In this document: positions 1 through 64,000 of the stretch, in pieces
How positions within the stretch are numbered: the first letter of the stretch is position 1
Layout of the letters: each line of letters begins with the position of its first letter
Assembly: GCA_965219955.1 (NCBI GenBank)
Contig: OZ244799.1
Location: 928,001-992,000, forward strand
Reading direction: 5' to 3'
Length of the DNA stretch: 64,000 nt
Origin: a bacterium
Lineage (GTDB): Bacteria > UBA8248
Program-made: the position numbers and the translations under genes
Notes under the pieces: generated by a model
Told to the model about the DNA's origin: nothing
Databases searched by the model: none
What the model saw: only the letters and a program-made list of their open reading frames with translations

Positions 1-54
1 TCTTGATATAATGGAATACGGGCCGACCGTGCGTCCGCCGGCAGGGCAGACGTC

Positions 55-1212
55 ATGATCAAACGAGATGCGTTCGATCGCATCCTGGCATCGATGCACG
101 AAGCGGCGCTGGACGATTCCCGCTGGTCGAGCGCCTCTGCGCTGATCGACGATGCCCTCGGCGTGCACGGCAACTGCCTGGCGTTTGCCGACTTGAACTC
201 CAGCAGGGAATTACAGTTCTCATTTGTGGGGATATTCTTCCGCGGGCAACGGCACCATGAATTGGAACGCGAGTATCTCGAAGACTACTATTCCCTGGAC
301 GAACGAGTCCCCCGTTTTGGGAAAGTTCCTGACAGCCGACTGTACCATATTACCGACCTCTTCACCGAAGAGGAACTGAAGCACTCCGTGGTATACAACG
401 ATTTCGCGCCCCGTATGCATGCCCGGAACAGTATCAACCTGCGCCTGGACGGACCCGAGGGCTTGAGCTTTTGCTGGGGCATCAACGATCCGGTTGACGG
501 TAACGGCTGGTCGTCCGCCCGGCTCGACTCGATCCGGCGTCTCCTGCCCCATATCCGTCAGTACATGCGCGTCCGGCAGGCGCTGGGCAGCGCCGGTGCG
601 CTGGGCGCCTCCCTCACGCAGATGCTCGATACCACCGGGGCGGGCATCATCCAGCTCGATCGACACGGGCGCATCGTGGAAATGAACGACCTCGCCCGGG
701 ATTTGCTGCGAACAGGAGACGGCCTGTTCGATGCGCGCGGTTCCCTGTTCGCCCGCGCGCCACAGGACAACGCCAAACTCCAGGGAGTCCTGAATCGGGC
801 GTTGCCGCCGTTCGGGACTCAGGGCGTCGGCGGCTCGACGGTGGTGAGACGCGCATCGGCCCTGCCGCTGGCGGTGCACGTCAACCCGGTGGATCGGCAG
901 GAAACGGACTACGGTGTTTGGCCGGTCGCTGCCCTCATGCTGGTCGTGGACCCGGCGAGCCGGCACCGCATCGATCCGGCCGTGGCCGGAGCGGTTCTCG
1001 GCCTCACCAAAATGGAGAGCCAGGTGGCGGTGCTGTTGGCCGAAGGCAGGAGCGTCGCTCAGATCGCCGCGGCGTTCGGCCGAAAGGAAAGCACGATCCG
1101 CTGGCACGTGAAGCAAATATCCTCCAAGCTCGGCCTCTCCCGGCAGGTGGATCTGGTGCGGCTTGTGCTGTCGCTGCCCGGCGTTCAAAGAGCCTCGATA
1201 CTGAATGTTTAA
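55..1212 (+). CDS. LuxR-family helix-turn-helix transcriptional regulator with central PAS-like domain
   Basis: C-terminal LuxR HTH (LTKMESQVAVLLAEGRSVAQIAAAFGRKESTIRWHVKQISSKLG) and PAS-like segment (GIIQLDRHGRIVEMN). Confidence 0.85.
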   Translation: MIKRDAFDRILASMHEAALDDSRWSSASALIDDALGVHGNCLAFADLNSSRELQFSFVGIFFRGQRHHELEREYLEDYYSLDERVPRFGKVPDSRLYHITDLFTEEELKHSVVYNDFAPRMHARNSINLRLDGPEGLSFCWGINDPVDGNGWSSARLDSIRRLLPHIRQYMRVRQALGSAGALGASLTQMLDTTGAGIIQLDRHGRIVEMNDLARDLLRTGDGLFDARGSLFARAPQDNAKLQGVLNRALPPFGTQGVGGSTVVRRASALPLAVHVNPVDRQETDYGVWPVAALMLVVDPASRHRIDPAVAGAVLGLTKMESQVAVLLAEGRSVAQIAAAFGRKESTIRWHVKQISSKLGLSRQVDLVRLVLSLPGVQRASILNV

Positions 1213-1287
1213 GCCGTCCTGGCGCGGCGGCGACATCCTTCGTTTTCCCGAAAATTTCACCAAAAAAGCAAAAAATTTCGCAATATC

Positions 1288-1332
1288 CCCCCAAATCTGG
1301 GGGCGCGGAAGAAACGCACGTCTGCCTATAGT
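1288..1332 (+). promoter_or_regulatory. Palindromic operator CCCCCA-AATC-TGGGGG plus -10 element TATAGT (putative LuxR-type activated promoter)
   Basis: Perfect 6-bp inverted repeat at 1288-1303, about 31 nt upstream (centre to start) of TATAGT at 1327-1332. It lies between the LuxR gene and the lipoprotein gene. Confidence 0.5.
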
Positions 1333-1611
1333 TCAAGCATTGCAATAGATCTGAACACGCAGCACCGGGATGGACAGGAATCTTCGCACCGGTTGGCGCG
1401 ACGGGAGGTATACCGGTGACTTTGCCAGGAATTTCGTATTCAACGAAATACAACCCGCTACAAATGAACCCGCCGGAACCAATCGCACGGATCATCGATG
1501 CGGCGGCGTCACCATTACCAAATTCACCGACGGTGTGGGTGCGATATACCTCCGGATGGTTATCGTCATTTTTGGGAATTAGATACGAGACTCATTAGAG
1601 GAGGAATATAA

Positions 1612-3384
1612 ATGCCGGAGATTCCAGTGCTGATGGCGAAGTCCTCTCGATTCCCCACGTTCGCGACTCGAATTTTAACTATGGTAGCGATCGTCGTAAT
1701 CTTGGCCAGTTGCGGCGGGGGAGGCGGAGGTGGCGCTAGCATGCCCAACACCGGCGGCCCGATGGTAATACCGGTGCAGCCGGAAATACCCGAGCAGCAG
1801 CCGGATGAACCCATGCCCAACACGGAGCTTGGGCAGATCACCGGATGGCGGAACAACCCGTCGGCTCAGGATCTCCTCGATCACTGGAACGATCCGGATG
1901 GTCTGCGGCAGGGAATCGGTGCGGGGCTTGTCGGGCTGAACGGTAGCGACGCCACCGCCCGCCTCGACACGTTGCGCACAATTCTGCAAGCGCCCACAGA
2001 TTCATCGGATGATTCCAAAACGCTTTTGCGCAACGTTGACATTGGATCGATGACGGTGGTCGGGGAGCGCGACGGCATCACCTATGGGCAATGGAAAAGC
2101 GGTCCTGCCGGAACGCTCGACATAGACTTTGACTATAGGTTTGCGCCGGAACTCGATTCGACCGACCGAGCGATGATCGAACGGGCCGGAAAGTCGTGGT
2201 CATGGCGACTCGGGGATGATTTCGGAATCCGTACAATCGATGCCGGTCAGCGAATTGCTCGGAGCCTAACTGTTGAAGGGATAACCCTGGAGGAGCTTCG
2301 GCTGGACGAGGAGGTGACCACGGACGGTCATCTGGTCTTCGTGGATCGCCACGACGGAACTCGAAGAAGCTTGGGAGGAAAAAGGTATAGAACAAATCAA
2401 AGCGACATCGGTAGCATTAATTTTGAGCCTCTCTTTGGTTATGTCAGGTTAGGACAACCAAGATTCGATGAAGTGAGCAGTCGAGGGAATCTCCGCCTGG
2501 TGGGTTTAATAGCGCACGAAATCGGACACACGCTTGGCATAACCTTAGGTTTAAGTAATCCCAATCTTCCTTTATACAACGAACTTGTTGATGAGCAAGC
2601 GGGCACCTTCAACGGACCAAGGGCCGTGGAGGCGAATGGTGGAAGGCCAGTGCCGTTTCAATGGCTCGACGCAAATCGCAGATCGGTTGCACCGGGAACC
2701 ATCGGCGCTTCGATAGATCCCGGTCATCTAGGACCGTGCACATCAGTCATGTCCTACTGCAGAGGAGAAAATAATCTATACGCTCCCTCGGAACTCGATT
2801 TCGCGTTTCTCGCAGACATAGGGTACGAGGTGCTCGATAAAGGAGTCGAGGAAGAGCCGGAGGTCTATGGATTTGGCGCTTGGGGTCGTTACAGCGCATG
2901 GGGCGCAGGCGTAGAACGCACTATCAGTTATCAGGAACAAATTAGCGGGGGTTTTAAGAATCTCTCGGTGCGTGACTCATTGCGTGCCGGCGCCGACGCG
3001 TTCGGCATTGCTCCGACCACGAGCCTTACCGATGAGCATGGACCGCAAGGGAGCGTAACATGGTCGGGGTCGCTCATAGGCGTCGACCTGGGGAGTCCGC
3101 GCCTCGCGCCTGTTTTCGGAGTTGCGGAAGTCACAGTAGATTTGACAAGCCTCGACGGCACCGCCGAATTCAACAACCTCACGGTGGTCAATGACGGTCA
3201 GGCCGCCGCCTTTCGTATGTCGAACCTGAACTATGCCATCGAAGTGACGGGTAATACCTTCTCGGACTCGGGAGGTCGAATCGGGGGAGGCTTCTTCGGG
3301 CCGGCCCAGGAGGAAATGGCCGGCGTGCTTCGTGACGAGGCGACAAACGTCAATCTCCTGGGCGGATTCGGGGGCAAGCGTTGA
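1612..3384 (+). CDS. Surface lipoprotein with zinc metalloprotease (HExxH) domain and C-terminal TbpB-like beta-barrel
   Basis: RBS AGAGGAGGA; lipobox LASC34 followed by poly-Gly; AHEIGHTLG zincin motif with later GH and SVMSY; C-terminus IGGGFFGPAQEEMAG...GGFGGKR typical of TbpB-like barrels. Confidence 0.75.
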   Translation: MPEIPVLMAKSSRFPTFATRILTMVAIVVILASCGGGGGGGASMPNTGGPMVIPVQPEIPEQQPDEPMPNTELGQITGWRNNPSAQDLLDHWNDPDGLRQGIGAGLVGLNGSDATARLDTLRTILQAPTDSSDDSKTLLRNVDIGSMTVVGERDGITYGQWKSGPAGTLDIDFDYRFAPELDSTDRAMIERAGKSWSWRLGDDFGIRTIDAGQRIARSLTVEGITLEELRLDEEVTTDGHLVFVDRHDGTRRSLGGKRYRTNQSDIGSINFEPLFGYVRLGQPRFDEVSSRGNLRLVGLIAHEIGHTLGITLGLSNPNLPLYNELVDEQAGTFNGPRAVEANGGRPVPFQWLDANRRSVAPGTIGASIDPGHLGPCTSVMSYCRGENNLYAPSELDFAFLADIGYEVLDKGVEEEPEVYGFGAWGRYSAWGAGVERTISYQEQISGGFKNLSVRDSLRAGADAFGIAPTTSLTDEHGPQGSVTWSGSLIGVDLGSPRLAPVFGVAEVTVDLTSLDGTAEFNNLTVVNDGQAAAFRMSNLNYAIEVTGNTFSDSGGRIGGGFFGPAQEEMAGVLRDEATNVNLLGGFGGKR

Positions 3385-3508
3385 TGTATGGAGCGATTTT
3401 CGTCAGTGAAGATAATGCATATAGAGACCGTCACCGGGCGAATTCCGGCGAACGTGGAACCTGACAACGCGGGAATTCCATTTTATGTGAATCAACGAAG
3501 GAGCAGAC

Positions 3509-4180
3509 ATGAGTACCCTGCGTATTGCAGCGCTTTTCATTCTGACGGTCGTGTTTTCCCTTGGCATCTATACGCCGGCATGGGCCTGGAACGAAGAGAC
3601 GACGGCGGACAGCTTCCACAAGATTGCATGCGCGGGCTACCCGCCGAGTTCGTCACCTTGGCATGTGGGAAACCTCTATGATTGCGGGGCCCGCGAGATG
3701 TTCGTTCCCTACCAGCTATGGACGGGTGCGGAGTGGGACGGCCGCAAGGACGGTCCCTGCATGCACAAGGCCGACACCACCTTCACTGTCAACAACAGGA
3801 GCGAGACGAGGATATGGGGGCCCAAGAAATGGCGCAATCCGAAAACGGACAAAGAAGAAATGGTTTGGGTGCGAGAAAAAGTCCAGGGATTTAAGGAGCA
3901 GTACTTCAACTGTCATGAAAAAGGGATTGGCAGGCTTTACGACAGCAGGCGCCCACGTTATTACCGGACCGGGCGTTGCAAGTTCCCTGCCGGGCAGGGT
4001 TGGAAAATTCGCTCGAAGAGGGACTGCGTCAAAACTTCGTTGAATATCACCCACGTCGGTCTGGATGATAAAGGCCACCTGAGCGAGCTTGAGTTCGAGT
4101 ATTGGTCCAGGCGGGACAGGCTGGATCACATCTACCGCTACGTCCCGAATCAGGGGATGACGAACGCCTGGAAGCAGTGA
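3509..4180 (+). CDS. Secreted Cys-containing hypothetical protein
   Basis: RBS AAGGAG; N-terminal signal peptide ending AWA; several Cys; no family recognised. Confidence 0.7.
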   Translation: MSTLRIAALFILTVVFSLGIYTPAWAWNEETTADSFHKIACAGYPPSSSPWHVGNLYDCGAREMFVPYQLWTGAEWDGRKDGPCMHKADTTFTVNNRSETRIWGPKKWRNPKTDKEEMVWVREKVQGFKEQYFNCHEKGIGRLYDSRRPRYYRTGRCKFPAGQGWKIRSKRDCVKTSLNITHVGLDDKGHLSELEFEYWSRRDRLDHIYRYVPNQGMTNAWKQ

Positions 4181-4208
4181 AACGCCCCGATCAGACATAA
4201 TCTGGAGG

Positions 4209-4967
4209 ATGCCCATGACCAGAATCTTTTTGCTTAGCGTATGCCTTGCGCTTGCGGCTCTCGCACCCATGACGGCCTATGGAGCTACAACCGAGCGCGG
4301 CGCCATCACCGTTGACGGCAAGCGGTACCGCACGGAGCTTCACCTGCCGAAGGCGGCCGGCCCCGTCCCGCTGGTGGTCATGATTCCGGGAACTTCCGGG
4401 GTCGACCGGAGGCAGGCGTTTTACCGGTCGCACCTGCTGCGCGCTGGGATAGGGACATTCGTTTTAGACATCAAGACCGGCATCTTCAGGAGCCGCCGCG
4501 ACCGCCCCCCGGCGGATGACAACATACCGGTGGTGCTGGAGGCCGCGCGACAGATTCGCAAACGCGCCGACGTGGACGGCAAGCGTATCGGGATCATGGG
4601 TTGGTCTTACGGCGGCACGGTGGCGTTTCGTATGGTGAATACCGAAAAGACGCCTGCTCCGGTCTTCGCCGCCCACGTGGGAATCTACGGCGGGTGCACG
4701 CGCAGCACCAGGGTGAGTTTGTACAATCTTCCGATGCTGATGCTGATGGGCACCGCCGACACGTATGTGGACCCCGACAGGTGCTTTCAATTCCAGCACA
4801 ACCACAACGTGCCCGTGATTTTCTTTGAAGGCGCGCATCACGGGTACGACAAGAAGGGAGTGAACCGCAACCGGCGCGGCCGGATCATGAGATGGGATGA
4901 AGATGCGGCCCACAAATCCCGCGATCACGTGGTGCGGTTCTTCAAGAAGCACTTGATATCTCAATAA
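4209..4967 (+). CDS. Secreted alpha/beta hydrolase, dienelactone hydrolase family
   Basis: Signal peptide; nucleophile elbow GWSYGG; GTAD (Asp) and GAHHGYD (His) triad motifs. The ORF's in-frame MPM start may begin at ATG 4209 or 4215. Confidence 0.85.
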   Translation: MPMTRIFLLSVCLALAALAPMTAYGATTERGAITVDGKRYRTELHLPKAAGPVPLVVMIPGTSGVDRRQAFYRSHLLRAGIGTFVLDIKTGIFRSRRDRPPADDNIPVVLEAARQIRKRADVDGKRIGIMGWSYGGTVAFRMVNTEKTPAPVFAAHVGIYGGCTRSTRVSLYNLPMLMLMGTADTYVDPDRCFQFQHNHNVPVIFFEGAHHGYDKKGVNRNRRGRIMRWDEDAAHKSRDHVVRFFKKHLISQ

Positions 4968-5111
4968 CAGGCAATAGACACTGCCTGGGGATAACGCAAA
5001 TCATTATTCTTAAACGCGACCCATTCATTTGTTCGTAATTTAGGCGGTGGGATTCTGCCTGAGCGGGATGGGCGTGTTCGCGCTCCTCCTCGGGAAACCC
5101 GACCCCCAGGC

Positions 5112-5526
5112 GGCTGTTGAAAAAGTTCCTTGGAGCGATTTTGGTTGAGGCAAGTTTTTGAAGTTCACTCCCCCTTGAGGGTCTGTTGAAAAAGCCTTGA
5201 TGAACGAGGGATGGCGAATTATGGCCGCGCTCGCCGCGGATGAAAATTTCAACCGTAGGGGCGGGCCTCCGTGCCCGCCCGTATCGGGAATGTCCATGCC
5301 CGTAAGAGGCCTCGGACAGGCACGGAGGCCTGTCCCTACTAAACCATCACGTCTGCGACCTCCGTAAACCGCCGACGCCTCTCTCCTCACCCTGAGTAGC
5401 CGCCGAAGGCGGCGTATCGAAGGGCGAGAGGGGGTCGAACGCCTCGCGCCGGGCGAGAGGGCATCCTTCGATACGCGGCTCCGCCGCTACTCAGGATGAG
5501 GCGGATAGGGGTTTTTCAACAGCCCC
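5112..5526. mobile_element. Composite MITE/REP cluster (two left TGTTGAAAAA ends, GTAG pair, CCTCA/GAAGG pair, right end)
   Basis: GGCTGTTGAAAAAG 5112; GGGTCTGTTGAAAAAGCC 5179; GTAG palindromes 5255-5280/5314-5339; B palindromes 5385-5424/5463-5501; GGGGTTTTTCAACAGCCCC 5508-5526. The reverse complement of ~5350-5526 closely matches 25657-25835. Confidence 0.75.
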
Positions 5527-5582
5527 GATAGGGAGGATTCGATCTTCACGGGGGCATGCGGTTTGCGGTTGCTTCCGGCGCC

Positions 5583-7205
5583 CTAGTGCCCGCCGCGGGC
5601 CTCGGCGGTGATGAGTTCCAGGATCTCCTGGCTGGTTATCGCGCCCACGAACTCGCCCGATTCGCGCTCCATCACCGGCAAGACCGTCAGGGAGTTTTCC
5701 GTCATCCGCTGCAGGGCGTCCTCCACGTGCTCGTCCGGCCATGTGTTCAGCTCGGTTTCCCGCGCGATCTTGCCGAGCGGGGTATCGGGCCACGAATGCC
5801 TGGGAAGATAGCGGAGCATCGCGAGCGACACGATGCCGACCAGCACGTCCCCCTCCGCCACCACGTAGTCCTGCTGGTGGGTCGCGATCCACTCCTCCGC
5901 GAACTCGCGCACCGTGAGCCCGGGACCCGGATAGCCGCGCGTGCGGTCGATGACGTCGCCCACGGTGATGTCTTCCAGGGCGAACCGGACAAGCGCGGGC
6001 GGCAGGGTCGGCGGCGGCGTGAACCGTCCGGAGGGCTTGGCGCGGCTCACCGCGAAGCTGATGACCGGCGGCGCGAAAAGGATGTAGGCCAGCATGATGA
6101 AAACGAACAGCGAGAAAACGGCCTGCCCGATGACCTCGTGCTCCAGGAGCACGAGCAGGACGGCGATCTCCGCCACGCCCTTGGCCATGAGTCCCGTCGA
6201 GAAGGCGAAAGGCGAATCGATCCGCGCCACCAGTGCGCCCAGAGCCGCGCCGGCGAACTTTCCGAGCAGGGGGACCACCACCAGCGCCGCAATGGTCAAC
6301 GCCGGCAACCCGGTGAACGAGAGGCTCAGGTGCAGTCCGGCCGAGGAGAAGAAAAGGGGCACGAAAAACCCGTCGGCGATGCTCTTCAAGCTCGGGACGA
6401 TCTCGCGCTGCACCTGATGGGGCAGCCTCGCCAGGGCGACGCCCAGGAGCAGGGCGCCGAGAGAGCCGTGCAGGCCGAGCCTTTCGGCGCACACGACCGA
6501 AACGAGCAGGATGCCCAGGATGATGCCGAAAGAAAGCTGGGGGACGCGCAGCAGACGCTCCAGATACACGATCAGCAGCGGAATGACCCGCCCCGCCAGT
6601 ACCCATGTCACCACGATGAAGGCGGCGATCTGCCCCAGCAGGAGGAGCACCCCCGTCCAGCTCAGGGAGTGGGCGTGCTCGCCGATGGTCATTCCCACCA
6701 TCAGCAGCACCAGCAACTCGGCGATGAGCGCGGTGGTGAACAGCTCGATCCCGATGGGTTCCCGCAGGCGGTCGGTGTCGATCAGCACCTTGGCGAGGAC
6801 GCCCAGACTCGTCAGCGCCAAAACACCCGCGAGAGCCAGCGAGCCGTTGAAATCGAGCCCGAGCCCGAAATCGTGGAACAGGTCGAAGGTGATCGCCAGA
6901 GACGCCATGATGGGAATGATGACCGAAATGACGGCAGCCACGAAGAACCGCCCGCTCAGGGCCGCCATGAACCCCGTGACGTCGATCTCGTCCAGGCCGA
7001 TGAGGAAGAAATAGAGGAAGATGCCGAGGGCCAGGAAGATTTGGATGTAGCCGTTGAGTTCGACGAGGCCCAGAACGGGGCCGAGAAGGACGCCCGTCGC
7101 CATGTACGCGACGATCGAGTTCAGCCGGAAACGCCGGAAAATGCCCTCGGCCAGCTTGGCGACGACAATCAGCAGGCCGATGGAGAGTAGCGCATCTTCA
7201 AGCAT
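5583..7205 (-). CDS. Cation:proton antiporter (CPA2/KefB-like) with C-terminal CBS pair, paralog 1
   Basis: About 13 hydrophobic segments (GVLLGP, FLIGLDEID, LALTSLGV) and a CBS-like C-terminus (VGIVS, LPVME..GAIT). ATG at 7205 preferred; the ORF extends to TTG 7250. Confidence 0.85.
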   Translation of the reverse strand: MLEDALLSIGLLIVVAKLAEGIFRRFRLNSIVAYMATGVLLGPVLGLVELNGYIQIFLALGIFLYFFLIGLDEIDVTGFMAALSGRFFVAAVISVIIPIMASLAITFDLFHDFGLGLDFNGSLALAGVLALTSLGVLAKVLIDTDRLREPIGIELFTTALIAELLVLLMVGMTIGEHAHSLSWTGVLLLLGQIAAFIVVTWVLAGRVIPLLIVYLERLLRVPQLSFGIILGILLVSVVCAERLGLHGSLGALLLGVALARLPHQVQREIVPSLKSIADGFFVPLFFSSAGLHLSLSFTGLPALTIAALVVVPLLGKFAGAALGALVARIDSPFAFSTGLMAKGVAEIAVLLVLLEHEVIGQAVFSLFVFIMLAYILFAPPVISFAVSRAKPSGRFTPPPTLPPALVRFALEDITVGDVIDRTRGYPGPGLTVREFAEEWIATHQQDYVVAEGDVLVGIVSLAMLRYLPRHSWPDTPLGKIARETELNTWPDEHVEDALQRMTENSLTVLPVMERESGEFVGAITSQEILELITAEARGGH

Positions 7206-7286
7206 GTCTTGTTCCGTGGTCGAGAGTGGTGTGGCTACGTAAAAAATCAAACATGTTGAACGATCGGTTCGAATCGAAGTTTATCC

Positions 7287-7316
7287 AATCTACGCCGTTT
7301 TTCAATAGCCGCGCAA
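7287..7316 (-). promoter_or_regulatory. Putative sigma70 promoter of antiporter paralog 1
   Basis: Minus strand TTGCGC-N18-TAGATT. Both hexamers are identical upstream of paralog 2 while the spacer has diverged. Confidence 0.55.
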
Positions 7317-7380
7317 GTTTTTTTCTCCCCGGCGGGGAGGAAAGACGTCCGAGCGAGGAGGCGAAAAAGCAAGGCGAAAA

Positions 7381-8112
7381 TGGATTCCGGCTTTCGCCGG
7401 AATGACGGCCAAAACCCGAAACCGGGCGGAGCCGTAGGGACGGATATATTCGCGCATCGCCAGGACGTAACCGTAGGGACAACCCTCCGTGGTTGTCCTT
7501 CGCCAGGACAGGCGCGGAGGCCTGTCCCTACGGTGAACAATTCGATGATCGGGGTTCCCTCCCTGAAGGGATTGTGGCAAAAGTCGTTCCTGATCGGAAT
7601 TGGCCACCACCGTCATTCCGGCGAAAGCCGGAATCCATTTTATGCTTTTTGCTTATTTTCGCATTTGATTCTGACTCTCGGAAAGGAACGCCGCGCCCGA
7701 AGCCCGAACGGGTGAAGCGGATATATATGGCGGCGTCCGTATTTTCCCGGTCGGGAGAGAGGACGGCTAAGCGAAAGACCAAAGACAAAGGCGAAAATGG
7801 ATTCCGGCTTTCGCCGGAATGACGAACAAAAGCGAAGGTCAATCCCAAGCGAAGCGAGACTTTTTCAACAGGCCCCTCAAGGGGGGAGGGATTCTTGCTC
7901 CCTCATCGGTTGCCCCAAACCCTCATCCTGAGTAGGCGCGCAAGCGCCGTATCGAAGGATGGAAGGCGCAAACTTCGCCCTCTCGCCCGGCGCGAGGCTT
8001 GCCCTTCGATACGCCGCCATCGGCGGCTACTCAGGGTGAGGAATGAGGCGTTGGCGGTTTGCGAGGGGGGGGTGGGTCAGGCTGTTTCAACAAACCCCTC
8101 GAGGCGGGAGTG
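7381..8112. repeat. Dense intergenic REP/MITE cluster
   Basis: CGTC-type palindromes at 7381-7407, 7611-7637, 7798-7824; GTAG pair 7473-7498/7506-7531; MITE-like unit 7568-7876; B pair 7921-7960/8002-8041; right end TTTCAACAAACCCC near 8085-8098. Confidence 0.8.
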
Positions 8113-8126
8113 ATTCTCCCGGCTCG

Positions 8127-9749
8127 CTAATGCGCGCCGCGGGCCTCGGCGGTCATGAGCTCCAGTATCTCCTGGCTGGAAATCGCGCCCACGAACGTGC
8201 GTGACTCCCGCTCGAGGACCGGCATCACCGTCAGAGAGTACTCCATCATCCGGTGCAGGGCGTTCTCCACGTGCTCGTCCGGCCAGGTGTTCGGTGTGTT
8301 CTCCCGCGCGATCTGGCCGATCGGGGTGTCGAACCAGGAGTCCTTGGGCAGGTAGCCGAGCATCGAGAGCGACACGATGCCGACCAGCGTGCCGTTTTCC
8401 GAGACCACGTAGTCGTGCTGATGGGGCACGATCCACTCGTCGGCGAATTTCCGCACCGAGAGTTCCGGGCCCGGATAGGCATGCGTCCGGTCGATGACGT
8501 CGCCGACGGTGATGTCGTCCAGGGCGAACCGGACAAGCGCGGGCGGCAGGGTCTCGGGCGGCGTGAACCGCCCGGAGGGCCTGGCGCGGCTCACGGCGAA
8601 ACCGATGAGCGGCGGCGAGAAAAGGATGTAGGTCAGCATGATGAGAACGAGCAGCGAGAATACGGGCCGCCCGATGACGTCGTGTTCGTGGAGCACCAGC
8701 AGAATGGCGATTTCGACGACGCCCTTGGCCATCAGCCCGGTCGCGATGGTGAAAGGCGCGTCGAGCCGCGCCACGAGCGCGCCCAGGGACGCCCCGGCGA
8801 ACTTCGCGACCAGCGGGACCACCATCAGGGCTGCGATGGTCAGCAGGGGCAACTCGGTGAACGAGAGGTCCAGATGCAGCCCCGCCGAAGTGAAGAAAAG
8901 GGGCACGAAAAACCCGTCGGCGATGCTCTTGAGGCTCGGGACTATCTCGCGCTGCACCTGATGCGGGAGCCTCGAGAGGGCGACGCCGAAGACGAGCGCT
9001 CCCAGAGAGCCGTGCAGGCCGAACTTTTCGGCGAACACGACCACGATGAGCAGAATGCCGAGGATCAGGCCGAACGAAAGATGGGGCACGCGCAGCAGGC
9101 GTTCCAGCAACTCGATCAGGCGCGGAATAACCCGGCCCGCCAGCACCCAGGTCACCACGATGAAGCCCGCGATCTGCCCCAGCAGGATGAGCACCCCCGT
9201 CCAGTTCAGGGCGTGGGTGAACTCGCCGATGGTCAACCCCACCATGAGCAGCAACAGCAATTCGGCGATGAGCGCGGTCGTGAACATCTCGATCCCGATG
9301 GGCTGCCGCAGGCGGTCGGTGTCGATCAGCACCTTGGCGAGGACGCCCAGGCTGGTCAGGGACAGGACGCCCGCGAGAGCCAGCGCACCGTCGAAGTCGA
9401 GCCGCAACCCGAAATCGTGAAGCAAGTCCAGGGTGATGACCAGGGAGGCCAGGAGGGGGATGATGACCGAGATGAGCGCGGCGACGAAGAATCGTCCGCG
9501 CAGGGCCGCCATGAATCCCGTGACGTCGATCTCGTCCAGACCGATGAGAAAGAAATAGAGGAAGATGCCGAGTCCCAGCAGGACGTATAGCTGCTCGCTG
9601 AGGTCGACGAACCCCAGAACGGGTCCGAGAAGGACGCCCGTCGCCATGTACGCGATGATCGAACTCAGCCGCAAACGCCGGAAAATGCCCTCGGCCAACT
9701 TGGCGACGACGATCAGCAGGCCGACAGAGAGTAACGCATTTTCAAGCAT
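8127..9749 (-). CDS. Cation:proton antiporter (CPA2/KefB-like) with C-terminal CBS pair, paralog 2
   Basis: Same length as, and colinear with, paralog 1, with long identical stretches. ATG at 9749 preferred; the ORF extends to TTG 9794. Confidence 0.85.
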   Translation of the reverse strand: MLENALLSVGLLIVVAKLAEGIFRRLRLSSIIAYMATGVLLGPVLGFVDLSEQLYVLLGLGIFLYFFLIGLDEIDVTGFMAALRGRFFVAALISVIIPLLASLVITLDLLHDFGLRLDFDGALALAGVLSLTSLGVLAKVLIDTDRLRQPIGIEMFTTALIAELLLLLMVGLTIGEFTHALNWTGVLILLGQIAGFIVVTWVLAGRVIPRLIELLERLLRVPHLSFGLILGILLIVVVFAEKFGLHGSLGALVFGVALSRLPHQVQREIVPSLKSIADGFFVPLFFTSAGLHLDLSFTELPLLTIAALMVVPLVAKFAGASLGALVARLDAPFTIATGLMAKGVVEIAILLVLHEHDVIGRPVFSLLVLIMLTYILFSPPLIGFAVSRARPSGRFTPPETLPPALVRFALDDITVGDVIDRTHAYPGPELSVRKFADEWIVPHQHDYVVSENGTLVGIVSLSMLGYLPKDSWFDTPIGQIARENTPNTWPDEHVENALHRMMEYSLTVMPVLERESRTFVGAISSQEILELMTAEARGAH

Positions 9750-9830
9750 GCTTTGGTCCGTGGTCGAGAGTGGTGCGCCGTACGCGAAAATCAAACATAT
9801 TACACGACCGTTTCCGATCGAGGTTCATCC

Positions 9831-9860
9831 AATCTACGCCGTCTCATAACGGCCGCGCAA
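9831..9860 (-). promoter_or_regulatory. Putative sigma70 promoter of antiporter paralog 2
   Basis: Minus strand TTGCGC-N18-TAGATT, conserved with 7287-7316. Confidence 0.55.
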
Positions 9861-10228
9861 GTTTGTTTCTCCCCGGCGGGGAGTGAAGATACCACCATCC
9901 GAATGTTACACGGTAGCCGGCCAGGTGGGGGGAGCCGTGTCTACGGGTTCGTCTCGATACGCGTGGTTTCCGTAGTGACAGGTCCCTGTGCCTGTCAAAG
10001 GTCGCGACTTGTCCGAAGCCCCGGCTTGCCCGTCTTCGTCTCGCCCGTTGTTCCTGGCCCGGCCCTGAGCTAACCTGCCGGGGAACCATCTGCATGAGGC
10101 CCGTCGAACCAGAGGTGGAATGCGGAAAGCATGACGAAGTGCGCCCCGTAAGGAACGCATCTTGAGCCTGGCGCTACCTGCGTGCGGGGCCGTGCATCTG
10201 AAACCGAAATCAATCGGAGGAACGCGGG

Positions 10229-11170
10229 ATGCTGAACACGGGGGACCGGCTTTCGATTCTTGCGGCAGTCGTGTCGTTCCTGATGATGTTGTCCGGTTGT
10301 GGCGGCGGCGGCCAGGGCGCCGGGTCCGTGATTCTGGAGACGAATGAAATCGAAAGCGTTTTGAACGGTTTACGGAGCGATTCGAAATCTCCCGCGTTGG
10401 CTCGATTCGGCGCTGATCCTCCTCCTCCTGACTCTGCTACGTGCGCGGCGCTGCTCATAGGATGCGAAGGAGGGCTCGGGCCGGTTCACTACGGGGCGGT
10501 CGGCGAGTTCGACTTTTCCGGCTTTCATTTCGTCGAACGCCGTCGCGGCGTGTCTCTGGCGGAAAGGGCGCGCGTTTCAGGAGAAGGAGGCGATACTGCC
10601 AACTACCGCGCCCTGGCCGGCTGGATCGACCATAGTTTTTTCCTGGTCAAGACGCCCGGAATCGAGGTGGCGTCTGAAGAAAACCGGGTTTCCGCAAATT
10701 ACTATGGCGCCTATTCGATAGGAAACGCGACAGGTTCGAATCCCGATGTTCTGGTCGGCGGCGCCGCGACGTGGTCCGGGGTTATGGTCGGTATCCGTAT
10801 TGCCGAGCCGGATGGTTTCGTCAAGGGCGATGCCGAAATAACGGTTTCCCGTCCGGGAGGAAATCCTGATCTGCTGGTCGATGTCGAGTTCGCGAACATG
10901 AAAGACGAACGAACGGGTGTCCGTTTCGATAATGTTTCCTGGGAAGGGCTGGCGCTCAAGGACGGATCGTTCGGAGTCGTGCCCGTCGGCGGCGACGAGG
11001 CGGACGTCAGCCGGCATCCTGCGAGGAGAGGCATTTCCGGCCGGTTCTATGGCCAAAACCATGAGGAAGTGGGCGGCTTGTTCAGTTTCAGGGCGTCTGT
11101 TGCTGAAAACGACAGGGTCGGTGGAGATATTCATGATGTTTCCGGCGCATTCGGAGCCAGACGCGACTAG
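10229..11170 (+). CDS. TbpB-like beta-barrel surface lipoprotein
   Basis: Lipobox LSGC24 plus GGGG; ATWSGVMVG, GDAEITV, ISGRFYGQNHEEVGG and terminal GAFGARRD. Confidence 0.75.
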   Translation: MLNTGDRLSILAAVVSFLMMLSGCGGGGQGAGSVILETNEIESVLNGLRSDSKSPALARFGADPPPPDSATCAALLIGCEGGLGPVHYGAVGEFDFSGFHFVERRRGVSLAERARVSGEGGDTANYRALAGWIDHSFFLVKTPGIEVASEENRVSANYYGAYSIGNATGSNPDVLVGGAATWSGVMVGIRIAEPDGFVKGDAEITVSRPGGNPDLLVDVEFANMKDERTGVRFDNVSWEGLALKDGSFGVVPVGGDEADVSRHPARRGISGRFYGQNHEEVGGLFSFRASVAENDRVGGDIHDVSGAFGARRD

Positions 11171-11258
11171 CCCGGCCGTTGCGTGAAGGTGAAGGCATTT
11201 TGTTTTTCTTCGATGAAACGAATATAACGCCTGAAACGAAAGGCAAAAGCAAATTCCC

Positions 11259-11285
11259 TGGATTCCGGCTTTCGCCGGAATGACG
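11259..11285. repeat. CGTC-type REP palindrome
   Basis: TGGATTCCGGCTTTCGCCGGAATGACG. The downstream ~45 nt are also shared with 19972-20015. Confidence 0.85.
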
Positions 11286-11351
11286 AACAAAACCACACTT
11301 CCTCGTAGTGGGCCGTTCTTGTGAGCGGTCCTCATTCACGAAAGCGCGGGT

Positions 11352-11380
11352 TTGACAGCGGACGTGATATTCCCTATATT
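11352..11380 (+). promoter_or_regulatory. sigma70 promoter of the toxin-antitoxin operon
   Basis: TTGACA-N17-TATATT, near consensus, upstream of RBS GGAGG and ATG 11425. Confidence 0.7.
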
Positions 11381-11424
11381 TTTTAATCTAATGGATCTCA
11401 CGCCTCGTCCTGGAGGGTGGCCGC

Positions 11425-12099
11425 ATGAGTGAAGCATTGTCCCTGATCGATCTGACGCCCGGCGAAATCGAGCGGCTGCCCGCCAGTCTGCGGAGGAGGA
11501 TCGGTGGTTCCTCGCGCCCGAAGGATTCCCTGCCCGGCGCTTGGCTCCTCGTGGGCGAACGCACGGAGGGGCGGGCGGAACTGCTCGAACGGGCGCTCGA
11601 AGCGCTACCTGCCCTTGCGGCTGAACGCGGATATCGGTTATCCGAGGCGAATATCGAGAAAATACTCGACGTCATTCTCTCGGACGCGCCCCGCCCCCGG
11701 GTCGAGAATGAACTCGAAATCGACAACGCCAGGCTGCGTTCCCGGTATCTCCAGGAAACGCCCCTTTTGACCGGGGCCGAGGTTCGCGCCGCTTCGGGTC
11801 TCAACCCGCGCAACAGGAGCGAGCCCGCCTCCCGCTGGAAACGGGAGGGCAAACTGTTCGCGGTGCGCCGCTCGGGCGTTGACCACTATCCGGCCTTTCA
11901 GTTTGCCGACGGAGCTCCGCGCCCGGTCATTAAGGCGATTCTCGCCGCTCTTCCGAAGGACATGACCGCTTGGCAAATCGCCATGTGGTTCGCATCCGGC
12001 AACGGCTGGCTGGACGGCGACGAGCCGCAGGAGCGCCTCTCCGACCCGGACGCCGTCGTCGAAGCGGCCCGGAGGCTTGCCGATCCGGTGCTCGGGTAG
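11425..12099 (+). CDS. Antitoxin, MbcA/ParS/Xre-like
   Basis: ASRWKREGKLFAV...YPAFQF...WQIAMWFASGNGWLDGDEP resembles MbcA-type antitoxins; lies directly upstream of a RES gene. Confidence 0.75.
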   Translation: MSEALSLIDLTPGEIERLPASLRRRIGGSSRPKDSLPGAWLLVGERTEGRAELLERALEALPALAAERGYRLSEANIEKILDVILSDAPRPRVENELEIDNARLRSRYLQETPLLTGAEVRAASGLNPRNRSEPASRWKREGKLFAVRRSGVDHYPAFQFADGAPRPVIKAILAALPKDMTAWQIAMWFASGNGWLDGDEPQERLSDPDAVVEAARRLADPVLG

Positions 12100-12113
12100 G
12101 GCGTGTTCGCTGG

Positions 12114-12749
12114 ATGACGATTCGAAAACCCCAAGAGACGCTCGTAGAACCCAACCTCGTTACGCTCGAGGCCGGTGTGCTCGTGCACCGGGTGCACGAC
12201 AGGAATTACGGCGGGAACGCCTTCAATCCTTGCAAGGGTTCTCCCACGCGCTTCGCTCCCGTCTACGATGCGGCGGGTGAGTGCGTCCCGTCTCTTTACG
12301 CGGCCGACACGCTGGAGGCGGCGATCCATGAAACGATCTTCCACGACGTTCCCGCAGCGGCGAAACGCAAGACCGTTCCCAGGACGCTCGTGCAAAGCCG
12401 TGCGCACGCCCGGCTGGAAGTCCTGCGGGAATTGCGTCTCGCCTCCTTGCGCGGCCCCGATCTCAGGCGGTGGCGTATCGGCCGGAATTCGCTGCTCGCC
12501 ACGTCGCCGAAGCTTTATTCCGAGACCGCCCGATGGGCGAGCGCCATACACGGCCGGTTCCCCGGCGTCGAGGGCCTGCTCTGGACCTCGAACCAGTGCG
12601 ACCCGGACACCGCATACCTGTTCTTCGGAGACCGCGTAAAGCCTGAGGATTTCCGGATCCTGAACGCGCGCGATGGATTGTACGACACGACGTTCCTCTC
12701 GGATGTTCGCCAGGCGGGGCGCAGATGCGGAATTACTATCACCGTGTAG
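12114..12749 (+). CDS. RES-domain toxin (putative NAD+ phosphorylase)
   Basis: HRVH...FNP...TRF...SLYAADTLEAAIHE...GLLWTS motifs containing the conserved R, E and S. Confidence 0.85.
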   Translation: MTIRKPQETLVEPNLVTLEAGVLVHRVHDRNYGGNAFNPCKGSPTRFAPVYDAAGECVPSLYAADTLEAAIHETIFHDVPAAAKRKTVPRTLVQSRAHARLEVLRELRLASLRGPDLRRWRIGRNSLLATSPKLYSETARWASAIHGRFPGVEGLLWTSNQCDPDTAYLFFGDRVKPEDFRILNARDGLYDTTFLSDVRQAGRRCGITITV

Positions 12750-12805
12750 GCCGACTTTTTTTCTTATCGTCTGGCTTGCCGAGGAGGGAGGGCTTGCGGT
12801 TTGCC

Positions 12806-12937
12806 GTAGGGACAGGTCGCGACCTGTCCATGCTCCTTTTCTCATCAACCGGGAGAAGCCACTGTCATTCCGGCATGCGCCGGAATGACGGGCGAATACT
12901 GCGCCCGTTGTAGGGGCAGGTCGCGAACCGTCCCTAC
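12806..12937. repeat. REP cluster (GTAG palindromes flanking a perfect CGTC-type hairpin)
   Basis: GTAGGGACAGGTCGCGACCTGTCC 12806-12829; GTCATTCCGGC-ATGC-GCCGGAATGAC 12864-12889; GTAGGGGCAGG...CCCTAC 12910-12937. Confidence 0.75.
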
Positions 12938-13114
12938 GGGTGAGACCCGAGCGGCGAATGAGAAAAGCCACTCCCTTGTGTTGTCGACGTAGACCCTCAA
13001 TGGAGCAATGACATCCCGAATCGCGCCCGCGCGCCCCGCCGGGCGTTGCTTCCCCGCGAAAATTCCCGTATCCACTTGAGCAGAGCTTGATGGGGTTTGC
13101 GCAAAGCGGGGAGT

Positions 13115-14239
13115 ATGGACGTGTATATCCTGGGCGTGGAGACGAGTTGCGACGAGACGGCGGCGGCCGTTCTGGCATTCGGGGATGGTTCCGCGCCGAA
13201 GGTCCTCTCGAACGTCGTGGCTTCTCAGCACGAGATTCATGCGCGATACGGCGGCGTTGTGCCCGAGCTCGCGGCGCGCCGCCACGTGGAGATGATAGCT
13301 CCCGTGCTGGAGGCGGCTCTGGAAGATGCCTCTGTCTCGGTCAGGGAAATCGACGCGGTGGCCGTCACGCGCGGCCCCGGCCTGGTGGTGGCCCTGCTCG
13401 TGGGCCTCTCCGCGGCGAAGGGGCTGGCGTGGAGCCTGGGCGTTCCACTCATCGGCGTGCATCATCTGGACGGCCACGTTCATTCCCTGTTTTTGCCTAC
13501 GGAAGAGGGGAGCGCTGCGCCGCCTCCGTTTCCGCATCTGGGCTTCGTGGTCTCGGGCGGGCATACGGATTTCTACCGCGTGAACGGACATTCGGAAGTC
13601 ACGCACCTGGGAGGCACGCTGGATGACGCCCTGGGCGAGGCCTACGACAAGGTGGCGGCCATCATGGGGCTGGGCTATCCGGGCGGCCCCATCGTCGATC
13701 GCCTGCATGCGAAGTTTCTGGAGGCGAACGGGAGCGGCGCTGCTCCGGTCGAATTCCCCCGGCCGTTTCTTGAGGACAGGCCTTACGCTTTCAGCTTTAG
13801 TGGGTTGAAAACGGCTGTGTTAAACTACCAGAAAGAGCGAGGATTGTACCTGAGCGACAGGAACCTCCCCCCCTGGGCGCGTCCCCAGGAAGTGCCCGAA
13901 GAGGTGGCGTGCGCGGTGGCCGCGGGGTTTCAGGAAGCGGCGGTGGAGGTTCTCGTGGAGAAGGTGAGCGGGGTGGTCCGCCGCGAAAAGCTGCCCGCCG
14001 TCTCCGTGAGCGGGGGCGTGGCCGCGAATTCCTACCTGCGGGTGAAGCTGGCCGAACGGGCGGAGCAAGAGGGCTGGTCGCTCCATTTCCCCGCGCGCAA
14101 ATACTGCACGGACAACGCCGCGATGATCGCCTGCGCGGGCGGCTTCCGCCTCGGAGAACGCGGGCGCGAGGGTTTCATGGATTTTACCGATATGGATGCG
14201 GACCCCTCATGGGAACTGGGAGATGCGTCGAATGGATAG
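13115..14239 (+). CDS. tsaD: tRNA N6-adenosine threonylcarbamoyltransferase
   Basis: ILGVETSCDET, YGGVVPELAARRH, GVHHLDGH, SGGHT, GEAYDK, FSFSGLKTAV, TDNAAMIA. Confidence 0.97.
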   Translation: MDVYILGVETSCDETAAAVLAFGDGSAPKVLSNVVASQHEIHARYGGVVPELAARRHVEMIAPVLEAALEDASVSVREIDAVAVTRGPGLVVALLVGLSAAKGLAWSLGVPLIGVHHLDGHVHSLFLPTEEGSAAPPPFPHLGFVVSGGHTDFYRVNGHSEVTHLGGTLDDALGEAYDKVAAIMGLGYPGGPIVDRLHAKFLEANGSGAAPVEFPRPFLEDRPYAFSFSGLKTAVLNYQKERGLYLSDRNLPPWARPQEVPEEVACAVAAGFQEAAVEVLVEKVSGVVRREKLPAVSVSGGVAANSYLRVKLAERAEQEGWSLHFPARKYCTDNAAMIACAGGFRLGERGREGFMDFTDMDADPSWELGDASNG

Positions 14240-14260
14240 CGTTTGCGGGAGGATGGACTG

Positions 14261-15358
14261 ATGCGCCCTGAAGAAGCGGGTCCGAGCGTTTGCGAGGTGC
14301 CTTTTGAGGCGGTTCCACCGCCGCCGGCGGGTTTCGATGCGCCCCTCTATATCGGCGGGGTGAGACTCGAGAACCGCCTCGTCATGGCGCCCATGGCGGG
14401 GTATACGAACCTGCCCTTCCGCACGCTGGTGAAGGCGCACGGCGCAGGCATGGTGGCCACCGAGATGGTGAGCAGCCAGGCCCTCGTTCGGCGCCACAAG
14501 AAGACCTACGACCTGATGCGGAACGACGCGGCGGAAAAGCCCGTCTCCATTCAGCTTTTCGGCGCGGACCCGGCCCAGATGGGCGAGGCGGCGGCCATGG
14601 TGGAGGGAGCGGGCGCGGACATCGTGGATCTGAACTGCGGATGCCCCGTCAAGAAGATTACGAAAAACCAGGCGGGTTCTTCTCTTCTGAGATACCCCGA
14701 GCGAGCGTATGAAATCGTCTCCGCCATGGTGCGCGCGGTGCAAATCCCCGTGACGGTGAAGATGCGCACCGGCTGGGACACCGTCGAGCGGAGCCAGGCG
14801 GAAGTCTTCGCCAGGGCGGTGGAGGATGCGGGTGCTGCGGCCATCACCGTGCATGGCAGGACGCGCCAGGCCATGTTCAGCGGCGCTGTGGATCTCGACG
14901 CCATCGCCCGGGTCAAGCGCGCGGTCAAGGTTCCCGTTCTGGGGAACGGCAGCATCCTGAGTCCGCAGGACGCCATCGCCATGATTCGCAAAACCGGCGT
15001 GGACGCCCTGATGATCGGGCGCGGCGCCATCGGCAATCCGTGGATTTTCTCGCGCCTGCTCCATTGGCTCAAAACGGGAGAGTTGCCCGCACCGCCCGGC
15101 CTCGCGGAGAAGAAGAAGATGGCGCTTCGCCACCTGGGGCTCTTGAGAGAGGTGCTGGGCGAGCGGCTCGCCGCCTTCCACTCCCGCAAGCACCTGCCCG
15201 CCTACACGAAGGGTCTTCGGGGAGGCTCGGCGATGCGCGAGCGGGTGAACCGGCTGGAGGATATGGACGCCGTCCTCCGCGAGGTGGAGGCTTTCTTCGA
15301 TAATCCGGCCTTGCGCTCTCGCATGATGAGGGCAGGGGAGAGCGCCCATGCGGCTTGA
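14261..15358 (+). CDS. dusB: tRNA-dihydrouridine synthase
   Basis: MAPMAG, DLNCGCP, VHGRTR, GRGAIGNPW; RBS GGAGGA before ATG 14261. Confidence 0.92.
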   Translation: MRPEEAGPSVCEVPFEAVPPPPAGFDAPLYIGGVRLENRLVMAPMAGYTNLPFRTLVKAHGAGMVATEMVSSQALVRRHKKTYDLMRNDAAEKPVSIQLFGADPAQMGEAAAMVEGAGADIVDLNCGCPVKKITKNQAGSSLLRYPERAYEIVSAMVRAVQIPVTVKMRTGWDTVERSQAEVFARAVEDAGAAAITVHGRTRQAMFSGAVDLDAIARVKRAVKVPVLGNGSILSPQDAIAMIRKTGVDALMIGRGAIGNPWIFSRLLHWLKTGELPAPPGLAEKKKMALRHLGLLREVLGERLAAFHSRKHLPAYTKGLRGGSAMRERVNRLEDMDAVLREVEAFFDNPALRSRMMRAGESAHAA

Positions 15359-16130
15359 GGGCAGGCGTGCGTTCATCACCGGCGGCGGACGCGGCATCGG
15401 GCGCGCCATCGCGCTCAAATTCGCGAGCGAGGGCGCGGACGTGGCCGTCGCCGCGAGAACGCGCGCCGAGATCGACGCGGTCGCCGGAGAGATAAGGGAA
15501 AAGGGGGGGCGCTGCCTGGCGATTCCCTGCGACGTGGGCGATTCCAAAGAGGTGGACGAAGCCGTTCAGCGCGCAATTCGGGAGTTCGGCGGGGTGGACG
15601 TCCTGGTCGCCAACGCGGGCGCGCTCGTCCATGCGCCGCTGGGAGAGACCACCGACGCCCTTTGGGACGAGATGATGCGCGTGAACTTAAACGGCGCGTT
15701 CTACGCCTTTCGCGCGGCGGTCGGCGGCATGAGCGAGCGCGGCTGGGGCCGCCTCATCGCGATCAGTTCGGTCTCGGGCAAAATCGGTGGTGCGAACCGG
15801 AGCGCCTACCACGCGGCGAAACACGGCGTGCTGGGCCTGGTTCGCTCGGTGGCGTTGGAAGCGGCGGCGGCGGGCGTCACCGTGAACGCGATCTGCCCCG
15901 GCTTCGTGGACACGAGCCTGGTGGACACCTTCAGGGAGGGCCTCGACCGCCACGGCGAGAGTGGAGAGAGCGGCGAGGCGGCGATGAATCGCTACAGGGA
16001 CGACATCCCGATGGGGCGCTTCCTGGCGCCCGATGAGATCGCCGCCATGGCCTTGTACCTCGCAAGCGAGGAGGCGGCCGGCATCACCGGACAGGCCTAC
16101 ACCATCTCCTGCGGCGCGATACAGATCTGA
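15348..16130 (+). CDS. SDR family NAD(P)-dependent oxidoreductase
   Basis: TGGGRGIG, NAG, YHAAK (YxxxK), ICPG. Confidence 0.95.
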   Translation: MRLEGRRAFITGGGRGIGRAIALKFASEGADVAVAARTRAEIDAVAGEIREKGGRCLAIPCDVGDSKEVDEAVQRAIREFGGVDVLVANAGALVHAPLGETTDALWDEMMRVNLNGAFYAFRAAVGGMSERGWGRLIAISSVSGKIGGANRSAYHAAKHGVLGLVRSVALEAAAAGVTVNAICPGFVDTSLVDTFREGLDRHGESGESGEAAMNRYRDDIPMGRFLAPDEIAAMALYLASEEAAGITGQAYTISCGAIQI

Positions 16131-16272
16131 GGTCAGGCGCGGCCTGAAGGGGGTTGCCTGAAAAGCCTTCCCGCAAACAGGTAATGAATTTCTCAATCGA
16201 CATAGGCTTATGAATTTACTCTCCCTCAAGGGGGTGTTGAAAAACCCCCTTGGGAGAGAAATCTCATAAAGG

Positions 16273-16414
16273 CAACCCCCCCTACCCCCCTTGTCAGGGG
16301 GGTAAAAAGAAACAAAACCCGCTTGCCAGGAAGGTAAGAAAAGGTGGCGCCCGCCGCCGGCAGAGGGGTTTTGCTTTTTCTTGCCCCCCTGACAAGGGGG
16401 GGTAGGGGGGGTTG
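16273..16414. repeat. C/G-rich inverted repeat pair (fourth palindrome family)
   Basis: CAACCCCCCCTACCCCCCTTGTCAGGGGGG at 16273-16302 and its inverted copy at 16384-16414 (one-base indel), just inside a GGGGGTGTTGAAAAACCCC end at 16230. Confidence 0.8.
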
Positions 16415-16474
16415 GTTTTCGAGTCGAGGGAGGGCCAGCGGGGAGGGAGCGATTTCTCGGCTTGGGATTTTGCT

Positions 16475-16501
16475 CGTCATTCCGGCGAAAGCCGGAATCC
16501 A
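16475..16501. repeat. CGTC-type REP, left member of the pair that brackets the two IS elements
   Basis: CGTCATTCCGGCGAAAGCCGGAATCCA; inverted partner at 19945-19971. Confidence 0.85.
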
Positions 16502-16561
16502 TTTTCAAGCAGAATGACAATTCTTCGGCTTTTTATCTCTCCGTCATTGGTGTGAACCTAA

Positions 16562-18296
16562 CCCGGATATTTCACCGACAAATGGCATGGGGCCTCTGAA
16601 TGTCGGATAATGTGAGTTGTCTCAATAACTTACACCCGTCCGACAGAGAGGCCCCATGGATACGCATTGTACACCGGAACAACTTCACTTTCACCCCCAC
16701 GGAAGACGCGAGGTCATCGCCCGATTCGACGGCGGACGGATCACGTCGGACGCCGGCGGGGTGCTGCTTCGCGAGACGGATCTCCGCCTGGGTCTGATGG
16801 CTCGTCTGGCGCGGTGTTTTCGTGATTGCCGCAAGCCCGGCAGCGTGGAGCACCCGGTGCGCTCGCTGGCGGCGCAGCGGGTGTACGCGCTGGCGCTGGG
16901 CTACGAGGACCTGAACGACCACGAGGATTTGCGCCGCGACAGGTTGCTGGCGCTGCTGGTGGGCAAGCGGGACCTGACGGGAGCCGGGCGGGTTCGCCTT
17001 CGGGACCGCGGCTCTCCGCTGGCCGCATCGAGTACGCTGAACCGCCTGGAGTTGGGCGGCGCCGAGGCGGCGACGGATCGCTACAAGCGCATCGCTGCGG
17101 ACTTCGAGGCGATGGACCGCCTGCTGGTGGACGTGTTCATGGAGTCTTACGCCGAACCGCCCGAAGAGATATGGCTGGACCTCGACGCCACGGACGACCC
17201 CCTGCACGGTCGCCAGGAGGGGCGCTTCTTCCACGGCTATTACGGCCGCTACTGTTATCTGCCGCTCTACGTCTTCTGCGGCGCGCATCTGCTGTGCGCG
17301 CGGCTGCGCCGCTCGAACGTCGACGCCTCGGCCGGCAGCGAGGAGGAGTTGGCGCGGATCGTGGCGCAGGTCCGCAGGCGCTGGCCGCGTACGCGGGTCG
17401 TGGTTCGCGGCGACTCGGGTTTTTGCCGCGAGCCGTTGATGCGCTGGTGCGAGGAGAACGGCGTCGGCTACGTGTTCGGCATGGCGCGCAACGCGCGGCT
17501 GGTGCGGGCGATTGGCCGGGACCTCTACCGGGCCGAGGTCGTCTGTCGCCGCACGGGTGAGCCGGCGCGCCGGTATCGCGACTTCCGCTATCGAACGCGC
17601 AAGAGCTGGTCCAGAACCCGCCGGGTGGTGGGCAAGGCGCAATACCTGCCCAGGGGGGCGAACCCGCGGTTCGTGGTCACCAATCTCCGCCCCCGGCGGG
17701 CCGGCGCCAGACGCCTCTACGAAGAACTCTACTGCGCCCGGGGAGAGATGGAGAACCGCATCAAGGAACAGCAACTCGGCCTGTTCGCCGACCGCACCAG
17801 CAGCGCCACCATGAGGGCCAATCAGTTGCGGCTCTACTTCGCCTCCTTCGCCTACGTCCTGATGCACGGACTCCGGCGCCTGGGGCTGGCGGGCACGACA
17901 TGCGCCAGGGCCCAGTGCGCAACGATCCGGCTGAAACTGCTCAAGATCGGCGCCCGCGTGAGGGTCAGCGTGCGCAAGGTCCGGCTGTCTATCTCCGAGG
18001 CCTGGCCCCATGCGGCGCTCTTCGAAAAGGTAGTGAACAACCTGCGTACGCACCCGCCCTGGCCGACGGCGGGGGAGAGTGACTGAGCGTAGAATCGGAG
18101 CGACATAGGTTGCCGCAGCGGGAAACCTGCGCCTGCGCGTCGGCCGGCACTCCCCGAAAGCCTTCGAAATCGACGAAAAAGCGCCGCTCGGGCGCCGTGC
18201 GTCATCGTATCGCGCCGACGAAGAAGGCCGCCTCCCGAATCAAGCCGTCCACGACTTCAAATCAGGCCGTTCCAAAGCCTCGGTGAAATATCCGGG
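16562..18296 (+). mobile_element. IS1380-family insertion sequence (1735 bp)
   Basis: Perfect 17-bp TIR CCCGGATATTTCACCGA (16562-16578 / 18280-18296) flanked by CTAA direct repeats (16558-16561, 18297-18300). Confidence 0.95.
16656..18086 (+). CDS. IS1380-family DDE transposase
   Basis: FDGGRITSDAG, GYEDLNDH, LDLDATDD, VRGDSGF, YCARGEMENRIKE. Confidence 0.95.
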   Translation: MDTHCTPEQLHFHPHGRREVIARFDGGRITSDAGGVLLRETDLRLGLMARLARCFRDCRKPGSVEHPVRSLAAQRVYALALGYEDLNDHEDLRRDRLLALLVGKRDLTGAGRVRLRDRGSPLAASSTLNRLELGGAEAATDRYKRIAADFEAMDRLLVDVFMESYAEPPEEIWLDLDATDDPLHGRQEGRFFHGYYGRYCYLPLYVFCGAHLLCARLRRSNVDASAGSEEELARIVAQVRRRWPRTRVVVRGDSGFCREPLMRWCEENGVGYVFGMARNARLVRAIGRDLYRAEVVCRRTGEPARRYRDFRYRTRKSWSRTRRVVGKAQYLPRGANPRFVVTNLRPRRAGARRLYEELYCARGEMENRIKEQQLGLFADRTSSATMRANQLRLYFASFAYVLMHGLRRLGLAGTTCARAQCATIRLKLLKIGARVRVSVRKVRLSISEAWPHAALFEKVVNNLRTHPPWPTAGESD

Positions 18297-18300
18297 CTAA

Positions 18301-19915
18301 CAGCCTGTCGGGCTTTGGCCTGCCAAGGAGTTCGAAGCACCAATCGTGGGAGTGATTTTCGGGGTTCTTCTCGGTAATCGATTCTTGTTGGCCGGCGATT
18401 CGGTGTCAGGAGCCATGATCGGCCCTCACAGGCCCGGTGGGAGTCATAGCGGCCGGCAACAGGCCACGGGACGAGGGCGTTTATCCTCCGATCACGCCGA
18501 CTTCAGGTTGTGCAGACGCTTGCAGTTATAAGCCAGCATCACCAGGACCCACTCGCCCTGCACCTTCTCGAGACCGCGCAAGAGGAACTGCCGGAAGCCC
18601 ATCGCCTGCTTGACGATGCCGAACACCGGCTCCACCGTCTGCCGCCGCAGGCGATAACGGGCGCGCTCTTCCGGCTTCGCCATCTTCGCGCGCATCGCCG
18701 CAATCCACTCCGCTCGAACTTCCGGACCTGGCCGGGAAGCCACCGGTGGCCGGAAGTCGTGCCGACGGCGCCCCCCTTCGGCTTGCGTGGCCACCAGAAC
18801 CTCGACGCCCCGTCTCTCGAGTTCTTCCACTTCGCTGCCCGTCGCGTAGCCGCTGTCCGCCAACACACGCGCCGGCGCGGCAACCGAAGGCGGAATCGCC
18901 TCCACGTCCGCCACCAGTTCCCCGCGGTCGCTCGCGTTGTTGCTCACACGCGCTCCCAGCACCAACTGGCTGCCTTCGGCATCCACCACCGCCTGCGCGT
19001 TGTACGCCTGGCGATACTCGTGACGCTTGCTCTTGCGCATCAAGGCGCTGTCCCCATCCGTCAGGTTGATCTGCCGCCCCTCTTCGGGCTTCTCCCGAGG
19101 GGGCTTGATGCGCGGACCCTTCCTCCGACCTGAACGGCGCTCCCGAGACGCCGCCTTGCGTTCATATTCCGCCCGACCCGCCTCGGCCGACCTCTTCGCG
19201 CGGCGCTCCAGTTCCGCGCACGCCGCATCCAGCTTCGACTTCAACTCCTCGCGACGCGCCAACTCCTCCGGCAGCGCCTGCGGATCCCCTACCTCCTGCG
19301 CATCTTCGCTCTCCGCACGCTCCAGCAACTCCTCGACCTCTCCGCGCAATTGAGAGCCCAACGCCTGCGCACGGTCATACCGGACGTTGTTGTGCTTGCT
19401 CGCGTTCGCGTCCACCTTCGTCCCGTCCACGCTCACCGTCCCGACCCGCAACAACTTCAACTCCTTCGCCAGCAGCAAAACCTGCTCGAACGTCTCCGCT
19501 ATCGCCTCGAAGTTATCGCGACGGAACGCGCAGATCGTGTCGTGGTCCGGGTGTGTGTTCGACGCCACGTATCGAACCCCGATATCCCGGTACGTCGCGC
19601 GCTCGATCCGGCGCGAACCGAATATCCCGTTCGCGTAGCAGTAAATCAGCAGCGCCAGCATCATCCGGGGATGGTACTGCGCTGAACCCGTGCCGCGCTC
19701 GTTCACGCGGAATGACCCCAGAGGCACCCGTTCCACCGCCTCCACTACGAAGTGCGCCAGATCGTCCTCCGGCAACCACTCCCGCATGTCCACAGGAAGA
19801 AGATACAACTGCGACTGATTACAATCTACAAACTTCGCCACCCCAATCCCCTCCCTTAAAAATACCTCGCGAGAACGACATATTATAAAAGGTAGGGCCT
19901 AAGTCCGACAGGCTG
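18301..19915 (-). mobile_element. IS1182-family insertion sequence (1615 bp)
   Basis: 18/20 TIR CAGCCTGTCGG(G/A)CTT(T/A)GGCC (18301-18320 / 19896-19915) flanked by CTAA (18297-18300, 19916-19919). Confidence 0.93.
18492..19841 (-). CDS. IS1182-family transposase
   Basis: YHPRMMLALLIYCY, SRRIE, PDHDTICAFR, VDGTK, TDGDS, ADSGY, RRQTVEPVFGIVK, YNCKRL. Confidence 0.95.
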   Translation of the reverse strand: MAKFVDCNQSQLYLLPVDMREWLPEDDLAHFVVEAVERVPLGSFRVNERGTGSAQYHPRMMLALLIYCYANGIFGSRRIERATYRDIGVRYVASNTHPDHDTICAFRRDNFEAIAETFEQVLLLAKELKLLRVGTVSVDGTKVDANASKHNNVRYDRAQALGSQLRGEVEELLERAESEDAQEVGDPQALPEELARREELKSKLDAACAELERRAKRSAEAGRAEYERKAASRERRSGRRKGPRIKPPREKPEEGRQINLTDGDSALMRKSKRHEYRQAYNAQAVVDAEGSQLVLGARVSNNASDRGELVADVEAIPPSVAAPARVLADSGYATGSEVEELERRGVEVLVATQAEGGRRRHDFRPPVASRPGPEVRAEWIAAMRAKMAKPEERARYRLRRQTVEPVFGIVKQAMGFRQFLLRGLEKVQGEWVLVMLAYNCKRLHNLKSA

Positions 19916-19944
19916 CTAACAGAAAAAAACAAAGGCAAAACAAA

Positions 19945-20274
19945 TGGATTCCGGCTTTCGCCGGAATGACGAACAAAACCGTATCTCCTCGTAGTGGGTC
20001 GTTCTTGTGAACGGGAAAAGCCGTAGTCAGGGACAGGCGAGGGGGGCCTGTCCGTCACGGTCGCTGTTCGAGGGTTTTGTAGGGGACGCATACATGCGTC
20101 CCGTGACTTTATGTTTTCCCGTTTGGCGTTGTGGACGCGATGCGGGCGGGAAAGTGGCCGACGAGCGTGGTTTTGTTCGTCCGCATGGGTCGCATGTCAG
20201 TAGCGCTCCCATGAAGATAGTCCTGGCTGGCTACATACGCCGAATAAGGAAATGAGGACTTTTCAACAACCCCC
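19945..20274. repeat. REP/MITE right part of the composite around the IS pair
   Basis: CGTC-type REP 19945-19971; GTAG palindrome 20079-20102; right end GACTTTTCAACAACCCCC 20257-20274. Confidence 0.7.
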
Positions 20275-20298
20275 GGTTATTCCGGTTGTTGCTCCCCC

Positions 20299-22335
20299 TC
20301 ATTGCGTCGCGGGGTTCAGCGCCGGGGGGAGCAGCGCGCCCTCGCGCCATGACGTGCCGGGCAGGGCGCTCTCGAACCTCCGGGGCGGCGTCACCATCTG
20401 AAGATGCCGGATTTTTTTCTCCTGCACCGACAGCACGAACAACTGGCGCCGCGCGTCGTTGTCCGGCCCCATGTCCGTAAGGCCCATGACGCCCTCGAAA
20501 CCCCGGAGAGCGGCGAGATGCCGCCTCACGTCCTCGCGCGTCCTGGCGCCCCCGGCCAAGGCCGCGAAGATGATTTGCGCCGCGTCGTAGCCAAGCGCCG
20601 AGAAGATGTCCGGCGTTTTCTTGAAATTCTCTCTGAATTCCCTCACGAAGCGCGCGACCATCGGCTCCGCCGAACCCGGGAAAAACCCGTCCACGAAAAC
20701 CGCGCCCTCCACGTAGCGCTCCCCGTGTTCGAGCAGGCGGGGGTTGTTCCAGCCGCTGCCGCCCAGGAGCCTGACCGCGCGCATGTTGTAGAAGAGGACC
20801 TGCGGCGCGATGAGCACCGCTTCCTCGTGGCGGACGGGCACGAAGAGCGCCTCGAAGTTCAGCGGGAGTCGGAACGGGTCCGACCTGCGGAGACCCAGCG
20901 AGCGTCTCCTCCTGTTCAACTGGCGGTCGTCCATGCCGCCGAGCGCGAGCATCTGCGCCCTGAAGTCGGTGGCTTTATCCGGAAACGAGACGATTTTGAC
21001 GACCTCGCCTCCCATGTTCTCCACCGCCCGGGTGAAGGCGTCGGTCAGCTCTATCCCGTCCCGCTCCACCGGGTAGAGGACGGCGAAGCGCCGTACCCCC
21101 AGGTGCTGGATGGCGTAGGCGGCGAGGCCCTGGGCCTGGAGGCGGTTCGTGATCGAATTGCGGAACACCCAGGTGGAATCGGGGTTCATGCGCATCCGGA
21201 CCGCAAACGGCGTGAGCATGGGGGTTTTCAGGCGGTTCGCGACCCGGGCTGCGCCTTCCGCCGCTTGGGTGAGGAGCGGGCCGATGAGGGCGAGCGCCTT
21301 TTCTTTTTCGATCAGTTCGGCGGCCACTTCGGCCGCGTCGCCCCCGGAATGCGCCGTGCTTTTCGTATCGCGGATCGCGAGTTGAATCCGAAGGTTCGGA
21401 TATTTCGCCAGACTGTGGCGAAGCGCCAGTTGAATCCCCTCGTATACGCGTCCGCCCGCGGCGCCGGCGGCGCCCGATAGCGGAAGCATGATGCCCACGC
21501 GTCCGATCACGGGCGGAGGCTTGCCCGCCTTGTCCGCCTCGCTTTGAGGGGGCGCATCTTTGGGCGCCGGCTGGCCGGGTTTCTCCTGCCCTTTGCGGTC
21601 CGCCAGGGCTGCTTGCAGATACGGACCCGCAGGCGTTCCGGCGAAGCGCCCGGCCGCCGAGCGAAGCTTGTGGGACTCGATTTCTCCCGCCAGCGCCTCG
21701 ACGCGCTCGATGAGCATCTTCTTCCCGAAAATTTTCCGGTCGCTCCTCAAGGCGCGCGCGTAGGAGAGCATGGCGGGGTAAGGCTCGCCGCGCATTTCAT
21801 AGACTGCTCCCAGGGAGGCTTCGAGCAAGGCGCGTCGTGCGGGGCTGGTCTCCTTGCTCAGGCTGCTTCTCAGGGAAATCCACGCCTCATCGTGCCGGCC
21901 GGAAGCCTGGAGGGCGAGGCCGCGGTAAAACACGCTCTCCGGATACAGGGGCGAGAGGGGGAACTTCTCCTGGAGCCTATCGAGGCTTTGCGCCGCGGGT
22001 TCGAGTTCCCCGCGCGCGAGCTGGTGTTTTGCGATGTCGAGCAGCGTCTTGTCGGCGTCGCGGGCGGCCGGATTTTTCTCGAAATTCGCCCTCAGAGCGG
22101 CCGGCGGCGTCCGGGGCGCCGCCGGGGCGGGGGCCGACCAGCTTCCGGAGTCTTCGGCGAGCGCCTTTCGCGCGGCGGGCTCGGGCGCCGGCGGCGTTTC
22201 GACTTTCGCTTCGGGAGCGGGGGGGCGCGCGGCGGGCCCGGGCGTGATCTGTGGACCCGGACCCGGCTTGCATCCTGTGACGAGCAATGCGGTGACGAAG
22301 GCGATGAGCATGAATTTCAAGATGGCGATGTGCAT
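20299..22335 (-). CDS. LpoA/LppC-like penicillin-binding protein activator lipoprotein (TPR plus periplasmic-binding fold)
   Basis: Lipobox VTGC, TPR-like helices, VGIMLPLSG, LIGPL, ALGYDAA. Start set at ATG 22335. Confidence 0.8.
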   Translation of the reverse strand: MHIAILKFMLIAFVTALLVTGCKPGPGPQITPGPAARPPAPEAKVETPPAPEPAARKALAEDSGSWSAPAPAAPRTPPAALRANFEKNPAARDADKTLLDIAKHQLARGELEPAAQSLDRLQEKFPLSPLYPESVFYRGLALQASGRHDEAWISLRSSLSKETSPARRALLEASLGAVYEMRGEPYPAMLSYARALRSDRKIFGKKMLIERVEALAGEIESHKLRSAAGRFAGTPAGPYLQAALADRKGQEKPGQPAPKDAPPQSEADKAGKPPPVIGRVGIMLPLSGAAGAAGGRVYEGIQLALRHSLAKYPNLRIQLAIRDTKSTAHSGGDAAEVAAELIEKEKALALIGPLLTQAAEGAARVANRLKTPMLTPFAVRMRMNPDSTWVFRNSITNRLQAQGLAAYAIQHLGVRRFAVLYPVERDGIELTDAFTRAVENMGGEVVKIVSFPDKATDFRAQMLALGGMDDRQLNRRRRSLGLRRSDPFRLPLNFEALFVPVRHEEAVLIAPQVLFYNMRAVRLLGGSGWNNPRLLEHGERYVEGAVFVDGFFPGSAEPMVARFVREFRENFKKTPDIFSALGYDAAQIIFAALAGGARTREDVRRHLAALRGFEGVMGLTDMGPDNDARRQLFVLSVQEKKIRHLQMVTPPRRFESALPGTSWREGALLPPALNPATQ

Positions 22336-22409
22336 TTTCTTTCTCGCGGGCGGAGTGCCACACACGCGAGAGTAGGAATTGAGGCGCGGGGTGTCAAGGT
22401 GCGTGAAGC

Positions 22410-23498
22410 GTGCGGGTTGGGTTAGAATCCCCGCGATGCGCGATTTCTCCTTTTCATCCGCCGTGGACACTGCAATTGAACGAGCAGGCAGGGAACTTCG
22501 GATCGGGCGGTCGTCCTCTCCATGAGGCCCCGCGCGAGGATCAGGCGCCCGATGAGCGTGTGGATGGTTTCGGGCCGGAGGGGGAGGTATTTCCGCACCG
22601 GATGCGTACGGCAATCCCGGCCGCTGCTCCTTTCGAGCGTGTGGCCGATACGAGGGTTCCCCCCTGGCGAACTGTAGGGATCCCCGCGTTGATGTTCGTT
22701 CTGACCGCCGTTTCCACCCTGCTGGCGGGCGCGCTCCAGCGCGGCGTCGCGCCCGGAGCCGTCTTCTCGCAGCCGGCGGCCCTTCTGGTGGGCCTGCCCT
22801 ATTCGCTGACGCTGCTCCTGATCCTCGGCGCGCACGAGATGGGCCATTACGTCGCGAGCCGGAGGTGGGGGGTGGACGCGTCGCTGCCCTATTTCCTGCC
22901 GGCGCCCTCACTGCTGGGGACGTTCGGCGCGGTCATCCGCATACGCGGCGGGATTCTGAACCGCAACGCCCTCATGGACGTGGCCGTGGCGGGGCCGCTG
23001 GCCGGCCTGGCCGCTGCGGTTCCGGCCCTGCTCGTGGGGTTGATGATGTCCAGACTCGCGCCCGGGGGGAGTTCGCTCGGCATCGGGCTGGGAACCCCTC
23101 TTTTGTTCGACGGCCTCGCATGGCTGGTGCACGGCCCTGTCCCTGAGGGCCAGACCATTTTGCTCCATCCGGTGGCCTTTGCGGGCTGGTGCGGATTGCT
23201 GGTGACGTCGCTCAATCTCATCCCCGCCGGACAGCTCGACGGCGGCCACGTCGTCTACACGCTCCTCGGGGGGTGGCACGCGAAGATATCCGTCGCGATT
23301 GGCCTCGTTCTTCTGGTGATGGGATACTGGTGGCCCGGCTGGATTTTCTGGAGCGTGATGGTGCTCGCGCTGGGCCGGCGGCATCCACGGCTCATGGACG
23401 AATGGGAGCCCCTGACGCGCAAGAGGCGTTTTTGGGGATTTGCGTGTATGATAATCCTGGTTTGCACGTTCACCCTGACGCCCATTCGGCTGTTTTGA
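22410..23498 (+). CDS. Site-2 protease family (M50) membrane metalloprotease
   Basis: AHEMGH, AGPLAG, NLIPAGQLDGGH; start uncertain. Confidence 0.9.
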   Translation: MRVGLESPRCAISPFHPPWTLQLNEQAGNFGSGGRPLHEAPREDQAPDERVDGFGPEGEVFPHRMRTAIPAAAPFERVADTRVPPWRTVGIPALMFVLTAVSTLLAGALQRGVAPGAVFSQPAALLVGLPYSLTLLLILGAHEMGHYVASRRWGVDASLPYFLPAPSLLGTFGAVIRIRGGILNRNALMDVAVAGPLAGLAAAVPALLVGLMMSRLAPGGSSLGIGLGTPLLFDGLAWLVHGPVPEGQTILLHPVAFAGWCGLLVTSLNLIPAGQLDGGHVVYTLLGGWHAKISVAIGLVLLVMGYWWPGWIFWSVMVLALGRRHPRLMDEWEPLTRKRRFWGFACMIILVCTFTLTPIRLF

Positions 23499-23524
23499 TG
23501 GTTTCCTCCTGGTAGAGAACTATC

Positions 23525-24577
23525 GTGTCCGACGATTCCACGCCATTGGCCATCGACATCGGGAGTTCCGCCGTCAAGGCGGTGAAACTCGAAAAGAAAG
23601 AGGAGCGTCTCGTCCTCTCCCGCCTGGGGGCGTGTTCCCTGGCGCCGGGGGCCGTGCAGGGCGGCTTCGTGCATGACCCCGAGGAGGTCGAACGGGCGCT
23701 GGGGGAATTGCTGCCCCCCGGAGCGGAGGAAGAAAGAGAGGTGGTCGTGGCGCTTTCGGGGAGGGCGGCCATGGTGCGGACGGTGCTGCTGCCCGCCGAG
23801 GAGGATTTTCCCGTCGTCGACGCCTTGGAAGCCGAGGCGATGCAGGTGCTGCCCGTTCCCCTGGAGGAGGTGCGCCTCTCTCATCTGCGGGTGGGGCAAC
23901 TCGAAAGAGGGGTGGAGAGGCTGGATGAGTATCTGATGATCGCCGTGAGGCGCGAGCCGCTCGAGGCGCTGCTGAATTTCCTGAAGCGCATCGGATATGA
24001 GCCCGTGATCGTGGATGTGAACTTTCTGGCCATGGAAAGCGCTTTCGAACTCTCGGGTATGCGCGAGGAAGGGGAAATCACCGCCCTGGTGGACATCGGC
24101 GCGTCCGAGACGCTGGTGAACGTGGTGTGCGACGAACACACGCTGATCACGAGGGCGGTTCCGTTCGGCGGAGAGGGGTTGACGCGCTCGCTGTCGGGTC
24201 GTCTGGCGATCTCCCGCGAGGAGGCGGAAGCCGTCAAGCGGGGGAAAGCGCCCGCCGCCAATCAGGACGCCCTGGACGACGTTCTCCGCCTGGAGGCGCA
24301 GAAACTGGCATACGAACTTGATGGAACGTTTCAGCTCATGTGGCCGATAACGCCCGCTCCTGAGGTCGAGCGGGTGCTCCTCTCCGGTGGCGGTGCGCGG
24401 CTCATGGGGCTGCCGGGGCGTCTGGAGGAAGCGCTCGATGCGCCCGTGGAAATGCTGGATCCCTTTCGCCGCGTGGAGGCGCCCGAGGAGGAGTTCGATT
24501 CAGATATGCTGGAATCTCTCGCTCCCGCCGCCGCCATCGGGGCAGGGCTCGCGTATCGCGCCGTGGAGGCCGCATGA
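23525..24577 (+). CDS. pilM: Type IV pilus assembly protein PilM (actin-like)
   Basis: AIDIGSSAVK, LVDIGAS, LSGGGA, C-terminal AIGAGLAYR. Confidence 0.85.
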   Translation: MSDDSTPLAIDIGSSAVKAVKLEKKEERLVLSRLGACSLAPGAVQGGFVHDPEEVERALGELLPPGAEEEREVVVALSGRAAMVRTVLLPAEEDFPVVDALEAEAMQVLPVPLEEVRLSHLRVGQLERGVERLDEYLMIAVRREPLEALLNFLKRIGYEPVIVDVNFLAMESAFELSGMREEGEITALVDIGASETLVNVVCDEHTLITRAVPFGGEGLTRSLSGRLAISREEAEAVKRGKAPAANQDALDDVLRLEAQKLAYELDGTFQLMWPITPAPEVERVLLSGGGARLMGLPGRLEEALDAPVEMLDPFRRVEAPEEEFDSDMLESLAPAAAIGAGLAYRAVEAA

Positions 24578-25656
24578 AAAACGTCCGCGTTCATCTGGGA
24601 GAGCGCTCCTACACGATCAGGATCGGTGCGGACGCGCTCGGGGATATCGGAAAAGTCTCCCTGCGTCATTTCAGGGGCGCGAGGGCGCTCGTCGTGACGG
24701 ACGCGAACGTGGCGCCGCTCTATGCCGAAAAAACGCTCGATGCACTTGCGGCTGCGGGCGTTCAGGCGTCTTTGCTCAGGATTCCTGCGGGCGAGGCGAG
24801 CAAGTCGATGCGGCAGTTGTCCCGGATACTGGACAAGATGGCTTCCTTGAGGCTGGACAGGGGCTGCGGCGCCGTGGCCCTGGGCGGCGGCGTCGTGGGC
24901 GACATCGCCGGATTCGCGGCGGCCGTCTTCCTGAGAGGGGTTCCCTATGTCCAGGCGCCGACGACGCTCCTCGCCCAGGTGGACAGCGCGGTGGGCGGCA
25001 AGACGGCCATCGATCACAAACTCGGGAAAAACCTCGTGGGCGCGTTTCATCAGCCGATAGCGGTGGTCAGCGATACGTCGTCGCTGGGGACGCTGCCCGA
25101 GCGGGAGTTCAGGGCGGGGCTGGCCGAGGTGGTGAAGCACGCGGCGATTGCGGATGCCCGGCTTTTCGCCTTTTTGGAGAAGAACGAGGCGCCAATCCTC
25201 GAGCGCGACGAGGGCGTCATGGAGCGCATCGTCGCCACGAACTGCCGGATCAAGGCGCGAGTCGTCGAGCAGGACGAGCGCGAGGGGGGGTTAAGGCAGA
25301 TACTCAACTACGGCCACACCCTCGGACACGCGGTGGAGGCGCTGGCGGGCTACTCGTCCGAACTGCTCCACGGAGAGGCCGTCGCGATCGGCATGGCCGC
25401 GGCGAGCCGGATATCCTGCGCGATGGGGCGCTGCGCGCCGGGCGACGTGGATCGGCTGACCGCTCTTCTCGATCGTTTCGGCCTGCCCACGCGCATGGCG
25501 GAGCCTCCCAGGCTCGCGGTCCTGAAGCGGCTGCTCGCCAGCGACAAGAAAACGCGCCGGGGGAGCCCCCGGTTCGTCCTGATGCGGAAAATCGGCGCGG
25601 TGGAGCCGGGCATAGTAGTATCTCCCCGCTTGTGGCGGAACGCGCTCGCGGGTTAG
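24574..25656 (+). CDS. aroB: 3-dehydroquinate synthase
   Basis: GGGVVGD, PTTLLAQVDSAVGGKT, LNYGHTLGHA, LHGEAV. Confidence 0.97.
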   Translation: MKNVRVHLGERSYTIRIGADALGDIGKVSLRHFRGARALVVTDANVAPLYAEKTLDALAAAGVQASLLRIPAGEASKSMRQLSRILDKMASLRLDRGCGAVALGGGVVGDIAGFAAAVFLRGVPYVQAPTTLLAQVDSAVGGKTAIDHKLGKNLVGAFHQPIAVVSDTSSLGTLPEREFRAGLAEVVKHAAIADARLFAFLEKNEAPILERDEGVMERIVATNCRIKARVVEQDEREGGLRQILNYGHTLGHAVEALAGYSSELLHGEAVAIGMAAASRISCAMGRCAPGDVDRLTALLDRFGLPTRMAEPPRLAVLKRLLASDKKTRRGSPRFVLMRKIGAVEPGIVVSPRLWRNALAG

Positions 25657-25853
25657 GGGGTTGCTGAAAAAACCCCTCTCCGCCTCATCCTGAGTAGCGG
25701 CGGAGCCGCGTATCGAAGGATGCCCTCTCGCACGACGCGAGGCGTTCGGCTTTCCTCGCCCTTCGATACGCCGCCTTCGGCGGCTACTCAGGGTGAGGAA
25801 AGAGGGCGTTGGCGGTTTGCGGGGATCGCAGACGGGGCTTTTTCAACAACCCC
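25656..25853. mobile_element. Complete ~198-bp MITE (TIR - B palindrome pair - TIR)
   Basis: GGGGTTGCTGAAAAAACCCC ... GGGGCTTTTTCAACAACCCC; internal inverted pair 25683-25721/25759-25798; GTTA on both flanks (25652-25655, 25854-25857). Confidence 0.8.
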
Positions 25854-25965
25854 GTTAATCACGGGTTCAGCCGCTTTCGTTCGTTGACGCCATCGCCCGT
25901 GTTCTCTACCATCCTCCCCGGTTTCCATGTGGAAACGATGCGGCGCACCCTCTTTGAGTGAGCGA

Positions 25966-26463
25966 ATGAGAATACTGCTTTTGAACGGTCCGAATCTGAA
26001 TCTGCTGGGAACCCGCGAGCCGGAAGTGTACGGCAGGACGACGTTGGCCGAACTCGAGGCGGCCCTCGCCCGGATGGCGGCGGACGAGGGGGTAGACCTC
26101 GAGTGTTTCCAGTCCAACGTCGAGGGAGAGCTCATCGACGCGCTCCAGCGCGCGGGGGGGGCGAAGCCGCCCGGGAAGGACGCGGCTCCCTCGGGCGAAT
26201 GCGCCGCCTGCGTCTTCAATCCGGGAGGGTACACCCACACCAGCGTCGCACTCAGGGACGCGATAGGCGGCCTGGACTTGCCCGTCTACGAGGTGCACAT
26301 CTCCAACGTCATGAAGCGCGAGGATTTCCGGCATCGCTCGATGATAGGGCCGGTGGCGGCGGGGAGCGTGGTCGGATTCGGCCTGGCGGGCTACGCCCTG
26401 GCCCTGCGCGCGGCGATCGACGCCTGCGTCAAGGGGCTGGCGTTTCCACCGGAAGAAGAATGA
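25966..26463 (+). CDS. aroQ: Type II 3-dehydroquinate dehydratase
   Basis: LNGPNLNLLGTREPEVYG, QSN, NPGGYTHTSVALRDA, EVHISN, REDFRH. Confidence 0.95.
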   Translation: MRILLLNGPNLNLLGTREPEVYGRTTLAELEAALARMAADEGVDLECFQSNVEGELIDALQRAGGAKPPGKDAAPSGECAACVFNPGGYTHTSVALRDAIGGLDLPVYEVHISNVMKREDFRHRSMIGPVAAGSVVGFGLAGYALALRAAIDACVKGLAFPPEEE

Positions 26464-27530
26464 ACCACCGTCTGCGCGCCCTGAGAAAGGCGATGCGGCG
26501 CGAAGGCCTGGCCGCCCTTGCCGTCACGAACCGGAAGAACGTCCGCTATCTCACCGGGTTCACGGGTTCTGCGGGCGCGTGCCTGATCTCCTCGGGAAGC
26601 GCCGTCTTCATCACGGATTTCCGCTACCGCTCGCAGGCGGCGAAGCAGGTGCCGCCCGATTTTCGCCGCGCCGAGCACGCCTCCCCGATTCAGGGAATAG
26701 CAAGAGAGCTGAAAAAAACGAGGGCGAAGACGCTCGCCTTCGAGGAGGCGCACGTCACCCACGGTGTTTACAGGCAGTTGCGTAGGCTCATCAAAGGCGT
26801 GCGCCTGAAACCCGTTTCGGGCCTCGTGGAGGGTTTGAGGCTTTGCAAGGACCCGGGCGAGGTTCGAATGCTCAAGCGAGGCGCCAGAGTGAACGCCGGG
26901 GCATTGAGCGAGACCGCCGATTCGATTCGTCCGGGACGCACAGAATCTGACGTTGCGCTGGACCTCGAGACCGCTATGAGGCGAAGGGGGGCTTCGGGCG
27001 CCTCGTTCGACACCATCGTCGCCTCGGGTCCGCGCTCCGCCCTGCCGCACGGGATCGCCTCGTCGAGAAAGCTCAAAAAAGGCGACCTCATCACCATCGA
27101 TTTCGGCGCCGTGGTGTCGGGCTACCATGCGGATACGACGCGCGTGTTCTCCCTCGGCAGGCCCACGCCCAGGGGAGAGAAGATATTCAATATCGTCCTC
27201 GAAGCCCAGATGACGGCGCTGGAAGCCGTGAAACCGGGCGTCCTCTGCGGAGAAGTCGATAAGGCCGCGCGCGGCGTCATCGCAGGATATGGCTACGGCG
27301 AGGCCTTCGGGCACGGGACGGGCCACGGCGTGGGACTCGATATTCACGAAGCCCCCAGGCTCGGCCCCGGCGTGAAGGAGGTACTCAGGCCCGGCATGGT
27401 GGTCACGGTGGAACCCGGCATCTATCTGCCCCGCTGGGGCGGCGTGAGAATAGAGGATATGGTGCTCGTCACCGAGCGGGGAAAAGAAGTCCTCACCCGT
27501 TCGATACCCAAGGAACTCGTCGTTTTGTAG
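26460..27530 (+). CDS. Xaa-Pro aminopeptidase family (M24)
   Basis: YLTGF, DFG, DTTR, HGTGHGVGLDIHE, EPGIY, GGVRIED. Confidence 0.93.
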   Translation: MNHRLRALRKAMRREGLAALAVTNRKNVRYLTGFTGSAGACLISSGSAVFITDFRYRSQAAKQVPPDFRRAEHASPIQGIARELKKTRAKTLAFEEAHVTHGVYRQLRRLIKGVRLKPVSGLVEGLRLCKDPGEVRMLKRGARVNAGALSETADSIRPGRTESDVALDLETAMRRRGASGASFDTIVASGPRSALPHGIASSRKLKKGDLITIDFGAVVSGYHADTTRVFSLGRPTPRGEKIFNIVLEAQMTALEAVKPGVLCGEVDKAARGVIAGYGYGEAFGHGTGHGVGLDIHEAPRLGPGVKEVLRPGMVVTVEPGIYLPRWGGVRIEDMVLVTERGKEVLTRSIPKELVVL

Positions 27531-27562
27531 ACATTTTCATCATCAGGAGGTTTTTGGAACCG

Positions 27563-28129
27563 ATGCCCTCGACAAGTGATTTCCGTAATGGCCTCAAAAT
27601 CGAGCTCGATAACGAGCCGTTCATCATCGTGGAGTTCCAGCACGTGAAGCCCGGCAAGGGCGGGGCGTTCGTGCGCACGAAACTCAAGAATCTCCGGACG
27701 GGCCGCGTTCTGGAGAAGACCTTCCGCTCGGGCGAGTCCGTCGGCGACCCCGGGATCGAGCAAAAACAGATGCAGTATCTCTACCGCGACGGCGATATCT
27801 TCTATTTCATGGACACGCAGACCTACGATCAGACCGGGCTGGGCGAGGAGAAACTCGGGCACAGCGTGAAGCTCCTGCGCGAGGAGACCATCGTCGACAT
27901 CCTCTTCCACAAGGGCGACGCGATCTCCATCGAGATGCCCACGTTCGTGGAACTGGCGATCAGGAAGACAGAGCCGGGCGTGCGGGGCGATACGGCGACG
28001 GGCGCGACCAAGCAGGCGGAACTCGAGACGGGCGCGGTGGTCACCGTGCCCTTGTTCCTGAACGAGGGCGACGTGCTCAAAATCGACACGCGGACGGGCG
28101 AATACATCGAGCGCGTGAGGACGGCCTAG
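27563..28129 (+). CDS. efp: Elongation factor P
   Basis: HVKPGKGGAFVR, PGVRGDT, VPLF, DTRTGEY. Confidence 0.98.
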   Translation: MPSTSDFRNGLKIELDNEPFIIVEFQHVKPGKGGAFVRTKLKNLRTGRVLEKTFRSGESVGDPGIEQKQMQYLYRDGDIFYFMDTQTYDQTGLGEEKLGHSVKLLREETIVDILFHKGDAISIEMPTFVELAIRKTEPGVRGDTATGATKQAELETGAVVTVPLFLNEGDVLKIDTRTGEYIERVRTA

Positions 28130-28321
28130 CTGGAGCGACCGTCAAAACAAATCTTGAAAGGCTCTTTCTCTTTGCGTATTTTATGAGGAAGCGAATATCA
28201 CGGTGCAGGAATAGTCCCGATTGCCGCGAGGAGCAATTCAGGGAACAACGTAAAGTTGCCTTGTAGCGTGCATGCAGCCTTTGGTTCTCAATAGATTCCA
28301 GTTGCCTGAAGGAGACTCAAC

Positions 28322-29446
28322 ATGCGCAAGAAGCTGTATTCCGTACTGACCATTCTCACAGCCGCCGTATTCCTGGGTTCGGCCGCGCACGCCGCGACGC
28401 TCAAGATAGGCGTGGCCGGGCCGCTCACGGGAGATCAGGCGGCGTTCGGCGAGATGCTGAAAAACGGCGCTACGCTCGCGGTGGAGGAGTGGAACGCCAG
28501 GGGCGGCGTGAAAGTCGGCAAAAAGAAGATGAAGGTGGACATCCTCTGGGGCGACGACCGTCACGACCCCAGGGAAGGGGTGTCGATCGCGCACAAGTTC
28601 GTGAACTCGGGCGCCGCCGGCATCGTCGGCCATTTCAACAGTTCGGTCTCCATTCCGGCGTCCACCGTGTATGCGGAGGCGGGCGTCGTCCAGATCACGC
28701 CGGCGTCCACGAACCCCAAGCTCACCGAGCAGGGCTTCTCGACGGTGTTCCGCGTCTGCGGTCGCGACGATCAGCAAGGAGAGGTGGCGGCCAACTACAT
28801 CGTGGACAAGTTGAAGCTGAAACGCATCGCCATCCTCCACGACAAGACCACCTACGGCCAGGGCTTGGCGGACGAGACGAAGCGGTTTCTGGAGAAAAGA
28901 GGCGTCAAGCCCGTCTTCTACAGCGGCGTCGTGCAGGGGGACAAGGACTACACGCCGGTTCTCACGGCCGCGAAACAGGAAAAGCCCGAACTCGTCTACT
29001 TCGGCGGCATCCACCCCGAGGCCATCCTTCTGGTGAAGCAGATGCGCGAGCGCCTCGGCATGAAGGCGCTCTTCATGAGCGGCGACGGCATCGTCACGGA
29101 AGAGTATTACAAGATCGCCGGCAAATCCGCCGAGGGCACCCTGATAACGTTCACGCCGGATCAGACGAAACTCGCAGCGGCGCAGAACGTCATCAAGAAA
29201 CACCGCAAGCGCTTCGGCAAGGAAGTGGGCGCCTACACCATTTACAGCTACGTGGCCATGAACATGATTCTGAACTCGATCCAGGCCACGGGCAGCACGA
29301 AGGGGGCCAAGCTGGCCACTCACCTGCGCAGCAAGGCCTGGAACACGTCGTTGGGCAAACTCCAGTTCAACAAGAAAGGAGACGTCCTGGAGAGCCCCTA
29401 CGTGCTCTGGCAGGTGAAGGGGTCGAAATTCGCAGAGATCAAATAG
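28322..29446 (+). CDS. livK: Branched-chain amino acid ABC transporter substrate-binding protein
   Basis: Signal peptide; KIGVAGPLTG, VGHFNS, STNPKLT, HDKTTYGQGLA. Confidence 0.92.
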   Translation: MRKKLYSVLTILTAAVFLGSAAHAATLKIGVAGPLTGDQAAFGEMLKNGATLAVEEWNARGGVKVGKKKMKVDILWGDDRHDPREGVSIAHKFVNSGAAGIVGHFNSSVSIPASTVYAEAGVVQITPASTNPKLTEQGFSTVFRVCGRDDQQGEVAANYIVDKLKLKRIAILHDKTTYGQGLADETKRFLEKRGVKPVFYSGVVQGDKDYTPVLTAAKQEKPELVYFGGIHPEAILLVKQMRERLGMKALFMSGDGIVTEEYYKIAGKSAEGTLITFTPDQTKLAAAQNVIKKHRKRFGKEVGAYTIYSYVAMNMILNSIQATGSTKGAKLATHLRSKAWNTSLGKLQFNKKGDVLESPYVLWQVKGSKFAEIK

Positions 29447-29472
29447 GGCGCGCATTGCCGCGTTGAATCATG

Positions 29473-30000
29473 AGAGGGGAGGCGAAAGGGGTTGTTGAAA
29501 AACCTCTTGTGAGTCGGGTCAAACGACTCCCTCCTTGAGGGGGCTGTTGAAAGAGCCCCTTATGCGTCCTCCAGAAACCGCCAACGTCTCTGTCCTCACC
29601 CTGAGTAGCCGCCGAAGGCGGCGTATCGAAGGGCGAGGGGCTCGCGCCGTGGCGAGAGCAAACGCTCATTCATCAATCGCGCTTGACCTTCGATACGCGG
29701 CTCCGCCGCTACTCAGGATGAGGAGTGTCGGGGAACGGCGGAGCCTGCCCGAGCGAAGTCGAGGGGCCGCTACTCAGGATGAAGCGGTGCGGTTTTGTTC
29801 GTCATTCCGGCGAAAGCCGGAATCCATTTGCGGGTGAGGGTGAATGAACCGCGGCATTTGATTCCCCGCCAGTGTGCGGGAGCCCTGACGAAAAGCAAAA
29901 GGCGAAAAATGGATTCCGGCTTTCGCCGGAATGACGGCGGTAGTCAGTTCCGAACGAGGAGGGGTTTTTCAACAACCCCGAAAGCCTCCTCTTTCCTTTT
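29473..30000 (+). terminator. Split rho-independent terminator/attenuator between livK and livH
   Basis: Removing the MITE and one GAAA leaves AGAGGGGAGGC-GAAA-GCCTCCTCTTT-CCTTTT: an 11-bp stem with two G-U pairs and a T-rich tail. Confidence 0.65.
29488..29979. mobile_element. 492-bp composite MITE inserted in the loop of a terminator hairpin
   Basis: Perfect 17-bp TIR GGGGTTGTTGAAAAACC (29488-29504 / 29963-29979); GAAA duplicated at 29484-29487 and 29980-29983. Contains an inner end (29539), a B pair (29594-29633/29687-29723) and a CGTC pair (29800-29826/29910-29936). Confidence 0.9.
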
Positions 30001-30027
30001 GCCTCATAACCATGTGAAGATTTCTCT

Positions 30028-30933
30028 ATGTTTGCGCAACAGCTGGTGAACGGGCTCGTCGTGGGGGCGGTGTACGCCCTGATCGCCCTGGGCTACACGC
30101 TCGTCTACGGGATTTTGCAGCTCATCAATTTCGCCCACGGCGAAATTTACATGATAGGCGCGTATGTGGGCATCGCCGTCCTGGCGGTGCTGGGGACGAT
30201 GGGCCTCACGCAGACGAGCCTGGCGCTGAGCATCGTTCTCGTCTTTCTCATCCCGATGATCTATTGCGCCGCGTACGGGATCACCCTGGAGCGCGTCGCC
30301 TACCGCCCGCTGCGGGGTGCGCCGAGGCTCTCCCCGCTCATCAGCGCGATCGGCATGAGCCTGTTTCTCCAGAACTACGTGCAGGTCGTGCAGGGAGCGC
30401 GCGACAAGGCGTTTCCCAACCTGCTCGAACTGGGGAGTTTCCAGCTCTTCGGCGCCTACGTGAACGGCCTGCAGATCTTCATCCTCATTCTGGCCCTGGG
30501 CCTCATGGCCGCTCTCCAGTTGTTCATCAAGAAGACGAAGCTCGGCAAGGCCATGCGCGCCACCGCGCAGGACAGGACGATGGCCTCGCTCGTCGGGGTG
30601 AACGTGAACCGGGTGATCGCGGTCACGTTCGCCATCGGCTCCGTGCTGGCCGCCGTGGCCGGCGTGATGGTGGGCATGTACTACGGAATCGTGAACCACC
30701 ACATCGGCTTCGTCGCGGGCATGAAGGCGTTCACCGCGGCCGTCCTGGGCGGTATCGGCAACGTGACGGGCGCGTTCCTGGGCGGCTTTCTGCTGGCGCT
30801 TCTGGAGAGTTTCTGGGCGGGGTACGTCTCCGCGATCTACAAGGACGTGTTCGCGTTCATGGTGCTGGTCGTCGTACTCATCTTCCGGCCCCAGGGCATC
30901 CTGGGCGGCTCCGGCGAGGCGGACAGAACATGA
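30028..30933 (+). CDS. livH: Branched-chain amino acid ABC transporter permease
   Basis: YALIALGYTLVYG..INFAHGE, KAFTAAVLGGIG, RPQGILG. Confidence 0.93.
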   Translation: MFAQQLVNGLVVGAVYALIALGYTLVYGILQLINFAHGEIYMIGAYVGIAVLAVLGTMGLTQTSLALSIVLVFLIPMIYCAAYGITLERVAYRPLRGAPRLSPLISAIGMSLFLQNYVQVVQGARDKAFPNLLELGSFQLFGAYVNGLQIFILILALGLMAALQLFIKKTKLGKAMRATAQDRTMASLVGVNVNRVIAVTFAIGSVLAAVAGVMVGMYYGIVNHHIGFVAGMKAFTAAVLGGIGNVTGAFLGGFLLALLESFWAGYVSAIYKDVFAFMVLVVVLIFRPQGILGGSGEADRT

Positions 30934-32114
30934 GCGCATACGCGAGGGTCCCGCTCATCGGCCTTTGGTTCGCCTTCCTGGCGTTGCCTCTTGCGGGATG
31001 GAAGAGGAGCCTCTGGATTGGGCTGGGCTGCGCCCTGGTTGTCCTGGTCGTGAGCCTCGCGCGGGCGAGCGTGCAGTCGGGCTTGCTGGCGGGGCCCGCT
31101 GCCCGGGTGAAGGAGAAGTTCGTATCCGCCTGGGGCTTCATCGAGGAGAAATCCTACGACAAGCGATATTTCAGCCTGTTCCTGCTTCTCATCATCGCGC
31201 TTCCCTGGACGCTCGATCGCTATTCCACCGACGTGCTCGTCATCACCGGCATCTACATCATGCTCGCACTGGGGCTGAACGTCGTGGTCGGCTTCGCCGG
31301 TCTCCTGGACCTGGGCTACGTGGCCTTCTACGCCGTGGGGGCGTATTCCTACGCGCTTCTGAACAGTTGGTACGGGCTCTCCTTCTGGCCGGCCCTGGGG
31401 GTGGGCGTGGCCAGTTCCGCCCTGTTCGGGATCATTCTGGGGATCCCCGTGCTGAGGCTCCGGGGCGATTATCTCGCCATCGTCACGCTCGGCTTCGGCG
31501 AGATCATCCGCCTCGTTCTCAACAACTGGGACAACGTGACCCAGGGTCCGAACGGCATCCTGGGCATCGGACGCCCCTATCTGGGCGAGATGCGCCTCTA
31601 CAAGCCCATGCACTTCTACTACCTCGTGGTCGTCTTGTGCATCGTGACCATCTTCATCGTGAACCGGCTCGACAGGAGCCGCCTGGGCCGCGCCTGGGCG
31701 GCCATGCGCGAGGACGAGACGGTGGCCGAGTGCATGGGCATCAACATCGTCTACACGAAGCTCTCCGCCTTCGCCTTCGGCGCCGCCTGGGCCGGGTTCG
31801 GAGGCGTCGTCTTCGCCGCGAAGCAGACGTTCATCTCGCCGGAGAGTTTTACGTTTTTTGAATCCGTCATCATCCTGTGCATGGTGGTGCTGGGCGGCAT
31901 GGCGAGCATTCCGGGCGTCATGCTCGGCGCGTTCATCCTCACCGTGCTGCCCGAGGCGCTCAGGGAACTCACGCTTTTCCGGCCCATGCTCCTGGGCGGC
32001 GCCATGGTGCTCATGATGGTGCTGAAGCCCCAGGGACTGCTGCAGGCCAGGGGACAGCGCCATCATCTTGAACGCGGCGGTGAACCAGAAAGCCGGGTGG
32101 GGGCGGGGCGATGA
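30930..32114 (+). CDS. livM: Branched-chain amino acid ABC transporter permease
   Basis: LALGLNVVVGFAGLLDLGY, LRLRGDYLAIVTLGFGE. Confidence 0.93.
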   Translation: MSAYARVPLIGLWFAFLALPLAGWKRSLWIGLGCALVVLVVSLARASVQSGLLAGPAARVKEKFVSAWGFIEEKSYDKRYFSLFLLLIIALPWTLDRYSTDVLVITGIYIMLALGLNVVVGFAGLLDLGYVAFYAVGAYSYALLNSWYGLSFWPALGVGVASSALFGIILGIPVLRLRGDYLAIVTLGFGEIIRLVLNNWDNVTQGPNGILGIGRPYLGEMRLYKPMHFYYLVVVLCIVTIFIVNRLDRSRLGRAWAAMREDETVAECMGINIVYTKLSAFAFGAAWAGFGGVVFAAKQTFISPESFTFFESVIILCMVVLGGMASIPGVMLGAFILTVLPEALRELTLFRPMLLGGAMVLMMVLKPQGLLQARGQRHHLERGGEPESRVGAGR

Positions 32115-32887
32115 ACGCAAAAGTGCGTCTTTTGCTGCTCAAAAATCTCACGCGGCGTTTCGGCGGCGTGGTGGCGCTCGATTCTCTGGACCTGAACGTG
32201 CACGAGGGCGAGGTGTTAGGCCTCATCGGCCCGAACGGCGCCGGCAAGACGACGGCCTTCAACGTGGTGACGGGCCTCTACGCGCCCACCGGGGGCGACG
32301 TCATATTCAAGGGCAAAAACCTCGTGGGGCTCAAGCCCAGCGCCGTCACGAGCCGTGGCATCGCGCGCACGTTCCAGAACATCCGCCTGTTCCGGGGGAT
32401 GACGGTGCTGGAAAACGTCCTCGTCGGACGCCACTGCAAGATGCGCACCGGCCCTGTCGGCGCGATTTTCAGGCTCCCCGGAATGGTGGCCGAGGAGCGT
32501 CAGGCGGTGGCCGATGCCATGGAACTGCTCGAGTTCACGGGCATCGGCGCCTACGCCTCGGGCATGGCGGAGACGCTCTCCTACGGGGATCAGAGAAGGC
32601 TCGAGATCGCCCGCGCCCTCGCGAGCGAGCCCAGCCTCTTGCTGCTCGACGAGCCCGCCGCCGGCATGAACCCGCGCGAGAAGGGCGTGTTGAACGAGTT
32701 GATCCTGGCGATCCGCGATCGCGGCGTCACCATCTTGCTGATTGAACACGACATGAAGGTGGTCATGGGCATCTCGGATCGCGTGGTCGTTCTCGATCAC
32801 GGGGAGAAGATTGCGGACGGAACCCCCGCCGAGGTGCGGCGCGACCCCAAGGTGCTGGAAGCCTATCTGGGGACTTCCGATGCTTGA
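32111..32887 (+). CDS. livG: Branched-chain amino acid ABC transporter ATP-binding protein
   Basis: GPNGAGKTT, ARTFQN, LDEPAAG, IEHDM. Confidence 0.93.
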   Translation: MNAKVRLLLLKNLTRRFGGVVALDSLDLNVHEGEVLGLIGPNGAGKTTAFNVVTGLYAPTGGDVIFKGKNLVGLKPSAVTSRGIARTFQNIRLFRGMTVLENVLVGRHCKMRTGPVGAIFRLPGMVAEERQAVADAMELLEFTGIGAYASGMAETLSYGDQRRLEIARALASEPSLLLLDEPAAGMNPREKGVLNELILAIRDRGVTILLIEHDMKVVMGISDRVVVLDHGEKIADGTPAEVRRDPKVLEAYLGTSDA

Positions 32888-33584
32888 ACTAAGGGATGTT
32901 CATTTCCACTACGGCCACATCCATGCGCTCCAGGGCGTGTCGCTGGAGGTGCGCTCGGGGCAGGTGGTCTGTCTCATCGGCAGCAACGGGGCGGGGAAAT
33001 CCTCCACCCTCATGGCGATCAGCGGCGTCAACGCCGTCTCCCGGGGCGAGATACTCCTGGAGGGCGAGGCCATCCACGCCCGGGAGCCGGACGACATCGT
33101 GAGGCGCGGCATCTGCCAGGTGCCCGAGGGCAGGCGCATCTTCCCGCACCTGACCGTGCTCGAAAACCTGGAGATGGGCGCTTTTTTGAGGAACGACGCC
33201 GGGGGCGTGAGAGAAGACCTCGACTACGTCTGCTCCCTGTTTCCGGTGCTGCACGAGCGGCGCGCCCAGAGGGGCGGCACGCTCTCGGGCGGGGAGCAGC
33301 AGATGCTGGCCATCGCGCGCGCCCTGATGTCGCGGCCCAGGCTCCTCCTGCTCGATGAACCCTCTCTCGGCCTCGCGCCCCGGATCATCGAGACCATCTT
33401 CGAGGTTCTGGCGCGGATTCGCGACGAGGGGACGGGCATTTTTCTCGTCGAGCAGAACGCGCACCTGGCGCTCAATTTCTCGGACTGGGCCTACGTGATG
33501 GAGACGGGGCGCATCGTCATGGGCGATGAACCCGGCGTCCTGCGCGATTCGCCCGCCGTCCGCGAAGCCTACCTGGGCGAATAG
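32880..33584 (+). CDS. livF: Branched-chain amino acid ABC transporter ATP-binding protein
   Basis: GSNGAGKS, VPEGR, LSGGEQQM, LDEPSLGLAP. Confidence 0.93.
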   Translation: MLELRDVHFHYGHIHALQGVSLEVRSGQVVCLIGSNGAGKSSTLMAISGVNAVSRGEILLEGEAIHAREPDDIVRRGICQVPEGRRIFPHLTVLENLEMGAFLRNDAGGVREDLDYVCSLFPVLHERRAQRGGTLSGGEQQMLAIARALMSRPRLLLLDEPSLGLAPRIIETIFEVLARIRDEGTGIFLVEQNAHLALNFSDWAYVMETGRIVMGDEPGVLRDSPAVREAYLGE

Positions 33585-33608
33585 GGAGGCTTTTCCGATC
33601 GCGCTTCC

Positions 33609-34008
33609 GGGGTTTGCTGAGAAAAATCCTGATTTCGTGATTCGATGTATCGAACCGACCGGAGAGGCGGGTTCGTAGGGGCGGCCCTGTGTGGCCGCCC
33701 AGCCCCCTGTGGTTGTCCCGCGCAGAACAGGGCACCGGACAGGCTCTTCCATTGCAGGGTGCCAAGCAAGCACTTCCCGCTCGAGAGGGTTGTTGAAAAA
33801 CCCCCGTCTTCGACCCCTGCAAACCCCCAACGCCTCTTTCCTCACCCTGAGTAGCCGCCGAAGGCGGCGTATCGAAGGGCGAGGGGAGTCGAACGCCTCG
33901 CGCCGGGGCGTGAGGACATCCTTCGATACGCGGCTTCGCCGCTACTCAGGATGAGGCGGTCGGGGAGGCCCTGCGCACCGAATCACGAAGTCAGGGCCTT
34001 TCAGCAGC
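33609..34008. mobile_element. Nested composite MITE/REP cluster
   Basis: Outer inverted repeat CCTGA(T/C)TTCGTGATTCG (33628-33644 / 33979-33995) next to degenerate GCTGA..AAA ends; GTAG palindrome 33675-33700; inner end GAGGGTTGTTGAAAAACCCC 33785-33804; B pair 33840-33879/33918-33956. Confidence 0.75.
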
Positions 34009-34147
34009 TACGAATTGAAGTGCTTCCCGATCGCTCGGGCTGAGCCCGTCTGGGCGAATAAAGCCCTCGCCTCCTTGCCCGCCCGCGCGCTTCGGCCTAC
34101 ACTTCGGGGCGTATCCCTTTTCAACAACCATCCTGGAGGAAAGTTGC

Positions 34148-34762
34148 ATGATCTACGAGATGCGCACTTACCGGCTCACCGTCGGCGGCGTGGACGAGTT
34201 CGAGGAGAATTTCGCTAAAGTCATCGACAAGAGGAACGAAGTTTCTCCGATCATGGGGTTCTTCCATACCGAAGTCGGGGACCTGAACCGCATCAGGCAC
34301 ATCTGGCAGTACGAGAGCCTGGACCACCGCGCCGAGGTGCGCGCGAAGACGATGTCGATGGACTGGTGGCCGCCGCCCAACGGGCATCTCATTCTCGAGC
34401 AGGAGAGCGTGGTCATGGCGGCGCCCCCGTTCCGGCCCGAACCGCGCCTGGGAGCCTACGGCGGCGTATATGAGTTCAGAACCTACACCGTGCAGCCCGG
34501 CAAGACGGGAGAGGTCCTGAGCCGCTGGAGCGAGCACATCGCGGCGCGGGAAGAGCTCTCCCCGCTGGCGGCGCTTTTCATGACGGACGTGGGGCCGCTC
34601 AACCAGTGGATTCACGTCTGGGCGTATGAGGACATGAACCACCGCGCCGAGATCCGCAAGAAAGCGCATGAGCTTCCGAACTGGCCTCCGGGCTCGCGTC
34701 CGTTCCTGGACGCGCAGAATTCGGAAATCTGGGTGCCCTCTTCGTTCTCACCCATGCACTAG
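34148..34762 (+). CDS. NIPSNAP family protein (two tandem domains)
   Basis: YEMRTY...EVGDLN..HIWQY, repeated as YEFRTY...DVGPLN..HVWAY. Confidence 0.9.
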   Translation: MIYEMRTYRLTVGGVDEFEENFAKVIDKRNEVSPIMGFFHTEVGDLNRIRHIWQYESLDHRAEVRAKTMSMDWWPPPNGHLILEQESVVMAAPPFRPEPRLGAYGGVYEFRTYTVQPGKTGEVLSRWSEHIAAREELSPLAALFMTDVGPLNQWIHVWAYEDMNHRAEIRKKAHELPNWPPGSRPFLDAQNSEIWVPSSFSPMH

Positions 34763-34772
34763 GCGGCAAGCG

Positions 34773-35579
34773 CTACCCCGCAGCGAACAGGTAGAGCAGG
34801 GCCAGTGCGCCCGCGCCCCAGCAGTAGTAGCGAAAGCGCGCCAGGTTGCCGCCCCGCACGAGGCGGATGAGCCAGCCCAGGGCGACTGTCCCCACGATGG
34901 CCGCTGCGAGCGCGCCGACGGCGTAGGGGAGCAGTTTGGCGCCGAGCGGACCTTCCAGGTCTTTTATCTTGAGCGCGAATGCGCCCAGGATCGCGGGCAC
35001 CGATAACAGGAAGCTGAAGCGCGCGGCCTGCTCGCGCGCCACGCCGCGCATGAGGGCGGCGGCGATGGTCGCTCCCGAGCGCGAGATGCCCGGAACGATG
35101 GCGAACGCCTGAAAGACGCCGATGACGAGGGCGTCTTTGGCCGTCATCTCGGCTTCTCCCCGGCCCGCGCCCTCCCGGGGTTCGCCCAGGCATAAAATGC
35201 CGCCCGTCACGAGCAGCGCGCAGGCGGCGAGCCCGGGCGATGCGAACATCTCCTCGACCAGACCACCCAGAAAAACCCCCACGATGCCTGCGGGAACCGA
35301 GCCGAGAATCAGGAGCCAGCCCGTTCTGGCCGCGCCCTCGTCTGAATCTCCGCCCACGAGGGACGAGACCCACCCCCGCGCGATGCGCCAGAGGTCCTTT
35401 CCGTAGAAGACGAGGACGGCGGCGAGCGTGCCGACGTGTAGCAGGACGTCGAAGAGCAACTCGGGCTCTTTCAAGCCCAGAATGCTCTGGCCCAGGACGA
35501 GATGCCCCGAACTGCTCACCGGCAGAAATTCGGTCAAGCCTTGCACGATGCCGAGAATGAGGGCGTGTTCCCAGAGCAT
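34773..35579 (-). CDS. uppP: Undecaprenyl-diphosphate phosphatase
   Basis: QGLTEFLPVSSSGH, PGISRSGAT, ARFSFLL. Confidence 0.96.
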   Translation of the reverse strand: MLWEHALILGIVQGLTEFLPVSSSGHLVLGQSILGLKEPELLFDVLLHVGTLAAVLVFYGKDLWRIARGWVSSLVGGDSDEGAARTGWLLILGSVPAGIVGVFLGGLVEEMFASPGLAACALLVTGGILCLGEPREGAGRGEAEMTAKDALVIGVFQAFAIVPGISRSGATIAAALMRGVAREQAARFSFLLSVPAILGAFALKIKDLEGPLGAKLLPYAVGALAAAIVGTVALGWLIRLVRGGNLARFRYYCWGAGALALLYLFAAG

Positions 35580-35600
35580 ATCAGCCTTCCGCAGGATGCT

Positions 35601-36716
35601 TCATTGAAATCTGGCGTTGCCGCGCCCGAGATTCTTGACCATCTCGCCGATTTTTTCCGCGTTCTCGGCCGAACAGATGAGCAGCGCGTCGTCCGTCTCG
35701 ACGATGATGACGTCCTCGACCCCGACCGCTGCGACGAATTTCTTGTTCGAGCGGACGATGAGGTTTTTCGCGTCGATGGATTCGGTCCTGCCCCCTTTGG
35801 GCAGCATCCAGACGTTGCCGGCCTCATCGCGCGGCAATGCGCCTCGCAGAGCCGGCCACGTGCCCAGATCGTTCCAGCCGACGTCGGCCGGCAAGACGAT
35901 GAGCTTGCGCGTTTTCTCCATCACCGCATGATCGATGCTGATGGATTCGCACTTCGCCCACAATTTCGCGAAAGCGGCGTCGTCGCGCTTCTCCTGTGCG
36001 GACCCCGCCCGGCTCAAAAGTTCGCTCAGCCGGGGCTGGTGGGCATCGAGTTCTTCGATCAGGCGGGCGGCCCGTGAGATGAAAATACCGGTGTTCCAGT
36101 AATGTTTCCCGGAGGCCGCATACCGCTTTGCCCGTGCGAGCGGGGGCTTTTCAATAAACCTCTTTGCGCGGAACGCCTCGATTTCTCCTGAAAGCGCGAT
36201 TCGCTCGCCGCGCTCGATGTAGCCGAAGCCGGTCTCGGGCGAGTGCGGCGGCGCCCCGAGTGAGACGATTGAACCATGCTCACGCGCCATGCGCGCGCCC
36301 GCCTTGACGAGTTTTCGGAATTCCCTTGTCTTCGCGATGAACTGGTCTGCGGGCACGGCGCACATCGCAGCGCCCGGCTCGCGCATTTCGATGATGCGGG
36401 CCGCGAGGCCGAGGCAGGGAGCGGTGTTTCGCGGATCCGGCTCATAGACGACGTTGCGTTTGGGGATATCGAGGTTTTTCAGGAATTTCCGGTGCGCCGC
36501 AGAGGCCACGACGAGCGTCCGCTCGGGCGGGGCGAGGCCGCGCACGCGCTTGAGCGTCATTTCGAGCAGCGTGGGGCCGGCCATATTCTGAGGAATCCCT
36601 CCCCCCAAGGGCAAAAATTGCTTGGGCTTCGACTTTCTGCTCACGGGCCAGAAGCGCGTTCCCGAGCCTCCCGCCATGATGACCGCCCACAAGGGGGGCG
36701 TCCTGCGCCGGGTCAC
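35601..36716 (-). CDS. manC: Mannose-1-phosphate guanylyltransferase
   Basis: IMAGGSGTRFWP.SR..PKQF, EP..RNTAP, GFGYI, FIEKP, SIDHAVME, WNDLG. Confidence 0.9.
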   Translation of the reverse strand: MTRRRTPPLWAVIMAGGSGTRFWPVSRKSKPKQFLPLGGGIPQNMAGPTLLEMTLKRVRGLAPPERTLVVASAAHRKFLKNLDIPKRNVVYEPDPRNTAPCLGLAARIIEMREPGAAMCAVPADQFIAKTREFRKLVKAGARMAREHGSIVSLGAPPHSPETGFGYIERGERIALSGEIEAFRAKRFIEKPPLARAKRYAASGKHYWNTGIFISRAARLIEELDAHQPRLSELLSRAGSAQEKRDDAAFAKLWAKCESISIDHAVMEKTRKLIVLPADVGWNDLGTWPALRGALPRDEAGNVWMLPKGGRTESIDAKNLIVRSNKKFVAAVGVEDVIIVETDDALLICSAENAEKIGEMVKNLGRGNARFQ

Positions 36717-37303
36717 TGGAGAAATCCTTTGAACAGGAGAAAACCGCCCAAAAGCAATACGATAAAGAGGATGGTCAATAAATTAAAGTAGCGATCGATG
36801 AAACTTCTTATCGGCGGGCCGAAGCGGTGGATGAGCGCGGCCTCGATGAAAAAGCGCGCCGAGCGGCTTAAAGCCGATGCGATGAGGAAAACGAGGAAAT
36901 CGATTTCGAACGCGCCCGCCGAGATCGTGAACACTTTATAGGGGATCGGCGTGAAGCCTGCGATCCCGACCGCCCAGGCGTCATAGGCGCGGTAGTATTC
37001 CTGAACGACTTGGTATTTGTCCGCCACGCCGTAGAACGCGATGATGGGCTCGCCGACGCTTTTCAGGAGGTAAAAGCCAATAAAATAGCCCAGCGCGCCG
37101 CCCAGCACGGAGGAGGCCGAGCAGACGGCGGCGTAGAGATACGCTCTTTGCGGCCTGGCGAGGGCCAGGGCCATCAGGAGCGGGTCCGGCGGTATGGGGA
37201 AGAAGACGGATTCCGTCGCCGATACGACGATGAGGACGGGCAGGGCGTAGCGCGAATCCGCCCAGCTCAGCACCCACTCGTAGAGCGCGCGGAGGCTACG
37301 CAT
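36713..37303 (-). CDS. YqaA/DedA (SNARE-associated) family membrane protein
   Basis: ESVFFPIPPD, GFTPIPYKVFTI. Confidence 0.9.
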   Translation of the reverse strand: MRSLRALYEWVLSWADSRYALPVLIVVSATESVFFPIPPDPLLMALALARPQRAYLYAAVCSASSVLGGALGYFIGFYLLKSVGEPIIAFYGVADKYQVVQEYYRAYDAWAVGIAGFTPIPYKVFTISAGAFEIDFLVFLIASALSRSARFFIEAALIHRFGPPIRSFIDRYFNLLTILFIVLLLGGFLLFKGFLQ

Positions 37304-38705
37304 CCGGCAGGGAGACGGCGGGGTATTTTTTTATCTCTTCGTATACTTCGCTCTGGTACGCCTGCAGGGAGGGTTCATCGAGCGCCTCGAAACGCATGAC
37401 GAGCACGGGCTGGGTGTTCGAGGCGCGGATGAGGCCCCAGCCTTTTTCGAAGTTGATGCGCGCCCCATCTACTTCAATGGTTTCATAAAGATTCCTAAAG
37501 TGGTTCTTTAAGTCTTCGACGATCTGGAATTTCTCCTCATCCGGACACGCGACCCTGATCTCGGGCGTCGAGACCGAGGTGGGGATTTCAGACACCCGCT
37601 CGGCGAGCGTATCTTCTGAATCGCAAAGAAGGTGCAGGAGCCTGGCGGCGGTGTAGATGGCGTCGTCATAGCCGAGATAGCCGTCCACGAAGAAGATGTG
37701 GCCGGAGAGTTCGCCGCCCAGAGGGGCTTCCTCCTCCAATATCTTGGCGCGCACGAGCGAGTGGCCCGTCGCGCTCATCACCGGACGCCCGCCCATCCGC
37801 TTCACGGCGTCGGCGAGGCGCGAGGAGCATTTTACGTCGAATACGACAGCCTCGCCGGGGCTTCGCGCCAGAATGGGCGCCGCGAGCAGCATGAGCAACT
37901 CATCCCCCCAGATGATTCTGCCCGTGGCGTCCACCGCGCCGATGCGGTCGCCGTCGCCGTCCAGCCCGATGCCCGCCTCTGCGCCCGTTTCCTGGACTTT
38001 CGCTATCAGGGGTACGAGGTTTTCGGGCACCGTGGGGTCGGGGTGGTGGTTGGGATAGGAGGCGTCGGGCTCGGTGAAGAGCTCCACCACCTCGGCGCCG
38101 ATTTTTCTCAACACCTGTGGCGCCACCGTGCCGCCGACCCCGTTCCCCGCATCGACGACCACCTTGACGGGCCGCGAGAGCGCCAGATCCTGAGACGCCC
38201 GCTCGATGTATCGGGGCCTGATGTCGACTTCCGTGAACGCGCCCCGCGCCGCGGAGCGGTGGATCCGGCCCTCTTCGATGATTTTCCGTATCTCCTGGAT
38301 TTCCGCGCCGTGAATCGCCTCGCGCCCCCGGGTGATCTTGAAGCCGTTGAATTCGGGCGGGTTGTGCGAACCCGTGATCTGTACGGCGCCCGCCACGTCC
38401 AGGTGGTGCGTCGCGAAGGAAACCACCGGGGTGGGCACCATGCCGATTCCGATGACGCGGCAGCCTGCGGCGGTGAGACCTTTCTGGAGCGCGTCGTAGA
38501 AATCGGGGGAGGAGAAGCGGTTGTCGCGCCCGACGGCGACGGCGGCCCCCTGCGCGCCGCCCAGGTGCGTGCCGAGAGCGCCGCCGATGGTCTCGACGAT
38601 CCCGGTGGTGAGGTCTTTCTCCACAACGCCGCGAATGTCGTATTCCCTGAAGATCAGCGGGTTGATGCCGGGCACGAGAAGCTCCTGTTCCGGGCGGGTG
38701 CGCAT
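37296..38705 (-). CDS. Phosphomannomutase/phosphoglucomutase (AlgC-like)
   Basis: FREYDIRG, ITGSHNP, DGDGDR, GELSGH, RASNTQP. Confidence 0.95.
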   Translation of the reverse strand: MRTRPEQELLVPGINPLIFREYDIRGVVEKDLTTGIVETIGGALGTHLGGAQGAAVAVGRDNRFSSPDFYDALQKGLTAAGCRVIGIGMVPTPVVSFATHHLDVAGAVQITGSHNPPEFNGFKITRGREAIHGAEIQEIRKIIEEGRIHRSAARGAFTEVDIRPRYIERASQDLALSRPVKVVVDAGNGVGGTVAPQVLRKIGAEVVELFTEPDASYPNHHPDPTVPENLVPLIAKVQETGAEAGIGLDGDGDRIGAVDATGRIIWGDELLMLLAAPILARSPGEAVVFDVKCSSRLADAVKRMGGRPVMSATGHSLVRAKILEEEAPLGGELSGHIFFVDGYLGYDDAIYTAARLLHLLCDSEDTLAERVSEIPTSVSTPEIRVACPDEEKFQIVEDLKNHFRNLYETIEVDGARINFEKGWGLIRASNTQPVLVMRFEALDEPSLQAYQSEVYEEIKKYPAVSLPDA

Positions 38706-38773
38706 TTCCCAAAAGCGGGCGAATTATTGCACCCCCTTCTTCGCCGGGCAACCTCATTTTTCCATCCCGCCCT

Positions 38774-38803
38774 TTGTTCTTCTCCATCGTGAGGGGGTAT
38801 AAT
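38774..38803 (+). promoter_or_regulatory. Putative sigma70 promoter upstream of the acyltransferase operon
   Basis: TTGTTC-N18-TATAAT in the divergent intergenic region. Confidence 0.5.
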
Positions 38804-38915
38804 GCGCTTCCGTCCGTTTGCGGACAGTTGCGCCCTGCGCCTTCTGGGTGGTTCGGCCATTGAAAACCATGAAATTCAATGATTTTTCATCCCTGTATGA
38901 GGGGAGATTTTCGAG

Positions 38916-39614
38916 TTGATCACAGGCACGGGTCCATGGATCGAGCGAGTGATGATAAAGCTGGGGCGCGGCTTCGTGGGTCTTCTGGTGCGCCTGTTCA
39001 CGAAAATGAAAATCAGCGGAATGGAAAACATCCCGCCGGGTGGGAACATCCTCTTTTTGAGCAATCATGTCTCCGCCCTCGACGTCCTGGTGATACCCTG
39101 GGCCATCTATACGAAATATCCCGAAGAACTGCTTCGCCAGGCGGGCAAGGAAGAGCTGTTCGACATCCCCGTCGTGGGGTGGATACTGCACAAATGGCGG
39201 GGTTTCCCCATCAAGCGCGGCGGAGCCGACAGGAAATCCATCCGCATGATCGAGGAATACATCAAAGAGGGGAAGGTCATCCTCTACCCGGAGGGGACGC
39301 GGAGCCGCGACGGGAGGCTTCTGCGGGGGAACCGCATGGTGGGCCGGATCGTGAGGAACACCACCCCCACGGTCGTCCCCGTCTCCATCAAGGGGACGGA
39401 CCGTGTGATTCCGGTGGGCAAGACCATACCCCGCCCGGGGACGAGGGTCGAGTTGCGATTCGGCGCGCCGATGGATTTAGACGACGAGTATTCCATCGCC
39501 AACACGAAAGAGGCGAGCCAGAAGATCATCGATCGCGTCATGACGGCGATTGCGGAACTCCAAAACGGGGGAGCCGCCGAAGCCGTTCACAAAAAGGGTG
39601 TTGCGAGTGAGTAG
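38916..39614 (+). CDS. plsC: 1-acyl-sn-glycerol-3-phosphate acyltransferase family
   Basis: NHVSALD and YPEGTRS motifs. Confidence 0.85.
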   Translation: MITGTGPWIERVMIKLGRGFVGLLVRLFTKMKISGMENIPPGGNILFLSNHVSALDVLVIPWAIYTKYPEELLRQAGKEELFDIPVVGWILHKWRGFPIKRGGADRKSIRMIEEYIKEGKVILYPEGTRSRDGRLLRGNRMVGRIVRNTTPTVVPVSIKGTDRVIPVGKTIPRPGTRVELRFGAPMDLDDEYSIANTKEASQKIIDRVMTAIAELQNGGAAEAVHKKGVASE

Positions 39615-40098
39615 GCGACCCTTCTCGAAGCCCAGGCGGTTTGCCTCCATTCTGAAGGAGGTGCGCCGAAAAGAGCCGTGGGGCAGGCGGCTGGCCAGTA
39701 ATTTCGTGTTCCGCATCTGGCCGAGGGCCGTGGGCGAGGGCATCTCCCGGGCGGCGCGGCCGGTATTTCTCAGGAATCGTTGTCTGTATGTGGAAGTCGC
39801 GGACTCGAGCTGGCTGCATGAACTTGAGTTCAGGAAGCAGGATTTGCTCGCGAGAATCAATGAGCACATGGAGGATTCCCGCATCGACGAGATTCGCTTC
39901 AAGTTGTCGGACTCAGGGATCGCGTTCGACCATGATGGCGAGGAGAGTGAATCGGCGCCGTTTTCCCGGGAAGCGACGCCGATTTCCCCGGGCGATGACG
40001 CAGCCATAGAAGACGCCATCACCGATGTGGGGGATGAGCAATTGCGCCGGGCGGCGGAAAAACTCATTCGCCACATTCGGACGCACGGAAACTCCTGA
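39607..40098 (+). CDS. DUF721/DciA family protein
   Basis: W..AVG..I, LYVEVADSSWLHEL, IDEIRF pattern. Confidence 0.75.
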   Translation: MSRRPFSKPRRFASILKEVRRKEPWGRRLASNFVFRIWPRAVGEGISRAARPVFLRNRCLYVEVADSSWLHELEFRKQDLLARINEHMEDSRIDEIRFKLSDSGIAFDHDGEESESAPFSREATPISPGDDAAIEDAITDVGDEQLRRAAEKLIRHIRTHGNS

Positions 40099-40134
40099 TT
40101 ATGATAGTATCTGACTGAAAGTCCGCTGGAGAGG

Positions 40135-41883
40135 TTGCATGTAATGTTGAAATTCTACGGCAAGATGATTTTCCCCCTCATCCTGATCCTGGCGGGATGC
40201 GCGCCCCTGGAGCCCGAGGTGAAGCCCGCCGCGCCTGCGCCCGCCCTCAAGCTGCGCCCGCCTTCAGGCAAAGTCAAGGAAACGTCAAAGTCCTATTTCC
40301 ACTTCATCGCCGGGTACCGCGAAGAGATGGCCGGAAACCTCAAAGAAGCGGAATCGTCTTATTCTCAAGCGGTCAGAAACAACCCGGATTCCTCTTTTTT
40401 GTCGACGCGCCTCGCATCGCTTCTCGTCCGCCGGGGGAAGCTGGACGAGGCCGAAAAATTCGCCCTCAAGGCGACGACGCAGAATGAGAAGAACCTCGAG
40501 GCCCACTTCGTGCTGGGGGGCATCTATGCTTCGCGGACGAAGCTGGAGAAGGCCGTCGCCACCTATACCGAGTTGCTGAAAATGAGCCCCGATCACCAGG
40601 AAACCCGCCTGCTCCTGGGCAGCGTCTACCTGGATCTGGGCAAGTTTGCCGAAGCCGCCGAGACGCTGGAAGTCCTGGTCAAGTCGGGGAAGAGGCCCGT
40701 GCTCGGCAGGTACCATCTGGCGCAGGCCTATGCGGGCTTGAAAAAATACGCCGAGGCGGAGAGGGAAATATTCAAACTCCTGGAGGGACAGCCTGGATTC
40801 ACGCGGGGATTGCTTCTTCTCGCCAGAATCTATGAAGTTCAGGAAAAATTCGACGAGGCGGAAGCGACCTACAAAAAAGCGCAAAAAATCGAACCCGACA
40901 ACCGGCTCATTCGCTCTCGCCTGGGGCAGCTCTATATCCGGAAAAAGAATATGAAGCAGGCTCTGGAGGAGTTCAAAGTGCTCGGCTCGAAGGAGCCCGA
41001 TAACGTGAATGTGCACCGAACCCTCGGCTTTTTGAACTTTGATCAAAGAGAGTACCAGGAGGCGCTTCAGGAATTTCGATTCGTCCTGGCGAGGACCCCG
41101 AAAGACGAAATGGTCCGCAAGTATGTTGCGAGGATTTATGAAGAACTGAAGCAATATGAGCGCGCCGAGGAGGAGCTTCTCGAATTACTGGCGCTGTTTC
41201 CCAAGTCGCTGGACGGACACATCCAACTCGCCTGGTTGTACATCGACCAGAAAAAATGGAAGGAGGCGAGCGGGATTTTGGAGAAAGCCGTAAAACACCA
41301 CCCCGAGCAGGGGCGGGTGCATTATACGCACGGTTTGCTCCTGTCCAGACAAAAGAAATTCGTCGAGGCTCTGCCCTACGTTCAAAGAGCGGTGAAGCTG
41401 GAGCCCGAACGAGAGGGTTATTTGTATTCTCTCGCCTCGGTGTCATATGAATTGAAGCGCTGGGACGACGTGGAAACGGTGACGAGAAAGATCATTCAAA
41501 AGAACCCGAAGCATGCCAACGCCCTGAACCTGCTGGGCTATATGTTCTCCGAGCTGGACAAGAACCTCGATGAGGCGGAAAAACTACTGGATCGCGCCTT
41601 GGCGATCGAGCCGGAAAACGCCGCTTTTCTCGACAGCATCGGGTGGATTTATTATCGCCAGCGCCGCTTTCAGGAAGCGCTCGTGAAAGTGCGGCACGCG
41701 GCGACGAAGATGCCGAAAGACGCCGTGATCCTCGAACACCTGGGCGATATCTTTCTCGCCTTGCACGACCTCGAAAACGCGCTTCTTCACTGGAAACGCG
41801 CCTCCGAGGCGGATCCGGAAAACGAGAAATTGAAGAAAAAGATTCGGACGCATCTCTCCAAACACAAAAAACCCCTCATGTAG
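40135..41883 (+). CDS. Tetratricopeptide-repeat lipoprotein
   Basis: Lipobox LAGC; tandem TPRs; ALNLLGY...DSIGW...EHLGD. Confidence 0.88.
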   Translation: MHVMLKFYGKMIFPLILILAGCAPLEPEVKPAAPAPALKLRPPSGKVKETSKSYFHFIAGYREEMAGNLKEAESSYSQAVRNNPDSSFLSTRLASLLVRRGKLDEAEKFALKATTQNEKNLEAHFVLGGIYASRTKLEKAVATYTELLKMSPDHQETRLLLGSVYLDLGKFAEAAETLEVLVKSGKRPVLGRYHLAQAYAGLKKYAEAEREIFKLLEGQPGFTRGLLLLARIYEVQEKFDEAEATYKKAQKIEPDNRLIRSRLGQLYIRKKNMKQALEEFKVLGSKEPDNVNVHRTLGFLNFDQREYQEALQEFRFVLARTPKDEMVRKYVARIYEELKQYERAEEELLELLALFPKSLDGHIQLAWLYIDQKKWKEASGILEKAVKHHPEQGRVHYTHGLLLSRQKKFVEALPYVQRAVKLEPEREGYLYSLASVSYELKRWDDVETVTRKIIQKNPKHANALNLLGYMFSELDKNLDEAEKLLDRALAIEPENAAFLDSIGWIYYRQRRFQEALVKVRHAATKMPKDAVILEHLGDIFLALHDLENALLHWKRASEADPENEKLKKKIRTHLSKHKKPLM

Positions 41884-41968
41884 GGATATCCGTTCTTTGA
41901 GCAGTTGGCTGCGCCCGTTGACTCTCGCCCGGAATTTCCAGACTTCTCTCACCGGGGACTTTTGATTT

Positions 41969-42808
41969 TTGCGAGCTTTGCGTCTTTGTCTGGCATTTTT
42001 ATGTTGCGCCCTGGCCGGTTGCGCGCTCTTTCAGACCCGGCAAGCCGGGGAAGTCCCGCCCCGCGACGCGTCACCGGCGGAAATTATCGCCGAACTCAAA
42101 GCGAGGCGATCTCCCCGCGCGTACCGGGGCGCCGTATCCATGCAGCTGCGGTTTCACGGCAACCGGGCGGGAGCGGGAGTCACGAACCCCCTGGTTCCCC
42201 AGGGTTCGTTTTCCGGCCATGCGGCGCTCGTGCTGCGCGAACCCGACTCGCTGCGAATCGAACCCCTCTCCCCGTTCGGGACGCCCCTGGTCGTCGTCGT
42301 CGCGCAAGGCGCCTCGTTCCGCGCCTATTCTCCCTCCCGGAACACGGTATACATGGGCAGGACGAACAGGCAGGGAATCGAGCGGATTTTGGGAATTCCG
42401 CTGAACAGCGAAATTGTCATCAAGCTGTTGCTGGGAGATTGGGCCGCTGTGCTGGGGGGCGAGGAAAACCTGGATCTGAAGAAATCGGGCTCCGTCTACC
42501 TGCTGGAGACGAGGAGGGAATCCGGAGGAGTGGCCTCGGGTTTCGCCGAATTGGAGCCGCGCGGTTTGCATCCGGTGAAAATGGGTATCCGCACGCAGCG
42601 GGGAACGATTGCGGTTCGCTATGGCGGCTTTGTCAAAAACGGGGGCGTGTGGCGGCCGGCGCAGGTGGAGATTCTGGGGCCTGGCGGGAAGAACCGGCTC
42701 CACATCTCCTATCCCGCGGATGAGGGCGCGGGGAAGGCGGCGCTTCCGGACGAACTGTTCCGCCTGGAGCCGCCCCGGGGCGCCAGAACGCTGTGGCTGG
42801 GAGGATAA
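41969..42808 (+). CDS. LolB-like/DUF4292 lipoprotein
   Basis: Lipobox LAGC; LRIEPLSPFG motif; position between the TPR gene and ispE. Confidence 0.65.
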   Translation: MRALRLCLAFLCCALAGCALFQTRQAGEVPPRDASPAEIIAELKARRSPRAYRGAVSMQLRFHGNRAGAGVTNPLVPQGSFSGHAALVLREPDSLRIEPLSPFGTPLVVVVAQGASFRAYSPSRNTVYMGRTNRQGIERILGIPLNSEIVIKLLLGDWAAVLGGEENLDLKKSGSVYLLETRRESGGVASGFAELEPRGLHPVKMGIRTQRGTIAVRYGGFVKNGGVWRPAQVEILGPGGKNRLHISYPADEGAGKAALPDELFRLEPPRGARTLWLGG

Positions 42809-42816
42809 GCCGTCTC

Positions 42817-43704
42817 ATGAGCGGTAAAGACGTTTCCGGACCCGTGGTTTTGAAGACGCCTGCGAAGCTCAACCTGTGCCTGAGGATTCTGGGTCTGCGC
42901 GCCGACGGCTATCACGAACTCATCACGTGGATGCAGCAGATATCGCTGTACGATGAGGTTCGAATCGAGCCGGGCGGCAAGAGGATTCTCGTTTATGCGG
43001 ATCGGGATGATGTTCCCGGCGGCAGGGAGAACATCGTGCATCGCGCGGCGAGGGCCTTGAGAGCGGCATCGGGGCGCAAAGGACTCGGCGCGCGCATCCA
43101 TCTGAAGAAGAACATCCCCGCGGGCGGGGGTCTGGGCGGGGGGAGTGGCAACGCGGCGGGAGCGCTCTGGGCGCTGAATCGGGCCTGGGGCCTCGGGATG
43201 CGCAAGGCGGAACTCTGCGAAGTGGCCGCGCGGGTCGGTTCGGACGTTCCGTTCTTTCTCCATGGGCCGGCGGCGGTGTGCCGGGGGCGGGGCGAGCGAG
43301 TCGAGGCGAAAGAAGCCCTGAAGAGCGGCTGGTTCCTGCTGGTCAAGCCGCCCGTGGCCTTATCCACGCAGGACGTCTATGGCTGGTCTCGTCAAAAACT
43401 GGGCCGGGAAGAACAGAATGACGAAGGGAAAAACGGCCCGGCGCGTCTCGGGCGGTATGAATACGGCAATGATTTGCAGGAAATCGTTTTTCCAAGATTT
43501 CCGGAACTTGAGAGCCTGTGCGGCGTGCTCGTTCGACATGGCGCCGCAAGGGCGATGATGAGCGGCAGCGGTTCGACGGTTTTCGGTATTTTTCGCCGAA
43601 AAGGGGAGGCCGAGCGGGCGGCGATCCGTATCAGGAAAAGCGAAAAGGGAAAGGAATGCGAATGTTTTCTCGCGGCCCCACTCCAGGAGATGTGTTTTCA
43701 ATAA
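42817..43704 (+). CDS. ispE: 4-diphosphocytidyl-2-C-methyl-D-erythritol kinase
   Basis: PAKLNL, DGYHEL, GGLGGGSGNAA, GSDVPFF, MSGSG. Confidence 0.96.
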   Translation: MSGKDVSGPVVLKTPAKLNLCLRILGLRADGYHELITWMQQISLYDEVRIEPGGKRILVYADRDDVPGGRENIVHRAARALRAASGRKGLGARIHLKKNIPAGGGLGGGSGNAAGALWALNRAWGLGMRKAELCEVAARVGSDVPFFLHGPAAVCRGRGERVEAKEALKSGWFLLVKPPVALSTQDVYGWSRQKLGREEQNDEGKNGPARLGRYEYGNDLQEIVFPRFPELESLCGVLVRHGAARAMMSGSGSTVFGIFRRKGEAERAAIRIRKSEKGKECECFLAAPLQEMCFQ

Positions 43705-43848
43705 AAAAAATCGAAAAAAGGGGTAAAAGTTCTAAAAAAATGGGAAATGGAGGGAATTTCGCCTCTCGCCACTTGCCTCCGCCTGGAAAATCAAGTATCA
43801 AAAATCGCCCTATGTGATTGAATGAACAATACCATGTGAGCAGGAACG

Positions 43849-44793
43849 GTGAACGGACATCAGCTAAAGGTATTTGGCGGGCGCTCGAATCCGGCTCTGA
43901 ACCAGAGTATTTTTGATTCGTTGTACATCCGGCCCGGCTCGGTTGAAATCATCGATTTCAGCGATGGAGAAACGTTTGTCCGAATCAACGAGAACATCCG
44001 GGGCGCGGACGTATTCGCCGTGCAGAGCCTTTGCACCCCCGGCAATGCGAATCTGATGGAAATGCTCATCATGCTCGATGCGTTCCGGCGCTCATCCGCC
44101 GAGCGCATCACCGCGGTGATTCCCTATTTCGCATACGCCCGCCAGGACCGGAAGGTGCAGCCCAGGGTGCCGATTACCGCGAAACTCGTCGCCAACCTGC
44201 TGGCCGCCTCGGGTGCGGACAGGGTCATCGCCATGGATTTGCATGCGGGCCAGATACAGGGGTTTTTCGATATCCCCGTGGACCATCTGTACTCGGCGCC
44301 CATCATGATAGAGTATTTCAAGAAGAAGGAATTGAAGGATTTGGTGGTCGTATCGCCCGACGCCGGAGGCGTGGAGAGAGCCCGGGACTACGCGCGAAGG
44401 CTGAACGCGGGCCTGGGCATCATCGACAAGCGGCGCGAGCGGGCGAACCACTCGGAAGTGATGAACATCATCGGCGACGTGAAAGGATGCGACGTTCTGG
44501 TCGTGGATGATCTTTGCGATACGGCGGGCACCATAAGCCAGGGCGCCGATGCGCTCATGGCGGCCGGCGCGCGGCAGGTATACGCATGCTGCACGCACGC
44601 GGTGTTGTCGGGTCCGGCGGTGGAGAGAATCGAGAAATCGGGCATCGTCGAATTCGTCGTGAGTGATTCGATACCGCTTTCGGATAAAGCGAGAGGCTGC
44701 TCTCGCATTCAGGTCCTGGAGGTGGGGAGGCTTCTGGCCGAGGCGATCCGGCGGATCCACGAGAATGCTTCCGTGAGCAGCTTGTTCGAATAA
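43849..44793 (+). CDS. prs: Ribose-phosphate pyrophosphokinase
   Basis: FSDGE, YARQDRK, DLHAGQIQGFF, VVSPDAGG, DDLCDTAGT. Confidence 0.98.
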   Translation: MNGHQLKVFGGRSNPALNQSIFDSLYIRPGSVEIIDFSDGETFVRINENIRGADVFAVQSLCTPGNANLMEMLIMLDAFRRSSAERITAVIPYFAYARQDRKVQPRVPITAKLVANLLAASGADRVIAMDLHAGQIQGFFDIPVDHLYSAPIMIEYFKKKELKDLVVVSPDAGGVERARDYARRLNAGLGIIDKRRERANHSEVMNIIGDVKGCDVLVVDDLCDTAGTISQGADALMAAGARQVYACCTHAVLSGPAVERIEKSGIVEFVVSDSIPLSDKARGCSRIQVLEVGRLLAEAIRRIHENASVSSLFE

Positions 44794-44826
44794 CTATTCT
44801 GGTCGACGGCATATCTGGAGCGAAAA

Positions 44827-45504
44827 ATGGAAAATTTATCACTCTCGGTGGATAAGAGAGCACTAACGGGAAAAAGTGGCGCCCGTGCGGTGAGAAGAGC
44901 CGGCAGCATACCGGGCGTCGTGTACGGGATAAAGGATTCTACGCCTTTGGCCATTCCGCCACAGGAACTGGAGGCCCTGCTCGGCACGAGGGCCGGCGCC
45001 AACGTCGTATTCCAGCTCAACGTGGAGGGGGAAACCGCCTCGGAGCGTCCGGTTATCGTAAAGGAGCTTCAGCGCGACCCGATGAGGGGCGACATCATCC
45101 ATGCGGATTTTCTGGAAATCCGGATGGACGAGAAGATAGAGATCGCCGTGCCTCTCTCCCTGTCGGGTGAATCGCCCGGAGAGAAAATGGGCGGAACGAT
45201 TTCTCAACTGCTGCGCGAACTGGAGGTATCCTGTCTGCCGAACGCCATCCCGGAACAGATCGAGGTCGATATTTCGGAGGTGGAAATTGGCGACGTTCTC
45301 CACGTGCGCGATCTGCAAATTCCCGCAGGCGTTGAGCTGGTGGCCGACCCCGATGATCCCGTCATGACGGTAATCGTTCCTGTGGAAGAGGAAGAAGAAG
45401 TGGAAGAGGATGAATTGCTTGTCGGCGAAGCCGAAGGAGAAGAAGGGGCGGAGGCCGAGGCTTCAGACGATGAAGGGGACAAGCCGGCTGATTCTTCCGA
45501 CTGA
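44827..45504 (+). CDS. rplY: 50S ribosomal protein L25/Ctc
   Basis: IPGVVYG, QRDP, HADF; acidic tail. Confidence 0.95.
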   Translation: MENLSLSVDKRALTGKSGARAVRRAGSIPGVVYGIKDSTPLAIPPQELEALLGTRAGANVVFQLNVEGETASERPVIVKELQRDPMRGDIIHADFLEIRMDEKIEIAVPLSLSGESPGEKMGGTISQLLRELEVSCLPNAIPEQIEVDISEVEIGDVLHVRDLQIPAGVELVADPDDPVMTVIVPVEEEEEVEEDELLVGEAEGEEGAEAEASDDEGDKPADSSD

Positions 45505-45549
45505 TGGTTCTTCTTGCAGGGAGCCGGTGAAAATGAAACCGGGATTCGA

Positions 45550-46095
45550 ATGGCTGCTGCTGTCTTGATCGTCGGTCTTGGCAATCCCGGGATAGAGTAT
45601 GCGTTGACGAGGCACAACCTGGGGTTCTGGGCGGTGGATAGAATGGCCCGCGCCCATCGCGTATCGATGAATGATACGAAATACCATTCCGTCCTGGGAA
45701 GCGGGTCGCTCAGGGGCTGGAAATTCATGCTCGCGAAGCCGCAGACGTATATGAATTTGAGCGGCAAGGCGGTGCGGGCGCTCCTGCTTGGGGAAGGGCT
45801 GGCGCCTGAGCAACTGCTTGTGATGCACGACGACATGGATATCGAACTCGGTCGTGTGAAGTACAAGAAATCGGGTGGAGACGCGGGCCATCACGGCATC
45901 GGCAGCATCATCCACTCATTGGGAACGGACGCGTTTTCTCGTCTGCGCATCGGGGTGGGCAGACAGCCGGGTGGAGTGAACGGCGCGGATTGGTTGTTGG
46001 ATTCTTTTCTCGATCATGAACTCGAAGCAGTGGAACCTGCTGTTGATGAGGCGGTGAGGCGGGCGTTTGATTTTGTTGTCGGCAATAGACCCTGA
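45550..46095 (+). CDS. pth: Peptidyl-tRNA hydrolase
   Basis: VGLGNPG, TRHNLGF, KPQTYMNLSG, HDD, RLRIGVG. Confidence 0.96.
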   Translation: MAAAVLIVGLGNPGIEYALTRHNLGFWAVDRMARAHRVSMNDTKYHSVLGSGSLRGWKFMLAKPQTYMNLSGKAVRALLLGEGLAPEQLLVMHDDMDIELGRVKYKKSGGDAGHHGIGSIIHSLGTDAFSRLRIGVGRQPGGVNGADWLLDSFLDHELEAVEPAVDEAVRRAFDFVVGNRP

Positions 46096-46176
46096 ATCCG
46101 TCTTTTTCATTGCAAAATGCAAGTCCATCTTAATACCTCTCGCTAAACAGCCCGTGAGGAGGAGGAAAGGAAGATA

Positions 46177-48174
46177 ATGGTTGCTTTCTCAAACATGGCC
46201 GCAGTCTTCGGGATTGCGGGATTGGTTCTGGCGGCGGCGATTTACAGTTGGATTTCCAAACAATCCGACGGCAACGATCTGATGCGGAAACTCGCCGGCC
46301 AGATTCATGAAGGCGCAATGGTGTTCCTGAAAAGGGAATACAAGATTCTCGCGATTTTCGTTGTGGTCGTCTTCGTGCTTCTGAGCGTCGCCATATCCGC
46401 GAAAACGGGTATCGCCTTCATCGTCGGCGCCATCTGCTCGGTCCTCGCCGGATTTTTCGGCATGAACGCGGCCACGAAGGCGAACGTGAGAACGGCGGCG
46501 GCGGCGAATTCGGGCGGTGGTCAGGCGGGCGCGCTTTCCATGGCGTTCTTCGGCGGAACCGTCATGGGTCTTTCCGTCGCGAGCCTGGGGCTTTTGGGCG
46601 TGGGCGTGTTGTTCTGGTATTTCGACGTGCTGGGGAACGCGGCGAACGTGACCATCATCAGCGGCTTCTCGATGGGGGCGAGCTCCATCGCGCTGTTTGC
46701 GCGTGTGGGCGGCGGCATTTTCACGAAAACGGCGGACGTGGGCGCGGACCTCGTCGGCAAGGTGGAGGCGAACATTCCCGAGGACGATCCGAGGAATCCC
46801 GCCGTCATCGCCGACAACGTGGGCGATTGCGTGGGCGACGTCGCCGGCATGGGCGCCGACCTGTTCGAATCCTACGTCGGCGCCATCATCTCGACGATAT
46901 TCATCGGCTCGACCATCGGCGTCACCCTGGGCGCGAACAGCGCGGCGGCGATGGCGCTGCCCCTGCTGCTCGCCATGATGGGTCTCATCGCCTCCTCGGT
47001 AGGCATCGCCTCGATGAAGGTGCTGGCCTCGAAAAACCCGGCCGTCGCCCTCAGGAGCGCCACCGGAATCGCGACGGTCATATTCATCATCCTGGCTTTT
47101 TTCGTCACCAGCACGCTGGGCCTGAATAACGGCGTGTTCGGCTCGGTTCTCTTCGGCGCGGCGGGTGGCGTCCTCATCGGCTGGCTCACCGAGTATTACA
47201 CCGGAACGGGCGGAAAGCCCGTCGGCGAAATCGTCGCCGCATCCGAGACCGGCGTGGCGACGAACATCATCGGCGGCTTCGCCGTGGGTCTCGAGAGCGT
47301 GTGCGCTCCCCTGCTCGTATTGGCGGTGATTACCCTGGTTTCGAACGGCTGGGCGGGGCTCTACGGCATTTCCATCGCCGCAGTCGGAATGCTGGCGACC
47401 ATCGGCATCACGATGTCGGTCGATGCGTATGGCCCGATTGCCGACAACGCGGGCGGGATCACGGAAATGAGCGAGTTGGGGCCGGAGACGCGGAAGATCA
47501 CCGACGGCCTCGACGCGCTGGGCAACACCACGGCGGCCATCGGCAAGGGATTCGCCATCGGCTCCGCCGCCCTGACGGCGCTGGCTTTTTACGCCGCGTA
47601 CACGAAAGCGGCCGACCTGCAGCAGATCAACCTCACCGAGGCGAAGGTGGTGGCCGGCATGTTCATCGGCGGGGCGATTCCGTTCCTCATCGGAGCGCTC
47701 ACCATGAAATCCGTCGGCAAGGCCGCCTTCATCATGATCCAGGAGATCAGGCGTCAGTTCCGCGAGATTCCCGGCATCATGGAGGGAACGGCGGACCCCG
47801 ACAGCGCGCGCTGCGTCGACATCAGCACCCAGGCCGCTCTCAAGGAGATGGTCCTCCCCGGCGTTGTGGCCGTGGTCGCGCCCATCGTGGTGGGCTATCT
47901 GATGGGCAAGGAAGCGCTTGGCGGCATGCTCGCCGGCGCTCTGCTCTCGGGCGTTCTCGTCGCCTTGCTGATGGCGAACGCGGGCGGCGCCTGGGATAAC
48001 GCGAAAAAAGAGATAGAAGACGGCAAGCTCGGCGGCAAGGGCTCCGAGGCCCACAAGGCGGCGGTCGTGGGCGATACGGTGGGAGACCCGATGAAGGATA
48101 CCTCGGGCCCCTCGATGAACATCCTGATCAAGTTGATGTCCATCGTCTCCCTCGTGTTGGCGCCGCTGTTCTAG
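46177..48174 (+). CDS. hppA: Membrane-integral pyrophosphatase, K+-dependent (probably Na+-translocating)
   Basis: [34 protein letters not shown] (Ala = K+-dependent type), GDTVGDP.KD. Confidence 0.93.
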
Positions 48175-48273
48175 TGAAAGCGGGGGTCTGAAGCGAAGTA
48201 AAAAATTTTGAGGCGTCTTTTGAGACGCTATGGCCTGCCGGGGGCAAGTGTGCTAACCTCCGGCCATTATTGG

Positions 48274-48322
48274 CTCCTCGCTCCGGTCGACACGGGCCGG
48301 GGCCGCTCAGTCCGGGAGGAGG
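48274..48322 (+). promoter_or_regulatory. S6:S18 ribosomal protein leader (CCG motif)
   Basis: CTCCT pairs with the SD AGGAG; inner hairpin 48280-48303; CCG at 48303-48305, directly upstream of rpsF. Confidence 0.65.
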
Positions 48323-48327
48323 ACGAG

Positions 48328-48732
48328 ATGAGACAGTACGAAACGATGGTTTTGCTGTCCCCCGAACTCACCGACGAAGCCGTGGACGAGAAGATCGCCG
48401 GTTTCGAAAAAAAGGTGACCGAGGGGGGCGGAGAAGTTCTGAACGTGGATCGATGGGGCAAGAAGCGCCTCGCCTATCCCATCAACCGCCAGCGTCACGG
48501 CATCTACTTCATCGTCACATATCATTCGGAATCGGAAGTCGTGGCGGACATCGAGCGCGATATGCGCATCGATGAAGAGACGTGGCGCTACATGACGGTG
48601 CGGATGGATGAAGCCCTCCTGAGAAAGCTCGAGAAAAACGCAAAAAGCGCTGCCGCCAGGGAAAGAGAGGGGGATTCCGAGGGTGGTGATTCTCCACGCC
48701 GGCCCGCGACCGCCTCTTCGAGCGATTCGTAA
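48328..48732 (+). CDS. rpsF: 30S ribosomal protein S6
   Basis: MRQYE, WGKKRLAYPI. Confidence 0.96.
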   Translation: MRQYETMVLLSPELTDEAVDEKIAGFEKKVTEGGGEVLNVDRWGKKRLAYPINRQRHGIYFIVTYHSESEVVADIERDMRIDEETWRYMTVRMDEALLRKLEKNAKSAAAREREGDSEGGDSPRRPATASSSDS

Positions 48733-48749
48733 ATCGTGGGGGTATCGTT

Positions 48750-49172
48750 ATGGCTCAGATGAATTCCGTTTATCTTCGAGGCAACATGACGCGCGATCCG
48801 GAAAAACGGTTTCTGCCTTCCGGGAATTCCGTGGTTTCTTTCGGGTTCGCGGTCAACCGGCGGTATCGCAGCGGAGAAGAGTGGAAAGAAGACACGTGCT
48901 TCGTGGACGTCGTAGTCTACGGACGCCAGGGCGACTGGGTGATGGAGCAGACGGGCAAGGGCAGCCCGCTCGTGGTGGAAGGGCGCTTGAGTTTCCGTTC
49001 CTGGGAAGCGCAGGACGGTTCGAGGCGCAGCAAGCACGAGGTGGTGGCGCAAAACGTCCATTTCCTGACCACCCGGGGCGAAACGACGGGAGGCGGCGGG
49101 TCGAGGAGCACGGAATCCTACGCGCCGCCGCCGCAGGACTCGCCCATGACGGATGACGACATCCCGTTTTGA
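48750..49172 (+). CDS. ssb: Single-stranded DNA-binding protein
   Basis: GNMTRDPE, VEGRL, C-terminal DDIPF. Confidence 0.97.
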   Translation: MAQMNSVYLRGNMTRDPEKRFLPSGNSVVSFGFAVNRRYRSGEEWKEDTCFVDVVVYGRQGDWVMEQTGKGSPLVVEGRLSFRSWEAQDGSRRSKHEVVAQNVHFLTTRGETTGGGGSRSTESYAPPPQDSPMTDDDIPF

Positions 49173-49207
49173 CATCGAAAATTGTTGATCAGCTTTAGGA
49201 GACAGAT

Positions 49208-49477
49208 ATGGCGCTTGTTCCCCGTGGATTCGGCGATAAGAAGAGAAAGAGAAAAAAGCGTTTTCAGCGAAAGAAGATATGCCGCTTCTCGGCGGACGGC
49301 GTGGCGTATATCGACTACAAGGACGTGAAAACGCTTCGGAACATGGTGAGTGAGCGGGGCAAAATCATTCCCCGCCGCGTGACCGGCACCTCCGCCCGCT
49401 TTCAGCGGCAGTTGACGACGGCGATTAAGCGCGCCCGCTACATGGCGTTGATGCCCTATACCGTAGACCATTCATAG
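49208..49477 (+). CDS. rpsR: 30S ribosomal protein S18
   Basis: [21 protein letters not shown]. Confidence 0.97.
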
Positions 49478-49493
49478 TCGGAGATTCTGAACG

Positions 49494-50162
49494 ATGCGCT
49501 TGATATTGCGTAAGGACATAGAACATCTCGGAGAGGTGGGAGACGTCGTCGAAGTAGCCGACGGCTACGGGCTCAACTACCTCATTCCGAAAGGCCTGGC
49601 GCTTCACGCCACGGCGAGCACGGTGCGCGCGACGCAGCATGAGCAGCGGTTGCGGGAAGCGCAAATCCAGGCGGCGAAACGAAGCGCGCAGGATTTTGCG
49701 GGCGAATTCTCAGGTGTCGAGGTTGAATTCTCGATGCGCGTAGGCGCGGACGCCAGGCTGTTCGGCTCGGTGACGAATCGGATGATCGAGGACGCCCTGC
49801 AGGAGAAGGGTCTCGAGGTGAACCGCAGGAGAATCGTTCTGGAAGAGCCGATTAAAAAGGTCGGCACTTACGACGTCGACATCCGGCTGCACCAGGAAGT
49901 CAGAGCGTCGGTGCAGGTGAAGGTGATGCCCGATGAGGCGTCCCTGGCGGCTGCGGCCGAGGCGGAAGAAGCCGCTGAGGCGGAGACGGAAGAGGGAGCT
50001 GCCGCAGAAGCGGCGGAAGCCGCAGAGGCTGCGGATGGGGAGCAGGCCGAAGCGGAAGCGACGGCGGAGGCGACCGATGCCGCTCAAGAGGAAGTGCCTG
50101 CGGAAAACCGGGACGCGGAAACCGGGGAAGAGGCAGAAACCGGGGAAGAGAAAGCCGACTAG
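49494..50162 (+). CDS. rplI: 50S ribosomal protein L9 with long acidic tail
   Basis: LGEVGDVVEVADGYG.NYLIP, LFGSVT, PIKKVG. Confidence 0.96.
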   Translation: MRLILRKDIEHLGEVGDVVEVADGYGLNYLIPKGLALHATASTVRATQHEQRLREAQIQAAKRSAQDFAGEFSGVEVEFSMRVGADARLFGSVTNRMIEDALQEKGLEVNRRRIVLEEPIKKVGTYDVDIRLHQEVRASVQVKVMPDEASLAAAAEAEEAAEAETEEGAAAEAAEAAEAADGEQAEAEATAEATDAAQEEVPAENRDAETGEEAETGEEKAD

Positions 50163-50225
50163 CGTTTCGCATACCCGGTCGTTTCCCGGTGTATGATGGC
50201 AAGGCCAAGGATTTCATAGAGATAG

Positions 50226-50257
50226 AAGGGGCAGCCGAAAACCGGCGCCCCTTTTTT
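50226..50257 (+). terminator. Rho-independent terminator after rplI
   Basis: GGGGC-A-GCCG-AAAAC-CGGC-GCCCC followed by TTTTTT. Confidence 0.7.
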
Positions 50258-50365
50258 CCTTTGAATTCGGTAAATACGGTTTCTGGCGTTTTGATCTTGG
50301 CTCCATCTGATGTAAACTAACGATCTCGCCCGTTCTTTCCACTTAGCAGACATCGGAGTTTTGAA

Positions 50366-51790
50366 GTGGAAACGCCCGCTCGTGAAGAGCGGTCCGCGGA
50401 GTCGGGCCATCTCCCCCCACAGAACATAGAAGCCGAACAGCGCGTTCTGGGCGCTTTGCTGCTCGACGGCGCGATGGTGCCGCCCGTCATGGAAGTGTTG
50501 CGGCCGGAGCATTTCTACCGCATGAGCCATCGTGTGATCTACGAGGGCATGCTCAGCCTTTTCGAGAAATCCGAACCCATCGACCTCCTCACCCTGGCCG
50601 ACGCCCTGAAGAAGGCGGGTACGCTCGATACGGCGGGCGGGCCTGAATACGTCGCGCGTCTGGCGGACGATGTTTCAAGCGCCCGGCGCGCGGAAACCTA
50701 CGCGAAACTCGTCAGAAGCACGGCATTGCTCAGAGAACTCATACACACCTCGAACGCCATCGCGCAGCGAGCGTTTACGGGCGAGGAGGATATCGATACG
50801 CTCGTGGACGACGCCGAGCGCGCCATGCTGGAAGTTTCATCCGGGCGCTACCAGCAAAGCGTGGAGGGCATGCGCGACATCATCAAACATACGTTCCCTT
50901 ATCTGGAGGACCTCTACGATCGCAAGGAACTGGTCACCGGCGTCCCCACGGGGTACTCGGATCTGGATAAGCTGACGAGTGGCTTGCAGCCCGGGGAATT
51001 GATCATCGTGGCCGGTCGTCCCAGCATGGGGAAGACGGCGTTCGCCCTGTGCGTCGCGGAATACGCCTCTTTGGCGTCGAAAACCGCCACGGCGATATTC
51101 AGCCTGGAGATGAGCGCGCGCGCATTGGCGATTCGCATGATGTGCGGGCGCGCCATGGTGAATTCCAGGCAGCTTCAAAGCGGCTACATGCCCTCTCAGA
51201 AATGGCCGGATTTGATTCGGAGCGCGGGCGAACTGTCGGAGGCGTCCATTTACGTGGACGACGCGACGGATTTGTCCGTGTTCGACATCCGGGCGAAATG
51301 CCGCCGCATCCAGGCGGATCAGGGTCTCGGCCTCGTGGTGGTCGATTACCTCCAGCTTGTGCACCACAGGGGCCGTTCCATGGAGAACCGCCAGCGCGAG
51401 ATCAGCGAAATATCCCGGGGGCTGAAAAGCCTGGCGAAAGAACTCAACGTGCCCGTCGTGGCCTTGAGCCAGCTGTCGAGGGCGGTGGAATCGAGAGAGG
51501 GCAAGCGCCCCAACCTGGCCGACCTGCGTGAGTCGGGCTCGATAGAACAGGATGCGGATGTCGTGGCCTTGCTGTATCGCGAGGAGTATTATGACCCCAA
51601 ACCCGACAACAAAGGGGTCGCCACCGTCATTCTCGCCAAACAGCGCAACGGGCCGACCGGTGAACTCGAACTCAAGTTTTTTCCGGATTATGCGCGGTTC
51701 GTAAACCTGGATGCATATCACGAGGGCGCGGCCGTAGGCTCGCAGCATGCGGAACCGGGCTATCCCGAAGAAGCGGATGCGCCGTTCTAG
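50366..51790 (+). CDS. dnaB: Replicative DNA helicase
   Basis: PPQNIEAEQ, GRPSMGKT, DYLQL, DLRESGSIEQDAD, KQRNGP. Confidence 0.98.
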   Translation: METPAREERSAESGHLPPQNIEAEQRVLGALLLDGAMVPPVMEVLRPEHFYRMSHRVIYEGMLSLFEKSEPIDLLTLADALKKAGTLDTAGGPEYVARLADDVSSARRAETYAKLVRSTALLRELIHTSNAIAQRAFTGEEDIDTLVDDAERAMLEVSSGRYQQSVEGMRDIIKHTFPYLEDLYDRKELVTGVPTGYSDLDKLTSGLQPGELIIVAGRPSMGKTAFALCVAEYASLASKTATAIFSLEMSARALAIRMMCGRAMVNSRQLQSGYMPSQKWPDLIRSAGELSEASIYVDDATDLSVFDIRAKCRRIQADQGLGLVVVDYLQLVHHRGRSMENRQREISEISRGLKSLAKELNVPVVALSQLSRAVESREGKRPNLADLRESGSIEQDADVVALLYREEYYDPKPDNKGVATVILAKQRNGPTGELELKFFPDYARFVNLDAYHEGAAVGSQHAEPGYPEEADAPF

Positions 51791-51832
51791 CAGCGGAGCG
51801 ACGAAGACGTCTCCCCGAAGAGGGTCTTCTTT

Positions 51833-53008
51833 TTGAGCGAACATTTGCTGCCGGCCGGGTATCGGAACGCTCTTTTCGTTGATCTGGACATCCTGACCCG
51901 AAATTATGAAAATCTGACCGGTCTGCTCCTCTCCCGGGAGCCGTTCGCCGTCGTGAAGGCGGAAGGCTACGGGCACGGCGGCGTGGAGGTCGCCCGCGCC
52001 GTATATGAGGCGGGCGCCAGATGGTTCGGGGTCGCGGCGGTTCAGGAGGCGGAGGCGCTTCGCGCCGCTGATGCGGGGGACGGGTTCGCCGATGCGCGCA
52101 TATTGGTGATGAGCGATACGCTGGCGTATAACGCGAAAAGGCTGGTCGAGGCGGATTGCGACGCCGCCGTCTGGCGCATGGAGCAGGTGGAAGGCCTGGC
52201 GGCCGCGGCGAGAGGAGCGGGCGGAAAAGCGGGAATCCACGTCAAGGTGGACACGGGGATGGGGCGTCTGGGGTTGCGCCCGGCGGAAGCCGTCGATTTC
52301 ATCGAAAGGGCCTCCCGGGTGGAGAATGTCGAGGTTGCCGGTCTGATGAGCCATTTCGCGCGGGCGGACGAAGAAGAAGGAGAGGCCGCGACGAGCGCGC
52401 AAATTCGCGAGATGGAGGCGCTTATCCAAATGCTTCGGGAGAAGAGTCTGCTTCCCCCCCATGTCCACATGTCGAACAGCGCGGGCTTGTTGAATTATCC
52501 CCATGCGCCCGGCAATCTGGTGCGCCTGGGGCTGGCGCTGTATGGCTCCTCGCCACAGTTTTCAGAGAGCGTGGCATTGAAATCCGCCATGACGTGGGTC
52601 GCGAGGGTACTGCAGGTGAAAGAAGTCGGCGCAGGCCGGCCGGTCGGATACGGCGGAACTTATGAGAGAAGTTCTCCCGGGCGAATCGCGATGGTGGCGA
52701 CGGGGTATGGGGACGGCTATCCGCGCATCCTTTCCAACCGTGCGGATGCGCTGGTCGGCGGTGTACGGGTTCCGGTGGCGGGGCGCGTATCCATGGACAT
52801 GCTGGCGCTCGATGTGACGAAGATCGAAAACATCGCGCCGGGAGACCAGGTCGTCCTGATGGGAGAGGGGGGCGATGGAGCCGTCAGTTGCGAGGAGGTG
52901 GCCGACAGGGCCGAGACGATACCCTATGAGATCATGTGCGGGGTGGGCGTCCGCGTGCCGAGAATCTATTTGCGGGATGGCCGGGCCACCCATGTTCGCA
53001 AGTTGTAG
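51833..53008 (+). CDS. alr: Alanine racemase
   Basis: AVVKAEGYGHG, HVKVDTGMGRLG, GYGDGY, GRVSMD. Confidence 0.95.
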   Translation: MSEHLLPAGYRNALFVDLDILTRNYENLTGLLLSREPFAVVKAEGYGHGGVEVARAVYEAGARWFGVAAVQEAEALRAADAGDGFADARILVMSDTLAYNAKRLVEADCDAAVWRMEQVEGLAAAARGAGGKAGIHVKVDTGMGRLGLRPAEAVDFIERASRVENVEVAGLMSHFARADEEEGEAATSAQIREMEALIQMLREKSLLPPHVHMSNSAGLLNYPHAPGNLVRLGLALYGSSPQFSESVALKSAMTWVARVLQVKEVGAGRPVGYGGTYERSSPGRIAMVATGYGDGYPRILSNRADALVGGVRVPVAGRVSMDMLALDVTKIENIAPGDQVVLMGEGGDGAVSCEEVADRAETIPYEIMCGVGVRVPRIYLRDGRATHVRKL

Positions 53009-53040
53009 CGGGTGGTTGTTCTACAGAGGCGAGAGCGGTC

Positions 53041-54995
<1,955 letters not shown>

Positions 54996-55097
54996 GCGAC
55001 TGATTCTTAATGCCTTTGTTGACAAGGAGCGGGGGCTTTGCTACGAAGCCTTGGCTATGAGGACAGGCGGAGCGCTTTTTCCATGGAGATACAGGGA

Positions 55098-55487
55098 ATG
55101 TTGGATTCTTTAGCGGCATGGTTGGCTGATTTTTCGGTAGCGTACGCCATGGCTCCTCCTTCCGGCGGGGGTGGCGGGCAGCCCAGTTTCCTGATTCAGC
55201 TGGCGCCGTTCCTGATGATTTTCGCCATCATCTATTTCATCATGATCAGGCCCCAGCAGAAGAAGCAGCAGGAAATTCGCAGGATGCAGGAGGCCCTCAA
55301 GCCCGGAGATCAGGTCGTCGCGAGTGGAATTCTGGGAGAAGTGGCGAGAATCAAAGACGAAATCGTGACGCTGAAAGTGGATGAGAACGTGCGTATTCGC
55401 GTGCAAAAGTCTTTTGTCACGGCTGCGGGTTCGAGCGCGAATACGGAGCAGAACAAGGCTCCCCAGAAAGAAAAACCAGAAAAATAA
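55098..55487 (+). CDS. yajC: Preprotein translocase subunit YajC
   Basis: YFIMIRPQQK, LKPGD; lies between tgt and secD; start uncertain. Confidence 0.92.
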   Translation: MLDSLAAWLADFSVAYAMAPPSGGGGGQPSFLIQLAPFLMIFAIIYFIMIRPQQKKQQEIRRMQEALKPGDQVVASGILGEVARIKDEIVTLKVDENVRIRVQKSFVTAAGSSANTEQNKAPQKEKPEK

Positions 55488-55569
55488 AAGTGAAGTCATT
55501 TCACCCTTCACCCGGTGAAATGATTTTCGATAGGGGTGGCCTGGAGCCGCCCGGCGTAAGGAGAGTTTC

Positions 55570-57120
55570 ATGAGGGGTGTTAGCTGGCGGGCAGGCCTGA
55601 TAGCCATCGTTATCGTCGTCTCCGCGTTTTATCTGATTCCACCGGAGGAGCGCATCAACTTAGGCCTTGATCTGCAGGGCGGGATTCATCTGGTCCTCGA
55701 GGTACAGTCCGAAAAGGCGGTGGAATCGAAAATGAGCCGCTATTTCACAGAACTTCGAAACCGCCTTTCCATAGACGACATCCGCACCCGGACCTTCAAG
55801 CGCGACGGCTTGAGGCTGACCGTGACCCTCCACCGCCCCGGCGACAGGGGCCGATTCCTCTCGATGATGCAGAATTATCCGGATCTCACCCTGCAGCGCG
55901 AAGAGGGAACCCCGCCGACGTTCGAGTATTTCCTCTCCTCGCAACAGGTGGAGCGCACGAAAGAGCAGGCCATCATCCAGGCGCTCGAGACGATTCGGAA
56001 CCGAATCGATCAGTTCGGCGTGCGCGAACCCACGCTCCAGCGTCAGGGAGAGCGGCGCATCATCATCCAGCTTCCGGGGGTGGAAGACCCCTCACGGGCG
56101 AAGTCTCTGATCGGGAAAACGGCGCTCCTGGAGTTCAAGATGGTGGACAGCCAGGCCAACGTCGCCAGCGCGATAGAGCGTGGCCGCGCGCCCGAGGGTC
56201 TGCAGCTTTTATATGAAGTATCGAGAGACAGGCAGACGGGTGAGGTGATCGAGCGCACCCCCTTGCTGGTGAAGAGAGAAGCCGCCCTGACGGGCGACAA
56301 TCTGACCGATGCGCGCGTGGAAATCGGAGATCGCTTCAACCAGTCCTACGTGGCCATCGCGTTCGATTCCGTGGGGGCGGACGCGTTCGACCGCCTCACG
56401 GCGGCCAACGTGGGCAGGCGTCTCGCCATCGTGCTCGACGGCGTCATCTACAGCGCGCCCGTCATTCAGGAGCGAATCAGCCAGGGCAGGGCGCAGATCA
56501 CGGGGAGTTTCACGCTCGAAGAAGCGACGGACCTGGCGATCGCGCTGAGAGCGGGTGCGCTTCCCGCCCCGGTGGAAGTTCTGGAAGAGAGAAACGTCGG
56601 CCCATCTCTGGGGGCCGATTCCGTTCGCCAGGGGCTCATCAGCATCATCGTCGGGTTCGTTCTCGTCCTGATATTCATGGGGATCTATTACAAGCTGAGC
56701 GGCGCGGTGGCCATCATGGCGCTCCTGTTCAATCTCTTGATACTCATGGGAGCGCTTGGGTTCTTCGGCGCCACGCTGACCCTGCCGGGGATCGCCGGCA
56801 TCGTGCTCACGGTCGGTATGGCGGTCGACGCCAACGTATTGATCTTCGAACGCATCCGGGAGGAATTGCGGTTGGGGAAAACCATCCGCTCCGCTATCGA
56901 TTCGGGGTACGGCAAGGCGTTTCTCACCATCCTGGACGCGAACGTAACGACGCTCATCGCGGCGCTTGTGCTCCTGCAGTTCGGGACGGGACCCATCAAG
57001 GGATTCGCCGTCACCCTGAGCATCGGCATCGTGGCGAGCATGTTCACCGCGATCTTCGTCACCCGATTCGTATATGACTTCTTCTTGTACAGAACCGACG
57101 TGAGGAGTTTGAGCATCTAA
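55570..57120 (+). CDS. secD: Protein translocase subunit SecD
   Basis: LGLDLQGG, RNRIDQFGV.EP, GMAVDANVLIFERIRE. Confidence 0.97.
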   Translation: MRGVSWRAGLIAIVIVVSAFYLIPPEERINLGLDLQGGIHLVLEVQSEKAVESKMSRYFTELRNRLSIDDIRTRTFKRDGLRLTVTLHRPGDRGRFLSMMQNYPDLTLQREEGTPPTFEYFLSSQQVERTKEQAIIQALETIRNRIDQFGVREPTLQRQGERRIIIQLPGVEDPSRAKSLIGKTALLEFKMVDSQANVASAIERGRAPEGLQLLYEVSRDRQTGEVIERTPLLVKREAALTGDNLTDARVEIGDRFNQSYVAIAFDSVGADAFDRLTAANVGRRLAIVLDGVIYSAPVIQERISQGRAQITGSFTLEEATDLAIALRAGALPAPVEVLEERNVGPSLGADSVRQGLISIIVGFVLVLIFMGIYYKLSGAVAIMALLFNLLILMGALGFFGATLTLPGIAGIVLTVGMAVDANVLIFERIREELRLGKTIRSAIDSGYGKAFLTILDANVTTLIAALVLLQFGTGPIKGFAVTLSIGIVASMFTAIFVTRFVYDFFLYRTDVRSLSI

Positions 57121-58049
57121 TGGAAATTATCCGGCCAGACGCATCGTTCGACATCATCGGCAAGATCAAGCTCTTCGTCGGCGTTTCCACCGTGGTCGTC
57201 GTGCTGTCCCTTCTCCTGCTGATGACCAAGGGGATCAACTACGGCATCGATTTCACCGGCGGAACGCTGGTGCAGGTCCAGCTCAAAGAGGCCAAGCCGA
57301 TTGGCGACGTGCGAAGCGCTCTCGCGGGGCTTTCCTTGGGCGATACCGTCATCCAGAATTTCGGCTCCGAGAGGGAGTTCCTGATTCGCGTGGAGAAAAG
57401 CTCGGGCGACATCAAGGGCGTCGAATCCGTCGTGAGAACCGCGCTCATCAAAAAATTCGGCAAAGACGCGTTCGAGATGCGCAGAACCGAGATGGTGGGT
57501 CCCAAAGTGGGCGCGGACCTGCGCCAGAAGGCGCTCAGCAGCATGCTCTTCGCCCTTATCGGCATTCTCATCTACATCAGCTTCCGTTTCCAGTTTCGAC
57601 AGGCGATTGCCTCGGTCGTGGCGCTTTTGCACGACGTCATCATCACGCTCGGCGTCTTCTCCCTGTCGGGCAAGGAGTTTTCCCTCCCGATCGTGGCCGC
57701 CGTCTTGACGATCATCGGTTATTCGCTGAACGACACCATCGTCGTGTTCGACCGCATCCGCGAGAATACGCGCGCTTCGAGGCGCGCCGAGTTTTCAGGA
57801 CTCGTCAACAAATCCATCAACCAGACGCTTTCGCGCACGCTCCTCACCTCAGGCACGACGCTCGTCGCCGTGCTGGCATTCCTCATCCTGGGTGGCGACA
57901 TCATCTCCGACGTGGCGTTCGCCCTGGCGGTGGGCATCTTGGCCGGTACGTATTCCTCGATATACGTGGCGAGTCCCATCCTGCTGGCGTGGCCGGAGCC
58001 GGCCCGCCGAGGCTCCCGAGGCAAGAGAAGCTCCGCCGCCAAAGCCTGA
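57120..58049 (+). CDS. secF: Protein translocase subunit SecF
   Basis: GIDFTGG, VGPKVG, GYSLNDTIVVFDRIRE. Confidence 0.97.
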   Translation: MEIIRPDASFDIIGKIKLFVGVSTVVVVLSLLLLMTKGINYGIDFTGGTLVQVQLKEAKPIGDVRSALAGLSLGDTVIQNFGSEREFLIRVEKSSGDIKGVESVVRTALIKKFGKDAFEMRRTEMVGPKVGADLRQKALSSMLFALIGILIYISFRFQFRQAIASVVALLHDVIITLGVFSLSGKEFSLPIVAAVLTIIGYSLNDTIVVFDRIRENTRASRRAEFSGLVNKSINQTLSRTLLTSGTTLVAVLAFLILGGDIISDVAFALAVGILAGTYSSIYVASPILLAWPEPARRGSRGKRSSAAKA

Positions 58050-58188
58050 TTTTCTCGATACAGGGTGAGGGTGGTTTGGCCCCTGAAGGCTGTTGATCAC
58101 GAAGATCGGCTTGTGCCGCATCTCCGAATGACATCCAGAAATAGATAAATATATTCAGTAAGTTACAACGTATCGTTCAAGAATTACG

Positions 58189-59403
58189 TTAGGAATCGCG
58201 TTGCGCGCGCACCCGCAGCCGCAGGGCGTTCAGGCGGATGAATCCTTCCGCGTCTTTTTGGGAATAGACGGCGTCTTCCTCGAAGGTGGCGAGGTCGGAA
58301 CGGTAGAGGGTCAGGTTCTCGGGGGCTTTCCTGCCCACGACACTGCAGGCGCCCTTGTAGAGTTTCACGCGGGCTGCGCCGCATACGGATTCCGCCGCGC
58401 CGTCGATGGCGGATTGCAGGAATTCCCGCTCCGGCGCGAACCAGAAGCCGTTGTAGACGAGTTGCGCGTATTTGGGGATCAGGGAATCGCGCAACTGCAG
58501 GACTTCCCGGTCCATCGTGAGGGACTCCACGGCCCGGCGCGCCGCGTGCAGAACCGTGCCCGCGGGCGTCTCGTACACGCCTCTGCTCTTCATGCCGACG
58601 AAGCGGTTTTCCACCAGGTCCACCCGGCCCACGCCGTGCGCGCCCGCCAGGGCGTTTAACTGCTCCATCATGGCGACTGGCGAGAGCGCCTCTCCGTTCA
58701 AGGCCACGGGGTCGCCTCTTTCGAACTCGATTTCGACGTACTCGGGCGCGTCGGGCGCTTTTTCGGGTGACACGCTCAAGACGTACATATCCGCTGGCGG
58801 CTCCGCCCAGGGGTCTTCCAGAACGCCGCCCTCGAAACTGATGTGCAGGAGGTTTCTGTCCATCGAATAGGGCTTTTCCGCCGTCACGGGTATCGGTATG
58901 CCGTGTCTTTCCGCGTAGGCGATGAGATGGGAGCGCCCCCCGAAATCCCAGTCGCGCCAGGGCGCGATGATGGTGACGTCCGGGTCGATGGAGGCGTACG
59001 TCAACTCGAAGCGCACCTGGTCATTCCCCTTGCCCGTGGCGCCGTGGGCGACGGCGTCGCCACCTGTTTTCTTGAGCACGTCCATGTGGCCCTTCGCAAT
59101 GAGGGGCCGGGCGATGGACGTCCCCAGCAGATAGGCGCCTTCATAGACGGCGCCCGCGCGGAGCATGGGGAAGATGTAGTCGCGCGCGAATTCCTCCCTC
59201 AAATCCAGGATGTGGCAGGACTCCGCACCCGTGGCCAGCGCCTTTTCCTCCAGACCGTCGAGTTCGCCCGCGCCCTGGCCGACGTCTGCCGCAAAGGCGA
59301 CGACGGGGCACTCGTATGTTTCCTTGATCCACTTGAGCATGACGGAGGTGTCCAGCCCGCCTGAATAGGCGAGGACCACCCTGCTCGGCTTAGGCGCCAT
59401 CAT
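58189..59403 (-). CDS. argG: Argininosuccinate synthase
   Basis: [33 protein letters not shown]. Confidence 0.98.
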
Positions 59404-60328
59404 TTCCTCCGGCTAGAATTTGAAGGAGTATCTTCTGTGCGTGGAGCCGGTTCCCGGCCTGCGTGAAAACGACGCTCCTCGGGCCGTCGATGACGTCCGC
59501 CGTCACTTCCTCCCCCCTGTGCGCGGGGAGGCAGTGCATGAAAACGGCGTCCTCGCTCGCGGCCCGGAAAACTTCCTCGTTCACCTGGTATGGAGCCAGG
59601 ACTTTCTGGCGGCGTTCGTTCTCATCCTCCTGTCCCATGGAAGCCCACACGTCCGTATAGACGGCATGCGCGCCCGCGCACGCTTCTTCGGCGTCCTCGG
59701 TGACGTGGATTTGCGCGTTCGATTCCTGCGCCGAACCCCGCGCCTGCTCCAGAATTTCGGAATCGGGCCAGTACCCTTTCGGACACGCCGCGCTGACGTC
59801 GACGCCGATCAGAGCGCCCACGATGAGCAGCGAATGCAGCACGTTGTTCCCGTCTCCCAGGTAGGCGAGCTTGAGGCCATCGAGCGTTCCGTAGCGTTCT
59901 CTCATCGTGAGGAAATCGGCGAGCGCCTGGCAGGGGTGGTGGAGGTCCGTCAGGCCGTTGATGACGGGAACGCTCGCGTTCGCGGCGATCTCCTCCACGC
60001 GCGCGTGCGCATACGTTCTGACGACGATGCCGTCCACGTATTCGCTCAAAACCCTGGCGCTGTCCGCAGGGGTTTCTCCCCGGGCGATCTGCGTGTCGTT
60101 CGGCGCCAGGAAAATGGTGCTGGCCCCCAGTTGGGTGAGGCCTGCCTCGAAGGAAACCCGCGTCCTCGTGGAGTGCTTCTCAAAAATGAGCGCGAAGTTC
60201 TTTCCCGAGAGCGCGGGGCGGAGTTTTCCCTCGGCCGTTTCTTTTTTCTGGACGAGCGCCTCTTCGATGAGTTCGAGCGTTTTGGCGGCGCTCAGCTCAA
60301 AGCCTGTAAGATAGTCGAGCTTGCTCAT
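59390..60328 (-). CDS. argF: Ornithine carbamoyltransferase
   Basis: STRTR, HPCQ, SMG, HCLP; start ATG 60328. Confidence 0.97.
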
Positions 60329-61530
60329 TTCGCCAGATCCGCCAGCGCCCCGTCGAGGAAATCCATCAGCTTGTCGATCATCTCTTTTTCCACGACGAGG
60401 GGAGGGATGAGGCGGATGACCTTCTGGACGGCCACGTTGAGCAAAAAGCCGGCTTCCAGCCCCTTCGTGACGATGGAAGTCGCGTCCACGTCCACCTCGC
60501 AGCCGATGATCAGCCCCTTGCCCCTGATCTCCTTGATGATGGCGTGCCGCGTCGCCAGTTCCTCGAGACCCGCGGTGGCGTATGCCCCCATCTCCTGGAC
60601 GTGTTCCAGGAAGCCGGGCGCGGTCACGGCGTCCATCGCGGCGCATCCCGCGGCGGTGGCCAGGGGATTGCCGCCGAACGTGGCGGCATGGTCGCCGGGC
60701 TCGAACGCCATCGCCTTGTCCGAGGCGACAAGCGCGCCGATGGCCGTTCCGCCCGCCAGGGCCTTCGCCAGGCTCATGGCGTCGGGCGCGACGCCCTCGT
60801 GCTCGTACGCCCAGAGTTTTCCCGTCCTGCCCAGACCAACCTGGACCTCATCGAACAACAGCAACAAATCGTTCGCGTCGCAAATTTCTCTCAAACCCTT
60901 GAGATAGCCGTCGGGCGGCACGTTCACGCCGCCCTCGCCCTGGATGGGCTCCACCATGACGGCGCAGGTTTGCTCACTGACCGATGCGGCTACCGACTCC
61001 AAATCGCCGAAGGGCACGTAGCGGAACCCGGGCAGCAGGGGCTTGAACGCCCCGTGAAACTTCGTCTGGCCCGTGGCGGTGAGCGACGCCATGGTGCGGC
61101 CGTGGAAGCTCATGTCGAAGCTCAGTATCTCGTGGCGGCCTTCCCCGTATTTCTGGAACGAATACTTTCGGGCGAGCTTGAGCGCCGCTTCGACTGCCTC
61201 GGTTCCGCTGTTGCAGAAAAACGCCTTATCCCCGAAAGAGAGGCGGTTGAGCCTTTTGGCCAACTCGATCTGGGGTTCGATGTGATAGAGGTTCGAGACG
61301 TGGATCAGCTTTCCGGCCTGTTCCCTGATGGCGGCCACGACGCCCGGGTGGCAATGCCCGAGGTTGCACACCGCCAGACCGGACACGAAATCCAGATACT
61401 CTTTCCCGTCCGCGTCCCAGACGCGGCATCCCTCGCCGCGGACCAGCGCGATGGGGTAGCGCCCGTACGTGGGGGCGACGTTGCGTTCGGCGTCCGAGAT
61501 TAGAGTTACGTTGTCCATGCTTTTCCCCAA
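60325..61530 (-). CDS. argD: Acetylornithine aminotransferase
   Basis: NSGTEA, FHGRT, EPIQGEGG, DEVQ.G.GRTG, LAK, TFGGNP. Confidence 0.95.
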   Translation of the reverse strand: MGKSMDNVTLISDAERNVAPTYGRYPIALVRGEGCRVWDADGKEYLDFVSGLAVCNLGHCHPGVVAAIREQAGKLIHVSNLYHIEPQIELAKRLNRLSFGDKAFFCNSGTEAVEAALKLARKYSFQKYGEGRHEILSFDMSFHGRTMASLTATGQTKFHGAFKPLLPGFRYVPFGDLESVAASVSEQTCAVMVEPIQGEGGVNVPPDGYLKGLREICDANDLLLLFDEVQVGLGRTGKLWAYEHEGVAPDAMSLAKALAGGTAIGALVASDKAMAFEPGDHAATFGGNPLATAAGCAAMDAVTAPGFLEHVQEMGAYATAGLEELATRHAIIKEIRGKGLIIGCEVDVDATSIVTKGLEAGFLLNVAVQKVIRLIPPLVVEKEMIDKLMDFLDGALADLAK

Positions 61531-61538
61531 AAAAGAAG

Positions 61539-62414
61539 CTATCTGACGATTTGCGTGCCCACGCCTTCATCCGTGAACACTTCGAGCAAGACCGCGTGAG
61601 GAACCCTGCCGTCGACGATGTGGGTTTTCGTCACGTTCGATGAGAGCGCGTCCAGGCACGCGTCGACCTTCGGGATCATCCCGCCGGTGATGATTTTCTT
61701 CTCTTTGAGCCTTTTGACGTCATCGCGCCTGATGGTGCTGATGAGGTTCTCGTCATTGTCCAGAATGCCGGGCACGTCCGTCAGGAGGATGAATTTTTCC
61801 GCATGAAGCGCCCCGGCGATGGCGCCCGCCGCCGAGTCGGCGTTGATGTTGTAGACGTTGCCGTCCTGCCCCACGCCCAGGGGCGCAATGACGGGGATGA
61901 AACCGCCGTCTGCGAGATGGTGGATGATGTCGGGCTTGATGGCCAGGACCTCGCCGACGCGCCCCAGGTCATACTCCACGTCCTCGCCGCCCGGTCCTTT
62001 TCTGCTCATGATCAGTTTCTTCGCCGTCGTGAGGCCGGCGTCCGAGCCGGAAAGGCCCACGGCGTTCCCTTCGTGCCGGTTGATGAGCCTCACGATGCTC
62101 TTGTTCGTGGCGCCGGAGAGCACCATCTCCACCACGCCGACCGTTTCCTCGTCCGTCACCCGGAGGCCTTCAATGAACTCGCTGGTCTTGCCGATTTTCC
62201 TTAAAGTTTCGCCGATTTGAGGGCCGCCGCCGTGGACGACGACCACGTTGATCCCCACGTACTTGAGAAGCACGATGTCCTGGGCGAAGGGAGCGTGGAG
62301 TTCCGGCTGCACCTGGGCCGCGCCGCCGTATTTGACGACGATGGTCTTGCCCGCGAACTGTTGGATGTAGGGCAGCGCTTCAACCAGCGTCGCCGCCCTG
62401 TCTCTTGGTTCCAT
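61539..62414 (-). CDS. argB: Acetylglutamate kinase
   Basis: EALPYI, VKYGG, VHGGGPQI, NINAD, GGMIPK. Confidence 0.97.
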   Translation of the reverse strand: MEPRDRAATLVEALPYIQQFAGKTIVVKYGGAAQVQPELHAPFAQDIVLLKYVGINVVVVHGGGPQIGETLRKIGKTSEFIEGLRVTDEETVGVVEMVLSGATNKSIVRLINRHEGNAVGLSGSDAGLTTAKKLIMSRKGPGGEDVEYDLGRVGEVLAIKPDIIHHLADGGFIPVIAPLGVGQDGNVYNINADSAAGAIAGALHAEKFILLTDVPGILDNDENLISTIRRDDVKRLKEKKIITGGMIPKVDACLDALSSNVTKTHIVDGRVPHAVLLEVFTDEGVGTQIVR

Positions 62415-62516
62415 GTCCGAGCCTTCAAAAACGAAGAATGAGAGACGGGTCTCTCGCCGTAAGCCGAGGAATATACACTCCCCCGATGCGCAAGGCCAAG
62501 GGGAGGGGCAGAAGGT

Positions 62517-63875
62517 TTAGAGAATATAGCGGCTCAAGTCAAGGTCTTCGACGATGTCGGTGAGGCGCTCGCGCACGTAGGCGGCGTCTATCCCCACGCT
62601 TTCGCCGGACATCTCGGGCGCCCGGAAGGAAATTTCCTCGAGAAGCCGCTCCATGATGGTGTGGAGCCTTCTGGCGCCGATGTTCTCGGTCTGCTCGTTG
62701 ATGCGGAAGGCGAAGTCGGCCACTTCCTTCACGGCGTCTTCCCCGAACGTGATGTTGACGCCCTCGGTCGCCAGAAGGGCGGGGTATTGGCGCACCAGCG
62801 CGTTCTCGGGCTCCTGGAGTATGCGGATGAAATCGTCGCGGTCCAGCGAGTCCAGTTCCACGCGGATGGGAAAGCGGCCCTGGAGTTCGGGCAGGAGGTC
62901 CGAGGGCTTGGCCATGTGGAACGCGCCCGCCGCGATGAAGAGGATGTGGTCCGTCTTCACCGGGCCGTACTTGGTCTGTACGGTGGAGCCTTCCACGATG
63001 GGGAGCAGGTCCCTCTGAACGCCTTCGCGCGAGACGTCCGGGCCTCCTCTCCCGTTGTTCTGGGCGGCGACCTTGTCGATCTCATCGAGAAACACGATGC
63101 CGGACTGCTCGGTGCGCTCGATGGCTTCGGCGTTCAGGCTGTCCGGGTCGATGAGCTTGTCCGCCTCTTCCTGCGCGAGATACTCGAAAGCTTCGGGCAC
63201 CTTCATGCGCCTGCTCTTGGGGGCCTGGGGCATGAAGTTTCCCATGATTTCCTTCATGTTGATGCCGATCTGCTCCATGTCGCTCCCGCCCATGAAGTGG
63301 ATTTCGGGGCCTTTGTCCGCCACCTCCATCTCCACTTCCCGGTCGTCGAGCTTTCCCTCGAGCAACAGGGCGCGGAACTTCTCCCTTGATCGCTGGTAGC
63401 TCTCATCGCCGAGCGGGTCCTTGGATTGGCCGCGTTCGTCCATCGCGCCGAACCCGGGAGGATGCGGCAAAAGCATGTCGAGGAGCCGCTCTTCGGCCAG
63501 TTCCTGGGCTTTGGCTTTGTTGACCTCGCGCTGCTCATCCTGGACGATGTTGCGCGCCAGTTCGACGAGGTCGCGAATCATGCTCTCCACGTCGCGGCCC
63601 ACGTAGCCCACCTCGGTGAATTTGCTGGCCTCGACCTTGATGAAGGGGCTTTTCGCGAGCTTGGCCAGGCGTCTTGCGATCTCGGTTTTCCCGACGCCGG
63701 TGGGGCCTATCATGATGATGTTCTTGGGCGCCACGTCCTCAGCCATCTCGGGCGGGAGTTGCTGTCTGCGCCAGCGGTTTCTGAGCGCGACCGCCACCGC
63801 CCGCTTGGCGTCTCCCTGGCCGATGACGTAGCGGTCGAGTTCCTCGACGATTCGTGCAGGCGTTAAATTTTCCAT
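62517..63875 (-). CDS. hslU: ATP-dependent protease ATPase subunit HslU
   Basis: [29 protein letters not shown]-terminal DLSRYIL; ATG overlaps the hslV stop. Confidence 0.98.
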
Positions 63876-64000
63876 CAAAGGGTTTCCACGGATATGTTGT
63901 TGTTGGTGTAGACGCAGATGTCGGCTGCGATTTCCAGAGATTTTCTTACGATATCATCGGCGCCGAGGTCGGGTTCCAGGCTCAGGATTCCGCGCGCGGC
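63875..64000 (-). CDS. hslV: ATP-dependent protease subunit HslV (3' end only, truncated by window)
   Basis: Minus-strand translation [41 protein letters not shown]. Confidence 0.92.

What the first reader, a model, noticed from the sequence alone, without database searches (positions are those of the whole stretch)
5112..34008. Modular, nested MITE family that carries interchangeable REP-palindrome pairs between shared ends
Seen: at least six intergenic regions (5112-5526, 7568-8098, 16230-20274, 25656-25853, 29488-29979, 33609-34008) carry the same end motif, N5-TGTTGAAAAA / TTTTTCAACA-N5. Their contents differ and are built from inverted pairs of unrelated palindromes: (A) CGTCATTCCGGCGAAAGCCGGAATCCA, (B) CCTCA(C/T)CCTGAGTAG...GTATCGAAGG, (C) GTAGGG-tagged hairpins and (E) CAACCCCCCCTACCCCCCTTGTCAGGGGGG. 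Simple forms exist: ends+B pair at 25656-25853 and ends+A pair at 7568-7876. Chimeras also exist: 29488-29979 joins a B-type left half to an A-type right half whose junction sequence matches 7570-7610 in reverse. Established: GTAG- and CGTC-tagged REPs are normally separate families. Inference: a non-autonomous DDE-type element has captured several REP families and now moves and recombines them as cargo, building matryoshka-like loci. This arrangement is not explained by any gene in the window.
Basis: partly seen in the sequence, partly recalled or inferred. Interest (0 to 1): 0.85.

Follow-up and report, generated by a model that had tools for sequence, protein, structure and literature searches.

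The report
Hairpin-seeking MITE family carrying REP cargo
The shared ends are the terminal repeats of an IS1182-type jumping gene and of hundreds of tiny gene-less copies that carry different palindrome pairs, insert into hairpin loops, nest in one another and swap contents at fixed sites.

Summary
TGTTGAAAAA occurs 9 times in the window (0.04 expected) and 648 times in the 4.28-Mb genome. It is the core of a terminal inverted repeat, GGGGyTGTTGAAAAAG.

Inward-facing pairs under 1 kb number 236, against 38 outward-facing pairs. They carry 5-bp target duplications.

The predicted autonomous partner exists outside the window. Four intact 1.5-kb copies encode a 481-aa IS1182-family transposase with the same ends.

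Insertions go preferentially into loops of GC-rich hairpins, including a terminator-like hairpin that is empty in 7 of 9 relatives' loci.

Cargo falls into discrete subfamilies (B, GTAG-REP doublets, A, E, F), and the sub-terminal arms reassort.

The genome has no RAYT. Across the genus, GTAG-REP copy number follows the repeat ends and not RAYT.

Compared with the closest relative, only 3 of 25 elements are conserved; 9 sit at sites where the relative holds a different cargo between ends that look orthologous at 6 of 11 such sites. One locus shows nesting into a resident element's hairpin followed by deletion between direct ends.

Verdict: a new variant of known kinds (IS1182 MITEs plus REPINs).

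The parts
5110..5526 (.). Composite locus. In order: end(+) 5110-5128; F-type arm ending in cactccccc-TTGAG; second end(+) 5179-5197; GTAG-REP doublet (about 5256-5341); B doublet (about 5383-5500); end(-) 5508-5526.
   Evidence: Sequence read; PWM ends; arm types. The same-direction pair of ends 69 bp apart has an F-type outer arm, as in 18 of 62 such tandem pairs genome-wide.
7568..7875 (.). A-type MITE. It has a degenerate end(+) at 7568-7586, arm03, an inverted pair of CGTC-tagged A palindromes (about 7611-7638 and 7797-7824) and end(-) at 7857-7875. The flanks are TGAAG and TCAAG, inside the C-rich/G-rich hairpin of an older element's arm07.
   Evidence: It folds as one long hairpin (-134 kcal/mol, z -7.1 against my mononucleotide shuffles).
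7913..8097 (.). B-type doublet with its arm01 and a degenerate end(-) at 8079-8097. No left end is present.
16230..20273 (.). Compound locus. In order: end(+) 16230-16248; E inverted pair (about 16275-16415); A palindromes at about 16475 and about 19945 that bracket two unrelated ISs; GTAG REPs; end(-) 20255-20273. The outer flanks CTCAA and CGGTT do not match, so this is not one simple element.
   Evidence: In relatives this spacer ranges from 33 bp to about 5 kb.
16558..18300 (+). IS1380-family IS (476-aa transposase, 16656-18086). It is not part of the MITE family.
   Evidence: NF033539, 403 bits. There are 11 copies at 100% identity in the genome, counting this one.
18297..19919 (-). A second, different IS1182-family IS (449-aa transposase, 18492-19841) with different ends.
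   Evidence: NF033551, 327 bits. There are 5 copies at 100% identity, counting this one. It is 34% identical over 124 aa to the partner transposase.
25657..25853 (.). Simple B-type MITE between aroB and aroQ, flanked by GTTAG (25652-25656) and GTTAA (25854-25858).
   Evidence: The site is empty in G012, G008, G004 and G006. The same site and flanks hold other cargo in G011, G002 and G003.
29489..29979 (.). 491-bp composite. In order: end(+); a short arm with hairpin and TTGAG; second end(+) 29540-29558; B doublet; A pair; arm03; end(-). The 5-bp duplication GAAAG lies at 29484-29488 and 29980-29984.
   Evidence: It is absent in 7 of 9 relatives' loci. There the empty site is GGGGAGGC-GAAAG-CCTCCCC followed by a T run, which folds at -24.9 kcal/mol.
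33610..34131 (.). Decayed compound locus. In order: degenerate end(+) with G-type arm; GTAG REPs; end(+) 33786-33804 with a B doublet; degenerate ends at about 33996 and 34113.
   Evidence: The whole block 33618-34054 is missing in G008 and G010.

Best explanation
**What it is.** The shared ends are the terminal inverted repeats (GGGGyTGTTGAAAAAG, extending to about 25 nt) of an IS1182-family insertion sequence. The same ends bound a large family of non-autonomous miniature elements (MITEs, mostly 140-400 bp) that this transposase mobilises in trans.

**How it inserts.** The transposase inserts with a 5-bp target duplication and prefers the loop of GC-rich stem-loops. These targets include terminator-like hairpins and the C6-N5-G6 hairpins carried by two of the MITE subfamilies themselves (E and F).

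**What the interiors hold.**
- Pairs of palindromes, including genuine GTAG-tagged REP doublets of the kind that RAYT genes carry in relatives.
- CGTC-tagged A palindromes.
- The B hairpin pair.

Each combination of ends, arms and cargo amplifies as a unit.

**How the modular and nested look arises.** The E and F elements act as landing pads. New elements nest in their hairpin loops, and later deletion between the directly repeated ends removes the host's interior. The site and outer end stay and the cargo changes.

**Shown:**
- ends, pairs and the 5-bp duplication;
- the autonomous partner;
- empty sites;
- the hairpin-loop preference;
- unit amplification;
- rapid turnover against the closest relative;
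- one nest-and-delete locus.

**Inferred:**
- that this transposase (and not another) moves the MITEs;
- that REPs were captured and did not arise inside MITEs;
- that nest-and-delete, rather than gene conversion, explains most of the cargo swaps.
For: **Motif abundance and placement.**
- 648 exact copies genome-wide; I estimate about 2 expected from base composition (not computed by a tool). 617 of the 648 lie outside my gene calls.
- 488 of those 617 point away from the nearest gene into the spacer, whatever the gene's direction (269+219 against 67+62).
- Among 843 relaxed hits, consecutive inward-facing pairs under 1 kb number 236, against 38 outward-facing.

**Target duplication.** It is exact at the expected register in 41 of 236 pairs for k=5. 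For k=3, 4, 6, 7 and 8 the counts are 2, 6, 3, 0 and 0. With 1-nt slack it is 59 of 236, against 8.45 for shuffled partners.

**Autonomous partner.**
- Three 1506-bp pairs with one 481-aa ORF; a fourth copy by BLAST, with all four ORFs full length at 96-100% aa identity.
- Pfam DUF772 + DDE_Tnp_1_6 + DDE_Tnp_1.
- NCBIfam IS1182 at 349.9 bits, cut-off 270.
- 51 of 55 copies in relatives show both ends. Their 5-bp duplications are mostly TTGAG, CTCAA, TTGTC or GACAA between C and G runs, plus one ATGAT in plain DNA.
- A Sinorhizobium plasmid IS with a 56% identical transposase has the ends GGGGCTGTTGAAGAAG...CTTCTTCAACAGCCCC and the duplication TACGT.

**Hairpin target.** The 6 nt on either side of the duplication are complementary at 5 or more positions in 20 of 84 elements, against 40 of 5000 random sites. 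The reconstructed empty sites are listed. The real empty site of the 29489 element is a 12-bp-stem hairpin followed by a T run.

**Amplification as units.** Counts:

| Arm pair | Copies | Size |
|---|---|---|
| B (arms 0+1) | 22 | about 184 bp |
| arms 2+6 | 12 | 181 bp |
| arms 2+16 | 7 | |
| arms 7+13 | 6 | |

Flanks differ between copies. Mean pairwise identity is 0.855-0.92, with a maximum of 0.95-0.995.

**Distribution in the genus.**
- 16 of 22 other species of the genus carry 34-472 ends and 6 carry none. Outside the genus the count is 0-3.
- The GGACAGGC-N6-GCCTGTCC hairpin occurs 8-158 times in all 16 other end-bearing species (290 in G000) and 0-1 times in the 6 end-free species.
- RAYT-like hits are present in 11 of 23 genomes without that pattern and are absent in G000.

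**Landing pads.** In 62 same-direction end pairs under 100 bp apart, the outer arm is F or F-like in 20, E or E-like in 8, G in 6, other in 28, and B, C or A in 0. B, C and A arms nevertheless make up 317 of the 843 arms.

**Turnover.** In 390 kb collinear with G011 (about 95-97% identical), 3 of 25 strict pairs have an aligned interior, 3 are partial and 19 have none. Of the 19, 4 sites are empty in G011, 9 hold different end-bounded cargo at the same site, and 6 are complex.

**Orthologous ends.** Odd end variants are shared by both species at 6 of 11 such loci.

**Nest-and-delete at locus 894362.**
- G011, G012 and G002 share an E element.
- G000 keeps its left end (…TGAAAAAGACCC) and its right hairpin half (GATAA-GGGAGTAGGGG).
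- Between these, G000 holds a C-type MITE whose right end abuts GATAA.
Against: - No transposition was observed. The link between this transposase and the MITEs rests on shared ends, the duplication length and co-distribution among related (non-independent) species.
- Only 41-59 of 236 pairs keep a perfect duplication.
- A second round of in-silico excision found 0 further perfect cases, so clean two-level nesting is rare or quickly blurred.
- About a quarter of REP heads have no end within 400 nt (73 of 256, 59 of 259 and 58 of 223). Of the 73 such GTAGGGACAGGC heads, 41 have unique flanks. Part of the REP population therefore is, or was, mobile without these ends.
- The 6 end-free species may form one clade, so the co-distribution counts as roughly one event.
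- My gene calls are home-made (3510 genes, 80% coding).
- I classified the 'replaced' loci by reading.
- Some replaced sites are themselves hairpins where independent insertion is possible (for example 742250 and 889713).
- Contigs of four public runs showed no empty allele at the two window loci examined. Contigs cannot show absence.
Confidence: 0.85

Rival explanations
1. Cargo exchange at fixed sites happens by homologous recombination or gene conversion between MITE copies. The about 20-25-nt ends, or the shared REP cores, serve as homology, for instance after breakage of the long palindrome. Nest-and-delete is not the route.
For: - At 6 of 11 replaced loci both species keep the same odd end variant while the whole interior differs. 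Conversion would give that in one step.
- The arms of GTAG-REP elements reassort widely around a common REP core (arm 2 pairs with 6, 16, 24, 13, 17, 3 and 12; arm 7 pairs with 13, 11, 6, 15, 25, 21 and 4).
- The aroB/aroQ site holds four different cargos in four species with the same flanks.
Against: - The one locus with outgroups (894362) keeps a half of the host's hairpin beside the new element, with the new end abutting the loop. That is the signature of insertion plus a one-sided deletion, not of conversion.
- Host arms in tandem-end intermediates are E, F or G types and never B, C or A (0 of 62). This asymmetry is expected from target choice, not from symmetric recombination.
- Ends of 20-25 nt are short for RecA-dependent exchange (established knowledge, not tested here).
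Confidence: 0.3
2. The palindromes accumulated independently in permissive spacers. REPs inserted by their own route into or beside pre-existing elements and are not carried as cargo.
For: - Free-standing GTAG REP doublets lie in unique DNA more than 600 nt from any end (19 plus-strand heads).
- 41 of the 73 GTAGGGACAGGC heads without an end within 400 nt have unique flanks.
- RAYT-like genes with the same REP kind exist in relatives.
- REPs are known to cluster in spacers (Di Nocera 2013, PMC3733652; passages seen).
Against: - The end-to-cargo junctions are constant within subfamilies at many unlinked loci with different duplications.
- A 491-bp composite holding B and A cargo is a single insertion relative to 7 of 9 relatives' loci, with one 5-bp duplication.
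- G000 has no RAYT yet has the most copies of the GGACAGGC hairpin (290).
- REP motifs are 3- to 6-fold enriched inside pairs.
Confidence: 0.1
3. The motif is a host signal (terminator part, promoter element, uptake sequence or protein binding site) kept by selection at spacer edges. It is not a transposon end.
For: - 617 of 648 copies are intergenic.
- Copies often lie within tens of bases of gene ends.
- Elements fold into strong hairpins.
Against: - Orientation follows the spacer edge and not the gene's direction.
- Copies are present or absent between species that are 90-97% identical in the flanks.
- Six species of the genus have none.
- The same ends bound a transposase gene in 51 of 55 loci.
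- 5-bp duplications are present.
- There is no Rfam match in 4900-34300.
Confidence: 0.03

Closest known systems
IS1182 family insertion sequences, in particular IS1272 of staphylococci
   Same: - The transposase matches the NCBIfam IS1182 model above its cut-off.
- The target is a DNA stem-loop or terminator and not a sequence. This is reported for IS1272/TnSha1 in PMC4923244 and PMC5678879 (passages seen). Both cite Siguier et al. 2015 for 'some members target palindromic sequences' (that review was not read).
   Different: - IS1272 is reported to delete all or part of the stem-loop and to make no duplication.
- This element inserts in the loop and duplicates 5 bp. That corresponds to pathway (c) of the model drawn in PMC5678879 (passage).
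- A 56% identical Sinorhizobium relative has near-identical ends and a 5-bp duplication, so this behaviour belongs to a sub-clade.
MITEs derived from IS1182-family elements (e.g. ISMac2-related MITEs of Methanosarcina acetivorans)
   Same: Short, non-coding, bounded by the partner's inverted repeats, in multiple copies (table passage in PMC3852290: 160-169 bp, 7-14 copies, IR 25-26, DR 0-4).
   Different: - Copy number here is far larger (236 strict pairs; about 1100 ends by PWM).
- There are dozens of arm types and several unrelated palindromic cargos.
- The elements target themselves.
REPINs / REP sequences mobilised by RAYT (IS200/IS605-like Y1 transposases)
   Same: - The C cargo is a GTAG-tagged hairpin doublet with the GTAG heads outward.
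- The same doublets also stand alone in unique DNA.
- In G012 the same REP kind flanks, and even interrupts, a 198-aa RAYT-like ORF.

Background comes from the listing and abstracts of PMC3116915 and PMC3337134 and from passages of PMC3733652.
   Different: - G000 has no RAYT.
- Abundance across species follows the IS1182 ends and not RAYT.
- 142 of 256 GTAGGGACAGGC heads lie within 100 nt of a correctly oriented end.
BIMEs of E. coli (mosaics of REP/PU with other short motifs) and Correia/NEMIS elements of Neisseria
   Same: Mosaic spacer repeats built from palindromic units and linker motifs. Correia elements are MITEs with TIRs and duplications. (Recalled; both are named in the background of PMC3733652.)
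   Different: BIMEs have no transposon ends or duplications. Correia elements have one body and no known partner in the genome. Here a partner is present and the body is interchangeable.

Membership tests
IS1182 family (autonomous partner) | DDE transposase matching the family model above the curated cut-off | tested here: met
   NF033551 at 349.9 bits against a cut-off of 270; Pfam DUF772 + DDE_Tnp_1_6 + DDE_Tnp_1.
IS1182 family (autonomous partner) | Single ORF bounded by terminal inverted repeats, in multiple copies | tested here: met
   4 copies of 1516-1521 bp, each with an intact 481-aa ORF. Both ends are present in 51 of 55 relatives' loci.
IS1182 family (autonomous partner) | Targeting of palindromic or stem-loop DNA (reported for some members) | tested here: met
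   Stem complementarity around the duplication in 20 of 84 elements against 40 of 5000 random sites. The real empty site is a hairpin.
MITE | Short and non-coding, with ends matching an autonomous IS in the same genome | tested here: met
   236 pairs under 1 kb, mostly 140-400 bp. The ends match those of the IS.
MITE | Target-site duplication of the same length as the partner's | tested here: met
   5 bp in MITEs and in IS copies.
MITE | Presence/absence polymorphism with precise empty sites | tested here: met
   29489-29979 is absent in 7 of 9 relatives' loci, with a single GAAAG at the empty site. 25657-25853 is absent in 4 species. 4 of 19 non-conserved pairs are empty in G011.
MITE | Mobilisation by the partner transposase | not testable with these tools
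   Needs a transposition assay.
REP/REPIN (RAYT-dependent) | GTAG-tagged hairpin, in inverted doublets | tested here: met
   C cargo and free doublets.
REP/REPIN (RAYT-dependent) | A cognate RAYT gene in the genome, flanked by the REPs | tested here: not met
   No PF01797 match in G000. A tblastn search with the G012 RAYT-like protein matches only REP-encoded residues 90-135. The feature is met in the relative G012.
Tn3-family derived miniature elements (considered because of GGGG ends and 5-bp duplication; the rule is recalled) | Tn3-type transposase (DDE_Tnp_Tn3) as partner | tested here: not met
   No PF01526 match in G000. The partner is IS1182.
Integron attC sites (considered because of the GTTGAAA / TTTCAAC cores; the rule is recalled) | The inverse core (RYYYAAC) precedes the core (GTTRRRY), 57-141 bp apart | tested here: not met
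   The order here is the reverse: 236 pairs are in the TGTTGAAAAA...TTTTTCAACA order and 38 in the other.

The most novel reading that the evidence does not exclude
In this lineage a DDE (IS1182-type) transposase has taken over the propagation of RAYT-type REP doublets after the RAYT was lost. The MITE family contains its own preferred targets. E and F 'landing pad' elements recruit new insertions, and deletion between direct ends then turns fixed chromosomal sites into cassettes whose palindromic cargo is replaced faster than the flanking genes diverge by a few percent.
Probability: 0.4. Interest if true: 0.75.

Novelty: new variant of a known kind. Interest (0 to 1): 0.6.

Why it matters
- **REP doublets carried by a second transposition system.** REP/REPIN populations are thought to depend on a single-copy RAYT and to be inherited vertically. 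Here the same kind of doublet rides inside transposon ends recognised by an unrelated DDE enzyme. It reaches its highest copy number (290 hairpins) in a genome with no RAYT. This is a natural case for asking what keeps REPs alive.
- **A test bed for structure-directed targeting.** The element supplies a defined 5-nt loop target and many natural target variants for structure-directed insertion by IS1182-family transposases.
- **Possible effects on gene expression.** Insertions land in terminator-like hairpins and between genes of operon-like pairs such as aroB/aroQ. The rapid turnover (3 of 25 elements conserved at about 95-97% flank identity) may rewire transcript ends. This was not tested.
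- **A practical effect on assembly.** Short-read contigs in four public runs break at these elements. This explains fragmented assemblies in this genus.

Tried and rejected
**Ideas tested and set aside.**
- A gene-3'-end signal or terminator was my first reading of the window. The genome-wide orientation test rejected it, because ends point into the spacer whatever the gene's direction.
- A Tn3-family origin was rejected.
- An attC-like reading was rejected by the order of the motifs.

**Steps that gave nothing or had limits.**
- Second-round in-silico excision found 0 further elements with perfect duplications, so I make no claim of deep clean nesting.
- The Rfam scan of 4900-34300 found no family.
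- Laying contigs of four public runs showed no contig joining across 29489-29979 or 25657-25853. The contigs stop inside the repeats. This is no evidence for or against empty alleles.
- The run listing labels most holders as sponge, marine or coral metagenomes. I did not lay most of them and draw no habitat conclusion beyond quoting the labels.
- My first gene caller, based on codon usage, found only 75% coding. I replaced it with a dicodon model.
Relatives' records are titled only 'MAG: bacterium', and I did not try to place it further.

**Literature searches bearing on novelty.**

| Terms | Result |
|---|---|
| IS1182 + MITE | 17 papers |
| REPIN + MITE + RAYT + inverted repeat | 6 papers |
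| IS1182 family + target + palindromic | 10 papers |
| broad 6-term search | unhelpful |
| REPIN + DDE transposase + MITE | 0 papers |
| MITEs + nested + prokaryotic + insertion sequence + stem-loop + target site duplication | 0 papers |

- None of the papers I opened describes REP doublets inside IS1182 MITEs.
- Subscription journals are not covered. Supplements are closed. S3 Fig of PMC5678879 and the additional files of PMC3733652 might list loop-duplicating insertions or TIR-flanked REPs.

Full report
**1. The observation**

- The 10-mer TGTTGAAAAA or its complement occurs 9 times in the window, all within 5115-33800. A dinucleotide shuffle expects 0.04.
- I read the six named spacers.
  - A (CGTC-tagged);
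  - B (CCTCAyCCTGAGTAG...GTATCGAAGG);
  - GTAG-tagged hairpins (C);
  - E, a C-rich/G-rich hairpin pair.
- A PWM built from genome-wide copies gives 13 strong ends in the window and a few degenerate ones.
- 16230-20274 is not plain spacer. It contains an IS1380-family IS and a second, different IS1182-family IS.

**2. Genome-wide picture**

The window lies in a single 4,283,615-bp contig of 60.9% G+C.

- The 10-mer occurs 648 times. Its context gives the longer motif GGGGyTGTTGAAAAAG(y)CC. In about 60% of copies a C run and a 5-nt spacer lie just outside it.
- I called genes with a home-made dicodon model (3510 genes, 80% coding). By those of 648 copies are intergenic, spread over convergent, divergent and tandem spacers roughly in proportion to spacer length.
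- 488 of the 617 point from the nearer gene into the spacer, whatever that gene's direction. This ruled out my first idea of a 3'-end signal.
- Among 843 relaxed hits, consecutive inward-facing pairs under 1 kb number 236, against 38 outward-facing. Their lengths cluster at 140-300 bp.

**3. Transposon signatures**

- The 5 nt outside the two GGGG ends are identical in 41 of 236 pairs. The same test at k=3, 4, 6, 7 and 8 gives 2, 6, 3, 0 and 0. With 1-nt slack the count is 59 of 236, against 8.45 for shuffled partners.
- The commonest duplications are TTGAG, CTCAA, TTGTC and GACAA. These are the loops of C6-N5-G6 hairpins found in the E element and in a 'cactCCCCCC-TTGAG-GGGGGGagtg' element (F).
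- The 6 nt on each side of the duplication are complementary at 5 or more positions in 20 of 84 elements with a perfect duplication, against 40 of 5000 random positions.

**4. The autonomous partner**

- A search for longer pairs with a perfect duplication gave three 1506-bp units with one 481-aa ORF. BLAST found a fourth. All four ORFs are full length at 96-100% aa identity.
- The protein carries DUF772, DDE_Tnp_1_6 and DDE_Tnp_1. It scores 349.9 bits on NCBIfam's IS1182 model, cut-off 270.
- In unnamed relatives, 51 of 55 loci encoding a 75-95% identical protein show both ends: GGGsCTGTTGAAAAACCCCTGGTTTTG and its complement. They also show 5-bp duplications, mostly in hairpin loops and once (ATGAT) in plain DNA.
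- A Sinorhizobium plasmid IS with a 56% identical transposase has the ends GGGGCTGTTGAAGAAG / CTTCTTCAACAGCCCC and the duplication TACGT. The end sequence and the 5-bp duplication therefore belong to a clade of IS1182.
- Stem-loop targeting is already reported for IS1272, another family member, though with deletion of the stem-loop and no duplication (PMC4923244 and PMC5678879; passages seen).
- Tn3-type transposase is absent.

**5. Empty sites**

- *The 491-bp composite at 29489-29979.*
  - It is missing in 7 of 9 relatives' loci.
  - Each of those reads GGGGAGGC-GAAAG-CCTCCCC-TTCTTTTTT, a hairpin of -24.9 kcal/mol followed by a T run, just after a solute-binding-protein gene.
  - In G000 the element sits in the loop between two GAAAG copies.
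  - B and A cargo thus arrived, or at least now stand, as one duplication-bounded unit.
- *The B element at 25657-25853 (aroB/aroQ spacer).* It is absent in G012, G008, G004 and G006.
- *The block 33618-34054.* It is absent in G008 and G010.

**6. Modularity**

- I clustered the 40 nt inside each of the 843 ends. This gave about 40 arm types with 4 or more copies. Two of them are the IS's own ends.
- Arm pairs define subfamilies that repeat at unlinked loci:

| Arm pair | Copies | Size |
|---|---|---|
| B (arms 0+1) | 22 | about 184 bp |
| 2+6 | 12 | 181 bp |
| 2+16 | 7 | |
| 7+13 | 6 | |
| 7+11 | 5 | |
| 6+7 | 5 | |
| F (4+10) | 4 | basic 104 bp |

- Many mixed combinations also occur.
- Within subfamilies mean identity is 0.855-0.92, and the closest pairs reach 0.95-0.995.
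- REP motifs are enriched inside strict pairs. For A, 90 of 229 intergenic copies lie inside; for B, 152 of 347; for the GGACAGGC hairpin, 121 of 277; for E, 17 of 81. The pairs cover 7.4% of intergenic bases.

**7. Are the cores real REPs?**

- GTAG doublets of about 58 bp also stand alone in unique DNA (19 plus-strand heads more than 600 nt from any end).
- Of 73 GTAGGGACAGGC heads without an end within 400 nt, 41 have unique flanks and 22 have MITE-arm flanks.
- G000 has no Y1 transposase. Weak to moderate matches occur in 11 of 23 genomes of the genus.
- In G012 a 198-aa RAYT-like ORF is flanked, and interrupted in frame, by the same kind of GTAG REP. A tblastn search with it against G000 matches only the REP-encoded residues.
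- Across the genus, the ends are present in 16 of 22 other species (34-472 copies) and absent in 6.
- The GGACAGGC hairpin is present (8-158 copies; 290 in G000) in all 16 other end-bearing species and occurs 0-1 times in the six end-free species. B and A are also nearly absent in the five end-free genomes I checked.
- RAYT presence does not follow this pattern.
- These species are kin, so this counts as few events.

**8. Turnover and cargo exchange**

I fetched 400 kb of the closest relative (G011, contig 6). It is collinear with G000 636,898-1,027,448.

- Of 25 strict pairs in this span, 3 have aligned interiors, 3 are partial and 19 have none.
- Reading the gaps, I classed the 19 as follows:
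  - 4 are empty in G011; one of these is a B element nested in an E hairpin that is intact in G011;
  - 9 lie at sites where G011 holds a different end-bounded cargo, usually E;
  - 6 are complex.
- At 6 of 11 such gap loci both species share an odd end variant while the interiors are unrelated. The variants are GGACTTGTTG, CGGCTGTTG, TGTTGGAAAA, TTTTTCAAAAACCCC, GGGGTGTTG and ...AAAAAGACCC. The outer ends are therefore probably orthologous.
- The window's own aroB/aroQ site shows four cargos in four species between the same flanks (GTTAG|GGGG...CCCC|GTTAA): B in G000; E plus half an F in G011; a 110-bp element in G002; F plus A in G003.

**9. Mechanism of exchange**

- At locus 894362, G011, G012 and G002 share an E element, and G003, G005 and G022 have none.
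- G000 keeps the E element's left end and its right hairpin half. Between them it has a C-type MITE whose right end abuts the hairpin loop GATAA.
- That is an insertion into the resident's loop followed by a deletion between the two left ends.
- Consistent with this, in 62 same-direction end pairs under 100 bp apart the outer arm is F or F-like in 20, E or E-like in 8, G in 6, other in 28, and never B, C or A. B, C and A arms are 317 of the 843 arms.
- Gene conversion through the ends remains a live alternative for clean swaps.
- A second round of in-silico excision found nothing, so intact two-level nests are uncommon.

**10. Comparison and verdict**

- The system is an IS1182-family IS with MITEs. 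Both are known kinds: IS1182 MITEs are listed for Methanosarcina acetivorans in PMC3852290.
- It is combined with REP doublets, also a known kind.
- Its distinguishing features:
  - the scale;
  - the loop-duplicating hairpin targeting;
  - REP doublets as cargo in a genome without RAYT;
  - self-targeting landing-pad elements that give cassette-like cargo turnover.
- My searches found no paper describing this combination. Subscription journals and supplements were not covered.
- I rate it a new variant of a known kind, with interest 0.6.

Noticed in passing
window 16558-18300: IS1380-family IS (476-aa transposase). There are 11 copies at 100% identity in the genome, so it was active very recently. 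It abuts the next IS, and CTAAC lies at the three junctions.
   Followed up: partly
window 18297-19919: A second IS1182-family IS (449 aa, only about 34% identical over 124 aa to the MITE partner) with different ends. There are 5 copies at 100% identity.
   Followed up: partly
window 5583-7250 and 8127-9794 (both - strand): Tandem paralogous 555-aa Na+/H+ exchanger genes with a CBS domain, separated by a repeat-filled spacer. In G026 the aligned blocks skip one copy.
   Followed up: no
L071 1453-2049 (- strand; G012): A RAYT-like 198-aa ORF with a GTAG REP array inserted in frame (residues about 90-135). It is flanked by the same REPs, so it is a REPtron whose own gene hosts its REP.
   Followed up: partly
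G000 883624 against G011 contig 6 247515-249453: Where G000 has a 183-bp B MITE, G011 has 1.9 kb containing one inward-facing end pair. This may be the IS itself at the same site.
   Followed up: no
G000 889698, 197501, 2030476: A recurrent hairpin, CAAACTC-TCCCTCATCGGTC-GAGTTTG, and its variants serve repeatedly as insertion sites (duplications TCATC and TGATC). It is another dispersed repeat that I did not characterise.
   Followed up: no
G020:C1:2627160-2628688: A genome of another family in the same class has one inward-facing end pair 1.5 kb apart and almost no other ends. This is probably a single IS copy, which hints at horizontal transfer.
   Followed up: no
window 24800-30500 in runs X1, X2, X3, X15: Short-read contigs from four public runs all break inside the MITEs. 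Word depth there is 100-fold or more above the flanks. These repeats fragment assemblies of this lineage.
   Followed up: partly
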